The notes beneath the pieces were generated by a model, which worked only from the letters and a program-made list of their open reading frames with translations, made no database searches and was not told the origin of the DNA. A program made the position numbers and the translations under genes. From UHGV virus genome UHGV-0081829: a stretch of 40,614 nucleotides of DNA; one strand, written 5' to 3'. This document shows positions 1-40,614 of this stretch, one piece after another; within the stretch, counting starts at the first letter, position 1; every line of letters starts with the position of its first letter. This stretch comes from a virus.

Positions 1-302
1 TGGTCGCGGCGTTTGATGTATTGCTGGTTTCTTTCCCGTTCATCCAGCAGCGCCAGCACGGTAGCCGGATTGGCTGCGGCGATGAATTCAGCATTGGCCT
101 GCTGTTCCATTTGGAAATCTTCATCGAAACCGCTTTCAGGATGCGCTCCTTCAATTCTGCAAATGGGAAGATATCCAACAACGTCACGATGAATTAGCGC
201 ATCATCACAATCAAATCGGCTCTCTCCATATTCGAGCGACCACACACCACACGTTGCTTTCTCTGCCTTTTCACGCAGTGCCTGATAGTCAATCTTGCTC
301 AT
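1..302 (-). CDS. Ead/Ea22-like family protein, N-terminal part (C-terminus lies beyond the window start)
   Basis: Minus-strand ATG at 302-300 with AAGGAGG 6 nt upstream; own translation begins [16 protein letters not shown]... and stays open to position 1; N-terminus resembles Ea22-like proteins as recalled. Confidence 0.6.
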
Positions 303-466
303 TGGTTGCCTCCTTTGCGCAACATCGCATTCAGATATTTGTTGTCATTAACAGAACCGAAACTCTTTCTCTTAAGCGATTCCTCTCTCGATGGCATTGG
401 CTTTACGCGTTGGCGAATAATCATTTCTGCCGGAAGAATGCCGGGATTGTATGCAAGTCCTCTCAT
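299..466 (-). CDS. Hypothetical small protein
   Basis: Track ORF 299..499; best start is the ATG at 466 (GAGGAA 6 nt upstream); its stop overlaps the Ea22-like start (ATGA). Confidence 0.4.
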
Positions 467-476
467 GGTAAATTCC

Positions 477-773
477 TCAGTCATTACTGATAGCGCCATA
501 GCGTGAGCGGTAATTACGCAGGCGCGGGTCGATATATTCAGGGAATTTGTCTATTGTCGCTTTTCGCAACGGTCTCATTGCTGTTTCGTTTGTTCGGTCC
601 TTCTCATCTTTTAACGCGAGTTGTATATCGCGTCGGTACATCCGTTCTGCTTTTGTTTCTGGTGGCAGAGCAAGAAACGCGTCGAAATTGTTTTTGATAT
701 TTTCCAGCACCTCCGCCTTGGAGCTACCGGAGCAGTTGCGCTGGTCATCCGCACCATACAGAGGCGCTGGCAT
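477..773 (-). CDS. Hypothetical protein
   Basis: 98-aa ORF in the leftward operon; ATG at 773 with AAGG about 9 nt upstream; fills the gap between neighbours. Confidence 0.5.
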
Positions 774-796
774 AATGGGAGCCTTATTTTCAGTAA

Positions 797-1384
797 TCAG
801 AAAGGAGGGTAATCGTTCTGGCTGTAACCATAATCATCTGCATGATTCTGGCTTACGTTTTTAGAGCGATTGTCTTTATCTTTGAGATTGGCAACCATGT
901 TGGCGATAGTTTCTGGTTGCTTGCCTTCTGCCTTTTCTTTAAGGGTTTGACCTGTTTGTGCAATAAACGGGATGCGTATTTCCATCTGGTAGCTGTCTGC
1001 GCCAGTCTTTTTGTTTGTGGTTAATACTTTCTGGAGCACTAACCCGATTTTCTTTCCATGAAATTCAGGAGCAACAAATTTACTGGCGGAAACCATATGT
1101 TGCGTTAATTGTCCAATCCCGGCACACCCCATCATGGCGTGGACGACATTTGCGCCAAATTTATTTTCCGCTCCATCATTTTTCTGAACACAAACGCTAA
1201 GATATTGGATTTTACGTCCGTCGTCGGATTCGCCAGAAAACTCAATAAATTTGGCTCCTTTTTCTGATTGTTTTAGTTCTGCTTCAGTAATGGTAATGAT
1301 ATGAGCGCCAGTTTCGTTAATAAAACCACCTTGCCCTGCGGTCAGTGCTGCTTCTTCGTTATAAGTAAAAATTACGTTGCTCAT
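797..1384 (-). CDS. Sak4-partner protein, DUF669-like (putative ssDNA-binding/recombination accessory)
   Basis: 195-aa ORF whose start overlaps the stop of the upstream ATPase gene by 4 nt (1381-1384); pairing with a Sak4-type ATPase is typical; family name from memory. Confidence 0.5.
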   Translation of the reverse strand: MSNVIFTYNEEAALTAGQGGFINETGAHIITITEAELKQSEKGAKFIEFSGESDDGRKIQYLSVCVQKNDGAENKFGANVVHAMMGCAGIGQLTQHMVSASKFVAPEFHGKKIGLVLQKVLTTNKKTGADSYQMEIRIPFIAQTGQTLKEKAEGKQPETIANMVANLKDKDNRSKNVSQNHADDYGYSQNDYPPF

Positions 1385-2061
1385 GCGGCGTTTTCCTTAA
1401 TTTGATGAACATTATTGATGCCGTAGTAATCACAAACAGTGGCATCGACGAAAGAGAGATCGTTATCAATCTCATTGGAATCAAACATTCCCATTGGGGA
1501 TTTAACAGTGTCTGCACCGTTGTTTTTCGTGGTGAAAAAGAACTGGTCATCGCGGGTAAGAGTGCGAAGAACTATAGTAAACATGCCTTCGACAGTGATT
1601 TTCTCGTCCAGCATTTTGCCGATAGTTTTCATTTTCACGCGCCCCATAGGGGTTTCTTCGGTGTGCGCAAGAAAATAGACTCTCAGGTCATCAGGTGCAT
1701 CCTGTGCAGCCTTAATCACCTCCCATGCGTGGCGGCCTATCTCAGTAAATTTATCAAACGATTTTTCTTCTGAGCGACGCATAAACTCATTGCTCATCAC
1801 ATACTGGAAGTCATCAACAATAACGATTCTTTTCCCGTATTCGTGAGCACGCTTAATTACGGCAACTATTACATCCCATTTGTCAGTGGTAACTACGGTT
1901 CCTTTTTTTGCTCTGGCATCCCATGCCAGCCAGTCTTTTGATTTAAATGGTAGCGGCTTGCCTATTGGTTTTATAAGTATTGCTTCCTCTGGATTGATAT
2001 TTCTCATGCTGGTTGATTTTCCGGTGCCAGACTCACCGAGTATTAATGTCGCAGTTCCCAT
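1381..2061 (-). CDS. Sak4-like RecA-fold ATPase (AAA family, recombination)
   Basis: N-terminal Walker A GESGTGKST, Walker B-like IVIVDDF, about 226 aa; GAGG 7 nt before the ATG at 2061. Confidence 0.75.
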   Translation of the reverse strand: MGTATLILGESGTGKSTSMRNINPEEAILIKPIGKPLPFKSKDWLAWDARAKKGTVVTTDKWDVIVAVIKRAHEYGKRIVIVDDFQYVMSNEFMRRSEEKSFDKFTEIGRHAWEVIKAAQDAPDDLRVYFLAHTEETPMGRVKMKTIGKMLDEKITVEGMFTIVLRTLTRDDQFFFTTKNNGADTVKSPMGMFDSNEIDNDLSFVDATVCDYYGINNVHQIKENAA

Positions 2062-2069
2062 AATTTGCC

Positions 2070-2258
2070 TCAGAATGGTAATTCGGATGGGGAGGAAAGA
2101 AACTCGCGCTCATTCATGCGCTCTCTTTGTGCCTGCCATAAACAAAGTTGTTTCTTTGATTTATCTCCCGCTTTACGCCAGTAACGAGCCTCAGCAATGT
2201 GATATTCTCTTTTTAATCGACTTAACTCTGGAGTTTTCGCCAGTTCTACCGGAATCAT
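2070..2258 (-). CDS. Hypothetical small protein
   Basis: Track ORF 2070..2270; the internal ATG at 2258 has GGAGG 6 nt upstream and overlaps the upstream stop (ATGA). Confidence 0.4.
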   Translation of the reverse strand: MIPVELAKTPELSRLKREYHIAEARYWRKAGDKSKKQLCLWQAQRERMNEREFLSSPSELPF

Positions 2259-2494
2259 TTTGACCTCCATTTCCTGTAGGCTTCGACGGCCTCACGAAAC
2301 ATCTTTTCATCGCCAATAAAAGTGGCGATAGTGAATTTAGTCTGGATAGCCATAAGTGTTTTATCCATTTTTGGGAACTCCTGGCTGATTAAGTACGTCG
2401 ATGAGTCGTTTCCATCCGTCACGTAATTTACGGGTGATTCGTTCAAGTAAAGATTCGGAAGGGCAGCCAGCAACAGGCCACCCTGCAATGGCAT
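2255..2494 (-). CDS. Hypothetical small protein (start uncertain)
   Basis: 79-aa track ORF; a strong AAGGAG at about 2512-2517 actually serves an ATG in another frame (about 45-aa ORF), and an internal ATG (MDKTLMAIQ...) is an alternative start; gene model unresolved. Confidence 0.3.
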   Translation of the reverse strand: MPLQGGLLLAALPNLYLNESPVNYVTDGNDSSTYLISQEFPKMDKTLMAIQTKFTIATFIGDEKMFREAVEAYRKWRSK

Positions 2495-2589
2495 ATTGCA
2501 TGGTGTGCTCCTTATTTACGCTTTAAATTGCTCCGTGTATTCACTCGTTGGAATGAATACACAGCGCAGTGTTTATTCTGTTGTTAGTG

Positions 2590-2607
2590 CCAAAAATAAA
2601 GGCCGAC
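2590..2607 (-). terminator. Candidate intrinsic terminator after the membrane-protein gene
   Basis: Minus strand reads AGGCC-acatagtc-GGCCT followed by TTTATTTTT, immediately downstream of the 2622 stop. Confidence 0.4.
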
Positions 2608-2621
2608 TATGTGGCCTGAAA

Positions 2622-2987
2622 TTACTTAACCAATGATGCTGCATATTCGATAAGGTAAAGCTTTGGAGCAAGCCAAATTTTTAACCAGTCGAAATAATTG
2701 AAGAAAACAACAATAGAAGTAATCGCTATTCCTGATGTTACAAGTAGCGATAAAAGAACAATATCCGCATCATCTCCTTTATTCCATGCAAAAATCATCA
2801 GATAAACACATGCTATAATCACCAATACACAGAGAGCCTGAATCCCAGCTGATGATACGGCGTGCCACATCAAAAGCTGATGGATAACATCAGGAATCTG
2901 TGCTTGGCTAAATGAAACAGCCGCATCTATTCCATTGCTGGCTTTTTGCAGTAGTTCTACGAGAATCTTGTTTGCTTGTTCTTCCAT
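2622..2987 (-). CDS. Small membrane protein (two predicted TM helices), hypothetical
   Basis: 121 aa with hydrophobic stretches LCVLVIIACVYLMIFAW and LLSLLVTSGIAITSIVVFF; ATG at 2987 with AAGGTGA upstream. Confidence 0.55.
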   Translation of the reverse strand: MEEQANKILVELLQKASNGIDAAVSFSQAQIPDVIHQLLMWHAVSSAGIQALCVLVIIACVYLMIFAWNKGDDADIVLLSLLVTSGIAITSIVVFFNYFDWLKIWLAPKLYLIEYAASLVK

Positions 2988-3126
2988 ATATCACCTTAAA
3001 TAGTGGTTTGCGGTAGTAAAGATTGCGCCTGTCTTTTAACCACATCAGGCTCGGTGGTTCCTTCACTTTCCACAGTCAAAGGAAATGGGTAGACTGTTGT
3101 TTCCACAGTCAAAAGAAGGAGTTCAC

Positions 3127-3381
3127 ATGTCAGATGTATCTCTTGTTAAAATCATTGAGGATTTAAACGACAGAGTTTCAAAACTGAGCACTGAAAACCT
3201 CGCACTCCAGCAAGCGATCATTTCGATAGTTTCTGCTATGCCGCCTGAGCAATCATCACATGCAAAAAAGCATCTTGATGAAGTTATTAAGTTTGTTGAG
3301 AAGGAGGGTTCAGCGGCTGCTATTGAGGTGCTGGAAGTTCAGAAACCGATTTATCAAATGCTTTTCGCTCACGTGAAATAG
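3127..3381 (+). CDS. Hypothetical protein encoded antisense to the leftward early operon
   Basis: ATG at 3127 with AAGGAG 5 nt upstream (MSDVSLVK...); preceded by two 14-bp direct repeats; track ORF 3085..3381. Confidence 0.45.
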   Translation: MSDVSLVKIIEDLNDRVSKLSTENLALQQAIISIVSAMPPEQSSHAKKHLDEVIKFVEKEGSAAAIEVLEVQKPIYQMLFAHVK

Positions 3382-3736
3382 TTTCTGCCTGATTAATCAT
3401 TACCTGAGCCTGCTGGCGAATAGCTTCACTGGCAGGCTCTTTTGTTAAGAGTTGTGTGAAACCAGCGATAATGTTGCTGGCTAACATCTCAAACCGTTTT
3501 TTCTGAATATCTCTTGATTCTTCATCAATTGGGGGTTCAATATTGCTTAGTGCCGTTACATATACGTGAATTGCCGCTGACCGGACATCATCAGGAAGAT
3601 GTTCAAGTGTACTGGCTCTTGTTTTTACAAGTTCGATAATATTTGCCTTCTTAATATCTTCAGTTTTTTCATCAATTACTGATATAAAATTTTTTACTGA
3701 TGCTTCTAAAGAGCTTTCTAATTTACTTAAATCCAT
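3320..3736 (-). CDS. Hypothetical protein downstream of N
   Basis: ATG at 3736 (MDLSKLESS...) with GAGGT 5 nt upstream, directly after the N stop; 3' end overlaps the plus-strand gene by 62 nt. Confidence 0.45.
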   Translation of the reverse strand: MDLSKLESSLEASVKNFISVIDEKTEDIKKANIIELVKTRASTLEHLPDDVRSAAIHVYVTALSNIEPPIDEESRDIQKKRFEMLASNIIAGFTQLLTKEPASEAIRQQAQVMINQAETISRERKAFDKSVSELPAPQ

Positions 3737-3738
3737 AA

Positions 3739-4047
3739 TTACCTCGCCGTCAGTTGTTTTGATTTCCGGTAGCCTGCCGCGTAAATGGCTACGTTTGGCA
3801 GGCAAATACTTCCACTGCATTCGTCGGTATTTTGGTTACGAATGTTGCCGAGTGATATTGCTTTTTCAGAAAGGCTTAAACGCTTTCTTGGGGATTCCTG
3901 AACAGGTTCCTCACTGTCTGTGCCGAAGATAGAATCAATGATGTTGCAGATGGCATCACGCTCGATAGCCAGCTTTCTGCGCCGCTCATGACGGCGAGTT
4001 TTGGCATTTCCTGCAAATGTTGATTTTCCGTACACGATTACCGTCAT
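3739..4047 (-). CDS. N: Early antitermination protein N (P22 gene 24 type)
   Basis: Begins MTVIVYGKSTFAGNAKTRRHERRRKLAIERD with an arginine-rich motif, ends ...AAGYRKSKQLTAR, closely matching P22 gp24 as recalled; GAGGAAAA before the ATG at 4047. Confidence 0.8.
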   Translation of the reverse strand: MTVIVYGKSTFAGNAKTRRHERRRKLAIERDAICNIIDSIFGTDSEEPVQESPRKRLSLSEKAISLGNIRNQNTDECSGSICLPNVAIYAAGYRKSKQLTAR

Positions 4048-4166
4048 GATATTTTCCTCATGTGAAATGGCTTTGGTGGTGATGCGCCAGGTGCTGATCT
4101 TCTGGTTGCTGTCGTTGCAGCTGCAATTCACATCACCGCCAAACCCATCTCGTTTGGTATCTGTTT

Positions 4167-4200
4167 GCGCTTTGTCAGCGCCCCATCGAAGTTAAAGAGC
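4167..4200 (-). promoter_or_regulatory. nutL site (boxA GCTCTTTAAC, boxB hairpin GCGCT-GACAA-AGCGC)
   Basis: Minus strand reads GCTCTTTAAC, 9 nt, then GCGCTGACAAAGCGC, upstream of N in the leftward transcript. Confidence 0.6.
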
Positions 4201-4452
4201 CTGCCAATCTGTTCCGTTTGGCTTCCAGCTTCCTGCTGATGGCTAAATAGTACGATGTGTACTTTATTGAGTCAATACAAAATGTTCTAAATGTTGTTAG
4301 TTTTTTATAACATATTGTATTTTATGGATTTGTTTTTTGCAGGGGGAATTGTTTGGTATGTGAGGGATCAGAATTGCACTGTTTAGCAAGTTGTATCTAT
4401 CAATTTTTCAATAAATACAATTGGTTATTGTGTTATTAGGTGTGTGGATCGT

Positions 4453-4483
4453 GAGGAAAAGAAAACCCGGCGCTGAGGCCGGG
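4453..4483 (-). terminator. Intrinsic terminator ending the cI cargo operon
   Basis: Stem CCCGGC/GCCGGG with a 6-nt loop (4466-4483), followed on the minus strand by TTTTCTTTT, 6 nt past the stop at 4489. Confidence 0.7.
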
Positions 4484-4488
4484 TTGTA

Positions 4489-5241
4489 TTATGCTGCAAG
4501 TCTCTTAACCCAAGTCTCTCTTTTGGAGAATGGTAGAACTTGGCTTGATTCATGGAAGAGTAAGGAGAGTTGTTGCATTTGGTCACCAATTGCTTCGCTG
4601 TCTATAACAACAAATCTGTTGTTATACTCCTCACTTGAAGCTTTAAGATCAATTAGTTTCCCAAGCAATGAGTAAGCACTATTCCAGCTTCCTCCGTGTT
4701 TCACGCTTGATGTAAAAACGTATTTAGGTATGTCGGTTTTTATTGTTACAGGGACGGTAATTTGATGTCCACTCAAGCCATATACGTTTTCACGAAGAGA
4801 AAGTGCGTCTCTAAGCTCTGTGTGATATAGATAATCAATAACCATACTTTCAAACTTTTCAGCTTGAACTGGCTGATACCAGTCTAACGACAAAGTTGAT
4901 GCGAGTATACCAGCTCTAATTATGTTCGATGTAATAGCACCGACATCCTTTTCTGTTGCCCAAGCAATGATTTCTCCTCGATCATTGAGCTCTGCGCCTT
5001 CTTTAAGCAGTAATTGTCGTATCTCATCAAGTCGTTTTTTGGTAAGCGAGATCCCTCTTGCCTCCATATTCATTAAGGCATCGCATCTGTCACTAACTAA
5101 ATACCTACCATTGACTTCACGGATAAAGGCACCGACATGCTCTCCATCATCACAGTAAGTGAATGGACTGATAATTCTCAAGGTCTTGCCCATTGGATGG
5201 CATTCGAAACCTAGTTGTGAGATCACTGTTGAGCACATCAT
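4489..5241 (-). CDS. Hypothetical 250-aa protein, third gene of the cI-downstream cargo cassette
   Basis: ATG at 5241 overlaps the upstream stop (ATGATG/TGA at 5236-5241); no family recognised; AT-rich by eye. Confidence 0.5.
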   Translation of the reverse strand: MMCSTVISQLGFECHPMGKTLRIISPFTYCDDGEHVGAFIREVNGRYLVSDRCDALMNMEARGISLTKKRLDEIRQLLLKEGAELNDRGEIIAWATEKDVGAITSNIIRAGILASTLSLDWYQPVQAEKFESMVIDYLYHTELRDALSLRENVYGLSGHQITVPVTIKTDIPKYVFTSSVKHGGSWNSAYSLLGKLIDLKASSEEYNNRFVVIDSEAIGDQMQQLSLLFHESSQVLPFSKRETWVKRLAA

Positions 5242-5795
5242 ATTCCAAACCCCATTTGCCCCGACTCATCTTCAAGTGGTAAAGGTATTCTCCCAGAGTA
5301 AGTTATGTTCAGATGTTTACAGAAGTAATTCCAATACCCTACCAGGTCATCTGGGTTTATGTCATCTTCGATTGGAAACGCTATTCTATCACTATAGTAT
5401 CCAGCTTCTTCATAGTATACATGGTAGTGAGCACCGTAAATGATATCTTGGTACTTCGGATGATCGACCTTGTAACTATTCGTGTGTTTGTCAAAGTGAT
5501 AGGTATCTACCGCGAAAACCCTCTTGTTATGATAGAAAGCAATAATATTTATTTTAGGGTAAGAAATCGGGTCATCAGGTTCTGAATCCTGATCTGGTTT
5601 CCATTTCAGTTCAAACTTTAGCCCTTGTATAGGTATACAATCCTCATCCAAGGGGATGATATGAGCTTGTAGCCACATATCAGAGCGACTTGGTTTCTGT
5701 TTCCATTTAACTCCAGAAAAGTTAACTATTTTTTTACAATAAAGTACTTTATCAACTTCTATTTGGCTTGGCTGATAATCATCTATTTTTGCCAA
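5238..5795 (-). CDS. Hypothetical 185-aa protein, second gene of the cargo cassette (start uncertain: TTG at 5795 or ATG at 5678)
   Basis: Track ORF starts on TTG; first in-frame ATG is at 5678; rich in Tyr/His/Asp/Pro (..YGAHYHVYYEEAGYY..); no family recognised. Confidence 0.45.
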   Translation of the reverse strand: MAKIDDYQPSQIEVDKVLYCKKIVNFSGVKWKQKPSRSDMWLQAHIIPLDEDCIPIQGLKFELKWKPDQDSEPDDPISYPKINIIAFYHNKRVFAVDTYHFDKHTNSYKVDHPKYQDIIYGAHYHVYYEEAGYYSDRIAFPIEDDINPDDLVGYWNYFCKHLNITYSGRIPLPLEDESGQMGFGI

Positions 5796-5854
5796 TGTTT
5801 ACCGCCCTGTAAATTGTAGATAAAAGAGGTTTCATCACCCAAACGTCTCTTCAC

Positions 5855-6196
5855 TCATCCGAAGAAGCAGCAATCCGGGTCAGCACGCACAAGCTCAAGC
5901 GCATCGGTCAGCGAAAGCTCAGTACTGTACTGATGCCATTTCATATCCTTCCGCATCCAATAGATTTTCCATCTATCCAGAGAACGTATGTACTTGATTC
6001 TTGCTGATGGCAGGATGTTTGTTTCACCAGGATTGCCCTGCCACACGGGGCGCTGTTCACCGATATCTATCGTTTGGTCATTGATGCTATAAACAATATC
6101 CAGTTCATTGCGGATATGTTCAGGCGGCCTTATGCTTTCAATGAATTGGTGAACTTCTTTTTTTACTGCTTGATATTCAAGGTCAGTGAACGCCAT
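5855..6196 (-). CDS. Hypothetical 113-aa protein immediately downstream of cI (possibly DUF3024-like, unverified)
   Basis: AAGGAGG 5 nt before the ATG at 6196, only 9 nt after the cI stop; Trp-rich C-terminal half; flanked by a 17-bp direct repeat. Confidence 0.55.
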   Translation of the reverse strand: MAFTDLEYQAVKKEVHQFIESIRPPEHIRNELDIVYSINDQTIDIGEQRPVWQGNPGETNILPSARIKYIRSLDRWKIYWMRKDMKWHQYSTELSLTDALELVRADPDCCFFG

Positions 6197-6205
6197 CTAT
6201 CCTCC

Positions 6206-6865
6206 TTACCCAAACGTCTCTTCAGGCCATTGACTGGCGATAACCTTGCCTACAATGTTGCAGTTCTCATTGCATGGGATGATTGGAAACTGCGGGTTAA
6301 GTGGTTGCAAAAACACTTGCCCACTATCTTTGATCAGTTTTTTGAATGTGAATTCATCGCCACCAAGTCTAGCGATACAGAAATCACCAGGATCAACAGG
6401 TTGTTCAGGGTCAACCAAGATTAACATTCCATCAGGAAAACTTGGTTTCAATCCTGCCGGAGCTGTCATTGAGTTGCCTTCAACCTCAAGCCAGAATGCA
6501 GAATCACTGGCTTTTTTGGTTGTGCTTACCCATCTCTCCGCATCACCTTTGGTAAAGGTTCTAAGCTCAGGCGAGAACATCCCGGCCTGAACATGAGAAA
6601 AAACAGGGTACTCATATTGTTTTTTAACGGGGGCAGATGAGTATTCGCCAACAGGTGAAAATGTACCGTCGTGGTTGAACGAGACGTTATCAATACCAAG
6701 GTATTTAAACACCATACCAATCTCGTCAAGAGATGGATGACGAGATCCGCGCAACCAGTGACCAATTCCACCCTGCGTCATACCAAGCTCTTCAGCTAAC
6801 TTCTCTTGAGTTATGCCGAGTTCTTTCATTCTGGATCTAGCCAGTTCATACCATTTCATTTTCAT
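6206..6865 (-). CDS. cI: CI-type repressor (XRE HTH + S24 LexA-like peptidase domain)
   Basis: [26 protein letters not shown]; C-terminal GNSM and FKKL Ser/Lys dyad context; C-terminal domain resembles P22 C2; start at 6865 or 6859 (MKMKWYEL, second ATG has better AAGGA spacing). Confidence 0.85.
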
Positions 6866-6976
6866 ATCCTTATTATTACGCTCTGTACTAAAATCATCCA
6901 TGCACAAGATGTATTTTTTGTTTGCATTCCAAAAGTACATATCGTATTATTGTTTCATGGTTACTATGGAGGGCAT
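6866..6976. promoter_or_regulatory. OR/pR/pRM divergent control region between cI and cro
   Basis: 110-bp AT-rich spacer between divergent genes; GTACT (6885-6889) and AGTAC (6935-6939) half-site-like motifs; candidate pR at 6922-6950. Confidence 0.5.
6922..6950 (+). promoter_or_regulatory. Candidate pR promoter (-35 TTGCAT, 17-bp spacer, -10 TATTAT)
   Basis: TTGCAT at 6922-6927 and TATTAT at 6945-6950, about 27 nt upstream of the cro ATG; the AGTAC motif lies in the spacer. Confidence 0.45.
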
Positions 6977-7192
6977 ATGAGCAACCTACGAAAATATCGA
7001 GAGTCACTGAATATCTCTCAAACAACACTTGCTAAGGCGGTTGGATGCACACAGGGAGCTATCGGACATTGGGAATCTGGTCGTCGCTTCCCAGACCTTA
7101 AAACATGCCGTGCTCTTGTTGCGTGCCTAAACAAGTTAGGCGCAAAAGTCAGTCTTGATGACGTGTTTCCACCGGAACACAAAGCCGCTTAA
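6977..7192 (+). CDS. cro: Cro-like HTH repressor
   Basis: ATG at 6977 with GGAGGG upstream; 71 aa; HTH ISQTTLAKAVGCTQGAIGHWESG; divergent from cI. Confidence 0.7.
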   Translation: MSNLRKYRESLNISQTTLAKAVGCTQGAIGHWESGRRFPDLKTCRALVACLNKLGAKVSLDDVFPPEHKAA

Positions 7193-7202
7193 TAAGCGGA
7201 TC

Positions 7203-7237
7203 CGCTCTTTATCAATCTGCACCGCCGACAACGCGGT
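7203..7237 (+). promoter_or_regulatory. nutR site (boxA CGCTCTTTA, boxB ACCGC-CGACAAC-GCGGT)
   Basis: CGCTCTTTA at 7203-7211 and a GACAA-loop hairpin at 7221-7237 just after the cro stop; shares motifs with nutL. Confidence 0.45.
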
Positions 7238-7301
7238 AACTAATTAAGCACTCATCGAAAGATGAGTATTAGTGATTATTTACCTATGGAAATAGTAAGA
7301 A

Positions 7302-7601
7302 ATGGAACAAACAAGTTACAGCAAACTATCACAGCGTGACGTTGATCGCGCAGAAACAGATTTACTCATCAACCTGTCAACGCTTACCCAGCGCGGTCTG
7401 GCAAAGATGATTGGCTGTCATGAATCAAAGATAAGCAGAACGGACTGGAGATTTATTGCTTCGGTCTTGTGTGCTTTTGGAATGGCATCAGACATTAGCC
7501 CGATTAGCAGGGCTTTTAAGTATGCGCTTGATGGACTCACCAATAAAAAACGCCCGGTGTGCAAGACCGAGCGTTCTGAACAAATCCAGATGGATTTTTA
7601 A
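7302..7601 (+). CDS. cII: CII transcriptional activator
   Basis: 99 aa; C-terminus ...LTNKKRPVCKTERSEQIQMDF matches lambda CII (...LTNKKRPAATERSEQIQMEF) as recalled. Confidence 0.85.
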   Translation: MEQTSYSKLSQRDVDRAETDLLINLSTLTQRGLAKMIGCHESKISRTDWRFIASVLCAFGMASDISPISRAFKYALDGLTNKKRPVCKTERSEQIQMDF

Positions 7602-7622
7602 CTGCTTTCTATGGAGTTAATT

Positions 7623-8423
7623 ATGGCAAAAAAACCTACACCAGACCAGGTAAAAAAGATTCGTTCCGGCATTACCAAGAAAATACGGTTTGAGGTTTTC
7701 AAGCGCGATGGCTTCAAATGCCAGTACTGTGGGAGTTCTGCGCCAGACGTCATCCTTCATGTCGACCATATCAACCCAGTTAGCAAGGGTGGCGATAACG
7801 ACATGATGAACCTTATTACTTCTTGCGATAGTTGTAATGGCGGGAAAAGCGACAAACTGCTCAGCGATAACTCAATAATGGAAAAGCAAAGGCAGCAACT
7901 CCAGGAACTTAATACCAAGCGAGAGCAACTGGAGATGATGATCAAGTGGCGAGATGGTCTTAAGAGCCTGAAAGACGATGTTGTTGATATTGTCGCTACC
8001 AAAATTGACGACTGCATTGCACCATTTACTGTTAATGACAATGGGCGAAAATCTATCAAGAGATGGCTTCGAATATATAAGCTTGAAGAAATCCTCGATG
8101 CGATTGAGATTGCCGCAGACAAAAAACTCACCCAAGAAATAACCCATGAGCTTACTGGTGAATTCTTTGAGTACATCCCTCGCATAGCAGCGACAAAAAG
8201 AAAACCGCCAAAAGAACAAAGGATTCTATACATCAGAGGAATTCTTAAAAACCGCATATATATCAATCAAAACCATGTAATGAGTTATCTCAAGGCATGG
8301 CTTTCATACGACTTAGATCTCGATGAACTTACTGAGTTTGCGAAAACAGTACCTAACTGGACAACGTTCAAGGAGTGGGTATCTGAACGCATTCGTGAAG
8401 CTCAGGAAGAACTCCCGTACTAA
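7623..8423 (+). CDS. HNH endonuclease domain protein
   Basis: HNH signature CQYCG...HVDHINPVSKGGDNDMMNLITSCDSCN in the N-terminal third; ATG at 7623 with GGAG 6 nt upstream; track ORF 7611..8423. Confidence 0.65.
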   Translation: MAKKPTPDQVKKIRSGITKKIRFEVFKRDGFKCQYCGSSAPDVILHVDHINPVSKGGDNDMMNLITSCDSCNGGKSDKLLSDNSIMEKQRQQLQELNTKREQLEMMIKWRDGLKSLKDDVVDIVATKIDDCIAPFTVNDNGRKSIKRWLRIYKLEEILDAIEIAADKKLTQEITHELTGEFFEYIPRIAATKRKPPKEQRILYIRGILKNRIYINQNHVMSYLKAWLSYDLDLDELTEFAKTVPNWTTFKEWVSERIREAQEELPY

Positions 8424-8434
8424 AGGTGGACAAA

Positions 8435-9322
8435 ATGGCACGTTCAAGAAATATCAAACCAGGCTTTTTCACCAATGATGAATTAGCTGAGTGTTCTCCA
8501 TATGCCCGTCTCCTTTTTGCCGGGTTATGGACTATTGCTGACAAAGAAGGGCGGTTGGATGATCGCCCAAAGAAAATTAAAGCAATGGTACTGCCTTTCG
8601 ATGATGTGGACTGCAATGATCTGCTTCAGCAGCTTCATAGTCACAAATTCATCAACCGATATCAGGTAAATGGCGGCTCATATATCCAAATCAATAACTG
8701 GAAAAAGCACCAGAACCCTCACTGCAAAGAAGCAGCCAGTGAGATACCAGAACCAGTAGAGAACAATAACAGCACCATGCAAGTACAGTGCAAGGACGAT
8801 AAAGAGGAAGAGAAGGAGGATGCCGAATCACTACAAGTCATTGAAAACAATGGAGTACCAGAAAAGCACCATGCAAGTACAGTGCAAGAACCAGTAGAGA
8901 ACAGTTTAAATCCTGCTGATTCCCTTAACCTGATTCCTGATTCCCTTAACCTGATTCCTGATTCCCTTTCTAACACCCAAGCCGCTGACGCGACTTGTGA
9001 AGGGGGTGGGGCTGATGTCCATAAAATTTCAAGTCGCTATGCATTCGAAGGAAATATCGTTCGGTTAAACCACAAGGACTACGAAGCATGGAAGCGCCTG
9101 TATCCGAATATTGACCTGAATTACGAACTGGAAAGGCTGGATATCGAATTTAGCCATGAGAAGCCAAAGAACTGGTTTATCACTGCCAGCCAGAAACTCA
9201 GCTACCAGAACAAGCAGGCGTTATCCAGACCGGTACGCAAGGTTGCTAATGGACTTAAGGCTGAAAACTTTGCCACCAAAGATTACGGACAAACTGAAAT
9301 GCCTTCATGGGCGCAGGAGTGA
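8435..9322 (+). CDS. Replication initiator / replisome organizer (O-like), carries the iterons
   Basis: ATG at 8435 (MARSRNIKPGFF...) with GGTGG 5 nt upstream; sits in the lambda O position; internal direct repeats. Confidence 0.7.
   Translation: MARSRNIKPGFFTNDELAECSPYARLLFAGLWTIADKEGRLDDRPKKIKAMVLPFDDVDCNDLLQQLHSHKFINRYQVNGGSYIQINNWKKHQNPHCKEAASEIPEPVENNNSTMQVQCKDDKEEEKEDAESLQVIENNGVPEKHHASTVQEPVENSLNPADSLNLIPDSLNLIPDSLSNTQAADATCEGGGADVHKISSRYAFEGNIVRLNHKDYEAWKRLYPNIDLNYELERLDIEFSHEKPKNWFITASQKLSYQNKQALSRPVRKVANGLKAENFATKDYGQTEMPSWAQE
8750..8970 (+). repeat. Iteron-like direct repeats (candidate replication origin) inside the replication gene
   Basis: 24-bp repeat AGCACCATGCAAGTACAGTGCAAG at 8771-8794 and 8865-8888; 16-bp GAACCAGTAGAGAACA at 8750-8765 and 8888-8903; TGATTCC(CTTAACC) repeated five times at 8917-8970. 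Confidence 0.6.
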
Positions 9323-9324
9323 AC

Positions 9325-10170
9325 ATGACGCTGGATGAAAAGATCTCCCAACTGGAGAAAAAACTTGCAGAATTGAGTTCTCCGCCAATTGCTATCGAGC
9401 ATACAGCTGTAGAAATTGGCACTGGCATCTGTGAAAAACATGGTGAGTTTGAGCAGCGTAACCGTTACTCTACTGGGCCAATTAAGTTTGCCTCAAGACC
9501 TAGCGAATGCCCGGAATGCATGAGAGATGAGCTTATTCGGCTACAGGCAGAGAAGATTAAAATCGACGAGGAATCACGTAAGCGCAATGTCGAGTTTCTG
9601 TTGAATAATCTTGATATTCCTGAACGATTCAAGGGTTGCACACTACAGAACTACGAGCCAGTCAACGACGATGCAAAGAGAGTGCTCAGGGTGTGTCAGG
9701 CATACGCCAGCAAATGGCCTGAGAGGTTACAGAAAGGCGGTGGGCTGGTTATGTGTGGAAAGCCTGGTACTGGAAAGAATCATCTTGCACTGGCTATCGC
9801 CCGGCACGCAATTACGGAACATCAAAGCTCAGCTATTTTCACAACGGCGCTGAAAATTGCCAGAGAATATAAATCAACATGGTCGAAAAACTCCACCCGC
9901 ACAGAGGATGAAGTGATCCGACAGTTCACTAAACCTGACCTGCTAATTATCGATGAGGTTGGTGTGCAGTTTGGAAGCGAGGCGGAAAAGATGATCATGT
10001 TCGAAATCATCAACACCCGCTACGAGCGCATGAAGCCAACAATCCTGATTAGCAACCAGAGCAAAGATGAACTGTCTGCATTCATTGGTGAGCGTGTTAT
10101 TGACAGGATGAATGATGGCGGCGGGTGCACTCTTGCGTTTACATGGGATAGTTACAGGAGCAGATCGTGA
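9325..10170 (+). CDS. DnaC-like helicase loader (IstB/DnaC-type AAA+ ATPase)
   Basis: Walker A GKPGTGKNHLALAIA, Walker B LLIIDEVG; ATG at 9325 with AGGAG 5 nt upstream. Confidence 0.8.
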   Translation: MTLDEKISQLEKKLAELSSPPIAIEHTAVEIGTGICEKHGEFEQRNRYSTGPIKFASRPSECPECMRDELIRLQAEKIKIDEESRKRNVEFLLNNLDIPERFKGCTLQNYEPVNDDAKRVLRVCQAYASKWPERLQKGGGLVMCGKPGTGKNHLALAIARHAITEHQSSAIFTTALKIAREYKSTWSKNSTRTEDEVIRQFTKPDLLIIDEVGVQFGSEAEKMIMFEIINTRYERMKPTILISNQSKDELSAFIGERVIDRMNDGGGCTLAFTWDSYRSRS

Positions 10171-10457
10171 CTGGAAAAGAAATCATCCTGGAATATCTGA
10201 AAACTCATGAACAATTCTCCCCACATGAATTAGCACTGATCACCGGAATACCGAATAACAGAATCGCTCAAGCAGCAAGGCATATGGTGAAACAAGGGCA
10301 TTTGAGTGTTGTTGAGCGTAAGTGGAAGACGGTTATTTATGCAAAGCGCAAAGTGAAGAAGGAGCCAATTAAAAGAAATCCAGATGGTACGGGGTGGGGA
10401 TGTGCAAATCCAATGACGGCGTTTATTAATAGGGCGCTTATGGAGGTAAGGCAATGA
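10167..10457 (+). CDS. Hypothetical protein (possible winged-helix DNA-binding)
   Basis: GTG start overlapping the upstream stop (GTGA) with AGGAG 6 nt upstream; 96 aa. Confidence 0.5.
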   Translation: MTGKEIILEYLKTHEQFSPHELALITGIPNNRIAQAARHMVKQGHLSVVERKWKTVIYAKRKVKKEPIKRNPDGTGWGCANPMTAFINRALMEVRQ

Positions 10458-10723
10458 ATAAAAAACAATTAGCCATTCTCGAAAAGGCATGGGATGCACT
10501 AATATCATGCGCTTTGAAAGAACAGGCACTACCAATAATCCAGACCAAATCGAAAATAGCCAGGAAGTTATGCGATGACGGATTCCTGAGTGAAGTTGAG
10601 ATTACGCACCAGATGGTAACGTTCAAAGGGTATGAGATAAATCATCATGGTATAGCGGCGTATTGCTCCCATCTTCCTGATGACGTTGACATTGATGAAA
10701 TGGAAAGGGAGATGAAGCAATGA
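10454..10723 (+). CDS. Hypothetical protein
   Basis: ATG at 10454 with GGAGG 7 nt upstream; overlaps the upstream stop. Confidence 0.5.
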   Translation: MNKKQLAILEKAWDALISCALKEQALPIIQTKSKIARKLCDDGFLSEVEITHQMVTFKGYEINHHGIAAYCSHLPDDVDIDEMEREMKQ

Positions 10724-11124
10724 CCATCTACATCACTGAGCTAATAACAGGCCTGCTGGTAATCGCAGGCCTTTTTATTTGGGGGGGGGAGGGAAGTGTG
10801 GCTGACTGGCAAATTCCAATAATCATTCTTGCCGGAGCTTCGCTGGTTGCTGGCTTTATCCTTCTGAAAAAGCATAAAGACCGTGATCAAAAAGTCGAAG
10901 TTCTCTATGGGTATCCAGCGAACAGCACAACATGGCTGACCATTTACCACTACCGAAAATCAGGCCGCTGGGTATTCGAATGGGATGATCTGTTTGCTGA
11001 AAAGCGACCAAAGTCATGGGGAGACATCAGCGAATGCATGATGTTTGAAGAAAGAAAATCCGGCGCAACTCGAGAAGAGTTTAACGAAGCGTGGAGGTTA
11101 TTAAGTGAGAGAGGGTATCAATGA
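10720..11124 (+). CDS. Membrane protein (two N-terminal TM helices), hypothetical
   Basis: ITGLLVIAGLFIWGG and IIILAGASLVAGFILL hydrophobic segments; GGGAG upstream; coupled start/stop overlaps. Confidence 0.5.
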   Translation: MTIYITELITGLLVIAGLFIWGGEGSVADWQIPIIILAGASLVAGFILLKKHKDRDQKVEVLYGYPANSTTWLTIYHYRKSGRWVFEWDDLFAEKRPKSWGDISECMMFEERKSGATREEFNEAWRLLSERGYQ

Positions 11125-11357
11125 GCAAAATTAAATCTGGTTATCCAGGGAATGGGGAATACCCGAAGACATATTTACCTGTAACTGTGACCACTCAATC
11201 TAGGCATCCACATCATTTCAAGCAAAGTGGTACAGCTTATTGGAGTGGCAAGCGGTGGATAGGTATTGATGGGTTCAAAATTGGGTATGCAAAGGTAATT
11301 AAATGGGAATTTAACATCGCAAACTGGAGTTCATCCCATGAGGAAACTAACGTTTGA
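11121..11357 (+). CDS. Hypothetical protein
   Basis: ATG at 11121 with GAGGG 6 nt upstream; 78 aa. Confidence 0.45.
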   Translation: MSKIKSGYPGNGEYPKTYLPVTVTTQSRHPHHFKQSGTAYWSGKRWIGIDGFKIGYAKVIKWEFNIANWSSSHEETNV

Positions 11358-11778
11358 ACTAAGAAGCCCCATCCATCAGCAGAACGCCATTCAAGCTATC
11401 CAGCAAATCCTTCCAGACCCAACCAAACCAATCGTAGTAACCATTCAGGAACGCAACCGCAGCTTAGACCAAAACAGGAAGCTATGGGCCTGCTTAGGTG
11501 ACGTCTCTCGTCAGGTTGAATGGCATGGTCGCTGGCTGGATGCAGAAAGCTGGAAGTGTGTGTTTACCGCAGCATTAAAGCAGCAGGATGTTGTTCCTAA
11601 CCTTGCCGGGAATGGCTTTGTGGTAATAGGCCAGTCAACCAGCAGGATGCGTGTAAGCGAATTTGCAGAGCTATTAGAGCTTATACAGGCATTCGGTACA
11701 GAGCGTGGCGTTAAGTGGTCGGACGAAGCGCGACTGGCTCTCGAATGGAAAGCGCGATGGGGAGACAGGGCGGCATGA
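11338..11778 (+). CDS. ninB: NinB recombination protein
   Basis: 146 aa, near-identical to lambda NinB as recalled ([64 protein letters not shown]...). Confidence 0.9.
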
Positions 11779-11951
11779 GACGACAGCGACGAAGTATCAC
11801 CGACATCATCTGCGAAAACTGCAAATACCTTCCAACGAAACGCTCCAGAAATAAACGCAAGCCAATCCCAAAAGAATCTGACGTAAAAACTTTCAACTAC
11901 ACGGCTCACCTGTGGGATATCCGGTGGCTAAGACATCGTGCGAGGAAATGA
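11775..11951 (+). CDS. ninE: NinE protein
   Basis: ATG at 11775 overlaps the NinB stop (ATGA); [23 protein letters not shown]... matches lambda NinE as recalled. Confidence 0.8.
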
Positions 11952-11953
11952 CA

Positions 11954-12337
11954 ATGGATTATTCACAGTTAAGTGATTTTGAAATTAACGTGGCGGTATT
12001 CGAAGCCATTCATAACGGATCACCGGATTACAAAGAAGGTGAGAATGGCGATATGGTGTTTGTCTCATTTGAGGGAGACATTGTAAACGGAGACGCAGTT
12101 GAAGTAGAAGTTGAGCGCGGATCATTTAACCCATGCGTAAACCCAGCAGACGCATGGCCGATTATCACTGAAAACAACATCAGCATAATTTTAGACAATC
12201 CCTCAATGCCGTGCGCCACAGACAACGCAAGGGACTTGTTTGATGATGCAGGACCGAATGTTGGTGTCGCATATGACAATCCACTCCGTGCCGCCATGAT
12301 TGTCTTTCTCATGCTGCAGGACGCCAATAATGCTTAG
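11954..12337 (+). CDS. Hypothetical nin-region protein
   Basis: ATG at 11954 (MDYSQLSDFEIN...) with GAGGA 7 nt upstream; track ORF 11912..12337. Confidence 0.5.
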   Translation: MDYSQLSDFEINVAVFEAIHNGSPDYKEGENGDMVFVSFEGDIVNGDAVEVEVERGSFNPCVNPADAWPIITENNISIILDNPSMPCATDNARDLFDDAGPNVGVAYDNPLRAAMIVFLMLQDANNA

Positions 12338-12506
12338 CCCATCCCAATCCATTCAATACCAGAAAGAAAGCGTCGAGCGAGCTTTAACGTGCGCTAACTG
12401 CGGTCAGAAGCTGCATGTGCTGGAAGTTCACGTGTGTGAGCACTGCTGTGCAGAACTGATGAGCGATCCGAATAGCTCAATGTACGAGGAAGAAGACGAT
12501 GAATGA
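12330..12506 (+). CDS. ninF: NinF protein
   Basis: ATG at 12330; MLSPSQSIQYQKESVERALTCANCGQKLHVLEVHVCEHCCAELM... matches lambda NinF as recalled. Confidence 0.8.
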   Translation: MLSPSQSIQYQKESVERALTCANCGQKLHVLEVHVCEHCCAELMSDPNSSMYEEEDDE

Positions 12507-13221
12507 GTTAATAAATGGCAATGCCATCAAAATGACAAGCATTGAAATCGCTGAGTTGGTGGGTAAGCGTCATGACAATGTGAAACGTACCATCGAAACG
12601 CTGGCTAAAAATGGTGTTATCCGGCTTCCTCAAATTGAGGTTTCCGAAAAAATCAATAACTTAGGGTTCAATGTTCAGTACGAGCATTACGTCTTCGAAG
12701 GCGAACAAGGTAAGCGAGATAGTATTGTTGTTGTTGCCCAGTTGTCGCCAGAGTTCACCGCTCGCCTTGTTGACCGATGGCGAGAGCTTGAAGAAGCTGT
12801 GGTTAATATCCCAAAAACGCTACCGGAAGCGTTGCGCCTTGCTGCTGACCTTGCTGAGCAGAAAATGCAACTGGAAAACCAGCTCGCAATTGCCGCACCT
12901 AAAGTTGAGTTTGCCGATCGCGTTGGCGAGGCCAGCGGAATTTTGATTGGAAACTTTGCAAAGGTTGTTGGAATTGGTCCAAACAAACTGTTTGCGTGGA
13001 TGCGCGATCACAAAATCCTTATTGCTTCAGGTTCCCGGCGCAATGTGCCAATGCAGGAATATATGGATCGCGGCTATTTCACAGTGAAAGAAACAGCGGT
13101 CAACACAAATCACGGAATACAGATATCGTTCACCACAAAAATCACCGGGCGTGGTCAACAGTGGCTGACCAGAAAGCTGCTCGATAACGGAATGCTGAAA
13201 GTAACAGGGGAGGCTGCTTAA
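12499..13221 (+). CDS. Rha-family phage regulatory protein / antirepressor-like
   Basis: N-terminus MNELINGNAIKMTSIEIAELVGKRHDNVKRTIETL resembles the Rha family; GAGGA 8 nt upstream. Confidence 0.6.
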   Translation: MNELINGNAIKMTSIEIAELVGKRHDNVKRTIETLAKNGVIRLPQIEVSEKINNLGFNVQYEHYVFEGEQGKRDSIVVVAQLSPEFTARLVDRWRELEEAVVNIPKTLPEALRLAADLAEQKMQLENQLAIAAPKVEFADRVGEASGILIGNFAKVVGIGPNKLFAWMRDHKILIASGSRRNVPMQEYMDRGYFTVKETAVNTNHGIQISFTTKITGRGQQWLTRKLLDNGMLKVTGEAA

Positions 13222-13511
13222 TGGCTAACCTACGCAAAGAAGCACGCGGCAGAGAATGCCAGGTACGTATTTACGGCGTATGCAATGGCAATCCTGAAAC
13301 TACAGTTCTGGCACATTACCGAATGGCTGGAATTTGCGGAACGGGAATGAAACCTGACGACCTGATCGGCGCATGGGCTTGTAGTGACTGCCACGCGGAG
13401 ATCGACCGACGCACCCATAATCTCGACAACAAAGACGCCAGACTTTACCACCTCGAAGGCGTGATCAGGACGCAGGCGATACTGCTGAAGGAGGGGAAGA
13501 TTAAGTCATGA
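13221..13511 (+). CDS. DUF1364-like nin-region protein (cysteine/histidine motif)
   Basis: 96 aa with CQVRIYGVCNG...CSDCH motif; family name from memory. Confidence 0.5.
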   Translation: MANLRKEARGRECQVRIYGVCNGNPETTVLAHYRMAGICGTGMKPDDLIGAWACSDCHAEIDRRTHNLDNKDARLYHLEGVIRTQAILLKEGKIKS

Positions 13512-13870
13512 ACGAATATCAGTTTGTGCTTCCATACCCGCCGTCGGTGAATACCTACTGGCGAAGACGGGGAAGCCAATACTACATCAGCGATAAAGTC
13601 CAGAAATACCGAAAAGACGTTCAGCAAATTATCCGCCAACTTAAGTTAGATATTTTCACCAAATCACGACTCCGCATCAAAGTCATCGCAGACGTTCCAG
13701 ACTCCCGCCGCCGCGACCTCGATAACATCCTGAAAGGTTTACTCGACTCCCTTATCCACGCCGGATTTGCGGAAGACGACGAGCAATTCGATGACATTCG
13801 CGTAATTCGTGGTGTGAAAGTACCAGGCGGACGGCTTGGAATAAAAATCACCGAACTGGAGAACGCATGA
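13508..13870 (+). CDS. rusA: RusA Holliday-junction resolvase
   Basis: 120 aa; N-terminal FVLPYPPSVNTYWRRRG and acidic D/E residues typical of RusA. Confidence 0.85.
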   Translation: MNEYQFVLPYPPSVNTYWRRRGSQYYISDKVQKYRKDVQQIIRQLKLDIFTKSRLRIKVIADVPDSRRRDLDNILKGLLDSLIHAGFAEDDEQFDDIRVIRGVKVPGGRLGIKITELENA

Positions 13871-14055
13871 ACGCCACAATTCAAACGATACCAGAGCTTC
13901 TTATCCAGACACGAGGCAATCAGACCGAAGTGGCGAGGATGCTTTCCTGTGCAAGAGGAACAGTGCTCAAGTACAACCGATACAGCAAAGGTGAGCGTCA
14001 CGTAATAGTTAACGGCGTCCTGATGGTCAAACAGGGCAAGAGGGGAAGACGATGA
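13867..14055 (+). CDS. ninH: NinH-like protein
   Basis: 62 aa; ...TIPELLIQTRGNQTEVARMLSCARGTVLKY... resembles lambda NinH (..YGNQTEVARRLKCSRGTVRKY..) as recalled. Confidence 0.75.
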   Translation: MNATIQTIPELLIQTRGNQTEVARMLSCARGTVLKYNRYSKGERHVIVNGVLMVKQGKRGRR

Positions 14056-14570
14056 GCATAAGAGAACTAAACCTCACCAAAGAGCAGCACGAGTGGCTAA
14101 ATGGCTGGCTTGAACTGTGGGGTGCATGGGTTTATTCAGGTCGTCTGGAAAAGCGCATGAGCAGCGTAATAGCGAAGTTCATGGAGAGCGTAGAGCCGGG
14201 AAGAGTTATGACAAGGCCAATGTGTAATGATGATGATGGAATGTTGATTTCTCAGGTCGTCGATTCCGTCATGTACATTGACAAGAAAGCCTTTGGCATC
14301 CTCCTCAGCTACTACGCTCATGGTTCATCTAAGCGAGCAATTGCATCCTACTATCACGCGACTGCAAAGCCACGCAAGATGTGTGGGCGTGGTGGTGAGG
14401 GATGGAGAAAACCTTCACTGGCAACCTGTAGAAACGAAATTGACGACATCCTGAAAGCGTCATTATTTGTTTTATACCAGCCAATGCAAAATGCTTTCAA
14501 AATGCGCAAACGTGTTGAGAAAGTTAAGCATGTTGCTGTTAAAAGCCTTGACATGCAATTATCCATTTAG
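14052..14570 (+). CDS. Q: Late-gene antiterminator Q
   Basis: 172 aa at the NinH-to-lysis junction, immediately upstream of a strong promoter and terminator (pR'/tR' arrangement); family assignment by position and recollection. Confidence 0.6.
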   Translation: MSIRELNLTKEQHEWLNGWLELWGAWVYSGRLEKRMSSVIAKFMESVEPGRVMTRPMCNDDDGMLISQVVDSVMYIDKKAFGILLSYYAHGSSKRAIASYYHATAKPRKMCGRGGEGWRKPSLATCRNEIDDILKASLFVLYQPMQNAFKMRKRVEKVKHVAVKSLDMQLSI

Positions 14571-14577
14571 CCATAAT
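14548..14577 (+). promoter_or_regulatory. Candidate late promoter pR' (-35 TTGACA, 18-bp spacer, -10 CATAAT)
   Basis: TTGACA at 14548-14553 and CATAAT at 14572-14577, overlapping the 3' end of Q. Confidence 0.5.
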
Positions 14578-14586
14578 TAGCAGGTA

Positions 14587-14630
14587 AGCTGCCGTTAGTG
14601 ACTCTTAAGTTGCAACGGTGGCTTTTTTAT
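14587..14630 (+). terminator. Candidate tR'-like intrinsic terminator
   Basis: 8-bp stem AGCTGCCG/CGGTGGCT (two G-U pairs) with a 21-nt loop, followed by TTTTTTATTT. Confidence 0.4.
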
Positions 14631-14632
14631 TT

Positions 14633-14707
14633 GGGTCAGTCGTATAAAGGTCATTACGGAAGGCTGTTAACCTTCTTATCGTGGTTCGAGTCCACGCTGT
14701 CCCGCCA
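14633..14707 (+). tRNA. tRNA-Asn (anticodon GTT), phage-encoded
   Basis: 75 nt; anticodon stem GAAGG/CCTTC with loop CTGTTAA; T-arm CGTGG-TTCGAGT-CCACG; acceptor GGGTCAG/CTGTCCC (one U-U mismatch); 3' CCA encoded. Confidence 0.6.
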
Positions 14708-14712
14708 AATAT

Positions 14713-14788
14713 GCTGGTTTAGCTCCAATGGTAGAGCGGTCGCCTTGTAAGCGAATGGGTAGCGGTTCAAGTCCGTTAACCAGCACCA
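14713..14788 (+). tRNA. tRNA-Thr (anticodon TGT), phage-encoded
   Basis: 76 nt; perfect acceptor GCTGGTT/AACCAGC; D-arm GCTC-CAATGGTA-GAGC; anticodon loop CTTGTAA; T-loop TTCAAGT; 3' CCA encoded. Confidence 0.7.
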
Positions 14789-14905
14789 TAACTGAGCCGT
14801 AGCCACTGGCTATCCTGAACTCATCAGTGATAGTTACGCTGCGGCCTTCTTTTCCCCCTTCCCAATATAAGAACTACGCAATCCGTTACTGGCGGAGGCG
14901 TTGCT

Positions 14906-15121
14906 ATGAAATCAATGGACAAAATCTCAACTGGCATTGCCTACGGGACATCCGCTGGTAGTGCGGGATACTGGTTTTTGCAGTGGTTGGATCAGGTCAG
15001 TCCATCACAGTGGGCTGCGATTGGAGTGCTTGGAAGCCTTGTGTTGGGTTTTCTCACTTATCTGACAAATCTGTATTTCAAAATCAGAGAAGACAGACGA
15101 AAGGCTGCGAGAGGTGAATAA
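14906..15121 (+). CDS. S: Pinholin S21-type holin (dual-start MKSMDK)
   Basis: 71 aa; [33 protein letters not shown]... matches phage 21 S as recalled; GGAGG 8 nt upstream. Confidence 0.85.
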
Positions 15122-15618
15122 TGCCTCCATCATTACGAAAAGCCGTTGCTGCTGCTATTGGTGGCGGGGCTATTGCTATAGCATCTGTGTTAATCACTGG
15201 CCCAAGTGGTAACGATGGTCTGGAAGGTGTCAGCTACATACCATACAAAGATATTGTTGGTGTATGGACTGTATGTCACGGGCATACAGGAAAAGACATC
15301 ATGCTAGGTAAAACGTATACCGAAGCAGAATGCAAAGCCCTCCTGAATAAAGACCTTGCCACGGTCGCCAGACAAATTAACCCGTACATCAAAGTCGATA
15401 TACCGGAAACAACGCGCGGCGCTCTTTACTCGTTCGTTTACAACGTTGGTGCTGGAAATTTCAGAACATCGACGCTTCTTCGCAAAATAAACCAGGGCGA
15501 TATCAAAGGCGCATGTGATCAGCTACGGCGCTGGACATACGCTGGCGGTAAGCAATGGAAAGGGCTGATGACTCGCCGTGAGATTGAGCGTGAAGTCTGT
15601 TTGTGGGGGCAACAATGA
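15121..15618 (+). CDS. R: SAR endolysin (lysozyme with N-terminal signal-arrest-release segment)
   Basis: N-terminal Gly/Ala-rich hydrophobic [20 protein letters not shown] followed by a lysozyme-like domain; start overlaps the holin stop. Confidence 0.85.
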
Positions 15619-16082
15619 GCAGAGTAACCGCGATTATCTCCGCTCTGGTTATTTGCATCATCGTCTGCCTGTCGTGGGCGGTTAATCATTACCGTGATAA
15701 CGCCATGACCTACAAAGAGCAGCGCGATAAAAAAGTCAGTGAGCTGAAGCAGGCGACCGCCACCATTACTGACATGCAGCAACGCCAGCGTGCTGCTGAT
15801 GCACTCGATGCTAAATACACGAAGGAGTTAGCTGATGCGAAAGCTGAAAATGATGCTCTTCGGCGCAAGCTTGATAATGGTGGCAGGGTGCTCGTCAAAG
15901 GAAAATGCCCTGTGCCATCCTCAGCCGAAACCTCCGGCGCCTCCGGCATGGGCAATGATGCCACCGTCGAACTCTCTCCAGTTGCTGGACGAAACGTTCT
16001 CGGTGTTCGGGACGGAATTATCCGTGACCAAACAGCACTGAGAACGCTTCAGGAGTACATCAGGACGCAATGCCTGAAATAA
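15615..16082 (+). CDS. Rz: Rz i-spanin
   Basis: ATG at 15615 overlaps the endolysin stop (ATGA); N-terminal TM then coiled coil; 155 aa. Confidence 0.75.
15835..16041 (+). CDS. Rz1: Rz1 o-spanin lipoprotein, embedded in Rz in the +1 frame
   Basis: Lipobox LIMVAGCSS, proline-rich body, AAGGAG 7 nt upstream, lies entirely inside Rz. Confidence 0.7.
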
Positions 16083-16114
16083 TTTTTTTTGCAAATCACA
16101 AAGTCAATTTAATG

Positions 16115-16137
16115 AGCCTCGCGATGCGGGGCTTTTT
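16115..16137 (+). terminator. Intrinsic terminator after the lysis cassette
   Basis: Stem AGCCTCGC/GCGGGGCT followed by a T5 run. Confidence 0.5.
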
Positions 16138-16144
16138 GCAATAA

Positions 16145-16169
16145 ATGCGTACCGCAACGCATGTTTTTT
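16145..16169 (+). terminator. Second intrinsic terminator (tandem)
   Basis: Perfect stem ATGCGT/ACGCAT with loop ACCGCA followed by a T6 run. Confidence 0.6.
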
Positions 16170-16284
16170 ACACCGAACCTGCCCTTTTGGAATGGGCCTT
16201 TGAGGATACCAGTTAGTGCTGGCGAGCCTCGGTGGGCTGGTTTCCTGTGCGGCAAAGGTTCATTTCAAAGAGTAGGTACACGCT

Positions 16285-16782
16285 ATGAAATCATTAACCC
16301 TCTTCAATCAACCAATTCGTATCGGTGAAGATGGCATGATCTGCCTCACTGACATGTGGAAAGCCAGTGGTAAAAGTGAATCTGAATCGCCGTACCACTA
16401 TCTGCGAAACAAGCAGACCAAAGAGTTCTTAGCCGAGCTGGAGAAAAACCACGAATCTGTGGTTTTTACTGAGCGCGGTGTACACGGTGGAACATATGGC
16501 GGGAAGTTTGTTGCTTACGATTATGCGGCTTGGTTAAACCCCGGGTTCAAGTACGCGGCCTATAAAGTCCTCGATGACTACTTCACCGGAGAACTTCAGC
16601 ATCGCAACAGCTTAAGTGCGCAGCTCAACATGAAATGTCATGAGTTTGACCAGAAGAAAGACATGGCGAGCTTCTGCGGACAAGGGCTGGCAGCATGGCG
16701 CTATACGAAGCCAGTGTTGGTCGCTGAGATTAACTCCCTGGCTAACCAGCTGCAGATTACGATCCCCGGGCTTCCGGGATGA
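16285..16782 (+). CDS. KilA-N domain protein
   Basis: N-terminal FNQPIRIGEDGMICLTDMWKASGK resembles the KilA-N DNA-binding domain; 165 aa. Confidence 0.6.
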   Translation: MKSLTLFNQPIRIGEDGMICLTDMWKASGKSESESPYHYLRNKQTKEFLAELEKNHESVVFTERGVHGGTYGGKFVAYDYAAWLNPGFKYAAYKVLDDYFTGELQHRNSLSAQLNMKCHEFDQKKDMASFCGQGLAAWRYTKPVLVAEINSLANQLQITIPGLPG

Positions 16783-17048
16783 GTGATCGTGTCATTGAAT
16801 GCGCCTCCAGAGCGGGGCGCGACTTCTCAGAGTTCATGAAAGGCGAGAAGGGCATGATGGAAGCATTGGCCTCGGTGGATGAGTTTGGCGAGCAGCTGCG
16901 CCTCAACGGCTGTGTCAATCATCACTTTGTTAGCTACATGATGCGGAACTCGATCATGCAGGCATTCATGGACATGGCAAAAGCCGAGAGGAAAGAAGAG
17001 CGCCGGCGTAAGCGAGCGGAAGCAAAAGCAAAAGCAAAAGTGAAGTAG
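16779..17048 (+). CDS. Hypothetical protein (basic C-terminal tail)
   Basis: ATG overlaps the upstream stop (ATGA); 89 aa ending in a Lys/Arg/Ala-rich repeat. Confidence 0.45.
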   Translation: MSDRVIECASRAGRDFSEFMKGEKGMMEALASVDEFGEQLRLNGCVNHHFVSYMMRNSIMQAFMDMAKAERKEERRRKRAEAKAKAKVK

Positions 17049-17345
17049 CCATTACAAAGCCCATCTACGGGTGGGCTTGATAATGAAACCGGAGTTAATT
17101 TCTGGTCACTAATTAACGGCAGTACAGCGAAACAACCCAAGCCAGTAAGTGGGGAAATAACACTGGCAGCCACTGAAAGATGAACCTCCTGCCTTATGGC
17201 AAAAAAGATTCTTTGTGGTGGCGGACTGATGGAAAGACATCGGTTATTGCAGAGGCCATTCAATGAGTGGTCTCGACAATGGCTTATACCCTACACGGGA
17301 TAACTTAACTGATATCCCTTTTAACGGATAAACGGAGCACAAATA

Positions 17346-17936
17346 ATGGCAAAGCTCACCGACAAACAAGAGCTGTTTGCCCGTGAGTACCTGAAAGATC
17401 TGAACGGAACACAGGCAGCGATCAGAGCGGGCTACAGCGAGAAGACCGCCAATGAGCAGGCATCTCGATTATTAGCAAATGTTAATGTTCAAAAATTCGT
17501 TGCTGAACTTAAATCCGCCCGCGTTGAGCAGACGGGTATAGATGCCGCCTATGTTCTTCGTAGGTTGGTTGAAATCGACCAGATGGATGTGCTTGACATT
17601 CTCCTGCAAAACGGTGAGCTAAAACCCATTAAAGACTGGCCTAAGGTATGGCGCACCACGCTATCAGGAATGGATGTTGTGGAGATGGTATCCGCAGATA
17701 GTGCCGCACTTCTGAAGAAAATCAAATGGCCTGATAAGGTCAAAAACCTCGAACTTCTTGGTAAGCATGTTTCTGTTCAGGCGTTTAAAGAGCAAACATC
17801 TACAGAAATAACTGGCGCTGATGGCGGGCCTGTTCGTTATGCCGATATGTCAGAAGAGTTACTTGAAGAGAAACTGAAGGAGCTTGGTAATGGCAGGCGC
17901 TCCAATCAGCTTGAATCGAAACGCTCAGATTTATGA
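17346..17936 (+). CDS. Terminase small subunit
   Basis: MAKLTDKQELFAREYLKDLNGTQAAIRAGYSEKTANEQASRLL is a small-terminase HTH signature; directly upstream of the large subunit. Confidence 0.75.
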   Translation: MAKLTDKQELFAREYLKDLNGTQAAIRAGYSEKTANEQASRLLANVNVQKFVAELKSARVEQTGIDAAYVLRRLVEIDQMDVLDILLQNGELKPIKDWPKVWRTTLSGMDVVEMVSADSAALLKKIKWPDKVKNLELLGKHVSVQAFKEQTSTEITGADGGPVRYADMSEELLEEKLKELGNGRRSNQLESKRSDL

Positions 17937-19410
17937 GTTGCACAAAGAGCTGGCTATCCGCTCAGCAAGAAAAAACCTTCTCGATTTCACTTTGTACACT
18001 AATCCGCAATACGAAACAGGTTGGTTTAACGAGCTGCTTTGTGCTGAGCTGGATTACTTCCTGGATGAAGTTAAAGCCGGAAACATGCCCAGGTTAATGG
18101 TGTTTGCTCCTCCGCGCTCAGGAAAGAGTGAGTTGTGCTCTCGCCGCTTCCCAGCGTATGTGTTAGGACAGCATCCATCATGGAACATTATCTCGTGCTC
18201 ATATTCTTCTGACCTGTCAGACCGAATGAGCCGTGACGTTAAACGCATTATCACCTCTGACAAGTACACTGATGTTTTCCCTGATGTAAAAATTCCTTCC
18301 GGTCGTAGTCTGGCTGGCGGTATCAACAAAACCGAGCTATGGGAACCCGTTGATGCCAAAGGCGAACTACACGGCGGCTCATATCGTTCTGCTGGCGTTA
18401 ACGGTGGTATCACCGGTCAGGGTATGAATATTGGGGTTATTGATGACCCCGCGAAAGATTACAAAACCGCATCGTCTCCAACTTACCAGGAAGCGGTGAT
18501 GGACTGGTATGACACGACATTCTTCACTCGTGTTGACCCGAAGATAAACGGCATCGTCATCATTCTGACACGCTGGCATCAAAACGATCTCGCCGGACAG
18601 TTATTAAAACTAGCTGAAGAGGGCGGGGAACGCTGGCGCGTAGTTAGCTTCCCTATGGAGGCTGAAAAGGAGGAGATCCATGAACTCAACGGTAACGTAT
18701 ATCGACTGCGCAATCCCGGTGAAATTCTGTTCCCTGAGCGCATGCCGAGAGAGTTCGTAGAGAAATGCAAACAGCGCGGTTCCCTTGTATGGAATGCTCT
18801 TTATCAGCAACGACCAACCGCCAAAGGCGGGGGACTTATTAAGTCTGAATGGTTTGGTGAATATTCGGTACTCCCTCCTATGCAATGGCGTGCCGTCTAT
18901 GGAGACACCGCACAGAAAACAAAAGAGGTAAACGACTTCTCAGTATTCGAGCACTGGGGACTTGGCACTGACGGGTATATCTACCTGATAGACATGATTC
19001 GCGGCAAATGGGAGGCCGATGAATTACAGCGCCGTGCTGTTGCATTCTGGGAAAAGTGCAAAACTCTAAAGAATGGGCCACTTCGCCACATGGCGATAGA
19101 GGACAAGTCATCTGGCACAGGCCTGATACAGAACATCCGTAAAAAAGCGATATGCCCCATCAAAGCAATTCAGCGCGATAAGGATAAGTACACGCGACTG
19201 ATGGACGTGCAGGGTTATATTGAGTCCGGCTACATCAAACTCCCCAGCAACGCACCATTCATCAACGACTTCCTCGTCGAGATGGAAGCTATTAATCCTG
19301 ATTTCAATACGCACGACGACCAGCTTGATCCGATGATGGATGCCATCGATGAGATGAAAAATGGCAATGGTCCGTTACGTATATCTGAAGAACTTTTGAG
19401 GCTGGCATAG
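17890..19410 (+). CDS. Terminase large subunit
   Basis: Walker [12 protein letters not shown]; ATG at 17890 with AAGGAG 7 nt upstream (track start is TTG at 17884); 506 aa. Confidence 0.85.
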
Positions 19411-20945
19411 TGTTTAATTTTTTGAGAAAGAAAAAATCTGAGCCTAAGAAAGAAGAGGCGAAACAGCCAATGTCTCTGGCGAATGTTCTTGCGATTATTA
19501 ACGAACAGGAGCGAATTAAAAATGAAGGCGAGGCATTGCGCAGAATTGAGAGATACGTACCCCCGCCTGGCGTTATTCCTGAACATATTGGGGAGTCAGC
19601 TCTGGCGATGGACTCCACACCGTACAGTTACCTTAATTCAGCAAACATTACCGCATATGGCTACGGTGGATTTCCTGGCTACCCATATCTGTCTCAACTT
19701 GCTCAGTTGCCGGAGTATCGCAAGATTACTGGCACGATAGCAGAAGAGATGACGCGAAAATGGATTGAGCTGAAGCATGTAGGTAAAGACGATGGTGACG
19801 ACAAGGCCGATAAGATTCGCCAGCTTGACGACGCATTAAAGCGTTTCAGAGTGCGAGAGAAGTTTCGCGAGGCAGCGGAACATGACGGTTACTTCGGGCG
19901 CGGACAGATTTATATCGACGTGAAGACGCCAAGCGGTAACTCAGCCTGGCTGGTTCCCGACGAACTGGATAAGAAGCTCTATATCAGCCCGCGCAAGATT
20001 ACCAAAGGAAGCCTGAATGGTTTCCGCGTTATCGAGGCCATGTGGACTTACCCGGGCGTGTATAACGCTGACAATCCTCTAAGCCCTGACTTCTTCAATC
20101 CATCTGAATGGTATGTCATGGGGCGCACGGTTCACGCCAGTCGCATGTTGACAATGATTTCTCGCCAGGTGCCAGACATTCTCAAAGCGGCGTACAACTT
20201 CGGCGGCTTGTCGCTGAGTCAGATGGCAGAGCCATACGTGCAGAACTGGTTGAGAACACGTGACAGCGTTAGCGATCTGGTTCATTCGTTTGTGGTCTAC
20301 GGGCTGAAGACGAACATGCAGAATGCCTTGTCTGGAATTGCAGACCCAAACCTGTTTATGCGTGCCGAACTCTTTAATAAGGTTCGCGACAATCGCGGAA
20401 TGTTCCTTATTGATAAGGATGGAGAAGAATTCTTCCAGTTTGTGACAAGTCTGTCCGGAGTTGATGCTCTTCAGGCGCAAGCGCAGGAACAAATGGCATC
20501 GGTATCAAGCATTCCTCTGGTTAAGCTCCTTGGCATCACTCCTAACGGGCTAAACGCTTCATCTGATGGCGAAATCCGCGTCTTCTATGACTCAATACAC
20601 GCCATGCAGGAGAATCTGTTCAGGGTGCCGCTGAAAACAGTGCTGGATGTTATCCAGTTGAATGAATTTGGCGAGATTGACCCTGACATTGATTTTGAAT
20701 TCCTGCCGCTGTACGAGCTTACAGAAGCAGAGAAAGCCGAGATCATGAAACATCAGTCTGAGGCTGATAAGAACTATGCCGAAGCTGGCGTGTTCGACCT
20801 TGATGCAATAAGAAGCATGCGCCAGTCGGATAAGGCCAGCCCATACCACATGATGGAATCTGAATATGACGAAGAAGAGCACGAAAACGAGTCCGTCGAA
20901 GAAGGATTCGAAGACCCGGAAAACCCTTCGTCCAGTCAGAGCTAA
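19410..20945 (+). CDS. Portal protein (DUF1073-type, from memory)
   Basis: 511-aa ORF immediately after the large terminase; GTG start with GAGG 8 nt upstream (first ATG at 19470); acidic C-terminus. Confidence 0.7.
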
Positions 20946-21684
20946 TGCCGGAGTTCATGAGTGGTATCGCTCTGAGCTTCTCAAACTGGTTAGGGAGATG
21001 GATAAGTCATACCGATACTGGCTTGAGGGTGCATACAAAAACAACATGGCGATGGATTCCAGCCCTGCGAATGAGTTAAAGCGCAGATTGTCCAGACTAG
21101 GTAAGCAGTGGGAGCATAAATTCAATGAACTGGCTAAGAAACTGGCTGATCGCTTCGTTGATAAGACACTGCGCAACACCGACGTTTCGTTACACTCAGC
21201 GTTAAAGGCTGGCGGATTTACCGTTAAGTTCACAATGAATGACGAGCTTAAGAACGTGATGCAGGCTGTCGTTAACGAGAACGTCAACCTGATTAAATCC
21301 ATACCTGAACACTATCACACACAGGTTGAGACGATAGTCATGCAGTCTGTCAGCCGCGGTCGTGACCTTGGCTATCTCACTGATGAACTGGTTAAGCGAT
21401 ATGGCATTACACGCAGACGCGCTGAGACGATTGCACGCGATCAGAACAACAAAGCTACAGCGGTAATTCAGTCTGAACGGCAGAAGAAGTTAGGAATCAC
21501 CAAAGGAATCTGGCGTCACTCACACGCCGGGAAGCAGCCAAGGCCATCACATGTGAAAGCTGACGGTAAAGAGTTCGACCTCGATAGAGGGCTGTATCTC
21601 GATGGTGAATGGGTGCTGCCGGGAGAGGCTATCAACTGCCGTTGTACGTGGTCTCCTGTTATCCCTGGGATAGATAGAAAATGA
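20866..21684 (+). CDS. Head morphogenesis protein (MuF/SPP1 gp7-like); start uncertain (20866 or 20998)
   Basis: Follows the portal; track ORF overlaps the portal by 80 nt, and the in-frame ATG at 20998 is the alternative start. Confidence 0.55.
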
Positions 21685-21773
21685 TTGAGGTTTTATGGTC
21701 TCTGGGCTTAGTGTTGATTTTTGGTTGCTTAATGATTGCAATGCTGAAAATAGCTATGTCCAAGAGGAAATAA
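21681..21773 (+). CDS. Small hydrophobic peptide (30 aa), speculative
   Basis: ATG overlaps the upstream stop (ATGA); [30 protein letters not shown]; followed at once by a strong terminator. Confidence 0.25.
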   Translation: MIEVLWSLGLVLIFGCLMIAMLKIAMSKRK

Positions 21774-21775
21774 TG

Positions 21776-21796
21776 GCCGCTACTGCGGCTTTTTTA
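21776..21796 (+). terminator. Intrinsic terminator inside the head gene cluster
   Basis: Stem GCCGC/GCGGC with loop TACT followed by TTTTTTATT. Confidence 0.6.
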
Positions 21797-21818
21797 TTGC
21801 CTGCCGAAAGGTAAATGC

Positions 21819-23045
21819 ATGCCATTACGCAAAGTTAAAGGCGACTGGCAATGGGGATATCACGGATTGGCATTCGACAAGGCAACGGTGCGCTCCTTTG
21901 ATAAGGATGGGCGTTTGCATATCGAAGTGACGCCAATCAGTAAGGCTAACGTTTGCCCTTATTATGGACGTGAAATTCCTAATTACAGATCGCTAGGTTT
22001 ACAGCCTGACAAAGTTTACCACCTGCTTCGCGACCCGAAAGAGTTAGCCAAAGCAGCATCTACATTCAACAACATCCCGCTCCTTAACGAACACATTCCG
22101 GTTACTGCTTCAGACCCTCAGAAGATGGCTGTGGTTGGTTCTACTGGTACTGATGCTGAGTTTGACGGGACTTATCTCAAGAACTCGCTTGTCGTATGGG
22201 ACGCAGATTCTATCGCTGGAATCGAGACAGACGAGAAGAAAGAACTTTCGTCGGCCTACAGATATGTAGCTGACATGACCCCCGGCGTGCATGAAGGCCA
22301 GCCATACGATGGTGTAATGCGCGATATCGTCGGGAACCACGTTGCTCTCGTAACAGAGGGAAGAGCCGGATCCGACGTTGTTGTCGGGGATTCAATACCA
22401 ACAGGAATGAAATCAATGTCAGAACTTACTAAAAAGTTAATGGCAGTTATCACGCCGATGCTGGCCAGTGATGAGAAGCCAGAAGAAGTGGAAAAGAAAG
22501 TGCAAAAGGTTGTTGAAGACGAAGCCACTCAGGTCGAGAGAGATAATGAGTCAGAAGCAGAGCGTCTGAAACGTGAAGAGGATGAACTAAAAGAGTGTGA
22601 AGAACGTGAGCGAAAGGATCGCGATCGTGACCGCAAAGAAGCGGAAGACGAAGATGATGACGGCAAGGATAAAAAGACTGCCGAGGATGAAGACGATGAT
22701 GAGAATAAAGCAGCTATGGATGCCGCATTAATTCGAAAAGCTGAAGAGAATGTGATGGGGCGTATCCGTCAAGCCAATGAGGCTCGAGAATGCGTTCGCG
22801 CTTTGGTTGGTGATGTGAGTCTGGTAGCTATGGATTCCGCAGAGTCTATTTATCGCTTTGCTCTTGATTCAATTGGTGCTGAACATAAAGGCGTTCATCC
22901 TTCAGCACTTAAATCGATGGTTGAATTTGCTATCAGCCAGAAAGCGGTAGTTCGCAAACCATCTCATGGTATGGGTATGGATTCTGCCGCAACCAATTCT
23001 TTCGCCAAGGCATTTCCTGGCGCAACTAAACTGAAACGGAGCTAA
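21819..23045 (+). CDS. Putative scaffolding/prohead protein (DUF2213-like), highly acidic central region
   Basis: 408 aa located between the portal/MuF genes and the capsid gene; long E/D/K/R-rich low-complexity segment. Confidence 0.5.
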
Positions 23046-23048
23046 GAA

Positions 23049-23528
23049 ATGAGTGGCTTTCAAAGTGTAATTAATCAGCAACAGGCGCCGGGAGTTGAAG
23101 GAGATTTCGCTTCAGCTAACCCTAAAGCAAGTCTTCTTGCAGGTGAGGGAGCTCTTGTTGCCGGTGTAAATGGGGTTGTTGTTGGTCGCTTTGCATGGGT
23201 AAGAAATGGTGTTGTCAATAACACTGGAACCGGTGCTCCTGCCGGTTTCGTTCATCGGGAAGGGCAGGCGTCTGTCACCACATGGCTTGGTGAATCATCT
23301 ATGACTATTCAGCCTGGAGTTCAGATGACATTGATGACTGCTGGTGACTACTGGGTGAAAACTGCCGGTGCGGCAACTGTAGGGCAGAAGATTTTCGCCA
23401 AACTGTCAGATGGAACCATTACCGCTGGCGATGCAGGGGCGTCAATTTCGGATTACGTTGAAACAAAATTTGTTGTTGGCAGTGCTGGCGTGGCTGGCGA
23501 ATTGATTCAGATGGGCACCTGGAGCTAA
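23049..23528 (+). CDS. Head structural/decoration protein (DUF2190-like)
   Basis: 159 aa, Gly/Ala/Val-rich, directly upstream of the major capsid gene. Confidence 0.45.
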   Translation: MSGFQSVINQQQAPGVEGDFASANPKASLLAGEGALVAGVNGVVVGRFAWVRNGVVNNTGTGAPAGFVHREGQASVTTWLGESSMTIQPGVQMTLMTAGDYWVKTAGAATVGQKIFAKLSDGTITAGDAGASISDYVETKFVVGSAGVAGELIQMGTWS

Positions 23529-23531
23529 TAC

Positions 23532-24572
23532 ATGAATAACGCAGAATTTTTACAACATAAAGCTATGGCTGAGCGAGATTACGGTGTAATCCTTCCGGAA
23601 GCCAAAGCCTATCTGACGGATGCTGTTGCTAATAGCTATTCCTATGCAATGGACTCTCATCCTTCACTGGTAACAACCAGCAACTCTGGCATTCCATGGT
23701 ACTTCACTAATTACGTTGACCCGGAACTGATTCGCATCCTTGTCACTCCGATGAAAGCGGTGGAAATTCTGGGGGAAACGAAGAAGGGAGACTGGACCAC
23801 CATGACCGCACAATTCCCGGTTGTGGAATCAACGGGTCAGGTTTCCAGTTATGGTGACTACAACAATAATGGGCAGGTAAATGCTAACGTCAACTGGGTT
23901 GCTCGTGAGTCCTATCTGTACCAGACCATTACTCAGTGGGGTGAGCTGGAACTTGACCGTTACGGTGAAGGCCGCATTGCATGGGCTCAACAACTGAATA
24001 CGGCTTCTGCGCTGACCCTGAATAAGTTTCAGAACAAGTCCTACTTCTTCGGCGTTGCTGGTCTGAAGAACTACGGCATTCTGAATGACCCTAACCTTCC
24101 GGCATCAATCACCCCGGGCGCAACGGGTACTGGCAGTGGAACTACCTGGGCAACTAAAGACGGTCAGGCGGTGTATGACGATATCCAGGCGCTTTACATG
24201 CAGTTAGTGAAGCAGACCAAGGGGTACGTTGAGCGGGACAGCAAGATGACGCTGGCGATGAGTCCAGAGTCAGAAGCAAACCTGACCAAGACCAACATGT
24301 ACAACGTCAACGTGTCTGATCAGCTGAAGAAAAACTTCCCGAACCTGCGTGTTGTCACTGCTGTTGAGTACAAAACCGAATCCGGCGAACTGGTTCAGTT
24401 GATTGCCGACGATCTGGATGGTCAGGACACCGGCTACTGCGCATTTACCGAAAAAATGCGTGCGCATCCGGTTGTTGTTGACCTGTCCGCGTACAAACAA
24501 AAGAAAACCGGTGGCACCTGGGGCGCAATCATTCGCCAGCCGCTGGCATTTGCAAGCATGTTGGGAGTTTAA
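23532..24572 (+). CDS. Major capsid protein
   Basis: 346 aa in the canonical position after scaffold-like genes; family from memory. Confidence 0.6.
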
Positions 24573-24575
24573 TTC

Positions 24576-24923
24576 ATGGCAGAAATGGTAAGCGTTGGCT
24601 GCAAATTGCCAAATGGCCTTCAGGTAACTCTGGATGGCAAAACAGTAATCCTGAACGGGGCGGCAACAACCGCCCTCCGTGGTCTTGATGGTGCAATTCC
24701 TGAGGGGGCTTTCGGAGTTACCATGGTCGAGAAAGACTTCATGGATAAGTTCATCGAGACCTATAAGGATGCCGCGTATATTCAGAACAATGCAATCTTC
24801 ATTCAGAAAGATATTCGCAGTCTGAATGCGCAGGGTAAAGATCTGAAAGAATCAAAAACTGGCCTCGAAGGCCTTGACCCGGAAAATCCGGCTCCGGGCG
24901 TAAAAAAGGCTGACGAAAAATAG
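24576..24923 (+). CDS. Hypothetical head-associated protein
   Basis: 115 aa after the capsid gene; GGGAG upstream. Confidence 0.45.
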   Translation: MAEMVSVGCKLPNGLQVTLDGKTVILNGAATTALRGLDGAIPEGAFGVTMVEKDFMDKFIETYKDAAYIQNNAIFIQKDIRSLNAQGKDLKESKTGLEGLDPENPAPGVKKADEK

Positions 24924-24935
24924 CGGGAGCAGCAA

Positions 24936-25367
24936 ATGGGCGTCGTAATATTTGACCCCTCCGCATTTAAGCTACGCTATCCTGAATTCTCATCTGTCGA
25001 CGACGCACTTCTTCAGCAGTATTTCACGCAAGCAACCATTTATCTCGATAACACAGACTCAAGTCGTGTGTCGGATTTGGCTGTACGCTCAATGCTGCTG
25101 AATATGCTGGTTGCCCATATCGCCTGTTTGTATTCAGGAGCAAATGGGCAGTCTCCATCCGGATTGGTTGGAAGAATCGACAGTGCTTCAGAGGGTTCGG
25201 TTAGCGTTCATGCGGATATGCCAGGGGTAACAGCAAATTCAGCATGGTACATGCAAACAAAGTACGGGGCTGATTACTGGAATGCTACGGCGCCGTTTCG
25301 CACCTTCCAGTATATAAGCGGGCATTCTCCATCAAATTACCCGTATGGGTATTACCGGAGGTACTGA
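24936..25367 (+). CDS. Putative head-tail connector protein
   Basis: 143 aa; GGGAG 8 nt upstream; position between head and tail genes. Confidence 0.45.
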
Positions 25368-25798
25368 TGGATAAGGTGATGGATGTACTGGATGAGGTTG
25401 AAAAGCAATTTTCCAACATTCAGCTAAAGGTTGGCTTCCTTGAGGGGGCAACTTACGGCGGTGTAATCCCGGTTCCCATGGTTGCCGCGACCAACGAGTT
25501 TGGGAATCCGGCTCATAATCAGCCTCCTCGACCTTTTTTTAGAAATGCAATCGCAGAGCATGAAGAAGAATGGAAAGAGCAAACAGCACTCCTGATTGAA
25601 CGCGGCGATGATATTGGAGAGATATTTTCAATACTTGGCACCACTATTGTTAATGATATCAAAGAGTCCATAAGGGCATTTGAAAGCCCACCGCTATCTC
25701 CGATAACAATTGCCCGCAAGGGGTTCGATAAGCCACTAATTGATACAGGCGATATGCAAAAAAGCGTCAGCTATGAGGTGAGCGAAATTGAATCTTAG
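25367..25798 (+). CDS. Putative head-tail joining/neck protein
   Basis: ATG overlaps the upstream stop; GGAGG 6 nt upstream. Confidence 0.45.
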   Translation: MDKVMDVLDEVEKQFSNIQLKVGFLEGATYGGVIPVPMVAATNEFGNPAHNQPPRPFFRNAIAEHEEEWKEQTALLIERGDDIGEIFSILGTTIVNDIKESIRAFESPPLSPITIARKGFDKPLIDTGDMQKSVSYEVSEIES

Positions 25799-26159
25799 AC
25801 AGATAGCCAATAACGCGATCACAAGCATTAACCCTAACATCCCGGCAATCCTGAAAAAGTATGCAGGTGAAACTATCGGCCCCGGTCGCAAGCCGATTCC
25901 GTCTTATCTCCCTGACCAGCACGTTACCATTCAACTACAGCCAATCAGTCGCGGCGACATGCAACACGTCGATGGACTGAATATTCAGGGGCTGGCAAAA
26001 GTGATTTACGTCAATGGTAATTACTTCAGTGTGCAGCGAGAACTGGAGCAGGGCGGAGATATCTTCGTGATTAACGGGGAACAATGGCTTGTTGTTGAGC
26101 CAATAGAGTTGTGGCCTGACTGGTGCCGGCTGATTGCTGTATTGCAGGTAAGCCCATGA
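25788..26159 (+). CDS. Hypothetical virion protein (TTG start)
   Basis: TTG at 25788 with GAGGTGA 6 nt upstream; no in-frame ATG until residue 57. Confidence 0.4.
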   Translation: MNLRQIANNAITSINPNIPAILKKYAGETIGPGRKPIPSYLPDQHVTIQLQPISRGDMQHVDGLNIQGLAKVIYVNGNYFSVQRELEQGGDIFVINGEQWLVVEPIELWPDWCRLIAVLQVSP

Positions 26160-26671
26160 ATGATTTCACTGTCGATAATATTATCGATGTACTTGCTGGC
26201 TACATAGAACCTATCGCTGGTAAATGCCTGCAGGCTCAGGCTAACCGTGTACCAATGCCCAAAGATCAGTTCTGTATCCTGACCCCTTTGCGATTCACCA
26301 GGCTATCCACTACGAGAGAGCTTAAACAAGATACCGGCTCTCCGGACACAAGCACCATGGGATATACGGAAGTTCGCCAGGCTGATATTCAGGTAGATAT
26401 CTATGGTCAGGGGGCAGGGGATAGAGCTATTGCACTGGAAACAACATTCACCAGTGGATATGGCTACGACATCATCAAGGCTATTGATGCACGGCTTGCG
26501 CCGCTTTACTCATCTCCTGCCATTCAGGCGCCGATGATCAACGCCGAGAGTCAGTGGCAAGAAAGATGGACGCTGACATTGTCACTGCAAGCACACATCA
26601 CAGTGTCGTTCCAGCAGGACTATTTCGACAAAGCAGAAATTTCAATTGAACAGGTGGATAACCGCCCATGA
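26156..26671 (+). CDS. Hypothetical tail-completion protein
   Basis: ATG at 26156 overlaps the upstream stop (ATGA); track ORF 26123..26671. Confidence 0.45.
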   Translation: MNDFTVDNIIDVLAGYIEPIAGKCLQAQANRVPMPKDQFCILTPLRFTRLSTTRELKQDTGSPDTSTMGYTEVRQADIQVDIYGQGAGDRAIALETTFTSGYGYDIIKAIDARLAPLYSSPAIQAPMINAESQWQERWTLTLSLQAHITVSFQQDYFDKAEISIEQVDNRP

Positions 26672-28158
26672 GCACAATACCTTTATCTGTAGATTTTAAT
26701 ATCACGCCCAATGTCGTTACGCCTGCCGGTTCTGCGGTTGATGCTAACGGCCTGATGCTGACCGATAACGAGCTTATCCCGGTTGGCGCGGTACAATCTT
26801 ATTACTCCTCATCTGATGTATCAGCTTTGATGGGGAGTGAATCGAAAGAATTCCTCGCCGCACAACAGTATTTTAACGGATACGAAAACTCATCCGTTAT
26901 TCCTGGTGAACTGCTGATGTATCGTATTGTTACTTCACCAGTGGCTGGGTATCTTCTGTCCGGCAACCTGAAAGGTGTTTCCCTGGCAACACTGAAAGCG
27001 ATTCCAGCAGGAACAATCACCCTTTCCATTGACGGTGAGTCGACTACCAGCACATCAATTGATTTGTCCACAGCCACAAGTTTTAGTGACATTGCGTCCA
27101 GGTTGCAGGTTGGAATTGGTGCAAGCAAGGTGGTGGTTGAATGGTTGCCAATCGCTAACCGATTCATCATTCGCTCTGCCACTACTGGCGCAGAGAGTGA
27201 AGTGTCTTATGCCTCTGCTGGCGCTCTGGCTGCCGGGTTATTACTGACGCAGGATTCCGCAGCGATTGTATCACCGGGTTCTGATGCGGTAACTCTGACA
27301 GACACGATGAACAACATCATCAACGTCAACCAGAACTGGATCCTGTTTAACTCGCTGGTCGAACTGACCGATGACCAGAAAACAGAATTGTGCGCATGGG
27401 CAAGCAGCAGTAAAAACCGGTTTGGATATGTTGTTCACGACACCACTTCAGCAGGAACGGTAGCCAATAATGCCAATTGCTTTGTGCAGAAAGTGGTTGT
27501 GGCAAATGGCTACGAGAACATTTTTCCGGTGTACGGAACATACCTGTATGGCGTTACAGCACTGGCATATGCTGCATCCGTGGATTTTGCACGCACCAAT
27601 GGGCGTATCTCGTTCAAGTTCCGTGGATTTTCAGGGTTAGCACCTAACGTCAGCGACCTGGCTACGGCTCAGGCTCTGAAGTCAAACGGTTACAACTTCT
27701 ACGGCTCATACAGCCTGAACAAAACAATGGCGCAGTACGCATCTGATGGCGCCATTACTGGCAAGTTTGTATGGCTGGACAGTTTTATTAATCAGGTATG
27801 GATTAATGCCAATCTGGTTAGTGCTTTTGCCAACCTGTTCACCAATAACCAGTCTTACCCGTTCAATGAGACAGGATACGGCGCAGTTTCTGCTGCTGTT
27901 ATTGATGTTGCTGAACAGGCTCTCAATTTCGGGGCTATTCAGCGTGGCGTGAAACTTGATAATGCGCAAACCAGAATTGTGAATAACACAGTGGGAAAAG
28001 ATATCTCATCGACGCTGTACTCACAGGGCTGGTTCCTGTACATCCCGACACAGTCAGGCTCTGCACGCATTGAGCGCGACCTGAAAGGTGTCATTTTTTA
28101 TTATGTCGATGGGCAACTTATTCAGTCCATCACAATGTCCTCAACCGCGATTTTATAA
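26668..28158 (+). CDS. Tail sheath protein (DUF3383-type, from memory)
   Basis: 496 aa directly upstream of a tube-sized gene, chaperone pair and tape measure gene; ATGA overlap. Confidence 0.7.
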   Translation: MSTIPLSVDFNITPNVVTPAGSAVDANGLMLTDNELIPVGAVQSYYSSSDVSALMGSESKEFLAAQQYFNGYENSSVIPGELLMYRIVTSPVAGYLLSGNLKGVSLATLKAIPAGTITLSIDGESTTSTSIDLSTATSFSDIASRLQVGIGASKVVVEWLPIANRFIIRSATTGAESEVSYASAGALAAGLLLTQDSAAIVSPGSDAVTLTDTMNNIINVNQNWILFNSLVELTDDQKTELCAWASSSKNRFGYVVHDTTSAGTVANNANCFVQKVVVANGYENIFPVYGTYLYGVTALAYAASVDFARTNGRISFKFRGFSGLAPNVSDLATAQALKSNGYNFYGSYSLNKTMAQYASDGAITGKFVWLDSFINQVWINANLVSAFANLFTNNQSYPFNETGYGAVSAAVIDVAEQALNFGAIQRGVKLDNAQTRIVNNTVGKDISSTLYSQGWFLYIPTQSGSARIERDLKGVIFYYVDGQLIQSITMSSTAIL

Positions 28159-28169
28159 GGGAATAAATC

Positions 28170-36290: not shown

Positions 36291-37164
36291 AAATCACAGT
36301 CTTCGGTTTGACTTCACGAATGAATCATCAGCATTTGATAAAAATGGAAACAATAAAATCTCCATCAGAAATGTTAAGTCAACAGTATCCCTGAACTTTG
36401 TTACCGGTCGGGGAGGTGCTCAGGCTGATATATCTCTTTACGGCTTAGGAATTGAAAGACTTGCTGATATATCAGGGAAGGCTGATGGTATTGTTGGGGA
36501 AGGTCAGAAGTTAAATGTTGAGGTATTTGCTGATGATTCTCTTGTTTTCTCCGGCACGATGCTTTCATCAATAGCAAACATGAATTCTGCTCCTGAAAGC
36601 AGTCTGATGATAACAGCCTCTTCTAATGTTGATTTACAGAACATGCCAGCAAGCCCGTTTACAGCGCAGGGGGCGCAAAGTGTTGAAGATGTCATCTCAT
36701 CCATTTGTGCAAGTGCAGGTTATGAAGCTGTGTTTAATAATGTAAAAGGGATGACAACATCAGGAAGTCCGCATTTTGAAGGAAGTGTTTTTGAGCAACT
36801 TTATAGGGTCTGTTCAGATTATGGACTGGCGATGTCAGCTACGCCACCGACAAAAGTAGAGTTCTGGCCTTCAGAAAAAAACAGAGACGATGTAATTCCG
36901 TTTATATCCAGAGAATACGGACTTGTTGGATATCCTGTATTTTCAAATGGGGGACTGATGTTTCAGACGCAATATTCATCTCTCCTTTGCATTGGAAGAT
37001 ATGTGGATATCAAAACAGAACTACCACATGCAAGCGGAAGGTATAAGTTAACCTCCGTTCGGCATGAATTATCATCATGGATGCCAAATGGTTCATGGCA
37101 CTCAATATGTATTGCCGCCAGAACAGCGGAACAAAGAGCAGAGGCGCAACAGAATAATGGATAA
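36283..37164 (+). CDS. Baseplate hub-like protein (TTG start)
   Basis: TTG at 36283 with GAGGA 8 nt upstream; the track's ATG at 36175 would overlap the upstream gene by 116 nt. Confidence 0.5.
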   Translation: MYKNHSLRFDFTNESSAFDKNGNNKISIRNVKSTVSLNFVTGRGGAQADISLYGLGIERLADISGKADGIVGEGQKLNVEVFADDSLVFSGTMLSSIANMNSAPESSLMITASSNVDLQNMPASPFTAQGAQSVEDVISSICASAGYEAVFNNVKGMTTSGSPHFEGSVFEQLYRVCSDYGLAMSATPPTKVEFWPSEKNRDDVIPFISREYGLVGYPVFSNGGLMFQTQYSSLLCIGRYVDIKTELPHASGRYKLTSVRHELSSWMPNGSWHSICIAARTAEQRAEAQQNNG

Positions 37165-37849
37165 GCAACTATTTACTCCAACGCCTGCTCAGGTAAGTGA
37201 GGCTCAATCTCAGGAATATATTTTTGAGATGCTGATGTCTGGATATTTCTTCATTGAGTTAGCGAGAGTTCAGGAAGTCAGGGGGGAAGCACCGGATTTA
37301 GTTGTTGACACTCTTCCTTTACTAACCAGAACAGACCGTACAGGAAAAATGATTTCTAACTCGGTTTTATATGATATTCCTGTATGGCGGTTACAGAGAG
37401 GTAACAGTGCTGTAATTATGGACCCTGTGGCAGGTGATATTGGTCTGATTGCGGTCTGCGACAAAGACACATCACTGGTAAGAAAAAATCGTAAAGAATC
37501 AGTACCTGGAAGCAAAAGACGACACAGCAAATCTGATGCAATTTATCTTGGTGGGGTATTAAACATTGCGCCTACTCAATTCATTGAATTTGCTGATGGT
37601 GCAATAAACATAACCACGCCTAATCCACTAAATATTAAATGTTCATCGTTAAATATTGCTGCTCCTGGTGGAGTCAACATGAATACTCCTTTACTTAAAG
37701 TTAGCGGCGATATTCAGGATAATGCAAGTTCACAGTCATCTACCGTTAAAAATTTAAGGGACAACTATAACAATCACAAACATTCTGTTTCAGGAGTACA
37801 AAATGGTGGGTCAACAATAAATTCCAATGCAACGGATAAACCGACATGA
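37157..37849 (+). CDS. Baseplate spike / assembly protein V-like
   Basis: ATG at 37157 (MDKQLFTP...) overlapping the upstream stop; track ORF 37064..37849. Confidence 0.5.
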   Translation: MDKQLFTPTPAQVSEAQSQEYIFEMLMSGYFFIELARVQEVRGEAPDLVVDTLPLLTRTDRTGKMISNSVLYDIPVWRLQRGNSAVIMDPVAGDIGLIAVCDKDTSLVRKNRKESVPGSKRRHSKSDAIYLGGVLNIAPTQFIEFADGAINITTPNPLNIKCSSLNIAAPGGVNMNTPLLKVSGDIQDNASSQSSTVKNLRDNYNNHKHSVSGVQNGGSTINSNATDKPT

Positions 37850-38205
37850 CATACAGAACTATGCAACTGGACACTTCTACGTGGGACTTGACGCTTGACG
37901 GAAATGGCAATCTGGCGATCGCAGAAGAATCATATTCTGTTGCTCAGGATGTCGCCAGTGCGTGCCTGGTATTTTCTGGAGAGTGTTATTACGACAATAC
38001 GCTTGGGATTCCATGGAAGGCAGAAGTTCTTGGCAGGCGACCATCTCCTGGTTTTATTGCTCAGAAAATGCAGGCTGAAGCACTCAAATTACCTGTCGTT
38101 GAGGATGCTCTGGCATCAGTTTTCTTTGACAAGAATACACGTACAACTCGCGGCACAATCCGCGTTACAGATATCAATGGTAATATTGCACAGGCCACCT
38201 TATGA
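37846..38205 (+). CDS. Baseplate protein (W/gp25-like position)
   Basis: 119 aa; ATGA overlap; precedes the J-like gene. Confidence 0.45.
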   Translation: MTYRTMQLDTSTWDLTLDGNGNLAIAEESYSVAQDVASACLVFSGECYYDNTLGIPWKAEVLGRRPSPGFIAQKMQAEALKLPVVEDALASVFFDKNTRTTRGTIRVTDINGNIAQATL

Positions 38206-39431
38206 CGATATTAAATACGGCTGTTCCTGATGTAACCATCACTGAAAACGGTCTTTCAGTTCCCGACATAGCGGATGTGCTGGCGGGAAGACTTACAGAC
38301 ATGTCAACGGCTCTTGGTGGTGGTGCAAGTCAATCACTGAGTTCACCGCAAGGGCAGATCGCACAGTCTGACACTGAAATTATTGCTCAGGAATACGACA
38401 AACTTCTTTGTTTGTTTAATCAAATTAACCCTGACTTTTCAAACGGCAGATTCCAGGACGGGATTGGTCGGATTTACTTTATGGAGCGGATCGCCGCTCA
38501 GGGAACCGTTGTTACAGCAACATGCATTGGTCAGGTTGGAACAGCCATACCTGCGGGTAGCACTGCTGTTGATGCGAGTGGATATATATATCAGTCAATT
38601 GACAATGCCGTAATACCCTCATCAGGCTCTGTTGATGTGCAGTTTGTCAACACAACAACCGGGCCAATTCCGTGTGCAGCCGGCTCCCTGAATCAGATTT
38701 ATCGAGCCGTTTCCGGGTGGGATGCTGTAAATAATATTAGCCCTGGGGTCGTTGGTGTTGATGTTGAATCACGGATCGCCTTTGAAACTCGCCGGAGGCA
38801 ATCAGTTGCCAGAAACAGTAGAAATCAGGATGCGTCTACATTAGCAGCGTTACTTGCGACAGATGGTGTGCTTGATGCTTACGTATGGTCAAACAGAACT
38901 GCAGAGACAGTAAATAAAGGAACAACGAATTTCCCGATTCTTGCGCATTCTGTTTATATTTGTGTTTATGGTGGGGCTGATACTGATGTTGCTGAGTCAA
39001 TATTCAATACTTATAACCCCGGCGCTAATATGAATGGTGATACAACGTTCACTGTTTACGATAACGTTAATTACATGCCGCCATATCCATCTTACGCCAT
39101 GCAATGGCAAAAGGCATCACCTACGCGGGTTTACTTTAAGGTAAATATCGATGCCTCACTAAATCCCCCAAGTGATATAACTAAGCAAGTAAAGAAAATG
39201 GTTGCTACTGTATTCAATGGAGGGTATGAGGGTATTGGAAAGGCACGAATTGGTTCTACGATAAATGCTGGTAAATACTATGCCCCTGTTATTTCAATAT
39301 CTCCTGATACAGTTGGCATTTTGTCTCTTGAAATTTCTCTCGATGGTTCACTATACGGACCTGCTGTGACTATGGGCATAGACCAGGTTCCAACCATTCA
39401 GGAATCAGATATCACTGTTACATTGTCGTAG
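38202..39431 (+). CDS. Baseplate J-like protein
   Basis: 409 aa; ATGA overlap; position and size consistent with a baseplate wedge J-family protein. Confidence 0.55.
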   Translation: MTILNTAVPDVTITENGLSVPDIADVLAGRLTDMSTALGGGASQSLSSPQGQIAQSDTEIIAQEYDKLLCLFNQINPDFSNGRFQDGIGRIYFMERIAAQGTVVTATCIGQVGTAIPAGSTAVDASGYIYQSIDNAVIPSSGSVDVQFVNTTTGPIPCAAGSLNQIYRAVSGWDAVNNISPGVVGVDVESRIAFETRRRQSVARNSRNQDASTLAALLATDGVLDAYVWSNRTAETVNKGTTNFPILAHSVYICVYGGADTDVAESIFNTYNPGANMNGDTTFTVYDNVNYMPPYPSYAMQWQKASPTRVYFKVNIDASLNPPSDITKQVKKMVATVFNGGYEGIGKARIGSTINAGKYYAPVISISPDTVGILSLEISLDGSLYGPAVTMGIDQVPTIQESDITVTLS

Positions 39432-39441
39432 GGGGAGCGGT

Positions 39442-40080
39442 ATGTGGGAAGACACAATTCTTACCCAGTACTCTGCAAGCAAAAAATTACTATCCATCAT
39501 TGATACCTTTAATCAGGCAATTAGCCTTGATGATTTCACTGATGAGTTTATTAAAAAAATATGGGATTTGACCACCTGTGAGACATTCGGGTTGGACATG
39601 TGGGGTAAAATAGTTGGAATAAGCCGTTATATTAATGCTCCAATAGAAGCCAGTTCTTTCGGATTCAATGAAGCAGATGGCAAAGATCCAGATTACCCAA
39701 CTCCTTTCAACGATTCACCTTTTTTTGGTGGTGTACAGGAGACAACGAATGTCAGGTTGAGTGATGATGCTTACAGAACCCTCATATTTTGCAAAGCATT
39801 CACAAATATAAGTATTGCCACGATCCCTGAAATAAACAGGTTTCTAAATATATTGTTTTATCAAAGAGGGAGAGCATATTGCGTAAATTATCGAGATATG
39901 ACAATAGGAATAACGTTTGAGTTTGATCTTGCGCCATACGAAGAATCGATTCTCACGAATTATGAGGTGATGCCAGTTCCGAGTGGTGTTCTGGTTAATA
40001 TACGTCAAATCATTAGTCCTTATTTTGGCTTTTCATCTGATGCCTATCCGTTTAATGATGGCACATTTTATAGGAATTAA
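39442..40080 (+). CDS. Tail protein (gp I / Mu gp48-like position)
   Basis: 212 aa; GGGGGAG 5 nt upstream; immediately precedes the tail-fibre gene. Confidence 0.45.
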   Translation: MWEDTILTQYSASKKLLSIIDTFNQAISLDDFTDEFIKKIWDLTTCETFGLDMWGKIVGISRYINAPIEASSFGFNEADGKDPDYPTPFNDSPFFGGVQETTNVRLSDDAYRTLIFCKAFTNISIATIPEINRFLNILFYQRGRAYCVNYRDMTIGITFEFDLAPYEESILTNYEVMPVPSGVLVNIRQIISPYFGFSSDAYPFNDGTFYRN

Positions 40081-40082
40081 GC

Positions 40083-40614
40083 ATGAATCGTTCTGACTCA
40101 CCTAAAAAACAACCCAAGCCATTTGGGGTTAATGGACAGAGAGGGGCAATATTGCCAACCACCCCTGCAGGAGATAACTCAGCATCGTATGAACAGGGGT
40201 TTCCTCCAATAACAATGATCCTGAAATCTGCTGGCGGTTTGCCGCCAAAAGGCCAGGATATGAACCAAATTTTATACGAACTTTCTGCTCTGGGTAGATG
40301 GTCGAGTACCGGGGCGCTGAATACTTTTGATTCTGAATTTGCTTCGGAGATTTCTGGATATCCGTCAGGGGCGATGCTCATCTCGGACGATGGGGAAAGA
40401 ATATTCATTAATACAACAGAAGGAAATCTATCTGATCCTAACAACAATGGTGTTGGGTGGAAAGATGCTCTTTCATACCTTGGTTTGGGTGATGGCTCAG
40501 GGATACTTATAAATTGTCAGGTGTTTAAAAGCTCAGGCACATACACACCGACAAAAGGTACAAGATTTATTATTGTTGAAATTGTTGGTGGTGGTGGGGC
40601 CGGTGGTGGTTGTC
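40083..40614 (+). CDS. Tail fibre protein, N-terminal part (runs off the window end)
   Basis: ATG at 40083; frame open to the last base; own translation MNRSDSPKKQPKPFGVNGQRG...VEIVGGGGAGGG ends in a glycine-rich segment. Confidence 0.6.
   Translation, partial: MNRSDSPKKQPKPFGVNGQRGAILPTTPAGDNSASYEQGFPPITMILKSAGGLPPKGQDMNQILYELSALGRWSSTGALNTFDSEFASEISGYPSGAMLISDDGERIFINTTEGNLSDPNNNGVGWKDALSYLGLGDGSGILINCQVFKSSGTYTPTKGTRFIIVEIVGGGGAGGGC

Follow-up and report, generated by a model that had tools for sequence, protein, structure and literature searches.

A temperate lambdoid prophage of Escherichia coli that very probably encodes a contractile-tailed virion of the E217/PB1/Bcep781 type

Gene content of the window

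We analysed a stretch of 40,614 nt (the window), whose 60-odd ORFs are all intact and tightly packed. Positions 1-17,050 hold a lambda/P22-type early and nin region and a phage-21-type lysis region; positions 17,346-40,614, starting at terS, hold a packaging, head and contractile-tail module, with a P22-type immI cassette placed between the tape-measure and baseplate genes. The integrase end (int/xis) and the distal tail-fibre genes, with most of the fibre gene itself, fall outside the window. The left arm, immunity region and replication genes are as follows.

1..6196, minus: PL leftward early operon, 94% nt identity to the HK620 left arm
477-773, minus: abc2-like gene, PL operon
797-2061, minus: hkaK/hkaL homologues, PL operon
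2456-2514, minus: cIII region, lambda cIII thermoregulator (Rfam RF01804, 88.5 bits)
3739-4047, minus: N of the P22 gp24 type (Pfam N_peptide, 5e-40)
4489-6196, minus: three accessory genes between N and cI, PADLOC candidates
6206..7601, both strands: immunity region (cI, cro, cII)
6206-6940, minus: cI repressor (Pfam HTH_3 and Peptidase_S24)
6977-7192, plus: cro (HTH_3)
7302-7601, plus: cII (Phage_CII, 6e-35)
7611-8423, plus: HNH endonuclease, 99-100% aa to an "HNH endonuclease" of the E. coli CEC0009 prophage
8426-9322, plus: replication initiator, 99-100% aa to a CEC0009 "hypothetical protein"
9307-10170, plus: DnaC/IstB-like helicase loader, 99-100% aa to a CEC0009 "ATP-binding protein"

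N is 68% identical to the product of P22 gene 24 across 87% of its own length, and Pfam IstB_IS21 and Bac_DnaA were matched among the replication genes (7611..10170). The candidate defence genes between cI and N correspond to PADLOC PDC-M24B, PDC-M24A (weak) and PDC-S43. Rightward, the region continues through nin, Q and lysis.

10167..14570, plus: nin region and Q (PHROG; P22/HK620 identities)
5' of NinB, plus: Ren-like gene of the nin region (PHROG)
11338-11778, plus: NinB, 94% aa to P22
about 11775-11951, plus: NinE, 85% aa to P22
11912-12337, plus: NinX-like (PHROG)
12300-12506, plus: NinF, 94% aa to P22
12499-13221, plus: Roi/KilAC (PHROG)
13221-13511, plus: HNH (PHROG)
13508-13870, plus: RusA (PHROG)
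13867-14055, plus: NinH, 98% aa to HK620
14052-14570, plus: Q (PHROG)
14633..14788, plus: tRNA-Asn(GTT) and tRNA-Thr(TGT) (ARAGORN; Rfam tRNA, 55 and 61 bits)
14906..16082, plus: lysis cassette (holin, endolysin, Rz)
14906-15121, plus: holin, 71 aa (PHROG holin families)
15121-15618, plus: SAR-type endolysin (PHROG endolysin; PDB match)
15603-16082, plus: Rz spanin (PHROG Rz)
16285..17048, plus: KilA-N/ORF11CD3 protein and hkbL-like protein (Pfam KilA-N, ORF11CD3)

The tRNA pair lies between Q/PR' and the lysis genes, and a promoter-like site scoring 11/12 is found at 14548-14577. Along its entire length the endolysin aligns with PDB 3HDE/3HDF and 4ZPU (RrrD) at E about 1e-110, and its N-terminal segment is Gly/Ala-rich by sequence. 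The pair at 16285..17048, 96-100% identical in aa to HK620 hkbK and hkbL, represents the last genes in common with that podovirus. The virion module and the island within it follow.

17346..25798, plus: packaging and head module (PHROG, Pfam, as for its genes)
from 17346, plus: TerS
from 17884, plus: TerL
from 19410, plus: portal (Phage_portal_3)
from 20866, plus: MuF
from 21819, plus: DUF2213 protease/scaffold
from 23049, plus: minor head/cement
from 23532, plus: major capsid
to 25798, plus: head completion and neck genes
25788..31040, plus: neck and tail module (Pfam DUF3383, E217_Gp32, SLT)
25788-26671, plus: neck
26668-28158, plus: sheath (DUF3383; PDB E217 gp31 sheath, 1e-17)
28170-28604, plus: tube (Pfam E217_Gp32)
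28604-29011, plus: tail chaperone, with a -1 frameshift extension to 29226 (TTTTTTA at 28987)
29223-31040, plus: tape measure (Pfam SLT domain)
31041..35157, both strands: immI-like island, laid out as the annotated P22 sieA-mnt-arc-sar-ant region
31061-31462, minus: signal-peptide-like ORF
31527-31877, minus: ORF
32113-32580, minus: MuF C-terminal paralogue
32604-32852, minus: mnt (Mnt-like)
32875-32921: overlapping divergent promoter-like sites (consensus matches)
32952-33098, plus: arc (Arc-like)
about 33096-33164, minus: predicted sar-like antisense element between arc and ant
33165-34094, plus: ant, 57% aa to P22 Ant
34128-34904: second anti-repressor
34904-35125: 73-aa ORF
35136-35157: terminator-like hairpin, 3' end of the island
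35176..40614, plus: baseplate module (PHROG, Pfam, as for its genes)
35176-35991, plus: baseplate gene
35988-36290, plus: baseplate gene
36175-37164, plus: hub
37064-37849, plus: baseplate gene
37846-38205, plus: wedge
38202-39431, plus: Baseplate_J
39442-40080, plus: DUF2612
40083 to window end (frame open), plus: 5' part of tail-fibre gene

An earlier note on this DNA had named the early, nin, lysis, immI and virion genes; we checked each identity, and each holds. Pfam, PHROG, PDB and the P22/HK620 identities agree on a lambda, P22 or phage-21 type for the early, nin and lysis genes. The immI cassette has Mnt, Arc and Ant genes, is 87% identical in nt to immI of the P22-like phage CUS-3, and has its geometry and hairpin in common with P22; the island also shows 98.8% nt identity to the KilA region of JEP4. 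Beside mnt lies a free-standing paralogue of the C-terminal domain of MuF. The virion genes, including the sheath, tube, chaperone pair, Baseplate_J and the portal/MuF/scaffold/capsid set, have no match in lambda (1-24 kb), P22 or Mu at tblastn E<=1e-3, bearing out the description of this module as unlike lambda or P22. The proposed frameshift in the chaperone pair is supported by the TTTTTTA, which stands in register exactly where the -1 frame opens.

Junctions between modules

At the nucleotide level the early half is a patchwork, with segments of 78-98% identity in common with HK620 and others, of 69-98%, in common with P22; it has further matches in Stx phages and JEP4. Similarity to HK620 breaks off at the terS start (17,354), and for the virion half a set of 50,697 phage records contains no near nucleotide match. 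The proposed modular exchange is well supported by these observations. The ATGA-coupled insertions proposed alongside it do not stand: the 16 ATGA/GTGA overlaps all lie within modules (nin genes, tail, baseplate), none at a module junction, and are ordinary translational coupling that gives no evidence of insertion. The module junctions are intergenic, with a 297-nt gap 5' of terS; the strand switch after the tape-measure gene marks the second junction, and the terminator-like hairpin at 35136-35157 precedes the baseplate genes.

Relatives and alternative readings

The same virion module occurs in E. coli prophages, at 91-97% nt identity, and in Salmonella prophages (contigs L013-L015), at 82-85%; on the latter, genes for a Q-type antiterminator and a lysozyme precede the head and tail genes, and the head proteins are 84-98% identical to those of the window, except TerS (56%). 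Among 5,426 complete E. coli genomes, at least 14 carry at least 80% of the virion half, and the capsid cluster at >=90% identity spans Salmonella, Enterobacter and Citrobacter. Early and lysis alleles of the E. coli and Salmonella prophages differ from those of the window, and their island varies, with immI in some and an HTH repressor and Bro-N in others; the CEC0009 prophage lacks the segment corresponding to 34086-35137.

We consider it improbable that this prophage is in decay or domesticated, yielding no infectious phage and being kept, for example, for accessory or defence genes. The August 2025 INPHARED set contains no isolated phage close to the element, E. coli relatives carry IS insertions beside or inside the prophage, and the tail-fibre region is pseudogenised in one of them. 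Against decay stand the intact, tightly packed ORFs, the conserved programmed frameshift site, and the high conservation of the proteins in numerous genomes of E. coli and Salmonella.

The described phages with this architecture are the Edwardsiella phages GF-2 and Edno5 (ICTV genus Gofduovirus). Both have the same front (lambdoid int, left arm, cI-cro-cII, replication, nin, Q and lysis), followed in the same order by TerS, TerL, portal, MuF, DUF2213, capsid, neck, DUF3383 sheath, tube, a frameshifted chaperone and an SLT tape measure, then an Arc/Ant (immI-like) cassette, and after it baseplate J, DUF2612 and a fibre gene. The TTTTTTA slippery site is identical, and its position is conserved in Edno5, GF-2, IKEMa6-1 and an E. 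coli prophage. Electron microscopy has shown Edno5 to be a myovirus, and the phage carries lambda-like cI/cro/cII genes together with a P22-like ImmI (PMC6372524); it is also included in a panel of lambdoid phages (PMC12315714). The earlier note's claim that the mosaic is unusual therefore fails on the terms which that note itself set: Edno5 and GF-2, in a defined genus, already show it, as do Klebsiella, Vibrio, Salmonella and E. coli relatives. The characterised relatives are moderately rather than closely similar to the window.

Membership of Gofduovirus itself is nevertheless very unlikely. The architecture and the immI slot are the same, and aa identity is 60-81% for the tail and baseplate proteins, falling to 41-54% for those of the hub and spike; against the wider set of Edno5, GF-2 and IKEMa6-1, neck and tail proteins are at 60-81% except the tape measure (about 30%), and baseplate proteins at 41-73%. 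By contrast, head proteins are just 30-50% identical, and the window's TerL has no tblastn match in Edno5 or GF-2. The window also carries other early and lysis alleles (phage-21-type holin, SAR endolysin and P22-type N), the host is E. coli rather than Edwardsiella, and the island is larger, at 4.1 kb compared with 1.5-2.1 kb, and includes a second anti-repressor as well as additional minus-strand genes. The ICTV genus criterion is 70% whole-genome similarity. Because only about 8.0 kb of the 40.6 kb aligns to Edno5, at 65-73% nt identity (an implied intergenomic similarity to GF-2/Edno5 of roughly 13%), the E. coli element is too divergent for the genus.

The closest head genes among isolated phages are those of four temperate Klebsiella phages (RCIP0114, ST899-OXA48phi17.1, ST15-VIM1phi2.1 and "Lambdavirus PDP110P1"), with the portal at 62%, capsid at 69% and MuF at 57% aa identity. 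These join a lambdoid early region (NinB, exo, SAR endolysin) to the same type of myovirus module, but their tail and baseplate proteins are just 29-50% identical to the window's, and they lack the immI island between tape measure and baseplate (12304-14220, then directly 14224). A Vibrio phage also has the lambdoid/myovirus architecture. GF-2, its PHASTER label or its accession is named in at least 19 genome papers, mostly surveys, covering Salmonella, Klebsiella, Cronobacter, Dickeya, Yersinia and Ewingella; since the head genes are much nearer the Klebsiella phages and the tail genes much nearer Gofduovirus, "GF-2-like" fits the architecture and tail better than the head.

The possibility that the mosaic is an assembly chimera or two neighbouring elements, with a lambdoid prophage that is defective beside an unrelated myovirus prophage, is already largely refuted, and we give it very little weight. 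The nearest relatives do switch abruptly at 17,346-17,354, just after the 297-nt gap. However, the stretch from the lysis genes to terS contains no integrase, no att site and no second regulatory region, and Q, lysis and terS stand in normal lambdoid late-operon order. The same lysis-terS-virion contiguity is found in a complete E. coli chromosome (NZ_CP148453, adjoining torT) and in the genomes sequenced from Edno5 and GF-2 virions, and the Salmonella contigs have a similar order (Q-type antiterminator, lysozyme gene, terS).

The sheath and tube are of the E217/PB1/Bcep781 myovirus lineage. Homologous virion protein families occur in Pseudomonas E217/PB1-like (Pbunavirus), Bcep781-like and Obolenskvirus phages, which are virulent and lack the lambdoid regulatory backbone. 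The window's sheath matches the solved E217 gp31 (8ENV, 8FVG), with about 32-35% aa identity to Pseudomonas, Burkholderia and Xanthomonas phages among the matches listed, and its major capsid is 45% identical to Bcep781 gp12. Gofduovirus and the Klebsiella temperate phages have been related to Obolenskvirus via major capsid and sheath proteins (PMC10888812). P22, HK620, CUS-3 and JEP4 have N, nin, Rz and immI segments in common with the window, and the P22-like immI region is laid out identically (sieA-position genes, mnt, divergent promoters, arc, sar, ant), but the P22-like podoviruses have a short tail and a virion module without homology to the window's. Lambdoid myoviruses such as SfV and SfI, its close relative, have long been known; an SfV/Mu-type phage with Mu-like tail genes behind a lambdoid early region, the best-known class of lambdoid myovirus (PMC3636060) and the comparison that the earlier note proposed, is refuted at sequence level by the E217-type sheath and tube and the lack of Mu virion matches, and has next to no chance of being correct.

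Proposed working and affiliation

The scheme we propose is inferred from the homologous circuits of lambda and P22; its promoters, terminators, sar-like RNA and island read-through are consensus matches or inference. Immunity would be set by cI and Cro, the P22 gp24-type N would antiterminate the early operons, and establishment of lysogeny would be governed by CII/CIII. Antitermination by Q at PR' would then give one long late transcript covering the two tRNAs, the phage-21-type holin/SAR-endolysin/Rz, terminase, head, sheath, tube, chaperone and tape measure, with part of the chaperone made by -1 frameshifting at TTTTTTA. Q-modified polymerase would pass the island terminator, carrying this transcript into the baseplate and fibre genes. 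The mnt, arc, ant and sar-like antisense RNA of immI may provide P22-style secondary immunity and antirepression, and the minus-strand island genes are probably expressed in the lysogen.

Together, these data make us confident that the window covers the greater part of a temperate lambdoid prophage of E. coli; its late operon very probably codes for an E217/PB1/Bcep781-type contractile-tailed virion, and usual lambdoid modular exchange is its most likely origin by far. The combination of a lambdoid backbone and a contractile tail is already described in GF-2 and Edno5 and is common as "GF-2-like" prophages in enteric bacteria. Because the identity of its relatives is only moderate, the E. coli element is an uncharacterised member rather than a known species, belonging in all likelihood to the "lambdoid myoviruses", a group widespread in enterobacteria and Vibrio of which GF-2 and Edno5 are the described representatives.

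Early, lysis and virion modules

The element is an uncharacterised E. coli member of a lambdoid-myovirus architecture that has already been described. Phage genes are densely packed across the window, as judged by ORF listing, composition and tRNA scans; transcription runs leftward through the left 6.9 kb and rightward through the remainder, except for a block at 31.0-32.9 kb. Family searches recover a complete lambdoid regulatory backbone:

Features of the early region (amino acid identity where given)
2456-2514, minus strand: lambda cIII thermoregulator RNA (Rfam RF01804, 88.5 bits, full length)
3739-4047, minus strand: N (Pfam N_peptide, 5e-40; 68% identical to the P22 gene 24 product, gp24)
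6206-6940, minus strand: cI (Pfam HTH_3 and Peptidase_S24)
6977-7192, plus strand: cro (Pfam HTH_3)
7302-7601, plus strand: cII (Pfam Phage_CII)
7611-10170: HNH endonuclease, replication initiator and DnaC-like loader
nin region, followed by Q: NinB, NinE, NinX-like, NinF, Roi, HNH, RusA and NinH
14052-14570: Q (phrog_943, 2e-93)

As expected of a lambdoid phage, cI and cro diverge at the immunity region with cII downstream, by Pfam assignment and gene order, and N-type early and Q-type late antiterminators flank the replication and nin genes. The early half also shares nucleotide segments with the P22-like podovirus HK620 (78-98% identity), with P22 itself (69-98%) and with Stx phages. A PDB search with N returned a chance match only (E 0.4), and an Rfam scan at the gathering threshold returned the cIII thermoregulator and two tRNAs. 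Three minus-strand genes between N and cI (4489-6196) occupy a rexAB-like position and are candidate defence genes by PADLOC, with matches to PDC-M24B (3e-10), PDC-M24A (5e-4, weak) and PDC-S43/DUF3024 (7e-42).

At the 3' end of Q, from 14548, lies a near-consensus promoter-like site (TTGACA, an 18-nt spacer, CATAAT). Downstream of it and upstream of the holin are tRNA-Asn(GTT) and tRNA-Thr(TGT) (to 14788); a promoter-like site and tRNAs before the holin are an arrangement familiar from Stx-phage late regions. Three lysis genes follow, for a 71-aa holin, an endolysin and Rz. Along its whole length the endolysin can be aligned with PDB entries 3HDE/3HDF, the former presumably the phage 21 enzyme, and with RrrD (4ZPU), at E values of about 1e-110, and its N-terminal signal-anchor-release (SAR) segment [18 protein letters not shown] is visible in the sequence. 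The holin, which we take to be S21-like, lies upstream and falls in PHROG holin families, giving the phage-21-type combination of an R21-type SAR endolysin preceded by a small class II holin.

From 17,346 onward the genes are those of a virion: TerS, TerL, portal (Phage_portal_3), MuF, DUF2213, a minor head protein, the major capsid protein, head-completion and neck proteins, a DUF3383 sheath (Pfam, 1e-106), a tube of the E217_Gp32 family (Pfam, 5e-17), the tail chaperone and an SLT-domain tape measure, followed by a 4.1-kb island and then the baseplate hub, wedge, Baseplate_J and DUF2612 genes. Only the 5' start of a tail-fibre gene is present, as it runs off the window. The sheath and tube, the portal, MuF, DUF2213 and capsid families, and the Baseplate_J and DUF2612 genes are together those of the E217/PB1/Bcep781 lineage of virulent myoviruses. 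The sheath matches the E217 sheath (gp31) chains of PDB entries 8ENV, 8FVG and 9B42 (1e-16 to 2e-18), and the capsid protein is 45% identical to Bcep781 gp12 in amino acid sequence. For the relatives Edno5 and GF-2, both Edwardsiella phages, particles have been imaged by electron microscopy (PMC6372524), and for E217 in structures deposited in the PDB; for the element itself a contractile tail is predicted from its genes. Heads of Edno5 and GF-2 measure roughly 60-70 nm and their tails 75-80 nm.

Searched by tblastn at E<=1e-3, the virion ORFs matched no virion gene of lambda, P22 or Mu. At the sequence level this rules out lambda- or P22-type virion genes, and also a tail module of the Mu/SfV type, as at that cut-off no virion ORF matches Mu L (sheath), Mu M (tube) or the Mu baseplate genes. 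A slippery T TTT TTA heptamer (28987-28993) lies in register near the 3' end of the chaperone gene, precisely where the -1 frame opens, and the resulting extension is 79 codons long, ending at 29226. Because the identical heptamer and extension recur in Edno5, GF-2, the Vibrio phage IKEMa6-1 and one E. coli prophage, a frameshifted chaperone pair is well founded.

Much of what the earlier note had claimed is thus borne out. Family searches confirm the gene identities behind its mosaic of lambda/P22-type early genes and phage-21-type lysis genes with a contractile-tail module; its virion set is indeed unlike that of lambda or P22; the chaperone pair it had named carries the conserved in-register TTTTTTA at 28987; and its immI-like region, a counterpart of the P22 secondary-immunity region, has Mnt, Arc and Ant genes in the P22 layout.

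Relatives and modular exchange

Megablast against 50,697 phage records found no near nucleotide match for the virion half beyond a 70% match to IKEMa6-1 and patches in immI and KilA, so that protein-level searches were needed. These gave 73-75% amino acid identity for the sheath against Edno5 and GF-2, of the ICTV genus Gofduovirus, and 69% for the capsid protein against Klebsiella temperate phages. Compared gene by gene, the nearest relatives differ between parts of the window:

Amino acid identity of virion genes to the Klebsiella temperate phage RCIP0114 and to Edno5/GF-2/IKEMa6-1
Head genes, portal to 24936-25367: RCIP0114, 41-69%; Edno5/GF-2/IKEMa6-1, 27-50%
Neck, sheath, tube and chaperone, 25788-29226: RCIP0114, 30-39% or no match; Edno5/GF-2/IKEMa6-1, 52-81%
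Baseplate, 35176-40080: RCIP0114, 29-50%; Edno5/GF-2/IKEMa6-1, 58-73% (hub and spike 41-59%)
Tape measure: RCIP0114, 44% over 20% of its length; Edno5/GF-2/IKEMa6-1, about 30%
TerL: RCIP0114, 27%; Edno5/GF-2/IKEMa6-1, no match

This contrast between head and tail reflects either an older exchange or the sparse sampling of isolated phages. In Salmonella prophages, head and tail genes are jointly 84-98% identical to those of the window in amino acid sequence (82-85% in nucleotide sequence), TerS excepted, and the cluster formed by the capsid protein at 90% identity covers E. coli, Salmonella, Enterobacter and Citrobacter. With head and tail travelling together in Salmonella and a capsid cluster that crosses genera, the element's lineage is, judged by these comparisons, a coherent, widespread and uncharacterised one among enterobacterial prophages. 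At least 80% of the virion half is present at 95-98% nucleotide identity in at least 14 of 5,426 complete E. coli genomes (about 0.3%); one such copy adjoins torT and has its own lambdoid early region. Carrier strains include Z1323CEC0009, IGC_RcoliRes_1.1 and STEC299.

HK620 similarity breaks off at 17,354, just a few bases past the start of terS; the corresponding position in HK620 is where hkbM begins. TerL is 98% identical to its Salmonella prophage counterparts in amino acid sequence and TerS only 56%; TerS is 69% identical to that of IKEMa6-1, where TerL finds no match. These differing nearest relatives point to an additional breakpoint between terS (17346-17936) and terL (17884-19410).

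Modular exchange, as the earlier note had it, is supported by the patchwork of nucleotide matches and by the sharp end of HK620 similarity at terS. The part of that argument that took ATGA overlaps as marks of insertion fails, since all 16 ATGA/GTGA overlaps lie inside modules; they are normal translational coupling. Nor is the mosaic unusual, as had been suggested: a defined genus that shares its architecture, the kind of finding that the earlier note had set against its own reading, has already been described. In Edno5 and GF-2 an integrase gene is followed by a lambdoid left arm that includes cIII and N-like genes, and then by cI, cro, cII, O, P, nin genes, NinG, Q and lysis genes. Packaging, head and tail genes come next and are those of the window, and an Arc/Ant cassette occupies exactly the slot it has here, after the tape measure and before the first baseplate gene.

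The window thus has the architecture of Gofduovirus and virion genes orthologous to those of that genus, with amino acid identities of 60-81% for tail proteins and 30-50% for head proteins. Membership is a different matter. Under ICTV practice the members of a genus share 70% or more of nucleotide identity, genome-wide, with its type members; Edno5 can be aligned with only about 8.0 kb of the 40.6 kb, at 65-73%, so that by this usual criterion the element is not a Gofduovirus. On sequence comparison it probably represents a new genus among the temperate phages related to E217/Bcep781.

Edno5 is a myovirus by electron microscopy, and its lambda-like cI/cro/cII genes and P22-like ImmI were described explicitly (Katharios and colleagues; PMC6372524); it is also included in a panel of lambdoid phages (PMC12315714). 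Gofduovirus and Klebsiella temperate phages are akin to the virulent Obolenskvirus through their capsid and sheath proteins (PMC10888812), and SfV and SfI, lambdoid phages whose contractile tails are of a different type, have long been known (PMC3636060). GF-2, its PHASTER label or its accession is named in at least 19 papers, mostly genome surveys, and these surveys concern Salmonella, Klebsiella, Cronobacter, Dickeya, Yersinia and Ewingella.

The immI island and the cassette slot

The island at 31,041-35,157 has the layout of P22 immI as annotated in NC_002371, with divergent genes for Mnt and Arc ribbon-helix-helix repressors and ant downstream of arc:

Features of the island
31061-31462, minus strand: signal-peptide-like ORF with a hydrophobic N-terminal segment
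31527-31877, minus strand: small ORF
32113-32580, minus strand: stand-alone MuF C-terminal paralogue, 155 aa, 24 nt downstream of mnt and co-oriented with it
32604-32852, minus strand: mnt-like ribbon-helix-helix gene (Pfam Arc, 2e-10)
32875-32921: overlapping, divergent promoter-like sites (consensus matches only)
arc-like gene, 48 aa (PHROG Arc-like)
33096-33199, minus strand: putative sar-like antisense element
ant, downstream of arc (phrog_245, 5e-95; 57% amino acid identity to P22 Ant)
34086-35157: extra segment of about 1 kb, with a second anti-repressor (34128-34904), a 73-aa ORF and a terminator-like hairpin (35136-35157)

The immI cassette is 87% identical in nucleotide sequence to that of CUS-3, another P22-like podovirus. 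Just inside ant is a promoter-like site (33199-33171, minus strand; 10/12 plus TG) whose placement relative to the ant ATG is that of P22 Psar, and the arc-ant spacer holds a 12-bp hairpin that is kept in P22, Edno5 and GF-2 (fold z-score -5.4). The sar family gave no Rfam match at the gathering score. The Psar-like promoter position and the conserved hairpin suggest a sar-like antisense RNA in the arc-ant spacer.

Minus-strand accessory ORFs, including 31061-31462 and 31527-31877, occupy the place that sieA has in P22, flanked by the tape measure gene and mnt; a promoter-like site at 31489-31461 (10/12, a consensus match) would serve the first of them. Pfam found no match for the island ORFs within 31054-32103, at 34128-34904 and at 34904-35125, and PADLOC found no credible match among the island ORFs. 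The 34086-35157 segment is 98.8% identical in nucleotide sequence to the P22-like podovirus JEP4 and is missing from the otherwise 97%-identical E. coli prophage CEC0009, a pattern suggesting that it entered the island recently.

The content of the slot between tape measure and baseplate genes differs among relatives. On the Salmonella contigs (at about 17,500-19,800), one prophage (L014) carries Arc/Arc/P22_AR_N and two others (L013 and L015) carry an HTH repressor and a Bro-N protein; in RCIP0114 the slot is empty. In the window it also holds the 155-aa protein, which by BLASTP is 23% identical (E 3e-11) to the C-terminal ~110 aa of the window's own MuF (20866-21684) and has an H-x...C-x-C motif in common with it. 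A search for a stand-alone orthologue among isolated phages found matches solely inside full-length MuF proteins; the exact 155-aa protein is present on more than 150 E. coli contigs.

One conjecture, to which we give very little credence, is that the paralogue is a decoy expressed in the lysogen and that the tape measure/baseplate junction is a conserved landing site for lysogen-expressed cassettes. The paralogue may be co-expressed with Mnt in the lysogen. Such a decoy could compete for the partner of MuF and so block head assembly by superinfecting relatives with the same head, or curb spontaneous assembly. The landing site would be tolerated in lambdoid myoviruses because Q-modified polymerase ignores cassette terminators.

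Predicted regulation and significance

By analogy with the homologous lambda and P22 systems, from which we infer the whole scheme, immunity would be set by the cI/Cro switch and the early operons opened by N-dependent antitermination. Q acting at PR' would then yield a terminator-resistant late transcript, predicted to run through the tRNAs, the lysis genes, the genes for head and tail and then the immI island on its way to those for baseplate and fibre. Mnt would silence ant in the lysogen, Ant would be limited during infection by Arc together with the sar-like RNA, and the holin/SAR-endolysin/Rz set would lyse the cell.

Beyond bookkeeping, the significance is slight. The element illustrates lambdoid mosaicism cleanly, its breakpoints falling at gene boundaries. 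Prophage annotation would gain, because such prophages are labelled only as "DUF" proteins or "GF-2-like" PHASTER matches, and taxonomy would gain a probable new genus. Just two leads have some originality, the MuF C-terminal paralogue and the variable tape measure/baseplate slot; if the decoy conjecture were true, it would add a new type of superinfection exclusion, at the position of P22 sieA. For E. coli, the finding means that the GF-2/Edno5 lambdoid myoviruses have a genus-level, uncharacterised relative in this species, at low frequency.

Follow-up and report, generated by a model that had tools for sequence, protein, structure and literature searches.

We believe that positions 3061-3460 of the window (the whole stretch of virus DNA analysed here, UHGV virus genome UHGV-0081829, 40,614 nt) are an accessory, or “moron”, cassette that occupies the sieB slot of a lambdoid prophage and carries a rightward promoter of the sieB type, an 84-aa cargo gene and a terminator. 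Judged by comparison of sequences, this reading has a probability of about 0.7. The first-pass annotation had seen here a separately regulated moron or regulator with its own operator or attenuator. The moron part of that proposal is supported by a gene under selection, a promoter region of the sieB type, an intrinsic terminator and a slot that holds other cargo in related phages. As a single gene the cassette is ordinary prophage cargo, and its context is more useful. A modest case for an experiment can be made for the shared promoter module, for the co-variation of its two repeat copies and for the conserved antisense partner ORF.

The prophage in the window is lambdoid, and a cI-like repressor gene, a cro-like gene and a cII gene are found further right of N. 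The slot is defined by the antiterminator N gene itself (3739-4047, minus strand; Pfam N_peptide, E = 2.4e-40; phrog_271), and the cassette region lies between the ral-side genes and N, against the pL operon. DNA searches found many phages and E. coli prophages with matches to the flanks 3000-3060 and 3734-3800, the interval between them being replaced. In lambda, HK140, VT1-Sakai and others, this interval is filled by sieB; lambda sieB (34482-35036, plus strand) is convergent with N, and sieB of P22 has the same arrangement. Since the plus-strand ORF of the window lies between sieB-carrying flanks in a sieB-like orientation, it occupies the slot and the orientation of sieB. The cassette shares with sieB of lambda and P22 the location between the ral side and N, the convergence with N and the place directly after a conserved boundary of 41 nt.

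This boundary (3020-3060, with no strand assigned) precedes the cassette. Lambda, P22, SfV, Rac-like and Klebsiella phages share it at 95-100% identity, and the homology ends at 3060. The boundary holds two interleaved inverted repeats, GCCTG (3027-3031) with CAGGC (3046-3050) and AACCAC (3038-3043) with GTGGTT (3054-3059); where relatives differ in the arms, the changes compensate one another (GCCGGG/CCCGGC and AACCCTC/GAGGGTT in L003-L007). The boundary might be a terminator or a processing site for the pL transcript made without N; we presume that it possibly corresponds to lambda tL1.

The plus-strand ORF begins with ATG at 3127-3129 and its stop ends at 3381; a Shine-Dalgarno (SD) sequence, AAGGAG (3116-3121), stands 5 nt before the ATG, and the ORF overlaps the minus-strand ORF 3320-3736 by 62 nt; the ORF, the AAGGAG and the overlap are as first annotated. 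The homologs found make up 13 clusters, every one of them 84 aa long and 71-96% identical, and a profile search against 1.84 billion representatives returned just 8 clusters, of 79-87 aa. Relative to the window, dN/dS is 0.07-0.22; outside the overlap, the variable sites amount to 22, 7 and 57 of 64 at the first, second and third codon positions, respectively. The 84-aa ORF is a real gene under purifying selection, and the minus-strand ORF is not the sole conserved frame. That the plus ORF is spurious and the minus frame alone is real is hardly credible. Such a view could appeal to the PGAP annotation of strain 09-00049, in which the plus ORF is left uncalled and the minus ORF is extended to 150 aa (in strain PEC41, PGAP annotated both). 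It is opposed by the constancy of the length, exactly 84 aa in all homologs down to 71% identity, by the strong third-position bias and the low dN/dS given above, by the strong SD, and by the retention of the plus ORF where the long minus ORF is absent, as in L006 and L007.

An alternative in-frame start at ATG 3085, which would give a protein of 98 aa, was rejected: in relatives, a stop codon interrupts the frame two codons further on. This triplet stands directly after an SD-like AAGGAA that follows the first of two upstream repeats. A vestigial SD and ATG at this place are what is expected if a 33-nt unit was once duplicated.

The product of the gene is small, acidic and predicted to be soluble and all-helical. 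Neither this protein nor that of the minus ORF has a match above threshold in Pfam, PHROG, NCBIfam or PADLOC. The AF2 model of the 84-aa protein consists of four helices at a moderate pLDDT of 69.7, and Foldseek found nothing with E<1 for it in the PDB. The suggestion that the gene encodes a regulator is not supported, as no DNA-binding family or fold matches. The cargo also differs from sieB in having no SieB similarity: BLASTP against lambda SieB gave E = 0.85, and PHROG, Pfam and NCBIfam gave no SieB match. The one functional lead is the position, because in P22 and lambda this slot is the site of an exclusion gene expressed by the prophage.

Downstream of the gene, 25 nt after the plus stop, there is an intrinsic terminator on the plus strand (3406-3446), a hairpin at 3406-3439 followed by TTTTGTT. 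The hairpin has a dG of -22.3 kcal/mol (z = -3.0), and none of 200 shuffles was as stable. Possession of a terminator of its own agrees with what is expected of a lambdoid moron. A terminator-like site is present in 13 of the 20 distinct cassettes of the 84-aa family and in a minority of the other cargo families. The hairpin is kept in relatives; it lies inside an antisense coding segment, and its conservation therefore has two possible causes. The only match obtained from Rfam was sub-threshold and fell on this hairpin.

Upstream of the gene, TTTCCACAGTCAAA occurs twice, at 3067-3080 and 3100-3113, and ACAGTC (3072-3077) with GACTGT (3092-3097) forms an inverted repeat. Both features are present as the first-pass annotation reported them; the two copies are exact, and the match between them extends to 17 of 18 positions over 18 nt. 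They are the sole matches to this motif with fewer than three mismatches in the 40.6-kb window, and matches with three mismatches are at shuffle level (9 found, 5.8 expected). The annotation had suggested looking for the repeats in relatives: both copies are kept even where the 84-aa protein is only 71-75% identical.

The closest guide to these repeats is P22. Directly after the boundary, where its sequence reads tgtACCCCTACAGcgagaaatcggaTAAACTctattcACCCCTACAG, P22 has ACCCCTACAG twice, 34 nt apart, flanking the sieB -10 hexamer TAAACT. The P22 GenBank record gives TGTACC...TAAACT as the sieB promoter, and the annotated start of the sieB RNA (29727) is an A, the first base of the second ACCCCTACAG. 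Lambda carries both ACCCCTACAG copies as well. The window reproduces the P22 layout (direct repeats 33-34 nt apart placed directly after the boundary, a TAnnnT -10 between them and copy 2 at the RNA start, the last of these predicted here) with a spacing of 33 nt instead of 34 and with a different repeat sequence, TTTCCACAGTCAA as against ACCCCTACAG. Copy 1 (plus strand) overlaps the -35 region and is the counterpart of the P22 copy that lies inside the annotated sieB promoter. The predicted -35 hexamer, TTTCCA (3067-3072), is inside copy 1 and 17 nt upstream of the predicted -10 hexamer TAGACT (3090-3095), which aligns with TAAACT of P22.

When 31 distinct elements with five repeat variants are aligned, T at 3090 and A at 3091 are invariant and T at 3095 is at least 90% conserved; this TAnnnT pattern is the signature of a putative sigma-70 -10 element. 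The column of the P22 start aligns with position 3102 of the window. Transcription most likely starts at about 3102 (+/-2), inside copy 2, with a leader of about 25 nt, the site being taken over from P22 through an alignment in which the repeat sequences differ. With the start predicted there, copy 2 would therefore be the 5' end of the mRNA. TTTCCA and TAGACT are weak hexamers with a joint score of 8/12, below the threshold of the consensus promoter scan, which found nothing at this region. In the window there is no TG extending the -10, as there is in the family consensus TGnTATATT.

From these alignments, we regard the two repeats as part of a widespread promoter architecture of the sieB type and not as an attenuator. 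The annotation had described three segments that can pair alternatively; in a leader attenuator, copy 1, GACTGT and copy 2 would form alternative hairpins controlling read-through into the 84-aa gene or its translation. ACAGTC and GACTGT are indeed complementary, and GACTGT can pair with either copy, but the same GACTGT is nothing other than the end of the -10 hexamer TAGACT plus GT. Relatives that have the same repeat carry TATATT, TATTTT, TATGTT or TAACTT at the -10 position, none of them complementary to the repeat; TATAAT or TAAACT, likewise not complementary, also occurs there in relatives, and the 6-nt inverted repeat is not conserved in the wider family. By homology to the P22 start, the first two segments would be located upstream of the transcript. 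The fold of 3061-3135 (-11.2 kcal/mol) is no better than that of shuffles (mean -14.2 kcal/mol, z = +1.1), no U-tract follows any of the hairpins, and Rfam offers no match. Attenuation is thus a highly improbable explanation of the repeats.

A hairpin enclosing copy 1 is found in most variants, with differing stem sequences and a stability of up to -14.8 kcal/mol. It was rejected as a feature of the window, being weak here (-5.2 kcal/mol, z = -0.2) and absent in some variants. A search of literature full text with the repeat sequences matched only unrelated primers, the original sieB promoter paper lying outside that search; nothing about promoter repeats was found in the literature on sieB, tL1 and ral.

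The promoter of the sieB type, as read above, is a reusable module. A search for the two-copy pattern found at least 120 viral contigs with the repeat variant of the window. The ORFs that come first downstream of copy 2 belong to 12 unrelated families, with lengths of 54-136 aa; the family of the window accounts for 24 loci. The commonest cargo is a protein of 91-98 aa, which matches Pfam GhoS at 22.7 bits (cutoff 21) and phrog_8894 and is found in L009, L011, L017, L022 and about 30 more viral contigs. GhoS is the endoribonuclease antitoxin of GhoT. Others among the families are zinc-ribbon or helical proteins and belong to PHROGs of unknown function. In Hafnia phage Meifeng and Salmonella phage MS2 LVA, elements of the window type stand before other ORFs. 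L243 shares the promoter sequence of the window without a difference up to AAGGA; an unrelated 60-aa ORF follows, and homology resumes at about 3455-3461. These joints therefore define the cargo as about 3121-3460, the left joint lying at about the Shine-Dalgarno sequence. Polymorphism of cargo in one and the same slot, as described for morons, is seen with sieB and other ORFs in the same flanks, in L243 and in the 12 families.

Few E. coli genomes have the exact version of the window (13 of 5426 complete ones), and the motif pair is present in species genomes of many Enterobacterales genera. Matches to the pair outside the Enterobacterales have odd spacings, and their numbers are about chance level. 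Complete cassettes also occur in tandem, on the same strand, 500-760 nt apart and with different variants (A and C in L010, L029, L063 and L108; A and B in L083 and L092), each cassette with its own copy of the boundary. A portable module next to N, made up of the boundary, the co-varying repeats and the -10 element, gives a sequence handle on cargo genes that, as with sieB, may be expressed by the prophage, and that gene callers and family libraries largely miss.

The co-variation of the copies was assessed in loci sampled by the boundary alone, with no selection for repeat type (n = 149). Two direct repeats 33-34 nt apart are present in 95 of them, in at least five sequence variants: TTTCCACAGTCAA, ACCCCTACAG, TCCCCAACAA, CCCCAATGCAA and CCCCCACAA. 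The best 10-mer match of the two copies in a locus has a mean identity of 9.4/10, as against 7.7 with permuted partners, and in 2000 partner permutations the observed identity was never reached. In the 33-nt unit of the window, the motif is identical in 14 of 14 positions, the hexamer in 2 of 6, the 4-nt spacer in 0 of 4 and the tail in 4 of 9; in P22 likewise, the motif is identical and the remainder of the duplicated unit has diverged. Since the identity of the motif is kept while the rest of the unit has diverged, something keeps the copies alike; and since the copies co-vary between promoter variants, some function needs them to match. Either a single factor binds both, or a nucleic-acid interaction requires their identity. 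Why the copy in the -35 region and the copy at +1 must remain identical is a question that can be tested.

These data bear on two further explanations. The repeats could be a functionless remnant of a tandem duplication of a 33-nt promoter-proximal unit comprising the hexamer, the motif and an SD-like tail. The units 3057-3089 and 3090-3122 do share a layout of hexamer, 4 nt, motif and G/A-rich tail, and a single-copy hairpin class (TGGTATCCT, a motif-like loop, SD and ATG) is found after the same boundary. A mere remnant is nevertheless improbable, considering that the motif is perfectly preserved in a unit otherwise near random, in P22 as in the window, and that the identity of the copies is maintained in five diverged variants. 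The repeats may, on the other hand, be operator sites of one dedicated repressor or activator, bound at the -35 region and at +1; this would refine the explanation that we prefer and exclude nothing. The copies cover the -35 region and the start site, with a fixed distance of 33-34 bp, about three helical turns, between them; this is in keeping with an operator, as is their co-variation across at least five variants with divergence of the flanking parts of the unit. The 40.6-kb window, however, holds the motif nowhere else, and when 6177 ORFs from 175 typed loci were clustered, none of the neighbouring protein families followed the repeat type; only the cargo (sieB, ral and the cargo families themselves) was associated with it. 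With one motif common to 12 unrelated cargos, the cargo itself cannot be what binds it. Moreover, the same motif extends across many Enterobacterales genera, yet variants differ within one host range, a pattern expected neither of a simple host factor nor of one encoded locally. An operator is a possibility that we hold as doubtful.

A regulon of the motif was dropped from consideration, as further TTTCCACAGTCAAA copies were not found in the 40.6-kb window. Sites of DnaA, CRP, IHF, the OmpR/PhoB type, sigma-E and sigma-28 resemble the repeat in part by eye, but none of them holds across the variants, and they were rejected.

The other 54 of the 149 loci form the single-copy class, with TGGTATCCT, a hairpin in which the SD is the 3' arm, and ATG (for example, L134, L135, L137, L172, L196, L197, L214, L226 and L233). 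TGGTATCCT is an extended -10-like sequence, and the loop of the hairpin resembles the repeat motif. This class has the look of the same module with a single copy, perhaps controlled at the level of translation; a duplication or deletion could connect it with the two-copy class.

The overlap of the 84-aa gene with the minus-strand ORF appears, from its recurrence among relatives, to be a feature of the family and not an accident. The ORF 3320-3736 itself reads as a mosaic of an N-proximal gene and a tail encoded by the cassette. The first 94 codons (3455-3736, minus strand), the ATG of which lies 2 nt after the N stop, belong to a leftward gene that elsewhere, beside other cargo, is a 99-aa protein ending in AGFAKLTCC; dN/dS for this part is 0.22-0.35. 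The C-terminal 45 residues (3320-3454, minus strand), fused in frame, are encoded opposite the terminator and the 3' end of the 84-aa gene, in antisense, and are homologous to a stand-alone leftward ORF of 48-64 aa. An open antisense frame in the same register crosses the plus stop in all 23 distinct cassettes, including very diverged ones. In the unfused versions it begins with an ATG preceded by a strong SD (e.g., AGAGAGGTAAGT-ATG), 64-76 nt beyond the plus stop, or 118 nt in L096. The stand-alone proteins are basic and Q-rich, and align with one another.

For 21 codons outside the plus ORF, pN<pS in 10 of 10 comparisons. Within the overlap, the plus ORF is less variable at third positions (10/20, as against 57/64 outside it) and more variable at second positions (7/20, as against 7/64). 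We consider the small antisense ORF to be probably coding, the constraint on the terminator hairpin being a confounder. Gene callers almost never call it: a homolog search found just 2 called clusters, and PHROG had no match for the small antisense ORFs. An obligate or toxin-antitoxin pair formed by 3127-3381 and the whole of 3320-3736 does not agree with the distribution of the two, as the 94-aa N-proximal part is found with other cargo and the plus ORF is found without this part. Only the C-terminal antisense segment always accompanies the plus ORF, and these two make a candidate overlapping pair of sense and antisense proteins.

We presume that the cassette works as follows. A sigma-70 promoter of the sieB type, with copy 1 over the -35 region, TAGACT as the -10 and a start at about 3102, would drive a rightward RNA; from its leader of about 25 nt with AAGGAG the 84-aa protein would be translated, and the transcript would end at the hairpin and T-tract of 3406-3446. 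By analogy with sieB, expression would take place from the repressed prophage. After induction, N-antiterminated transcription from pL would run antisense through the cassette and override it, and the small convergent partner ORF, here fused to the preceding gene, would be read from the pL side.

A bolder version would be that the prophage-expressed 84-aa protein and the convergent small basic protein, an antidote or partner made from pL during phage growth, are a pair of the SieB/Esc kind, and that the co-varying -35/+1 motif is a control element not described so far, belonging to a reusable promoter module that drives many unrelated prophage cargos of Enterobacterales. We find this combination unlikely as a whole and state it as a conjecture. 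A possible mechanism for the motif is a complementarity between copy 2, at the 5' end of the mRNA, and a loop formed by copy 1 in the antisense pL transcript.

The sieB locus and promoter of P22 and lambda, together with the P22 circuit of SieB, Esc and sas RNA, were reportedly described by Ranade and Poteete in 1993, the circuit in Genes Dev. In the self-immunity of P22 SieB, the antidote is an in-frame truncated SieB (Esc) together with an antisense RNA, sas (PMC12197685). The likeness to the window is that a gene on the prophage side of the slot faces an opposing product, which the other strand or an incoming phage supplies. No internal in-frame product of the Esc type is evident in the window, and its counterpart would instead be the convergent small antisense ORF, a candidate separate protein encoded on the opposite strand.

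The moron concept is said to come from the work of Juhala, Hendrix and colleagues on HK97 and HK022. As with lambdoid morons, the window has an extra gene inside an operon, with its own terminator and a predicted promoter of its own, and presence and cargo vary between similar phages. It differs from them in that the promoter is a shared reusable module found before at least 12 unrelated cargos, sometimes in tandem, and in that the G+C content of the cassette (0.418) is like that of its surroundings and not distinct from it.

Several neighbouring genes deserve mention. The first leftward gene past the cassette (2622-2987, minus strand) is in the place of ral and encodes a 121-aa membrane protein (phrog_3054) with a weak resemblance to 2TM effector models (PADLOC, E = 0.08). 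PADLOC gives matches to candidate defence systems for three genes that lie between N and the repressor: 5855-6196 (minus strand) matches PDC-S43 / DUF3024 (E = 7e-42), and 5238-5795 and 4489-5241 (both on the minus strand) are a PDC-M24A/B-like pair (E = 5e-4 and 3e-10, respectively), the B-like gene 4489-5241 containing DUF1828.

Follow-up and report, generated by a model that had tools for sequence, protein, structure and literature searches.

The systems that come closest to the locus described here are found in the repressor operons of lambdoid phages. In lambda the unit runs PRM-cI-rexA-rexB-terminator. The Hex protein of phage 434 is encoded on the PRM transcript together with cI and plays a dual role in lysogeny and exclusion; it reduces RecA-mediated cleavage of the repressor and excludes phage P22 as well (PMC3564112). 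In phage 933W, with the gene order cI-L0084-L0083-stk-L0081, stk reportedly shares a transcript with cI, and its product is reported to abort infection by HK97 (PMC3564112). Other related genes are known from computational screens. The PDC systems of PADLOC are candidates by 'guilt-by-embedding' only, and PDC-S43 goes back to copies found inside BREX, DISARM or type I RM loci. For DefensePredictor, only 45% of the cloned predictions were validated in the original study.

We analyzed a stretch of 40,614 nucleotides from the virus genome UHGV-0081829 (the window). The region of interest is flanked by N (3739-4131, minus strand), cro (6977-7192) and cII (7302-7601) and therefore corresponds to the slot of rexAB in lambda. 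An initial annotation, made from the sequence alone, had already regarded it as a slot for lysogen-expressed exclusion genes, and these flanks as well as the stk precedent agree with this view. The cI open reading frame (6940..6206, minus strand) encodes an HTH_3 and a Peptidase_S24 domain and ends in ...QWPEETFG*. The true start of cI is probably located about 25 codons downstream of position 6940, near MKMKW, since the Cro start at 6977 would otherwise leave only about 37 nt for the operator region. The sequences around cI and those around N have no 11-mers in common which could indicate shared operators.

Three open reading frames follow cI on the same strand up to a strong intrinsic terminator, and the reading frames, junctions and terminator described in the initial annotation are confirmed. 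Gene A (6196..5855, minus strand) codes for 113 amino acids. As had been described, it starts 9 nt past the cI stop codon; its Shine-Dalgarno sequence AAGGAGG, however, does not come after the stop codon but overlaps it, so that the cI stop lies inside the signal (6197..6210, minus strand) and the junction reads GGG TAA GGAGGATAG ATG. Gene B (5795..5238, minus strand, 185 amino acids) begins with a TTG codon, a choice supported by the N-terminus MAK which is invariant in all homologues. Gene C (5241..4489, minus strand, 250 amino acids) overlaps the stop codon of B by 4 nt (ATGA). The terminator (4454..4485, minus strand) closes the repressor-strand unit with a hairpin of 8 pairs, 6 of them G-C (4485..4464), which begins 3 nt past the C stop and is followed by a T run. 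Between cI and this terminator no other terminator-like site was found on the minus strand. The spacer 5′ of B (5796..5836, minus strand), which is common to the window and ev017-type phages, contains the promoter-like hexamers TTTACA-17-AAAAAT, but such hexamers occur at chance level only (8 found versus 7.8 expected). From this layout and the precedent of 933W we infer that the cargo genes are transcribed together with cI in the lysogen.

The initial annotation had described the three genes as one cassette. The composition does not suggest this. The segment is indeed AT-richer than its surroundings, as had been judged by eye (GC 0.406 versus 0.456 on average in the window; a value this low is reached by only 1.4% of windows of equal size), but the low value is due to B (0.375) and C (0.408), whereas A is average (0.453). 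A direct repeat of 16 nt is more telling. Its first copy, GAAGAGACGTTTGGGT, forms the true 3′ end of cI (6208..6223, minus strand). The second copy (5837..5852, minus strand) is what remains of a lambda-type cI 3′ end and is located directly after gene A. In an alignment of the window with the phages ev017 and 933W, gene A is an insert of about 370 bp with a copy of the cI 3′ end on either side; ev017 has a single copy, which is the real cI end and adjoins B. From the second repeat copy onward the window matches the sequence 3′ of cI in ev017. The second copy marks the mosaic junction, a recombination scar between A and B. We suggest that the cI 3′ end, encoding ...PEETFG*, serves as the left boundary for recombinational exchange of cargo. 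Insertion of gene A would recreate this boundary behind itself, so that a second module could stack behind the first.

A and B-C also assort independently. B lies directly upstream of C in all 80 viral loci with a C homologue; a DUF3024 gene (the family of A, see below) is present in only five of them and missing in 75. Conversely, merely one out of 80 DUF3024 loci carries B-C, and 79 do not. Among complete E. coli genomes, 227 contain A and 237 contain cI-B-C, and not more than 85% of the stretch from cI to C is found in any one complete genome or phage record. In addition, about ten other downstream cargos accompany A across loci. A single system in which A, B and C work together would fit the one apparent transcription unit, and the order repressor-DUF3024-B-C does recur in diverged form in five IMG/VR loci (A 36-37%, B 57%, C 73% identity) and once in the DUF3024 scan (L184). 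Since both modules prefer the same slot, however, occasional stacking is to be expected. Given the separate inheritance, the different GC content of A and the recombination scar we consider a three-gene system very improbable. With high confidence we instead regard A and B-C as two independent accessory modules which are stacked in the window.

Gene A is the first module. The initial annotation could not place any of the three proteins in a named family, which no longer holds. Accessions for the three proteins are WP_000885202 (A), WP_001062368 (B) and WP_000968518 (C). A matches Pfam DUF3024 with 108.7 bits (cut-off 24.9; E = 2e-31), residues 4-113 of the protein aligning with positions 2-112 of the 112 in the profile. 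Its match to PADLOC PDC-S43 spans both the whole protein and the whole profile (E = 7.2e-42; residues 1-113, positions 1-115 of 115). It also belongs to phrog_3467 and is the orthologue of L0084 of phage 933W with 98% amino acid identity; stk of 933W lies beyond this gene. Even a diverged copy of A (locus L052) scores 95.5 bits against DUF3024. Sequence searches of the PDB were not informative. The single sequence gave AvrPto as a PDB match at the level of noise (E = 0.07); the family profile gave weak matches to the DM10-domain proteins RIB72 and EFHC2 (E = 0.1-0.9), and one homologue had a sub-threshold Pfam DM10 match. An NCBIfam scan returned no match for A or C.

The position of A is highly conserved. 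A repressor precedes the DUF3024 gene in 76 of 80 viral loci, the DUF3024 gene being always the one nearest to the repressor, and homologues from Morganella and IMG/VR phages with 33-37% identity keep this arrangement. What follows 3′ of DUF3024 is variable: L0083 with Stk, an RmrA-like Peptidase_M78 protein, PDC-M63A, PDC-S42, an NYN-domain protein or ParA-like proteins. One could ask whether the role of gene A, or perhaps even of the entire region, lies in the control of lysogeny and not in defence, with A acting as a repressor-coupled factor. The constant position next to the repressor, the ribosome-binding site overlapping the cI stop and the precedent of Hex (PMC3564112) speak for this. 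Yet A occurs without an adjacent repressor in prophage remnants of Rahnella and Erwinia and in four IMG/VR loci, the repressors in front of A differ in type, which argues against one specific partner, and PDC-S43 was derived from defence-associated loci as described above. On balance we hold a role of A in lysogeny control to be unlikely. For B-C, too, the fact that it nearly always follows a repressor could be a sign of a role in lysogeny instead of defence.

B-C is the second module, a self-contained, AT-rich pair of 1.3 kb which is always co-inherited. The identities of both proteins drop in parallel across loci (C 73/63/52%, B 57/44/40%), with the dN of B being about 1.3-2 times that of C in the same loci. 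Recurrence beside repressors, for which the initial annotation had proposed a check, was found here as well as for A. A same-strand repressor homologue is located upstream of B-C in 79 of the 80 loci, at a median distance of 94 nt, and in the remaining locus a short repressor-like HTH ORF takes the repressor position. Clustering at 50% identity divides these repressors into 11 groups, and B-C follows at least 11 repressor types. The pair is widespread in prophages of Enterobacterales and Aeromonas, including those of E. coli Nissle 1917 and ATCC 25922, and the layout repressor-B-C is also present in Aeromonas, Klebsiella, Thorsellia and Photorhabdus. In Thorsellia a 114-aa ORF lies between repressor and B, which is not a DUF3024 protein according to hhalign. 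One case lies outside any prophage, namely a B-C pair alone on a Chimaeribacter chromosome with no prophage nearby.

Protein C consists of two domains. The N-terminal domain is Pfam DUF1828 (above the gathering threshold) with a fold like that of type III secretion chaperones. The C-terminal domain is of the DUF1829 type and adopts the PD-(D/E)xK fold with its alpha-beta-beta-beta-alpha-beta core, and the AlphaFold model of C is confident; HHpred in Table S5 of the DefensePredictor study likewise assigns DUF1829 (PDDEXK clan) with a probability of 98.8. C belongs to phrog_1960 and is a distant PDC-M24B homologue. Its match to this profile runs nearly end to end (E = 3.4e-10), from residue 2 to 249 of the protein and from position 4 to 254 of the 256 in the profile, and all 28 of the 28 members of its family match PDC-M24B too. 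A comparison of the single sequence with the PDB gave only enteropeptidase at noise level (E = 0.7).

Absence of a nuclease motif had been noted from the sequence alone. This statement needs to be split: C does have a nuclease fold, but the canonical D...(D/E)xK triad is not recognisable, as the family alignment shows no conserved acidic pair. In this alignment H159 begins strand 2 and K173 begins strand 3; further invariant polar residues of the C-terminal domain are T177, D198, R209, D214 and Q224. Since no triad is recognisable, the nuclease-fold domain may not be catalytic. In enzymes of the NgoMIV type the helix that follows contributes an acidic residue to a variant site, and C may possess a similar site. 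We suggest that the chaperone-like domain of C has a binding partner, which could be B or a phage protein, and that the PD-(D/E)xK-fold domain would bind or cut nucleic acid.

Protein B (phrog_2017) is more difficult to classify. Its unusual composition, which had been pointed out before, is confirmed (Tyr 8.6%, His 4.3%, Asp 10.8%, Pro 7.0%). The residues K22, W31, R92, D97, (H104), N106, G121, H123, H125, F158 and P173 are invariant, and the pattern D..HxN..GxHxH forms an invariant Asp/His/Asn cluster. B scores 22.0 bits against Pfam DUF6978, which is below the cut-off of 29.6 and concerns the C-terminal third only; 5 of 15 family members match this domain (best E = 1e-4). The match to PDC-M24A is also weak (E = 4.8e-4): it covers residues 104-163 of B and positions 79-134 of the 148 in the profile, and 3 of the 15 members of the family show it. 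An exhaustive HMMER search with the B family found only 20 clusters among 1.84 billion representatives, and the Pfam scan detected no kinase domain. The AlphaFold model is confident, and no fold relative was found. In the PDB, B as well as its family profile retrieved only the designed Kelch-repeat protein SAKe6AC, a repeat-inflated match with each stretch at E > 30, and NCBIfam gave a single chance match (E = 0.15). The module pairs a protein of this kind with a fusion of a chaperone-like and a PD-(D/E)xK-fold domain. We suggest that B, the faster-evolving partner with the Asp/His/Asn cluster, acts as a regulatory or catalytic partner of C.

Could the three ORFs be decaying or hitch-hiking sequence without function? 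In phages of the Stx2 II / PA type a homologue of A aligns in two pieces (residues 12-112), which may reflect a disruption there. But where dN/dS is measurable it amounts to 0.07-0.15, elsewhere the synonymous sites are saturated across genera at a dN of 0.1-0.5, sets of invariant residues are maintained down to 21-50% identity, and B and C yield confident models. As judged by substitution patterns, A, B and C are all under purifying selection, and the probability of mere decay is negligible; the selection analysis effectively refutes it.

Is B-C a defence system? The initial annotation had proposed an anti-phage system which is not yet described. This overstates the novelty, as both modules have already been flagged by others as candidate anti-phage genes, A and B-C by PADLOC families and B-C by DefensePredictor. 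In the latter, proteins 98% identical to B and C are among the defence genes which were predicted but not screened, with log-odds of 5.6-6.3 for C and 4.9-5.4 for B; B-C is not in its table of screened units. In the literature no paper mentions DUF3024 or PDC-M24, PDC-S43 appears in one strain inventory only, accession searches gave nothing in the main texts of papers, and no experimental work on any of the three genes came to light. A study on Nissle 1917 cloned a 'phage repressor', but the amplicon of 410 bp is shorter than the 696-bp cI upstream of B-C, and the study is not a test of the pair.

A compact two-gene unit with stop/start overlap, always co-inherited, with one faster-evolving partner, a nuclease fold in the other and an isolated copy at a non-prophage chromosomal site might instead be a toxin-antitoxin or addiction module, whose task would be to keep the prophage or a chromosomal island stable and which would not act directly against phages. 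We detected, however, no antitoxin-type DNA-binding domain (HTH, RHH or AbrB) in B or C, and many toxin-antitoxin systems also act in defence, so that this explanation overlaps with an anti-phage function. We regard a pure addiction module as quite unlikely. Rather, we are inclined, if only slightly, to see B-C as anti-phage, acting by superinfection exclusion or abortive infection. That its mechanism is nuclease-based is doubtful. It is also a rather speculative thought that B-C constitutes a mechanistically new two-protein anti-phage system, without kinship to any validated one and nearly confined to prophage repressor operons, and that DUF3024 is a non-effector, a repressor-coupled and boundary-duplicating gene which enables the stacking of cargo.

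The segment is best explained as the cargo hotspot in the repressor operon of a mosaic lambdoid phage, in which cI is followed by cargo, the terminator and then the N gene. That this hotspot holds two candidate exclusion modules seems to us somewhat more probable than the alternatives to it. The region would then illustrate how lambdoid phages assemble cargo expressed in the lysogen, with the end of the repressor gene (...PEETFG*) as a portable left boundary. The same slot also carries the validated abortive-infection kinase Stk, the RmrA-like protein and several PADLOC candidates, and this company supports B-C as a defence candidate by location. B-C is moreover a compact target, as two independent computational screens predict a defence function and one partner is without a fold relative.

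In comparison with the known systems, the window shares with lambda rexA-rexB the slot and strand between cI and the pre-N terminator, the expected expression in the lysogen and the accessory, non-essential nature of the cargo. It differs in carrying two separate modules instead of one pair, and the folds are different; scans of Pfam, PADLOC, PHROGs and NCBIfam assigned none of the three proteins to the RexA or RexB families, and the initial annotation had noted no transmembrane helices in them. With HipAD (DS-6 of DefensePredictor) the likeness is confined to the C-terminal DUF1829-type annotation by HHpred, which C shares with DS-6B (DUF3037 + DUF1829). B-C has no HipA-like kinase partner, the N-terminal domains of C and DS-6B differ, and hhalign of the C family against DS-6B showed no similarity (probability 0.1). 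PDC-M24 (FAM_00129>>FAM_00065) likewise consists of two adjacent same-strand genes in the same order, the second of which corresponds to C. It is itself a candidate system, though, the match of B to its first protein is marginal and partial, and it is embedded in BREX/DISARM/type I RM loci, whereas B-C follows prophage repressors. In a similar way A is a full-length member of PDC-S43 and DUF3024, but here it lies next to the repressor and ahead of a slot whose cargo varies. As a functional precedent for gene A one may take Hex of phage 434, whose gene also comes directly after cI; this likeness is one by description, and Hex is reported to have 158 amino acids and to overlap partly with the repressor gene. 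Finally, phage 933W has L0083-stk-L0081 where the window has B-C, and neither the Stk kinase nor L0083 is present in the window. The first part of both operons is nevertheless the same: L0084 corresponds to A, it is joined to the 3′ end of cI at the same junction, and the same repeat lies behind it.

Three minus-strand open reading frames lie between the repressor gene and a terminator. The cI reading frame (6940..6206, minus strand) codes for an HTH_3 and a Peptidase_S24 domain and ends with ...QWPEETFG*. It is followed by gene A (6196..5855, 113 aa), whose ribosome-binding site AAGGAGG contains the cI stop codon TAA, and after a spacer of 59 nt by gene B (5795..5238, 185 aa) and gene C (5241..4489, 250 aa), the B stop and the C start overlapping as ATGA. 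The TTG start of B is supported because the MAK N-terminus is invariant among its homologues. A hairpin of 8 pairs (6 G-C) with a T run (4485..4454, minus strand) lies 3 nt past the C stop; on the minus strand no further terminator-like site was found from cI to this hairpin. Since N (3739-4131), cro (6977-7192) and cII (7302-7601) are located on either side, A, B and C occupy the position of rexAB in lambda. Re-examination of the sequence thus bore out the initial annotation as to reading frames, junctions, terminator and slot. The mechanically called cI start at 6940 leaves merely about 37 nt to the cro start at 6977, and the true start therefore probably lies some 25 codons further on, near MKMKW (region 6865-6940, minus strand); for the cI homologue of ev017, RefSeq uses an intermediate ATG. 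The window is an entire metagenome contig (ENA ERZ1742690 NODE_319), with which two further contigs of 20-50 kb were grouped because their neighbouring genes are mostly the same.

The GC content of the A-B-C segment is 0.406 vs 0.456, and just 1.4% of windows of the same size are that low. The AT-richness initially noticed is real for B (0.375) and C (0.408), but gene A (0.453) takes no part in it. The B protein does have a high content of Tyr, His, Asp and Pro. Purifying selection acts on A, B and C alike (dN/dS 0.07-0.15, synonymous sites being otherwise saturated), and that this AT-rich region is junk sequence is scarcely credible.

That the three genes form one system, as first proposed, would suit their common strand and terminator, but A and B-C assort apart and a duplicated cI 3' end brackets A; we regard a single three-gene system as very unlikely. 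The bracketing copies are apparent in an alignment of the window with ev017 and 933W, and the 16-nt direct repeat GAAGAGACGTTTGGGT is found at 6223-6208 and 5852-5837. In ev017 there is one copy only, the real cI end, with the B leader directly after it. The cI gene of 933W has a different 3' end, and a lambda-type cI remnant flanks the gene A counterpart L0084 on both sides. This remnant, CAGTGGCCTGAAGAGACGTTTGGGTAA, lies downstream of the stop of the unrelated 933W cI (L004, the 933W locus, 3941-4000), and therefore the L0084 cassette was transplanted with both boundary copies. Among complete E. coli genomes 227 carry A and 237 carry cI-B-C; coverage of the cI-to-C stretch does not exceed 85% in any complete genome or phage record. 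In our reading a cargo hotspot has its left recombination boundary at the cI 3' end, and A is one occupant which recreates this boundary behind itself, making stacking possible. The initial finding holds, with more structure to it than first seen: gene A and genes B-C are two independent conserved modules in a repressor-operon hotspot which elsewhere holds validated and candidate defence genes.

Gene A matches Pfam DUF3024 (E 2e-31), the PADLOC candidate PDC-S43 (E 7e-42) and phrog_3467, and is 98% identical to L0084 of 933W. The PDC systems of PADLOC are candidates that were recognised inside loci for BREX, DISARM or type I RM. Down to 32% identity the family alignment displays an invariant MAF N-terminus, a near-invariant CF(F/W)G C-terminus and three invariant Trp residues; it contains no recognisable catalytic motif. 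A scan with the A-family profile yielded 80 loci, 76 of them with a same-strand repressor directly upstream (median gap 63 nt) and only one with B-C behind A. The cargo varies, and its start coincides with the second cI-end remnant: L0083 and Stk (28 loci), a 162-aa protein (12 loci, the second commonest; L107 1747-2235 and 11 alike), ParA-like ATPases (6 loci) and an RmrA-like Peptidase_M78 protein (5 loci; L179 3468-4592, PADLOC RmrA E 1e-17). The 162-aa protein begins MMDDRRDARRAYSD, its start falling within the cI-end remnant, and has no Pfam or PADLOC match. Directly after repressor-DUF3024 we also find DUF6932/PDC-M63A (L177 3401-3880), PDC-S42 (L180 3421-4269) and an NYN-domain protein (L129 3491-4348). 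The slot behind repressor-DUF3024 is a defence-gene hotspot. In Stx2 II/PA-type phages (KP682389, AP005154, NC_004914 and others) the alignment to the DUF3024 homologue is split in two (residues 12-112, 83% identity), which suggests a frameshifted or truncated copy.

The B-C pair has its own distribution. In 80 IMG/VR loci retrieved with the C family B is always directly upstream of C, whereas a DUF3024 gene is present in only five. Whether homologues recur near cI in other prophages had been raised as a check. B-C stands behind a repressor, recognised by homology, in 79 of the 80 loci (median gap 94 nt); in the last one a short HTH repressor-like reading frame takes this place. Clustering of these repressors gives 36 groups at 90% and 11 at 50% identity. 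The pair occurs in a Stx1a phage whose cI is of the 933W type, in ev017, PhiR57_1 and E. coli Nissle 1917, and in Aeromonas, Klebsiella (a prophage with a short HTH repressor and YdaS/YdaT genes), Thorsellia and Photorhabdus. On the Chimaeribacter arupi chromosome (L102 4453-5759) an isolated B-C has sugar-utilisation genes on both sides, a PTS/glycosidase operon and a LacI-type regulator, and the neighbourhood is free of prophage genes. B-C is therefore self-contained, and here its own promoter must be within the gap of about 570 nt. The partners diverge together (C 73/63/52%, B 57/44/40% identity), B faster, with a dN about 1.3-2 times that of C. A pure addiction module would also be a co-evolving, self-contained pair; we consider this quite unlikely.

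C matches DUF1828 (E 1e-8), phrog_1960 and, from end to end, PDC-M24B (E 3e-10; 28/28 aligned family members), and its AlphaFold model (pLDDT 84) has two domains. For an E. coli protein 98% identical to C, HHpred independently gives DUF1828 (probability 99.5) and DUF1829 of the PDDEXK clan (98.8; DefensePredictor Table S5, PMC13092281). The early remark that no nuclease motif is obvious stands insofar as the family alignment shows no evident set of canonical D...(D/E)xK residues, but not as to the fold assigned. Invariant polar residues are H159, K173, T177, D198, R209, D214 and Q224. B belongs to phrog_2017; its matches to DUF6978 (under the Pfam threshold) and PDC-M24A (E 5e-4) are marginal and partial, an exhaustive profile search retrieved only 20 clusters among 1.84 billion representatives, and no fold relative was found. 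K22, W31, R92, D97, H104, N106, G121, H123, H125, F158 and P173 are (near-)invariant at 21-48% identity, and the pattern D..HxN..GxHxH hints at a site for metal binding or catalysis. NCBIfam and PDB sequence searches with A, B and C gave nothing informative. All three proteins have named families, and the novelty is smaller than claimed, since each gene was already catalogued as a candidate and A has long been known as a 933W reading frame. Our searches found no earlier description of the two-module anatomy with its duplicated cI-end boundary, of the C domain assignment, of the lack of a fold relative for B or of the near-obligate association of B-C with repressors, which spans at least 11 of their clusters (50% identity).

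The phage is mosaic, and its nearest relatives include the Stx1a phage LC645425 and the phages Dewey, Louie and N7; megablast coverage of the 24 kb from 8000 to 32000 is at most 25% for any phage record. Directly after cII lies an HNH endonuclease gene (7611-8423, plus strand, 270 aa; Pfam HNH E 1e-13), which LC645425 shares; in the corresponding region of Dewey and Louie several HNH genes are annotated. The next early-right reading frame (8426-9322) has no Pfam match, nor, at significance, do two partially overlapping opposite-strand frames just beyond N (3085-3381, plus, 98 aa; 3320-3820, minus, 166 aa).

We suggest that both modules would be transcribed along with cI in lysogens and that B-C may act as an exclusion or abortive-infection system. 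The chaperone-like domain of C could bind B or a phage protein, its nuclease-fold domain could act upon nucleic acid, and B would be a co-evolving regulatory or catalytic partner. An anti-phage role of B-C is somewhat favoured; a nuclease-based mechanism is possible but doubtful. The region is a well-defined candidate target of moderate interest. DefensePredictor (Science 2026, PMC13092281), of whose cloned predictions 45% were validated overall, has among its "predicted novel defense genes" both B (WP_001062368.1, log-odds 4.9-5.4) and C (WP_000968518.1 and WP_000968517.1, 5.6-6.3); the two are absent from its screened-unit table. PDC-M24 of PADLOC, a candidate only, is a cassette of two families of which 153 instances are known. 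The validated DUF1829 protein of DefensePredictor, HipAD DS-6B, has no similarity to C. Gene A could be a defence candidate in its own right or else a factor coupled to the repressor in the manner of Hex of phage 434, which is reported to be transcribed from PRM, to exclude P22 and to dampen repressor cleavage (PMC3564112); lysogeny control, chiefly through A, fits its place behind repressors and is nevertheless unlikely. Stk of 933W is reported to be co-transcribed with cI and to abort HK97 infection (PMC3564112).

Follow-up and report, generated by a model that had tools for sequence, protein, structure and literature searches.

Organization of the repressor operon

The window analyzed here, by which we mean the whole 40,614-base stretch of the virus genome UHGV-0081829, carries a repressor operon on its minus strand, with HTH cro-like and cII genes to its right (Table 1). 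The repressor has the features of a LexA-like lambdoid cI, with an N-terminal HTH, a C-terminal S24 domain, and a divergent cro-like gene, and its true start probably lies downstream of the ATG of the longest ORF. The genes around the junction described below are cI, cro, cII, HNH, and N, with no integron integrase among these. Phage recombination functions are also present in the window, namely a homologue of Abc2 and an AAA_24 protein that is Sak4-like.

Directly 3' of cI, on the same strand and before the operon terminator, lies a gene for a 113-aa DUF3024 protein, in the position characteristic of accessory genes of the PRM operon. The spacer that separates it from the cI stop belongs to the DUF3024 cassette in every E. 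coli context. The two genes that follow, encoding the 185-aa protein and a DUF1828 protein, weakly match the two-gene candidate PDC-M24, and the operon ends at a terminator-like hairpin within a stretch that is homologous to the region of phage 933W bearing the annotated terminator tM. On the coding strand from 6940 to 4485, no terminator-like site was detected before this hairpin, and promoter-like matches were at the level of shuffled sequence (7 found versus 7.2 expected). The cassette itself contains an RBS and no promoter-like or terminator-like site above background. In the 933W annotation, the same gene is located between cI and stk, upstream of a tM labelled "for pM transcript". Based on this layout, the cargo slot, which extends from the cI stop to the terminator, is probably transcribed together with cI from the maintenance promoter.

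The 113-aa protein matches PF11225 over residues 4-113 (E = 2.4e-31; 108.7 bits versus a cut-off of 24.9) and the PADLOC candidate PDC-S43 over residues 1-113 (E = 7.2e-42). Its AlphaFold model, built with 39 homologues, has a pLDDT of 89.5 and consists of a helix, a five-stranded sheet, and a second helix. A Foldseek search with this model returned no informative structural neighbour (E of 0.058 or worse). Our literature search retrieved no paper mentioning DUF3024 and one that lists PDC-S43 in a genome inventory. By its PADLOC label, the gene is a candidate for anti-phage defence.

Table 1 Features of the repressor operon in the window and stretches of the window aligned to its relatives
Feature or comparison	Position	Strand	Basis, identity, or remark
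Terminator-like hairpin and T-run	4464..4485	-	Ends cI operon; left edge of variable cargo slot
250-aa DUF1828 gene	4489..5241	-	PDC-M24B-like; 4-nt overlap with 185-aa gene
185-aa gene	5238..5795	-	phrog_2017; weak DUF6978 / PDC-M24A match; first of ev207-like cargo pair
Left repeat copy (5837-5853) with TGA (5834-5836)	5834..5853	-	Non-coding cI 3'-end fossil; same as real cI end and flank of ev207
113-aa DUF3024 gene	5855..6196	-	PF11225, phrog_3467, PADLOC candidate PDC-S43; stop TGA 5855-5857
Mobile unit by homology (cassette and both tail copies)	5833..6232	-	98.0-98.3% to 933W / O157:H7 EC4115
Spacer GGAGGATAG, 9 nt, Shine-Dalgarno	6197..6205	-	Between cI stop and DUF3024 ATG
Right repeat copy, upstream in gene orientation	6208..6224	-	cI 3' coding end P-E-E-T-F-G; stop TAA 6206-6208
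cI repressor, HTH_3 and Peptidase_S24	6206..6940	-	Pfam HTH_3 6.5e-11, Peptidase_S24 6.2e-28
HTH cro-like gene	6977-7192		
cII	7302-7601		
ev207 versus window, left of repeat	4192-5853		95.8%
ev207 versus window, right of repeat	6208-7597		87.7%
E. coli PEC41 prophage versus window, closest cI allele	6208-7597		98.5%
E. coli PEC41 prophage versus window, N region	3027-4485		96.6%

A repeated repressor gene end brackets the DUF3024 gene

The DUF3024 gene lies between the two copies of a perfect 17-bp direct repeat, ACCCAAACGTCTCTTCA, at 5837-5853 and 6208-6224. An earlier, sequence-only reading had pointed out this pair, and our search agrees with it: there is no further copy in the window, and the same two sites remain the only ones when up to two mismatches are tolerated. 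The chance expectation for the 17-mer is 0.01 matches, and two copies occurred in none of 100 shuffles. With mismatches allowed, the repeat extends to 20 of 22 identical positions (5832-5853 versus 6203-6224, at a spacing of 371). Apart from this pair, perfect direct repeats at least 17 nt long occur in the window only as iteron-like repeats at 8749-8957.

The placement of the two copies relative to the minus-strand reading frames is also as that reading described it. The right copy is the 3' end of cI, encoding EETFG and followed by TAA (..CCT GAA GAG ACG TTT GGG TAA; protein end ..WPEETFG), and the left copy begins 1 nt past the stop of the DUF3024 gene, with an in-frame TGA coming after it. 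Between the copies lie 354 bp, which contain nothing but the RBS and the DUF3024 ORF, with no transposase, recombinase, or terminal-inverted-repeat element. The GC content is 0.453 for the DUF3024 gene, 0.431 for cI, 0.375 for the 185-aa gene, and 0.456 for the whole window.

Empty sites and recurrence of the arrangement

If one copy of the repeat were deleted along with the intervening DNA, cI would be expected to end ..EETFG-TGA directly upstream of the 185-aa gene, as the sequence-only reading had predicted. This product occurs naturally. A megablast search of positions 5100-6950 against phage records returned six records, representing four phages without the 113-aa gene (ev207, ev017, PhiR57_1, and PhiR63_2), and their matches are 372 bp shorter than the query. 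All four are exact single-copy sites. Their alignment reads ..GGTTTCATC-ACCCAAACGTCTCTTC-AGGCCATTGG.., the lone copy is the real cI end with a TGA stop, and this stop is followed by the same flank, TGAAACCTC.., and then by the same 185-aa and DUF1828 genes. The difference between ev207 and the window is exactly one repeat copy plus 354 bp. Gain of the cassette and its loss by recombination between the copies would leave the same sequences, and the direction is therefore indistinguishable for individual empty-site genomes.

The occupied arrangement (cI-DUF3024-tail-185aa-DUF1828) was recovered, by way of the exact 185-aa protein, from three independent assemblies (L176, L175, and L178), and because of this recurrence the arrangement in the window, which corresponds to the complete ENA metagenome contig ERZ1742690 NODE_319, is real. 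L176 is 100% identical to the window over 5,558 nt. For L175, which has a lambda-immunity-type N-terminal domain and Cro, the identity leftwards of 6616 is 98.3%, and the TGA stop of its repressor lengthens the perfect repeat to 19 nt. A 29-mer spanning the left junction of the window had no match in IMG/VR or the JGI metagenomes.

Distribution of the cassette and its tail copies

Homologues of the region are present in 481 of 5426 complete E. coli genomes (~9%), and most of these matches start exactly at position 5833; the whole arrangement of the window was found in none of the 481. Matching genomes include O157:H7 Stx2 prophages, in which the cassette lies between cI and the Stk abortive-infection kinase. 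In 933W and EC4115, the match is confined to 5833-6232, and the flanks on both sides are unrelated to the window, one of them carrying a different repressor and the other a 153-aa gene and the Stk kinase. In phages of the 933W type, both tail copies are non-coding fossils behind this different repressor. The upstream fossil, 27 nt long, is non-coding because the 933W-type cI stops further upstream.

The association of the gene with repressor tails extends to viral metagenomes. Among 64 IMG/VR loci with a close DUF3024 gene, a recognisable copy of the cI tail is present on both sides in 63, and the remaining locus is cut off by a contig end. There are 7,315 index blocks with a record of the exact 113-aa protein. 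All ten of the contexts that were sampled from these have a tail copy on both sides, and the DUF3024 gene is always the first after the repressor. At least five repressor types precede the gene in such contexts, and at least six different cargos follow it. A scan of species-representative genomes for DUF3024 gave only two matches, both in distant MAGs. Judging from these comparisons, the duplication that formed the repeat is older than the event that produced the window, and it travels with the cassette through hundreds of prophages.

Stacked fossils of repressor genes

In the 933W-type order, the cI stop is followed by CTTCATCGTCACATAGCTGGTAA, then by CCAGTGGCCTGAAGAGACGTTTGGGTAA, and then by the RBS. 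The second of these elements is the lambda-type tail relic. The first is a relic that matches the coding end (..FWSSHSW-TAA) of another repressor type, represented by locus L080, where this end lies directly before the lambda-type relic. The match of CTTCATCGTCACATAGCTGGTAA to the end of another repressor suggests that successive repressor replacements each left the previous tail behind. The FWS-type fossil was also found after RacR-like repressors in seven IMG/VR phages without DUF3024, and at locus L097 it is followed by the lambda-type relic and then by an unrelated gene. An origin of GGTCGCAGAGATGCGGCC, located past the common relic, by decay of an FWS-type repressor tail was considered and rejected, with hand alignment giving only ~60% identity. 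GGTCGCAGAGATGCGGCC folds as a hairpin (z = -2.4), with a T-run in Stx1-type phages only.

Two more distant relatives of the DUF3024 gene are bracketed as well. In Kluyvera sichuanensis, the gene is 75% identical to that of the window and is flanked by a 19/21 repeat of the FWS-type fossil. Both of these copies are non-coding, the repressor stopping earlier, and the second starts at nucleotide 0 after the DUF3024 stop. Relatives of this locus were detected neither in the E. coli genomes nor, by exact pattern, in IMG/VR. The bracket may be an independent duplication of the same kind. In Erwinia aphidicola, where the protein is 59% identical in amino acids, the 933W synteny (the 153-aa gene and the Stk kinase) is kept and both lambda-type relics are recognisable, the downstream one at 20 of 23 positions. 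Conservation of this relic beyond that of the gene fits refreshing by crossover and would also fit selection on the relic.

Mosaic joints in the window

The nearest relative of the window switches exactly at short identity patches that are common to the putative parents, as is characteristic of short-homology mosaic joints. The left joint falls within 15 nt (5839-5853), where the sequence of the window matches that of ev207 as far as 5853 and that of EC4115 from 5839 on. The right joint falls within 18 nt (6212-6229), where the match to EC4115 continues as far as 6229 and the match to the E. coli PEC41 prophage begins at 6212. The final glycine and TAA stop of cI are of the cassette type (TAA and ..FG in 933W/EC4115), and PEC41 ends in ..FW-TGA. 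The relic in the closest cassettes reads TGAAGAGACGTTTGGATGATGGATGG... Between its two stretches matching the window (Table 1), PEC41 carries one unrelated 126-aa gene as cargo. By these alignments, the window is a mosaic of three parents, with cI and the region rightward of it resembling PEC41, the cassette resembling 933W/EC4115, and the pair of 185-aa and DUF1828 genes resembling ev207; we infer these parents from extant relatives at 96-98.5% identity. Because both inner joints map to identity patches inside the repeat copies, the left copy is most likely a genuine ev207-like cI terminus that was captured by a short-homology crossover with the trailing relic of a cassette. Such an origin would explain the perfect copy, the ev207 flank, and the fact that the exact ev207 arrangement is regained once one copy is removed.

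A comparable pair is formed by Stx2a phages and ev099. In the Stx2a phages L074 (Stx2_EH0505), L034, and L082, the downstream copy is perfect, and TAGGAAGTAAG.. and a gene with a NYN domain come after it; in ev099 / E212 the flank TAGGAAGTAAG.. comes directly after the real cI stop. The downstream copy of L074 is exactly the cI tail of ev099, and its own upstream relic differs from this at two positions, which rules out a fresh duplication of the upstream relic as the source of the downstream copy. Of all loci examined, only those in the class of the window and in the Stx2a class have a perfect downstream copy, and these same two classes are the only ones in which divergence starts immediately past the TGA of the relic. 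On this sequence evidence, the Stx2a/ev099 pair represents an independent second case of the same type of joint. For the common cassette class, a synthetic query joining a lambda-type cI end to the TGGATGGTCGCAG.. context retrieved no phage that covers the joint.

The sequence-only reading had attributed the repeat to a cassette insertion or a module exchange at the end of cI. Module exchange fits the steps in identity at the mosaic joints. Under fresh insertion, the 354-bp cassette would have entered the cI gene of an ev207-like phage, 17 nt short of its end, and the repeat would be a target-site duplication, made by a transposition-like staggered cut or by microhomology-mediated repair. The exact difference of one repeat copy plus 354 bp between the window and ev207 is what such an event would leave, the repeat is perfect, and the 19/21 bracket of a different repressor tail in Kluyvera hints that this geometry is recurrent. 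However, the same cassette with both tails is found at 98% identity in hundreds of prophages with other flanks, as an old duplication rather than a new one. Identity to ev207 is 95.8% to the left of the repeat and only 87.7% to its right, indicating that the two sides have different histories, and the cassette codes only for the 113-aa DUF3024 protein and for no transposase. Repeats of 17-21 bp are also longer than usual target-site duplications. We consider this part of the earlier proposal quite improbable.

Decay of the downstream relic

The downstream copy differs from the repeat at zero, one, or two positions in the main group of IMG/VR loci and at six to seven in the Stx1-type group (11/17 identical), and it is barely recognisable at loci L067-69. 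Stx1/Stx2-II/Nil2-type phages match the window from 5830 rightwards only. In phages of the Stx1/Nil2 type, DUF3024 is a fragmented pseudogene, followed by a decayed tail copy, TCCTAAATCTCTTTTC, and then by a hairpin with a T-run. At 97.7-98.5% coding-sequence identity to the window, cassettes already carry several different substitutions in the relic.

This pattern bears on the possibility that the 17-mer is a selected cis-acting signal for RNA processing, translational coupling, or protein binding, placed at the end of cI and again before the cargo. Such a signal would account for the presence of the relic after almost every DUF3024 cassette and for its conservation in Erwinia (20/23) although the protein there is only 59% identical. 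Selection is difficult to reconcile with the decay of the relic, which retains 11/17 positions in Stx1-type phages and has decayed beyond that in L067-69, or with the varied substitutions among near-identical cassettes. In addition, the intergenic RNA containing the left copy folds no better than its shuffles (z = +0.70), an Rfam search gave no match, the cargo genes at empty sites have the 17-mer only as the end of cI, and its distance to the start of the cargo varies between cargos. A functional element is thus very improbable. The earlier preference for a recombination scar over a shared regulatory element agrees with a left copy that decays along with the pseudogene and has neither RNA structure nor an Rfam match.

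A model for the origin of the repeat

Taken together, we think it likely that the repeat was left as a scar by recombination where the repressor gene meets the variable cargo slot of a lambdoid prophage, through crossovers in copies of the repressor tail. The cassette itself is promoterless, comprising the RBS GGAGGATAG, the DUF3024 ORF, its stop, and one further nucleotide. Long ago, it would have gained, on its downstream side, a duplicate of the terminal ~20 nt of a lambda-type cI gene, the simplest guess being an offset illegitimate recombination between two phages whose repressor ends were similar. The resulting tail-DUF3024-tail unit now circulates among enterobacterial lambdoid phages. 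Many cI genes have a real 3' end that the trailing relic matches, so that a short-homology crossover joining the relic to a real cI tail could, on rare occasions, put the cassette before the cargo of another phage, and crossovers within the upstream copy could swap the repressor. These may have been single crossovers in the tail copies of collinear phage genomes, during co-infection or during infection of a lysogen. The direct repeats that flank the cassette lead to the further prediction of its occasional precise loss.

Minimal efficient pairing segments of 31-34 bp for RecA and 23-27 bp for Red-beta have been reported (PMC3945230). The identity patches of 15 and 18 nt are shorter than these lengths, which would mean that the crossovers are rare or that they proceeded by another pathway or by relaxed phage recombinases. 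The repeat, the empty sites, the mosaic boundaries, and the spread and decay of the relics are seen directly in the sequences, and from these we infer in which direction and order the events took place and by what mechanism and enzymes the crossovers came about.

An extension of the model, which we regard as unlikely, is that the tail copies constitute a self-propagating "homology handle" through which the promoterless DUF3024 cassette would be mobile into the repressor operon of any phage sharing the tail. Hints of such a handle are the position of DUF3024 as nearly always the first gene after the repressor in immunity-region contexts, the 19/21 bracket in Kluyvera, and the conservation of the relic in Erwinia.

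A more elaborate alternative is a dedicated cassette system, in which repressor tails would be att-like and a circle of one tail plus DUF3024 would excise and re-integrate at any repressor tail in the manner of an integron. The cassette has the look of such an element, being a promoterless single ORF that is always first after the repressor, has direct repeats on both sides, and occurs in many combinations of repressor and cargo, with a second tail type bracketing it in Kluyvera. However, no recombinase travels with it, the tails have no inverted-repeat or hairpin character, and the relics decay freely. Single crossovers between collinear phage genomes account for all observed mosaics with no need for a circle, and a dedicated system is in our view highly improbable. 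That the repeat arose by chance and has no historical meaning, for which only its shortness speaks, has next to no probability given its absence from all 100 shuffles, the exact empty sites, and the same bracket in dozens of independent loci.

Comparison with known systems

The PRM transcript is known to carry accessory or exclusion genes (PMC3564112). By analogy of position, the DUF3024 gene may be grouped with the repressor-transcript accessory genes rexAB of lambda, stk of 933W, and hex of 434, which it resembles in its location, in its strand, and in lying before the operon terminator. As a cassette that can be separated and exchanged, it should be of use for the annotation of immunity regions and for the design of tests of DUF3024 as a defence candidate.

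A moron is an additional gene that separates two genes lying side by side in related phages, a concept that comes from comparisons of HK97 and HK022, and classical morons carry their own promoter and terminator. The DUF3024 gene is like a moron in that it is precisely absent from the collinear ev207 and three other phages and is located in a region probably expressed from the prophage. It differs in having only an RBS and no promoter or terminator of its own, and would instead ride on the repressor operon. A further difference is the bracket formed by a duplicated gene end, which allows the joints to be mapped.

Integron cassettes and genes between transposon duplications share with the DUF3024 gene the arrangement of a promoterless ORF between direct repeats, downstream of a resident promoter. 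In contrast to these, no integrase or transposase is associated with it, there is no attC-like structure here, the repeat is the end of a gene, and the relics decay.

The modular evolution of lambdoid phages and relaxed homologous recombination have been addressed by De Paepe et al. 2014 (PMC3945230). As in Botstein's modular theory, the joints in the window are located at a gene boundary, in short identity patches between otherwise diverged genomes. What differs here is that the homology patch would be a duplicated, partly non-coding fossil of a repressor 3' end that travels with the cassette. No description of this specific scar and of the stacked fossils was found in the literature searched. 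The scar is nevertheless of a known and ordinary kind, a mosaic joint together with an accessory gene that lacks a promoter of its own and sits in the repressor operon, and it leaves current views of phage mosaicism unchanged. It is unusually well documented, and it provides an example at base resolution of how lambdoid prophages shuffle lysogeny-expressed genes, with the last ~20 nt of the repressor gene serving as the joint.

Fossil repressor ends around the DUF3024 gene

In 933W-type prophages, non-coding remnants of two repressor genes are stacked upstream of DUF3024, the gene that directly follows cI in the window. The cI stop codon is followed by the 3'-end relic of another repressor, CTTCATCGTCACATAGCTGGTAA, which matches the point where the coding sequence of the L080-type repressor ends, ..FWSSHSW-TAA (FWS-type), then by a 27-nt lambda-type cI-tail relic, and then by the ribosome-binding site of DUF3024. 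The FWS-type fossil also occurs without DUF3024, behind the RacR-like repressors of several IMG/VR phages; in one of these (L097), a lambda-type tail relic comes after it, and then a gene that is unrelated. In Kluyvera sichuanensis, the FWS-type fossil lies on both sides of DUF3024 as a 19/21 direct repeat that is coding in neither copy, the second copy beginning at nucleotide 0 past the DUF3024 stop. This bracket could have arisen through a duplication of its own or through a mechanism shared with the other cases.

The DUF3024 homologue of the Stx1 converting phage (L002) is a pseudogene: it carries two 1-nt indels, none of its ORFs exceeds 44 aa, and the record leaves it unannotated. Pseudogenes of DUF3024 are also present in Nil2, YYZ-2008, 1717, 2851, and the PA-series phages. 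Downstream of the L002 pseudogene, the tail relic is decayed, and a hairpin bearing a T-run comes after it. A conserved hairpin, GGTCGCAGAGATGCGGCC in L003, lies immediately downstream of the trailing relic (the tail copy downstream of DUF3024) in the majority of cassette classes, and Erwinia has it too (RNA fold z = -2.4). Its T-run is confined to Stx1-type phages. This structure may be the remnant of a terminator that formerly stood behind cI.

Features of the window and of the loci compared with it
Feature	Position	Location or remark
Stacked fossils	L003 3865-3927; L073 2098-2157; L079/L084 2941-3000	933W-type prophages
FWS-type fossil after RacR-like repressors	L097 1885-1945; L103, L104, L106, L126, L141, L143 near 1891	IMG/VR phages
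DUF3024 bracket, direct repeat	L087 2450-2470 and 2843-2863	K. sichuanensis CP162271
DUF3024 pseudogene	L002 3034-3375	Stx1 converting phage AP005153
Hairpin	L003 3470-3500 and equivalents	directly behind trailing relic
185-aa gene and 250-aa DUF1828 gene	window 4489-5795	4-nt overlap at 5238-5241
HNH endonuclease gene, 270 aa	window 7611-8423	between cII and replication genes
Perfect direct repeats	window 8749-8957	inside 298-aa gene after HNH gene
Abc2 (anti-RecBCD protein 2)	window 477-773	
AAA_24 (Sak4-like) protein	window 1381-2061	

Other genes of the window

The longest cI ORF (6206-6940) encodes 244 aa, whereas homologues are called at 217 to 233 aa and begin near MKWYELARS, and its N-terminus is probably over-extended. 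The 185-aa and DUF1828 proteins strongly match phrog_2017 and phrog_1960 and weakly match the protein pair of PDC-M24, a candidate system in PADLOC (E values of 5e-4 and 3e-10). Their genes probably form a two-gene unit, of unassigned function, on the cI operon.

The HNH endonuclease gene is shared with L175 and L176. The repeats in the gene after it, a 17-mer present twice at a spacing of 138 nt and a 21-mer in tandem, look like origin iterons, since their position corresponds to the replication initiator.

The recombination module (477-2061) is P22-like rather than lambda Red. The E. coli prophage PEC41, otherwise similar to the window, carries Bet and Gam in place of Abc2 and the AAA_24 (Sak4-like) protein.

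Follow-up and report, generated by a model that had tools for sequence, protein, structure and literature searches.

The window, which is the whole 40,614-nt stretch analysed here (UHGV virus genome UHGV-0081829), encodes a 266-aa HNH protein whose gene lies between cII and an O-like replication initiator gene, in the slot held by gene O in lambda. The initial annotation had placed it there, and the Pfam and PHROG matches of the neighbouring genes confirmed this position (Table 1). A cro-like ORF is located between cI and cII. The ORF that encloses the HNH gene runs from 7611 to 8423 on the plus strand, and both the spacing of the GGAG sequence and the N-termini of the homologues indicate that translation starts at 7623 rather than at 7611. 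The predicted product is 100% identical to a CDS annotated as "HNH endonuclease" in Escherichia phages Dewey and Louie, and an identical protein is encoded by an unannotated stretch of the Stx1a phage 121427.

The initiator gene also matches phrog_16167 ("replication initiation protein", E 1.5e-49). It is followed by the gene for a DnaC-like helicase loader, the product of which matches phrog_50 (E 3e-86) and, under that model's cutoff, NCBIfam DnaC (E 3e-45). The HNH gene had been described as translationally coupled to the O-like gene. The close packing of the two genes stood, but the initiator has its own ATG, 11 nt after the HNH stop, and its own Shine-Dalgarno sequence within this gap, so that coupling, as read from the sequence, is plausible at most. 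Iteron-like direct repeats inside the initiator gene probably form the replication origin, as lambda ori does in gene O, and the nuclease would then be encoded a few hundred bases from the origin. No structured RNA was found within or near the HNH gene by Rfam, and no promoter inside the gene by promoter scan.

Table 1. Coordinates of the genes, signals and protein domains at the HNH locus of the window.
Feature	Position	Strand	Evidence or remark
cI	6206-6940	minus	
cII	7302..7601	+	Pfam Phage_CII, E 6e-35; its stop is the left mosaic boundary of the replication module
Shine-Dalgarno sequence GGAG of the HNH gene	7613..7616	+	read from the sequence; 6 nt before ATG 7623
Gene for HNH plus C-terminal-domain protein, 266 aa, PHROG 16986 family	7623..8423	+	ORF, Pfam, PHROG, annotated CDS
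HNH (beta-beta-alpha-metal) nuclease domain, aa ~19-80	7677..7862	+	four-Cys zinc site, D48/H49/N63/N72
Single long helix, 49 residues, aa 83-131	7869..8015	+	AlphaFold2 secondary structure and conservation
Seven-helix C-terminal domain, family-specific, aa 139-263	8037..8411	+	invariant Y203, R211, W246
Shine-Dalgarno sequence AAGGTGG of the initiator	8424-8430		within the 11-nt gap after the HNH stop
Replication initiator (O-like), downstream partner of the HNH gene	8435..9322	+	phrog_17247, E 9e-190
Iteron-like direct repeats inside the initiator gene	8749..8968		repeat families D1-D4 by repeat search
DnaC-like helicase loader, third gene of the module	9307..10170	+	Pfam IstB_IS21, E 2e-18

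The AlphaFold2 model of the whole protein (mean pLDDT 88) has three parts, namely an HNH domain, a long helix and a C-terminal helical domain. The classical HNH motif noted from the start consists of C33-Q-Y-C36, H46-V-D48-H49, N63 and C68-D-S-C71-N72. Pfam HNH (PF01844) matches residues 33 to 77 with 51.6 bits against a cutoff of 21.4 (E 1e-13), much more than chance would explain. The eight motif residues (C33, C36, C68, C71, D48, H49, N63 and N72) are invariant in 50 of 50 aligned relatives sharing 45-86% identity. The same alignment revealed further invariant residues after the HNH domain (R100, Q102 and W109) and near the C-terminus (Y203, R211 and W246), and the long helix bears the conserved residues R100, Q102, L103, M105, M106, W109 and R110. 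The HNH domain adopts the beta-beta-alpha-metal fold in the model; it is closest to the Cas9/IscB/Gme-nickase type and resembles nicking-type HNH domains. Since the catalytic and zinc residues are invariant in the main family, they appear to be under selection for catalysis, and the protein is apparently an active DNA-cutting HNH enzyme. The HNH gene itself is an already annotated member of a known family. The profile of PHROG 16986, which is listed in PHROGs without function, was matched over its full length (positions 1-248 of 248, aa 11-259 of the protein, E 1.1e-151), and the window protein is an ordinary member of the family annotated as "HNH endonuclease" in Dewey, Louie, JBD44 and their relatives.

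The 180 residues formed by the helix and the C-terminal domain set the protein apart from the Gme HNH (4h9d), the phage GVE2 HNH (5h0o) and the Cas9/IscB HNH domains, which lack them. Its IscB/Cas9 match reached 60.4 bits against a cutoff of 175 and was confined to the HNH region; moreover, it has no RuvC domain and no guide-RNA machinery, Rfam detecting nothing nearby. Terminase-associated HNH proteins of the HK97 gp74 type are likewise phage HNH nucleases. They reportedly have about 100-170 aa, are encoded beside the terminase and portal genes and stimulate cos cleavage (Kala et al. 2014, Quiles-Puchalt et al. 2014). They offer an analogy, as accessory subunits of a DNA-processing machine whose genes are kept beside those of the machine. 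The window protein differs from them by its length of 266 aa and by its location in the early replication operon, about 30 kb in gene order from the packaging genes, with cII and the replication initiator as neighbours instead of terminase and portal genes.

The C-terminal bundle was also modelled alone and was confidently predicted to fold (pLDDT 96.2, pTM 0.80). The initial annotation had recognised no motif in this region, and the searches agreed with it. Pfam, NCBIfam and PADLOC gave no match to the domain, PHROGs gave only the model of PHROG 16986 itself, and phmmer and profile searches of the PDB matched the HNH domain alone. The fold search (Foldseek against BFVD) returned nothing significant, with a best E of 0.067. 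When the C-terminal region was compared with 69 partner initiators by hmmsearch and hhalign, nothing significant was obtained (top probability 13.6%). Pfam DnaB_2 (PF07261) was hit at E 0.1 in two of 46 members, below significance, and the PDB profile search gave no DnaD match to the HNH family. The segment Y203-I-R-G-I-L-K-N-R211 resembles the YxxxIxxxW motif of DnaD domains. All signals for a diverged DnaD-like domain, or for a copy of the C-terminus of the partner, were thus below significance and are kept as a lead only. The lack of detectable homology between this domain and any replication protein is an observation against an accessory role in replication. A predicted domain that folds this confidently and has no detected relative deserves a name and a structure.

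Searching with the C-terminal domain alone yielded 299 cluster representatives at E up to 0.001, among which many short entries are fragments starting inside the HNH domain or the helix. In the sequence P0216, an XRE helix-turn-helix replaces the HNH domain and the C-terminal domain is kept. P0246 keeps it together with an XRE helix-turn-helix and a degenerate HNH (DH changed to EY), and P0123 and P0154 apparently consist of the C-terminal domain alone. Because the domain is found without an active HNH, the family may have a core function other than nuclease activity. Longer forms of 430-570 aa bear extra C-terminal regions without PHROG match. The long forms of about 400 aa had been considered as HNH-initiator fusions; this was ruled out, as their extensions are unannotated and not initiator. 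Likewise, hhalign did not support an initiator-like N-terminus in P0158.

Full-length relatives sharing 36-52% identity with the window protein were found in JBD44-like Pseudomonas phages, Oenococcus phage Krappator27, Komagataeibacter phages phiKX1 and phiKX2, and a group of Vibrio phages. The JBD44-like relative, 52% identical, has the same architecture and the same place 5' of the initiator. In Synechococcus phages, the relative covers only query residues 14-164. At every Pseudomonas, Oenococcus, Komagataeibacter, Vibrio and Synechococcus locus examined, the HNH gene is immediately followed, and in most cases overlapped, by a gene on the same strand for a protein of about 260-360 aa, which PHROGs or Pfam class as replication initiator, replisome organizer, DnaD-like or primosomal (DUF1376). 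By BLASTP, these partners in annotated phages are mostly dissimilar to the initiator of the window; the Pseudomonas partner alone shares its N-terminal domain (43% identity over 161 aa). Shorter relatives, made of the HNH domain and the start of the helix, occur in Mycobacterium phage Dante and Propionibacterium phage G4, where the next gene is annotated as replication initiation, and in Gordonia phage Jalammah, where it is annotated as hypothetical.

The context was then surveyed in viral genomes using the best 80 of at least 571 IMG/VR loci. An abutting or overlapping downstream ORF, i.e. one starting from -80 to +200 nt from the HNH stop and encoding about 130-410 aa (mostly about 200-400), was present at 64 of them, most of the others being cut by contig ends. 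At least 61 of these 64 evaluable partners are initiator-like. BLAST single-linkage clustering grouped 53 sequences, including the initiator of the window, in one cluster. Among the 25 PHROG families most matched by the 64 partner ORFs, most are replication-initiation, organizer, DnaD-like or primosomal families; the remaining ones are unnamed or mislabelled, yet they match the initiator of the window or its relatives. Ten partners were outliers. Eight of them are initiator-like; of the other two, one is unclassified and one is a terminase adjoining a short HNH that belongs to a different class; at locus L065, a short HNH relative adjoins a terminase.

A wider scan of GTDB species genomes, in which 80 of at least 538 loci were taken for context, revealed full-length relatives with 38-57% identity in more than 15 phyla, including Proteobacteria, Planctomycetota, Acidobacteriota, Bacteroidota, Chloroflexota, Cyanobacteria and Patescibacteria. 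At 52 of the 80 loci, an ORF of at least 90 aa abuts the HNH gene, and at 32 of these 52 it is initiator-like by our reference set. No class was assigned to the partners at about 48 of the 80 loci by phmmer, hhalign and one tblastn search. The low initiator-like share may reflect the limited reference set. That a recognisable initiator-like ORF follows at only 32 of 80 GTDB loci is a further observation against a role accessory to replication. In the clades nearer the window, the pairing of the HNH gene with an initiator is firmly shown.

Across 62 loci, similarity between HNH proteins and similarity between their partners were correlated, with a Spearman coefficient of 0.26. HNH pairs about 54% identical often adjoin initiators without detectable mutual similarity, which indicates that the position is conserved and the sequence of the partner is not. 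It is thus the nuclease that is conserved, and the initiator can be replaced. HNH domains turn up in this slot in other forms as well, which speaks for the link to replication. At locus L067, a family member precedes a 178-aa ORF combining an initiator-type N-domain with a second HNH; a 337-aa initiator comes next. The PHROG 5718 profile matches both the N-domain of the window's initiator and the HNH of the window protein. In Bordetella IFTN4, an "HNH endonuclease" that looked like an HNH-initiator fusion proved to be an initiator without HNH domain, and the gene upstream of it encodes a different HNH-like protein. It had been considered at the outset that the HNH protein might correspond to the conserved N-terminus of a replication initiator known to consist of two parts in this phage group. 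No homology to initiator DNA-binding or organizer domains was detected, and no two-part initiator matching the protein is described in the literature searched.

The inheritance of the gene was followed in 5,426 complete E. coli genomes. The HNH gene was present in 18 of them (22 records), the full-length initiator allele was also present in 18 (22 records), and this allele was never seen without the HNH gene. In many Stx phages, the match to the window spans cI, cro and cII and ends at about 7557-7602. In Dewey, Louie and the Stx1a phage 121427, it extends further over the HNH gene, the initiator and the loader. This mosaic joint at the cII stop indicates that the HNH gene is the first gene of an exchangeable replication module and travels with it. 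The full-length relatives were also considered for carriage on plasmids; their matches are confined to phage-like records of 29-39 kb. Measured against three relatives and only where dS could be estimated, dN/dS is 0.05-0.06 for the HNH gene versus 0.12-0.18 for the initiator; in the HNH protein, each of the three regions is under constraint.

A comparison of otherwise syntenic phages, as suggested in the initial annotation, gave a mixed answer. Presence or absence of the gene between near-identical flanks was not found in the E. coli genomes, but phages with more distant initiators (66-80% identity) lack it. In HK639, with an initiator 80% identical, the slot is filled by an unrelated 134-aa gene, and in Hafnia phage yong1, with an initiator 66% identical, by a gene for a 178-aa PHROG 3007 protein. 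Both fillers (HK639 gp53 and yong1 gp27) were checked as relatives of the HNH protein and are unrelated to it. Nothing comparable occupies the slot in RSK1, Acinetobacter phage NL and F10. The gene is therefore optional. Its dispensability for the type of initiator found in the window is an observation against an accessory role in replication.

Taken together, the invariant catalytic residues, the fixed position at the head of the operon, the co-inheritance, the constraint and the wide distribution point to a function tied to the replication module and argue against a decaying selfish element. The HNH gene looks like an optional part of this module and not like a stray selfish nuclease. The initial annotation had left the choice between a homing endonuclease, a replication-associated nickase and an anti-defence or exclusion nuclease; synteny, co-occurrence and purifying selection favour the replication-associated option, and classical homing is weakened. 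We tentatively rank first the reading that the protein serves the phage replication module as an accessory nuclease, probably a nickase; no single reading reaches even chances, and a module-linked homing or a conflict nuclease comes next, with a role centred on the C-terminal domain last.

According to the preferred reading, the gene would be expressed from the early-right operon and would head a block encoding nuclease, initiator and helicase loader. The protein has a single predicted HNH active site, of the type that would cut one DNA strand per monomer, and it may nick or cleave the phage DNA at the origin, close to it or on intermediates formed early in replication. The helix and the C-terminal domain could place the nuclease at the replication complex or control it there. 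Such a nick might convert theta (circle-to-circle) replication into a rolling-circle or recombination-dependent mode, which would in turn produce the concatemers required for packaging. For this protein, the nuclease activity, the DNA target, any contact with the replication machinery and any effect on the replication mode are inferred. Because the partner initiators are unrelated, a specific contact with their variable domains is unlikely, and the higher conservation of the HNH protein than of its partners likewise speaks against specific binding to the initiator protein. What the nuclease consistently interacts with is more probably DNA or a DNA structure, a host replisome protein that is itself conserved, or a feature common to these modules. 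A broader version, in which the family is a pan-bacterial nuclease subunit of replication initiation, recruited through the C-terminal domain and nicking at or near the origin so as to trigger the switch from theta to rolling-circle or recombination-dependent replication, seems unlikely to hold in full.

Phage nucleases that nick the origin near their own gene and so start or redirect replication are exemplified by P2 A and phiX174 gpA (HUH). The likeness that we propose to them is a functional analogy only. They have the HUH and not the HNH fold, and they are the initiator itself and essential, whereas the window encodes a separate O-like initiator and a DnaC-like loader and its nuclease is optional.

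The adjacency to the initiator could also reflect linkage for the spread of a cargo, with no role in replication. The HNH protein would then be a selfish homing endonuclease directed at co-infecting or resident lambdoid genomes with another replication module. It would cut them at the cII/initiator junction, at their origin or close to either, and recombinational repair would copy the HNH gene together with the initiator, origin and loader into the cut genome. We consider this improbable. The gene does behave in part as expected of such an element: it is optional among phages with related initiators, rare in E. coli (the 18 genomes above), placed exactly at a mosaic boundary, and moves as a block with the initiator. 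There is a precedent in the free-standing HNH homing genes of T-even phages, which are flanked by conserved genes and cleave the adjacent gene in relatives lacking the endonuclease. With the free-standing T4 Mob family and I-HmuI, the protein shares the HNH catalytic fold, and its gene shares with theirs a place between conserved genes, optionality in related phages and a mosaic boundary. However, no NUMOD, IENR1, AP2, helix-turn-helix or other homing DNA-binding module was found by Pfam in the window protein and 46 relatives, only HNH families being matched. Moreover, the C-terminal domain is conserved across phyla beside unrelated genes (38-57% identity), and since these neighbours are the putative targets, sequence-specific homing is hard to reconcile with it. 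The very low dN/dS of all domains, the co-inheritance with the neighbour in E. coli, where the same initiator allele never occurs both with and without the gene, and the retention of the C-terminal domain in variants without an active HNH also speak against homing.

About equally improbable is an early conflict nuclease attacking non-self DNA (the host chromosome, competing phages, satellites or plasmids), for instance at origins or replication intermediates, with its own DNA spared by sequence, modification or timing. Early expression can be presumed from the gene position, and the HNH domain has domain-level matches to PtuB, ZorE and Cap5. ICP1 Odn and PLE NixI, which are reportedly tied to replication origins or to the rolling-circle switch, provide precedents. 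They are reported to be origin-directed or replication-blocking nucleases of phage-satellite conflicts (PMC8263062, PMC9410903). The fusion of an initiator-type DNA-binding domain to HNH at L067 echoes the reported design of Odn. The nuclease folds and domain make-up of Odn and NixI differ from those of the window protein, which lacks a DNA-binding domain of the initiator type. The PADLOC matches to Septu PtuB and Zorya ZorE are limited to the HNH core (E no better than 9e-8), and the genes adjacent are cII and the initiator and not a cognate partner of a defence system. Variable moron positions would be expected of a conflict gene, not a fixed slot before the initiator across phyla, and strong conservation is unlike that of fast-evolving conflict genes. 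Nor does the ORF list contain an evident immunity or inhibitor gene between cII and the initiator. Least probable of all, in our view, is an adapter or regulator in which the helix and the C-terminal domain bind DNA or a component of the replication machinery, e.g. through a far-diverged DnaD-like domain, and the HNH is an exchangeable DNA-binding head whose cleavage is secondary or absent. The variants bearing the C-terminal domain with XRE, with a degenerate HNH or apparently by itself would suit it, as would the likeness to the DnaD motif noted above. Against it stand the invariant catalytic and zinc residues of the main family and the DnaD-like signals, none of which reached significance (hhalign at most 13.6%, PDB profile none); some of the short entries with the C-terminal domain only are also clearly fragments.

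Phage HNH genes are usually dismissed as selfish homing elements or packaging helpers. In contrast to this usual view, the HNH slot before the initiator is fixed whichever initiator family follows, and its occupant is more conserved than the initiator. If the replication role is true, a nuclease step would be added to the textbook scheme of initiator, loader and helicase, and the transition from theta to rolling-circle replication could become directly testable. An origin-nicking subunit, if this is what the protein is, would supply a defined and genetically tractable trigger for a step that is unexplained in lambda-like phages. If it is instead a homing or exclusion nuclease acting at the level of the module, it would help to explain the exchange of whole replication modules among lambdoid phages.

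A full-text literature search found no functional study of the PHROG 16986 HNH family. The Oenococcus Krappator homologue is listed merely as an HNH endonuclease beside a replisome organizer (PMC12403621), a survey of lambdoid recombination modules mentions other HNH genes only (PMC12315714), and the announcement of the Huey, Dewey and Louie genomes gives no function for the HNH gene (PMC12243541). What is newly recognised here is the conserved pairing of nuclease and initiator, together with a C-terminal domain without known relative, neither of which was found in the literature searched. Accessible test systems are provided by the JBD44-like phages in Pseudomonas aeruginosa and by Dewey and Louie, which encode the identical protein and grow on E. 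coli K-12 displaying the O16 O-antigen (PMC12243541).

The remainder of the window (10200-35000) is a mosaic lambdoid prophage, a stretch of which no phage record covered more than 18%, with identities of about 90%. Because of this low coverage, it is the replication module alone (HNH gene, O-like initiator gene and DnaC-like loader gene), and not the whole phage, that the window shares with Escherichia phages Dewey and Louie, whose HNH protein is identical to that of the window. In phages with related initiators, namely HK639, Hafnia phage yong1 and Bordetella phage IFTN4, the position between cII and the initiator gene is occupied by different genes (see table). This slot may be a hot spot for accessory genes acting on DNA.

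Features of the window and genes in the cII-initiator slot of related loci
Feature	Sequence	Position	Strand	Location or product
Three genes downstream of cI	Window	4489-6196	minus	Position of lambda rexAB
Terminator-like hairpin and T-run	Window	7577->7547 (region 7540-7625)	minus	Inside 3' end of cII
Iteron-like repeats	Window	8749-8968		Linker region of initiator gene
Slot gene	L008 (HK639)	2094-2498		134-aa protein, phrog_30464
Slot gene	L009 (Hafnia yong1)	1953-2489		178-aa protein, PHROG 3007, label RusA-like or clamp-like
Slot gene	L010 (Bordetella IFTN4)	2477-2998		173-aa protein, different HNH-like match (phrog_131)

At another locus, L067 (IMG/VR UViG_3300048606_000106, 3794-6328), the gene for a 337-aa initiator is preceded by two nuclease genes. 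The first encodes a member of the family of the window HNH protein, while the second is a 178-aa ORF in which an initiator-type N-terminal domain (phrog_2447) is fused to a second HNH domain. The predicted seven-helix C-terminal domain of the window protein was also found in other architectures, among proteins P0216, P0246, P0123 and P0154 from the search with this domain alone. In these variants an XRE helix-turn-helix replaces the HNH domain, the HNH domain is degenerate (DH to EY), or the C-terminal domain is apparently alone; long forms of 430-570 aa bear additional unannotated C-terminal regions.

Within the initiator gene, the linker region carries five copies of the repeat CTGATTCC, two copies of AGAACCAGTAGAGAACA and two copies of a 24-nt unit containing a hairpin. 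By analogy with lambda gene O, these repeats are probably the replication origin. Upstream, the minus-strand hairpin sequence in cII (...CCATCTGGATTTGTTCAGAACGCTCGG...GGGCGTTTTTTATT) resembles the antisense oop RNA of lambda. Assuming a length of about 75 nt for such an oop-like RNA, both its start and its promoter would lie over the ribosome-binding site and the initial codons of the HNH gene. CATAAT is the reverse complement of window 7620-7625; this minus-strand region gave no match in Rfam and none in the promoter scan.

The products of the three genes downstream of cI are a DUF3024 protein (E 2e-31), a DUF1828 protein and one of 185 aa that matches DUF6978 weakly. Most of this stretch (about 4400-5850) is 99% identical to several Stx-converting and ev-series phages, and the three genes may form a moron or defence cassette expressed from the prophage.

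Follow-up and report, generated by a model that had tools for sequence, protein, structure and literature searches.

Layout of the junction

What could a 30-codon ORF and a terminator-like hairpin be doing between two head genes of a lambdoid prophage? We analyzed the DNA of UHGV virus genome UHGV-0081829 over its whole length of 40,614 nt (hereafter the window). The features that bear on this question are the following:

14052..14570, plus strand: Q antiterminator gene (Pfam Phage_antitermQ, 90 bits; a homologue is annotated in the related locus L001)
14548..14577, plus strand: candidate pR'-like late promoter, TTGACA, 18-nt spacer, CATAAT (11/12 consensus match)
20866..21684, plus strand: head-morphogenesis gene (Mu F / SPP1 gp7-like), 272 aa (Pfam Phage_Mu_F, 56 bits)
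21681..21684, plus strand: ATGA overlap of the peptide ATG (21681-21683) and the upstream TGA (21682-21684), read from the sequence
21681..21773, plus strand: peptide gene, 30 codons, stop codon TAA at 21771-21773; predicted single-pass membrane product, cargo rather than core
21775..21790, plus strand: predicted terminator hairpin, GGCCGC / loop TACT / GCGGC(T), from folding and from homologous hairpins in relatives
21790..21801, plus strand: T-run (T6, 21790-21795) and conserved ATTGCC (TTTTTTATTGCC)
21802..21818, plus strand: leader and Shine-Dalgarno sequence AAAGG (21807-21811) of the protease/scaffold gene, from the sequence
21819..23045, plus strand: DUF2213 prohead protease/scaffold gene (Pfam DUF2213, 171 bits; annotation in relatives)

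Homologues of the first head gene are named "phage head morphogenesis / minor head protein" in RefSeq. From its stop codon to the DUF2213 start codon (21819), the junction spans 134 bp. The peptide stop is separated from the hairpin by 1 nt, T6 is followed by 23 nt before the DUF2213 start, and AAAGG lies 7 nt 5' of that start in a leader that is kept as TGAAGAAAGGTAAATCC-ATG within the close clade. An earlier note, made from the sequence and a list of ORFs, had described an ATG overlapping the head-morphogenesis stop codon that opens a 30-codon ORF, and this is exactly what both sources contain. The same note had placed a hairpin and T-run directly after the ORF; these are present, but the stem begins at 21775 rather than 21776.

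The peptide ORF is a conserved gene

Comparison of related loci identifies the 30-codon ORF as a genuine conserved gene. Calculated over 26 codons and non-independent pairs, pN/pS is 0.31 (Jukes-Cantor 0.21) in the peptide frame; the two remaining sense frames have values of 0.72 and 2.06, and the antisense frames range over 0.57-2.11. Among the 33 peptide-bearing loci, the ORF occurs in 22 distinct DNA versions, with variable sites distributed 17/6/23 over the three codon positions. The frame is intact in 21 of these variants and carries a frameshift at one E. coli-type locus (L015), and the ATGA overlap is kept in 33/33 peptide-bearing loci of the first set. Searches with a family alignment that took in longer gene calls delimited a narrow family, with 26 clusters when grouped at 90% identity, that is always located at the head-morphogenesis/protease junction; 11 family representatives were found among 1.84 billion proteins. 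In backbones whose head-morphogenesis protein is just 42% identical, the peptide is still encoded at the same junction with its own GAGG Shine-Dalgarno sequence. The ORF is thus conserved in related phages, with frame-specific constraint and a 26-cluster family; a lack of such conservation, together with a lack of translation, was what the earlier note had named as speaking against it. Neither megablast of the region nor tblastn of the peptide returned a match among GenBank phages and phages, respectively, and RefSeq/PGAP leaves the ORF unannotated in prophages of 20 complete E. coli genomes.

That the ORF is spurious, a stretch of noncoding spacer remaining from an old insertion, is extremely improbable. 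Its length of only 30 codons, its omission by PGAP, and an antisense frame that is likewise open in 11/11 representatives would fit such an origin, but the substitution pattern is specific to the peptide frame, 21/22 variants are intact, and the gene is retained with its own Shine-Dalgarno sequence across backbones with neighbors of 42% identity. Antisense frames opposite hydrophobic genes are expected to be open. Three other readings of the same nucleotides were rejected: a 39-aa ORF at 21695-21814 that runs through the hairpin (frame pN/pS of 2.06, closed in L003), an antisense 34-aa ORF at 21659-21763 (open in all representatives, with a pN/pS of 0.57 that is worse than that of the sense frame), and a slippery site at TTTTTTA, which is crossed by no conserved ORF.

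A predicted membrane helix and borderline toxin-family matches of its relatives

AlphaFold2 predicts a single helix for peptide residues 2-29 (pLDDT 91). Residues 4-22 have a hydropathy of 2.56 and are flanked by a charge of -1 on the N-terminal side and +4 on the C-terminal side, in agreement with the single transmembrane-like helix and basic tail that had been proposed from the translation. Searches of Pfam, NCBIfam, and PHROG gave no hit for the window peptide; weak matches to phrog_9488 (E 0.006) and ComI (14 bits, with the cutoff at 55) were judged compositional. Against Pfam Hol_Tox (PF16935), the window peptide gave no hit at E <= 10 and did not reach the gathering score of 23.3 bits. 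Hol_Tox did match 14 of 28 members of the peptide family at E <= 1. The best of these, P0011, scores 25.1 bits, five other relatives score 18.0-22.7 bits, and one family member carries the PGAP label "putative holin-like toxin". Several 33-aa relatives match, at 18-25 bits, over HMM positions 2-31 of 34, and the 30-aa subtypes do not match. A profile of the peptide family did not reach the Firmicute Hol_Tox proteins at E <= 0.001, and the Hol_Tox link could simply be a similarity in hydrophobic composition.

Hol_Tox includes TxpA, a type I toxin of B. subtilis that is prophage-borne (PMC3531473; PMC8309996), and cationic C-terminal residues are typical of such small membrane toxins (PMC8309996). 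The peptide shares with TxpA and BsrG from B. subtilis prophages a length of ~30-60 aa, one hydrophobic helix, a cationic C-terminus, and carriage by prophages. It differs in that the window peptide misses the HMM and its family profile does not retrieve Hol_Tox; moreover, the host range of the peptide family is Gram-negative, no antisense antitoxin RNA was detected, the locus is not a stand-alone one, and toxicity is putative. The resemblance to small membrane toxins claimed in the earlier note therefore survives in the borderline scores of some 33-aa relatives, but not in a match of the window peptide itself or in an antisense promoter or RNA, neither of which was found. Taken at the level of sequence, these similarities lend weak support to a small membrane toxin.

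A widely conserved predicted terminator hairpin

The stem in the window consists of five G-C pairs and a closing G.U pair that uses the first T, with a 4-nt loop, followed by T6. It is the best plus-strand terminator-like site between 14000 and 30000 (6 pairs, 5 of them G-C). On its own, the hairpin has a folding energy of -10.6 kcal/mol, and its 42-nt context has a z-score of -3.5 relative to shuffled sequences. When homologous hairpins from 27 distinct loci were compared, 99.4% of cells were paired, versus 20-65% in slid registers. Because the stem varies little, its covariation is not decisive: compensatory changes are few, and 43-54 of 500 shuffles match the observed values. Pairwise identity in the TTTTTTATTGCC region is 98-99% over 34 distinct contexts; a conservation comparison anchored at the head-morphogenesis stop codon is unreliable because C-terminal lengths differ. 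An 18-mer of the hairpin element, which includes TTTTTTATTGCC, was matched exactly at least 120 times in IMG/VR viral contigs, and a perfect complementary 5' arm accompanies it in 115 of 120 independent occurrences, with 41 different loops. The common form, GGTCGC/GCGGCC, contains a U.G wobble, with folding energies of -9.4 kcal/mol for the sense RNA and -4.0 kcal/mol for the complement. The window carries a variant with a 3' arm one base shorter (GGCCGC/GCGGC+U). A single copy is present in the window and per locus. Many divergent relatives carry the same hairpin in this position, and it also occurs between other head genes.

On all of its sequence features, the hairpin qualifies as an intrinsic terminator, and its distribution makes it a member of a widely conserved terminator family. 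The description of it as a strong terminator holds for the presence of these features and is generous for a stem of 5-6 bp. Rfam returned nothing above threshold in the window, with far-below-gathering matches to isrK and AaHKsRNA82 that look like generic terminator similarity, and no Rfam family covers the common hairpin form. The sequence TTGCCT 3' of the T-run was considered as a promoter and rejected, as the nearest -10-like hexamer is only ~9 nt away.

A variable cargo slot between two head genes

Across 84 related loci, the junction contains no insert in 29, the peptide in 33, unrelated cargo in 20, and the hairpin alone in 2. The gap at the junction is <=17 nt in the 29 loci without an insert, one of which is Klebsiella phage ST899-OXA48phi17.1. 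Since related phages lack the peptide, it is dispensable for head building. GC content is 35.5% in the ORF and 41.0% in the insert, whereas the genes on either side have 49.0% and 47.5%; the low value for the ORF may partly reflect hydrophobic-codon bias. The hairpin accompanies 13 other cargos, and L025, L028, and L053 have additional ORFs between the peptide and the hairpin. The ORF and terminator had been described together, as one layout, but they are not one unit, as each is found without the other among relatives. From these comparisons, the junction is a variable cargo slot, with the DUF2213 gene as its right boundary, in which ORF and hairpin are separable. Cargo has moved horizontally: between L084 and L086, identity is 88% over the stretch that begins at the peptide stop and ends at the protease ATG, whereas it is only 52% in the adjoining head-morphogenesis genes. 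A Pfam search of ten other cargo proteins gave an HNH-AP2 endonuclease as the sole named match. Further small membrane proteins are also present among the neighboring cargo of the slot.

Expression within the late operon

The window is a lambdoid prophage that encodes a Q antiterminator, and the genes of its late region are co-directional. In a promoter scan that used the sigma-70 consensus only, the pR'-like site at 14548..14577 was the best match between 14000 and 30000, and we infer that it is the late promoter. The 260 nt upstream of the peptide contain no sigma-70-like site of >=8/12 in the window, L021, or L025, and only weak 8/12 matches in L003. As no promoter was detected and the peptide ATG overlaps the stop codon of a late gene, expression of the peptide looks late rather than prophage-driven. 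An ATGA start/stop overlap is a signature of translational coupling, and translation of the peptide is probably coupled to that of the head-morphogenesis gene. The lysis cassette (14906-16082) has its own holin-like ORF of 71 aa with two TMDs, along with a lysozyme and Rz; the peptide gene is 5.6 kb away, among head genes, and not beside the endolysin as expected of a holin gene.

A terminator in this position had been called unexpected in the middle of a late structural operon. That expectation is not borne out, as the same hairpin is present at the junction in many relatives, the copy in Salmonella phage ES18 is annotated, and a Q gene is encoded. Given Q, the late operon should, by analogy with lambda, read through the hairpin, and a terminator inside the late operon of such a lambdoid prophage is therefore expected to be tolerated. 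Read-through by antiterminated polymerase is also the classical explanation for the tolerance of morons. A terminator ahead of the most abundantly needed head proteins would be sensible only if this read-through is efficient.

Proposed role of the insert and alternatives

We consider it probable that the insert is moron-like, consisting of a gene for a late-made membrane-perturbing peptide and a separable, conserved terminator that bounds the slot. We regard the product as a moron-like accessory membrane peptide with a putative function and its gene as genuine but rather ordinary. During late lytic growth, the Q-dependent late transcript would carry the peptide ORF, ribosomes would re-initiate at the ATGA overlap, and the product would insert into the inner membrane with its short acidic N-terminal end out and its basic C-terminal tail in the cytoplasm. 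Its likeliest action would be membrane-perturbing, in a toxin-like or holin-like manner, tuning late events. The peptide could, for example, hasten depolarization-triggered lysis, a role suggested by the presence of a small holin of the phage-21 type and of a signal-anchor endolysin in this phage. The terminator would mark the 3' edge of the slot and would be ignored by Q-modified RNA polymerase in lytic growth, whereas unmodified polymerase would be stopped at the hairpin, insulating the downstream capsid genes in the lysogen.

The definition of a moron (Juhala et al. 2000, quoted in PMC3594210) comprises extra DNA, absent from otherwise collinear relatives, with a base composition unlike that of the surrounding genes, its own promoter for expression from the repressed prophage, and its own terminator. 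The insert, like the HK97 gene 15 element (PMC3594210), is extra DNA between conserved late structural genes, is missing in relatives, has a lower GC content and a terminator at its end, and encodes a small, predicted inner-membrane protein. It differs from morons in having no detectable promoter of the sigma-70 consensus type and in a terminator that is shared by the slot instead of being private to the cargo. A moron for lysogenic conversion would be expressed from the repressed prophage, its inner-membrane product blocking DNA entry upon superinfection as HK97 gp15 does and the hairpin ending the transcript. This reading is unlikely. It would accommodate the insertion, base composition, and terminator, as well as the small membrane proteins among the neighboring cargo, and HK97 gp15 is itself a small inner-membrane protein encoded within the late structural operon (PMC3594210); however, the scan with the sigma-70 consensus found no promoter-like site in the 260 nt upstream in the window, L021, or L025 (with the weak 8/12 matches in L003), translation is tied to a late gene by the ATGA overlap, and the peptide has no sequence similarity to gp15/YebO.

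Alternatively, the ORF might act in cis as a leader, with a ribosome at its stop codon masking the 5' arm of the hairpin, lowering termination, and coupling capsid-gene expression to upstream translation. The position of the stop codon is suggestive: in the window it precedes the stem by 1 nt, and in the 33-aa forms it falls within the hairpin loop (GGT CGC TAA). Cargo ORFs unrelated to the peptide likewise stop in or near the hairpin (L085, ...QTGR*) or read through it (P0075). Nevertheless, constraint at the amino acid level and the conserved helix point to a product that matters, the hairpin also occurs without an incoming ORF (L054 and L063), other stop codons lie 7-20 nt upstream, and the mechanism would be redundant here given Q antitermination, so this explanation is improbable. 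A type I toxin-antitoxin module of the TxpA/BsrG type, in which a 3'-overlapping antisense RNA silences the toxin and the module stabilizes the prophage, is very improbable. The borderline Hol_Tox matches of relatives, the prophage-borne TxpA in the same family (PMC3531473; PMC8309996), and a 30-aa hydrophobic helix with cationic C-terminal residues are in line with a toxin of this type, but the window peptide fails the HMM, the common hairpin form is unstable on the antisense RNA, and the gene is co-directional with the late operon and has an ATGA overlap, unlike stand-alone type I loci. On the minus strand, no convincing promoter was found in 21600-22200, the best match (8/12) being inside the protease gene.

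Small membrane proteins escape gene callers, and this ORF is an example missed by RefSeq that is conserved and horizontally exchanged; as such, it is a concrete candidate for a late membrane effector that acts on lysis timing, in exclusion, or in shutting down the host. Possibly of broader use, the near-invariant terminator flags accessory-gene slots across a class of head modules, can be used to find prophage cargo, including candidate defense, anti-defense, or toxin genes, and makes the hypothesis of moron swapping directly testable.

Related elements in other phages

PeSLs, the promoter-terminator cassettes of T4-like phages, are conserved stem-loop motifs bordering variable genes between core genes and are apparent exchange points between otherwise unrelated sequences (PMC2839356, PMC4122927). 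The slot in the window likewise has a short conserved stem-loop motif at the border of variable genes. Unlike PeSLs, this hairpin has no promoter half, occurs as a single copy in the window, and borders the cargo on its 3' side only; its carriers are temperate enterobacterial phages, not T4-like ones, and recombination at the hairpin is something that we infer. Because it is near-identical across backbones, the hairpin could serve as a homology anchor for cargo swaps. We tentatively suggest, as a possibility on the doubtful side, that the hairpin, T-run, and leader, (A)GGTCGC-nnnn-GCGGCC-TTTTTTATTGCC-TGAAAT..., are more than a terminator and form a portable junction cassette that anchors cargo exchange in a large group of enterobacterial phage head modules of the ES18/DUF2213 type. 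Such a cassette would define cargo slots before portal and protease genes, would permit exchange of accessory genes, this peptide included, between otherwise unalignable backbones, and would be the temperate-phage counterpart of the PeSLs of T4-like phages. In Salmonella phage ES18 (AY736146, 2082-2103), the element after gene 3 is annotated as a "putative terminator" and reads GGTCGC-tacg-GCGGCC-TTTTTTATTGCC-TGAAAT...; as in the window, it follows a small gene of uncharacterized function and precedes a conserved head gene, although the ES18 slot lies between terminase and portal and that of the window between MuF and protease.

The late operon and its cargo slot

The window holds an E. coli-type lambdoid prophage. 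Its head region has counterparts at 96–99% identity in 20 complete E. coli genomes out of 5426; no close match to this region was found among GenBank phages. The structural operon is co-directional and lies 3′ of the lysis cassette, with its head genes in the order terminase, portal (Phage_portal_3), Mu-F-like, DUF2213, cement protein and major capsid protein.

Features of the window
14052–14570: Q antiterminator (Pfam Phage_antitermQ, 90 bits)
14548–14577: pR′-like promoter (11 of 12 consensus positions)
14633–14788: two tRNA genes, Asn-GTT and Thr-TGT, downstream of the pR′-like promoter and upstream of the lysis genes
14906–15618: lysis cassette after the tRNAs (holin-like ORF and lysozyme; Rz also in the cassette)
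20866–21684: Mu-F-like head-morphogenesis gene
21681–21773: peptide ORF, 30 aa
21775–21795: hairpin and T-run
21819–23045: DUF2213 protease/scaffold gene

The lysis cassette resembles the phage-21 type: its 71-aa holin-like ORF has two transmembrane domains (TMDs), and its lysozyme starts with a hydrophobic segment that is signal-anchor-like. Lysis in this phage appears to depend on a small two-TMD holin and a signal-anchored endolysin. The portal gene is annotated as 'DUF1073 domain-containing protein' in most genomes and as 'anti-CBASS protein Acb1 family protein' in two RefSeq genomes (NZ_CP035850 and NZ_CP022279), an inconsistency given that Pfam assigns Phage_portal_3 at 307 bits. In a close relative, the E. 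coli Z1323CEC0009 prophage (L001), IS100 (IS21 family) splits a KilA-N gene at 13873–15674; it is missing from the window, where homology skips from L001 position 13786 to 15741.

The junction between the Mu-F and DUF2213 genes is a cargo slot, and its contents were counted in 84 loci (the window and related loci L001–L083).

Contents of the Mu-F to DUF2213 junction in 84 loci
No insert (gap of at most 17 nt; e.g., Klebsiella phage ST899-OXA48phi17.1): 29
Peptide and hairpin only: 30
Peptide, then more ORFs of 52–115 aa, then hairpin: 3
Unrelated cargo, then hairpin: 13
Unrelated cargo without hairpin (e.g., HNH-AP2 endonuclease): 7
Hairpin alone (63-nt gap): 2

The earlier note had treated the ORF and hairpin as one layout; the census separates them, the hairpin occurring alone, with unrelated cargo or with further ORFs between it and the peptide. 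A less likely rival explanation makes the peptide gene a leader ORF that, by being translated, would mask the terminator. In the window, the hairpin starts one base past the peptide stop. In three loci (L033, L034 and L042), the slot spans 516 nt, lacks the hairpin and is filled by an HNH-AP2 gene (HNH_3, 47 bits) that is free-standing and resembles homing endonucleases.

Conservation of the hairpin

The window hairpin reads GGCCGC-TACT-GCGGC, its stem closed by a G·U pair with the first of six T's, and ATTGCC follows the T-run; by itself it folds at −10.6 kcal/mol. The T-run ends 23 nt before the protease start, which has AAAGG 7 nt upstream. Together, hairpin, T-run and leader (50 nt) retain 75–99% pairwise identity where the Mu-F proteins are 54–66% identical to that of the window, and the T-run plus ATTGCC is 98–99% identical over all 34 contexts. 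Directly 5′ of the stem, in the differing cargo, identity drops to background (0.29–0.35). When 27 distinct copies are aligned, pairing holds in 99.4% of cells versus 20–65% in slid registers. The structure is maintained, though covariation does not prove it: a double change is seen in only one pair, and the observed covariation was reached by 43–54 of 500 shuffles.

Searching IMG/VR with the 18-mer GCGGCCTTTTTTATTGCC resulted in at least 120 exact matches; as this query fixes the 3′ arm and T-run, only the remaining parts are informative. Among the 120 matches listed, 115 keep perfect complementarity in a 5′ arm of 6–8 nt; there are 41 distinct loops and 98 distinct upstream contexts. In 84 of those listed the arms are GGTCGC/GCGGCC, the dominant pair, which includes a U·G wobble; it folds at −9.4 kcal/mol as sense RNA and at only −4.0 as the complementary strand, an asymmetry that suggests a role as coding-strand RNA. 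A same-strand ORF ends at most 80 nt upstream in 105 of the 120 listed, and an ORF of at least 60 aa starts at most 90 nt downstream in 99. Recurring downstream genes are mostly head genes, among them a DUF6651 protein, portals of the Phage_portal_3 family and several divergent DUF2213 proteases, of which some bear an ADP-ribosyltransferase domain at the N-terminus. The window hairpin (GGCCGC/GCGGC plus U) is, by these comparisons, a slightly divergent variant of a widespread conserved terminator family. No Rfam family covering it was found.

The same element lies at the Mu-F/protease junction of Edwardsiella phage GF-2, and in Salmonella phage ES18 it follows gene 3, between terminase and portal, where the existing annotation reads 'terminator, putative'. 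A terminator at this junction, far from being unexpected as the earlier note held, is therefore a recurrent, conserved feature of such head modules. In the literature searched, there seems to be no description of a single near-invariant element of hairpin and leader that marks the 3′ boundary of cargo slots in many head modules. The element is reminiscent of the slot-marking PeSL cassettes of T4-like phages (PMC4122927), but lacks their promoter half and is single-copy in the window. That the hairpin cassette serves as a recombination anchor for cargo exchange is a speculative reading, and probably not the right one.

In one related locus (L084, 4386–6293), the DUF2213 protease/scaffold has an ADP-ribosyltransferase exotoxin domain (PF03496, 67.6 bits) at its N-terminus, directly 3′ of the hairpin. 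The fusion recurs in L105 and in L120, L140, L142 and L157, four similar loci; a toxin domain could be delivered via a capsid-assembly protein. In L089, L188 and L189 a tRNA-like sequence (GCCTGTAGCTCAGAGGA...) immediately follows the hairpin and T-run, so the element also occurs 5′ of RNA genes.

Movement of cargo

Sequence comparison of slots shows that cargo moves horizontally between backbones. L084 and L086 are 88% identical in DNA from peptide stop to protease ATG, a segment comprising a gene for a 63-aa two-helix membrane protein and the hairpin, whereas identity between the adjoining Mu-F genes is only 52%. The peptide gene of L084 is 77–80% identical to those of L025, L028 and L053, where the Mu-F genes share 54–55%. 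In the window, the ORF has 35.5% GC versus 48–49% in the flanks.

The 63-aa protein (L084 4127–4318; L086 4184–4375), encoded between peptide gene and hairpin, has two hydrophobic segments, MNKKSINTLSKAY.KGGYWGAALGVSVATTI.... Small Cys-rich ORFs recur beside the hairpin in differing slots (L207, which is ES18, at 2135–2293; L059, L050 and L114), some sharing a ...GPKIPP... motif and resembling ES18 gp4, which suggests shuffling of cargo between slots. The Mu-F/protease slot of GF-2 (L208) also has an Rfam int-alpA RNA match at 2739–2804 (44.4 bits, gathering score 35.8), with a 56-aa ORF and the hairpin downstream of it.

The peptide gene

The ORF is as the earlier note described, with its ATG at 21681 within an ATGA shared with the Mu-F TGA, 30 codons and a TAA stop at 21771–21773, and it is kept in relatives with frame-specific constraint. 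It occurs in every locus with head-morphogenesis identity of at least 87% (80 viral contigs retrieved with the head-morphogenesis protein as query), in three forms, two of which read MIEVFKALGLTLIFGG..IA.LTIT.LKKNNGR and MIEVFKALGLTLIFGGV.IA.LVITALAKK. A Pluralibacter relative (head-morphogenesis protein 88% and protease 69% identical) has a homologous 33-codon ORF with the same overlap. In every context looked up, the gene lies between Phage_Mu_F and DUF2213 genes; this holds for L084, where Mu-F is only 42% identical to that of the window and the peptide gene has its own GAGG Shine-Dalgarno and no overlap with the upstream stop.

A spurious ORF is a very unlikely rival. Across 22 distinct DNA variants, variable sites at codon positions 1, 2 and 3 number 17, 6 and 23, and pN/pS is 0.31 in the peptide frame (Nei-Gojobori; 0.21 with Jukes-Cantor correction), calculated from 26 codons only and non-independent pairs with one locus (L015) frameshifted, versus 0.72 and 2.06 in the other sense frames and 0.57–2.11 in the antisense frames. 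As the neighboring Mu-F gene gives 0.03–0.06, the peptide is under purifying selection weaker than that on a core gene. The ORF is a real gene. Two variants alter its length: in L015, an E. coli-type contig (3316–3410), a 1-nt deletion shortens it to 21 aa, and in family member P0075 the hairpin loop has no stop codon and the ORF crosses the terminator to give 45 aa (...GRLGRPFLLPEER).

The exact peptide and relatives are present in a 15-billion-protein collection, most without a name and others called 'hypothetical', 'putative holin-like toxin' (PGAP, Enterobacter asburiae) or 'chitin synthase regulator' (TPA record). A profile search gave 26 clusters at 90% identity, and only 11 representatives were found among 1.84 billion proteins, making this a narrow orphan family, which seems new and undescribed in the literature searched.

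Expression and possible activity

The gene is co-directional with the late operon, has the ATGA overlap and is followed by the conserved terminator, and the phage encodes Q. The peptide would be made late, off the Q-antiterminated transcript and through translational coupling, with the hairpin read through by Q-modified polymerase, on the lambda model. Polymerase without this modification would halt there, leaving the capsid genes silent in the lysogen; such an arrangement is classical moron logic (PMC3594210). The locus resembles a moron except in having no recognizable sigma-70 promoter within 260 nt upstream of the peptide gene; this absence speaks against the rival, less likely reading of a prophage-expressed exclusion protein.

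The product is a hydrophobic helix: AlphaFold2 predicts a single helix over residues 2–29 (pLDDT 91), and hydropathy is 2.56 over residues 4–22. With flank charges of −1 (N) and +4 (C), the positive-inside rule for membrane protein orientation suggests an N-out/C-in topology. The only family-level lead on a possible activity is Pfam Hol_Tox, matched at E ≤ 1 by 14 of 28 family members; the best score is 25.1 bits versus a gathering score of 23.3, and five other members score 18–22.7 bits, with alignments over positions 2–31 of the 34-position model. Hol_Tox includes TxpA, the type I toxin of a B. subtilis prophage, and cationic C-terminal residues are common to such toxins (PMC8309996). The resemblance to small membrane toxins raised in the earlier note draws weak support from these relatives and from the similar peptide build, but neither the window peptide nor the two 30-aa subtypes matched Hol_Tox, and Hol_Tox proteins lay beyond reach of the family profile in a search among 1.84 billion proteins. 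A true type I toxin-antitoxin module, an unlikely rival, would share that build; scans for minus-strand promoters in 21600–22200 and for Rfam matches gave no convincing sign of an antitoxin RNA. The gene's position is unlike that of a holin. The leading, still tentative, candidate is a membrane-perturbing, toxin-like late effector. In phage 21-type systems, depolarization triggers release of signal-anchored endolysins, which makes an effect on lysis timing a natural candidate.
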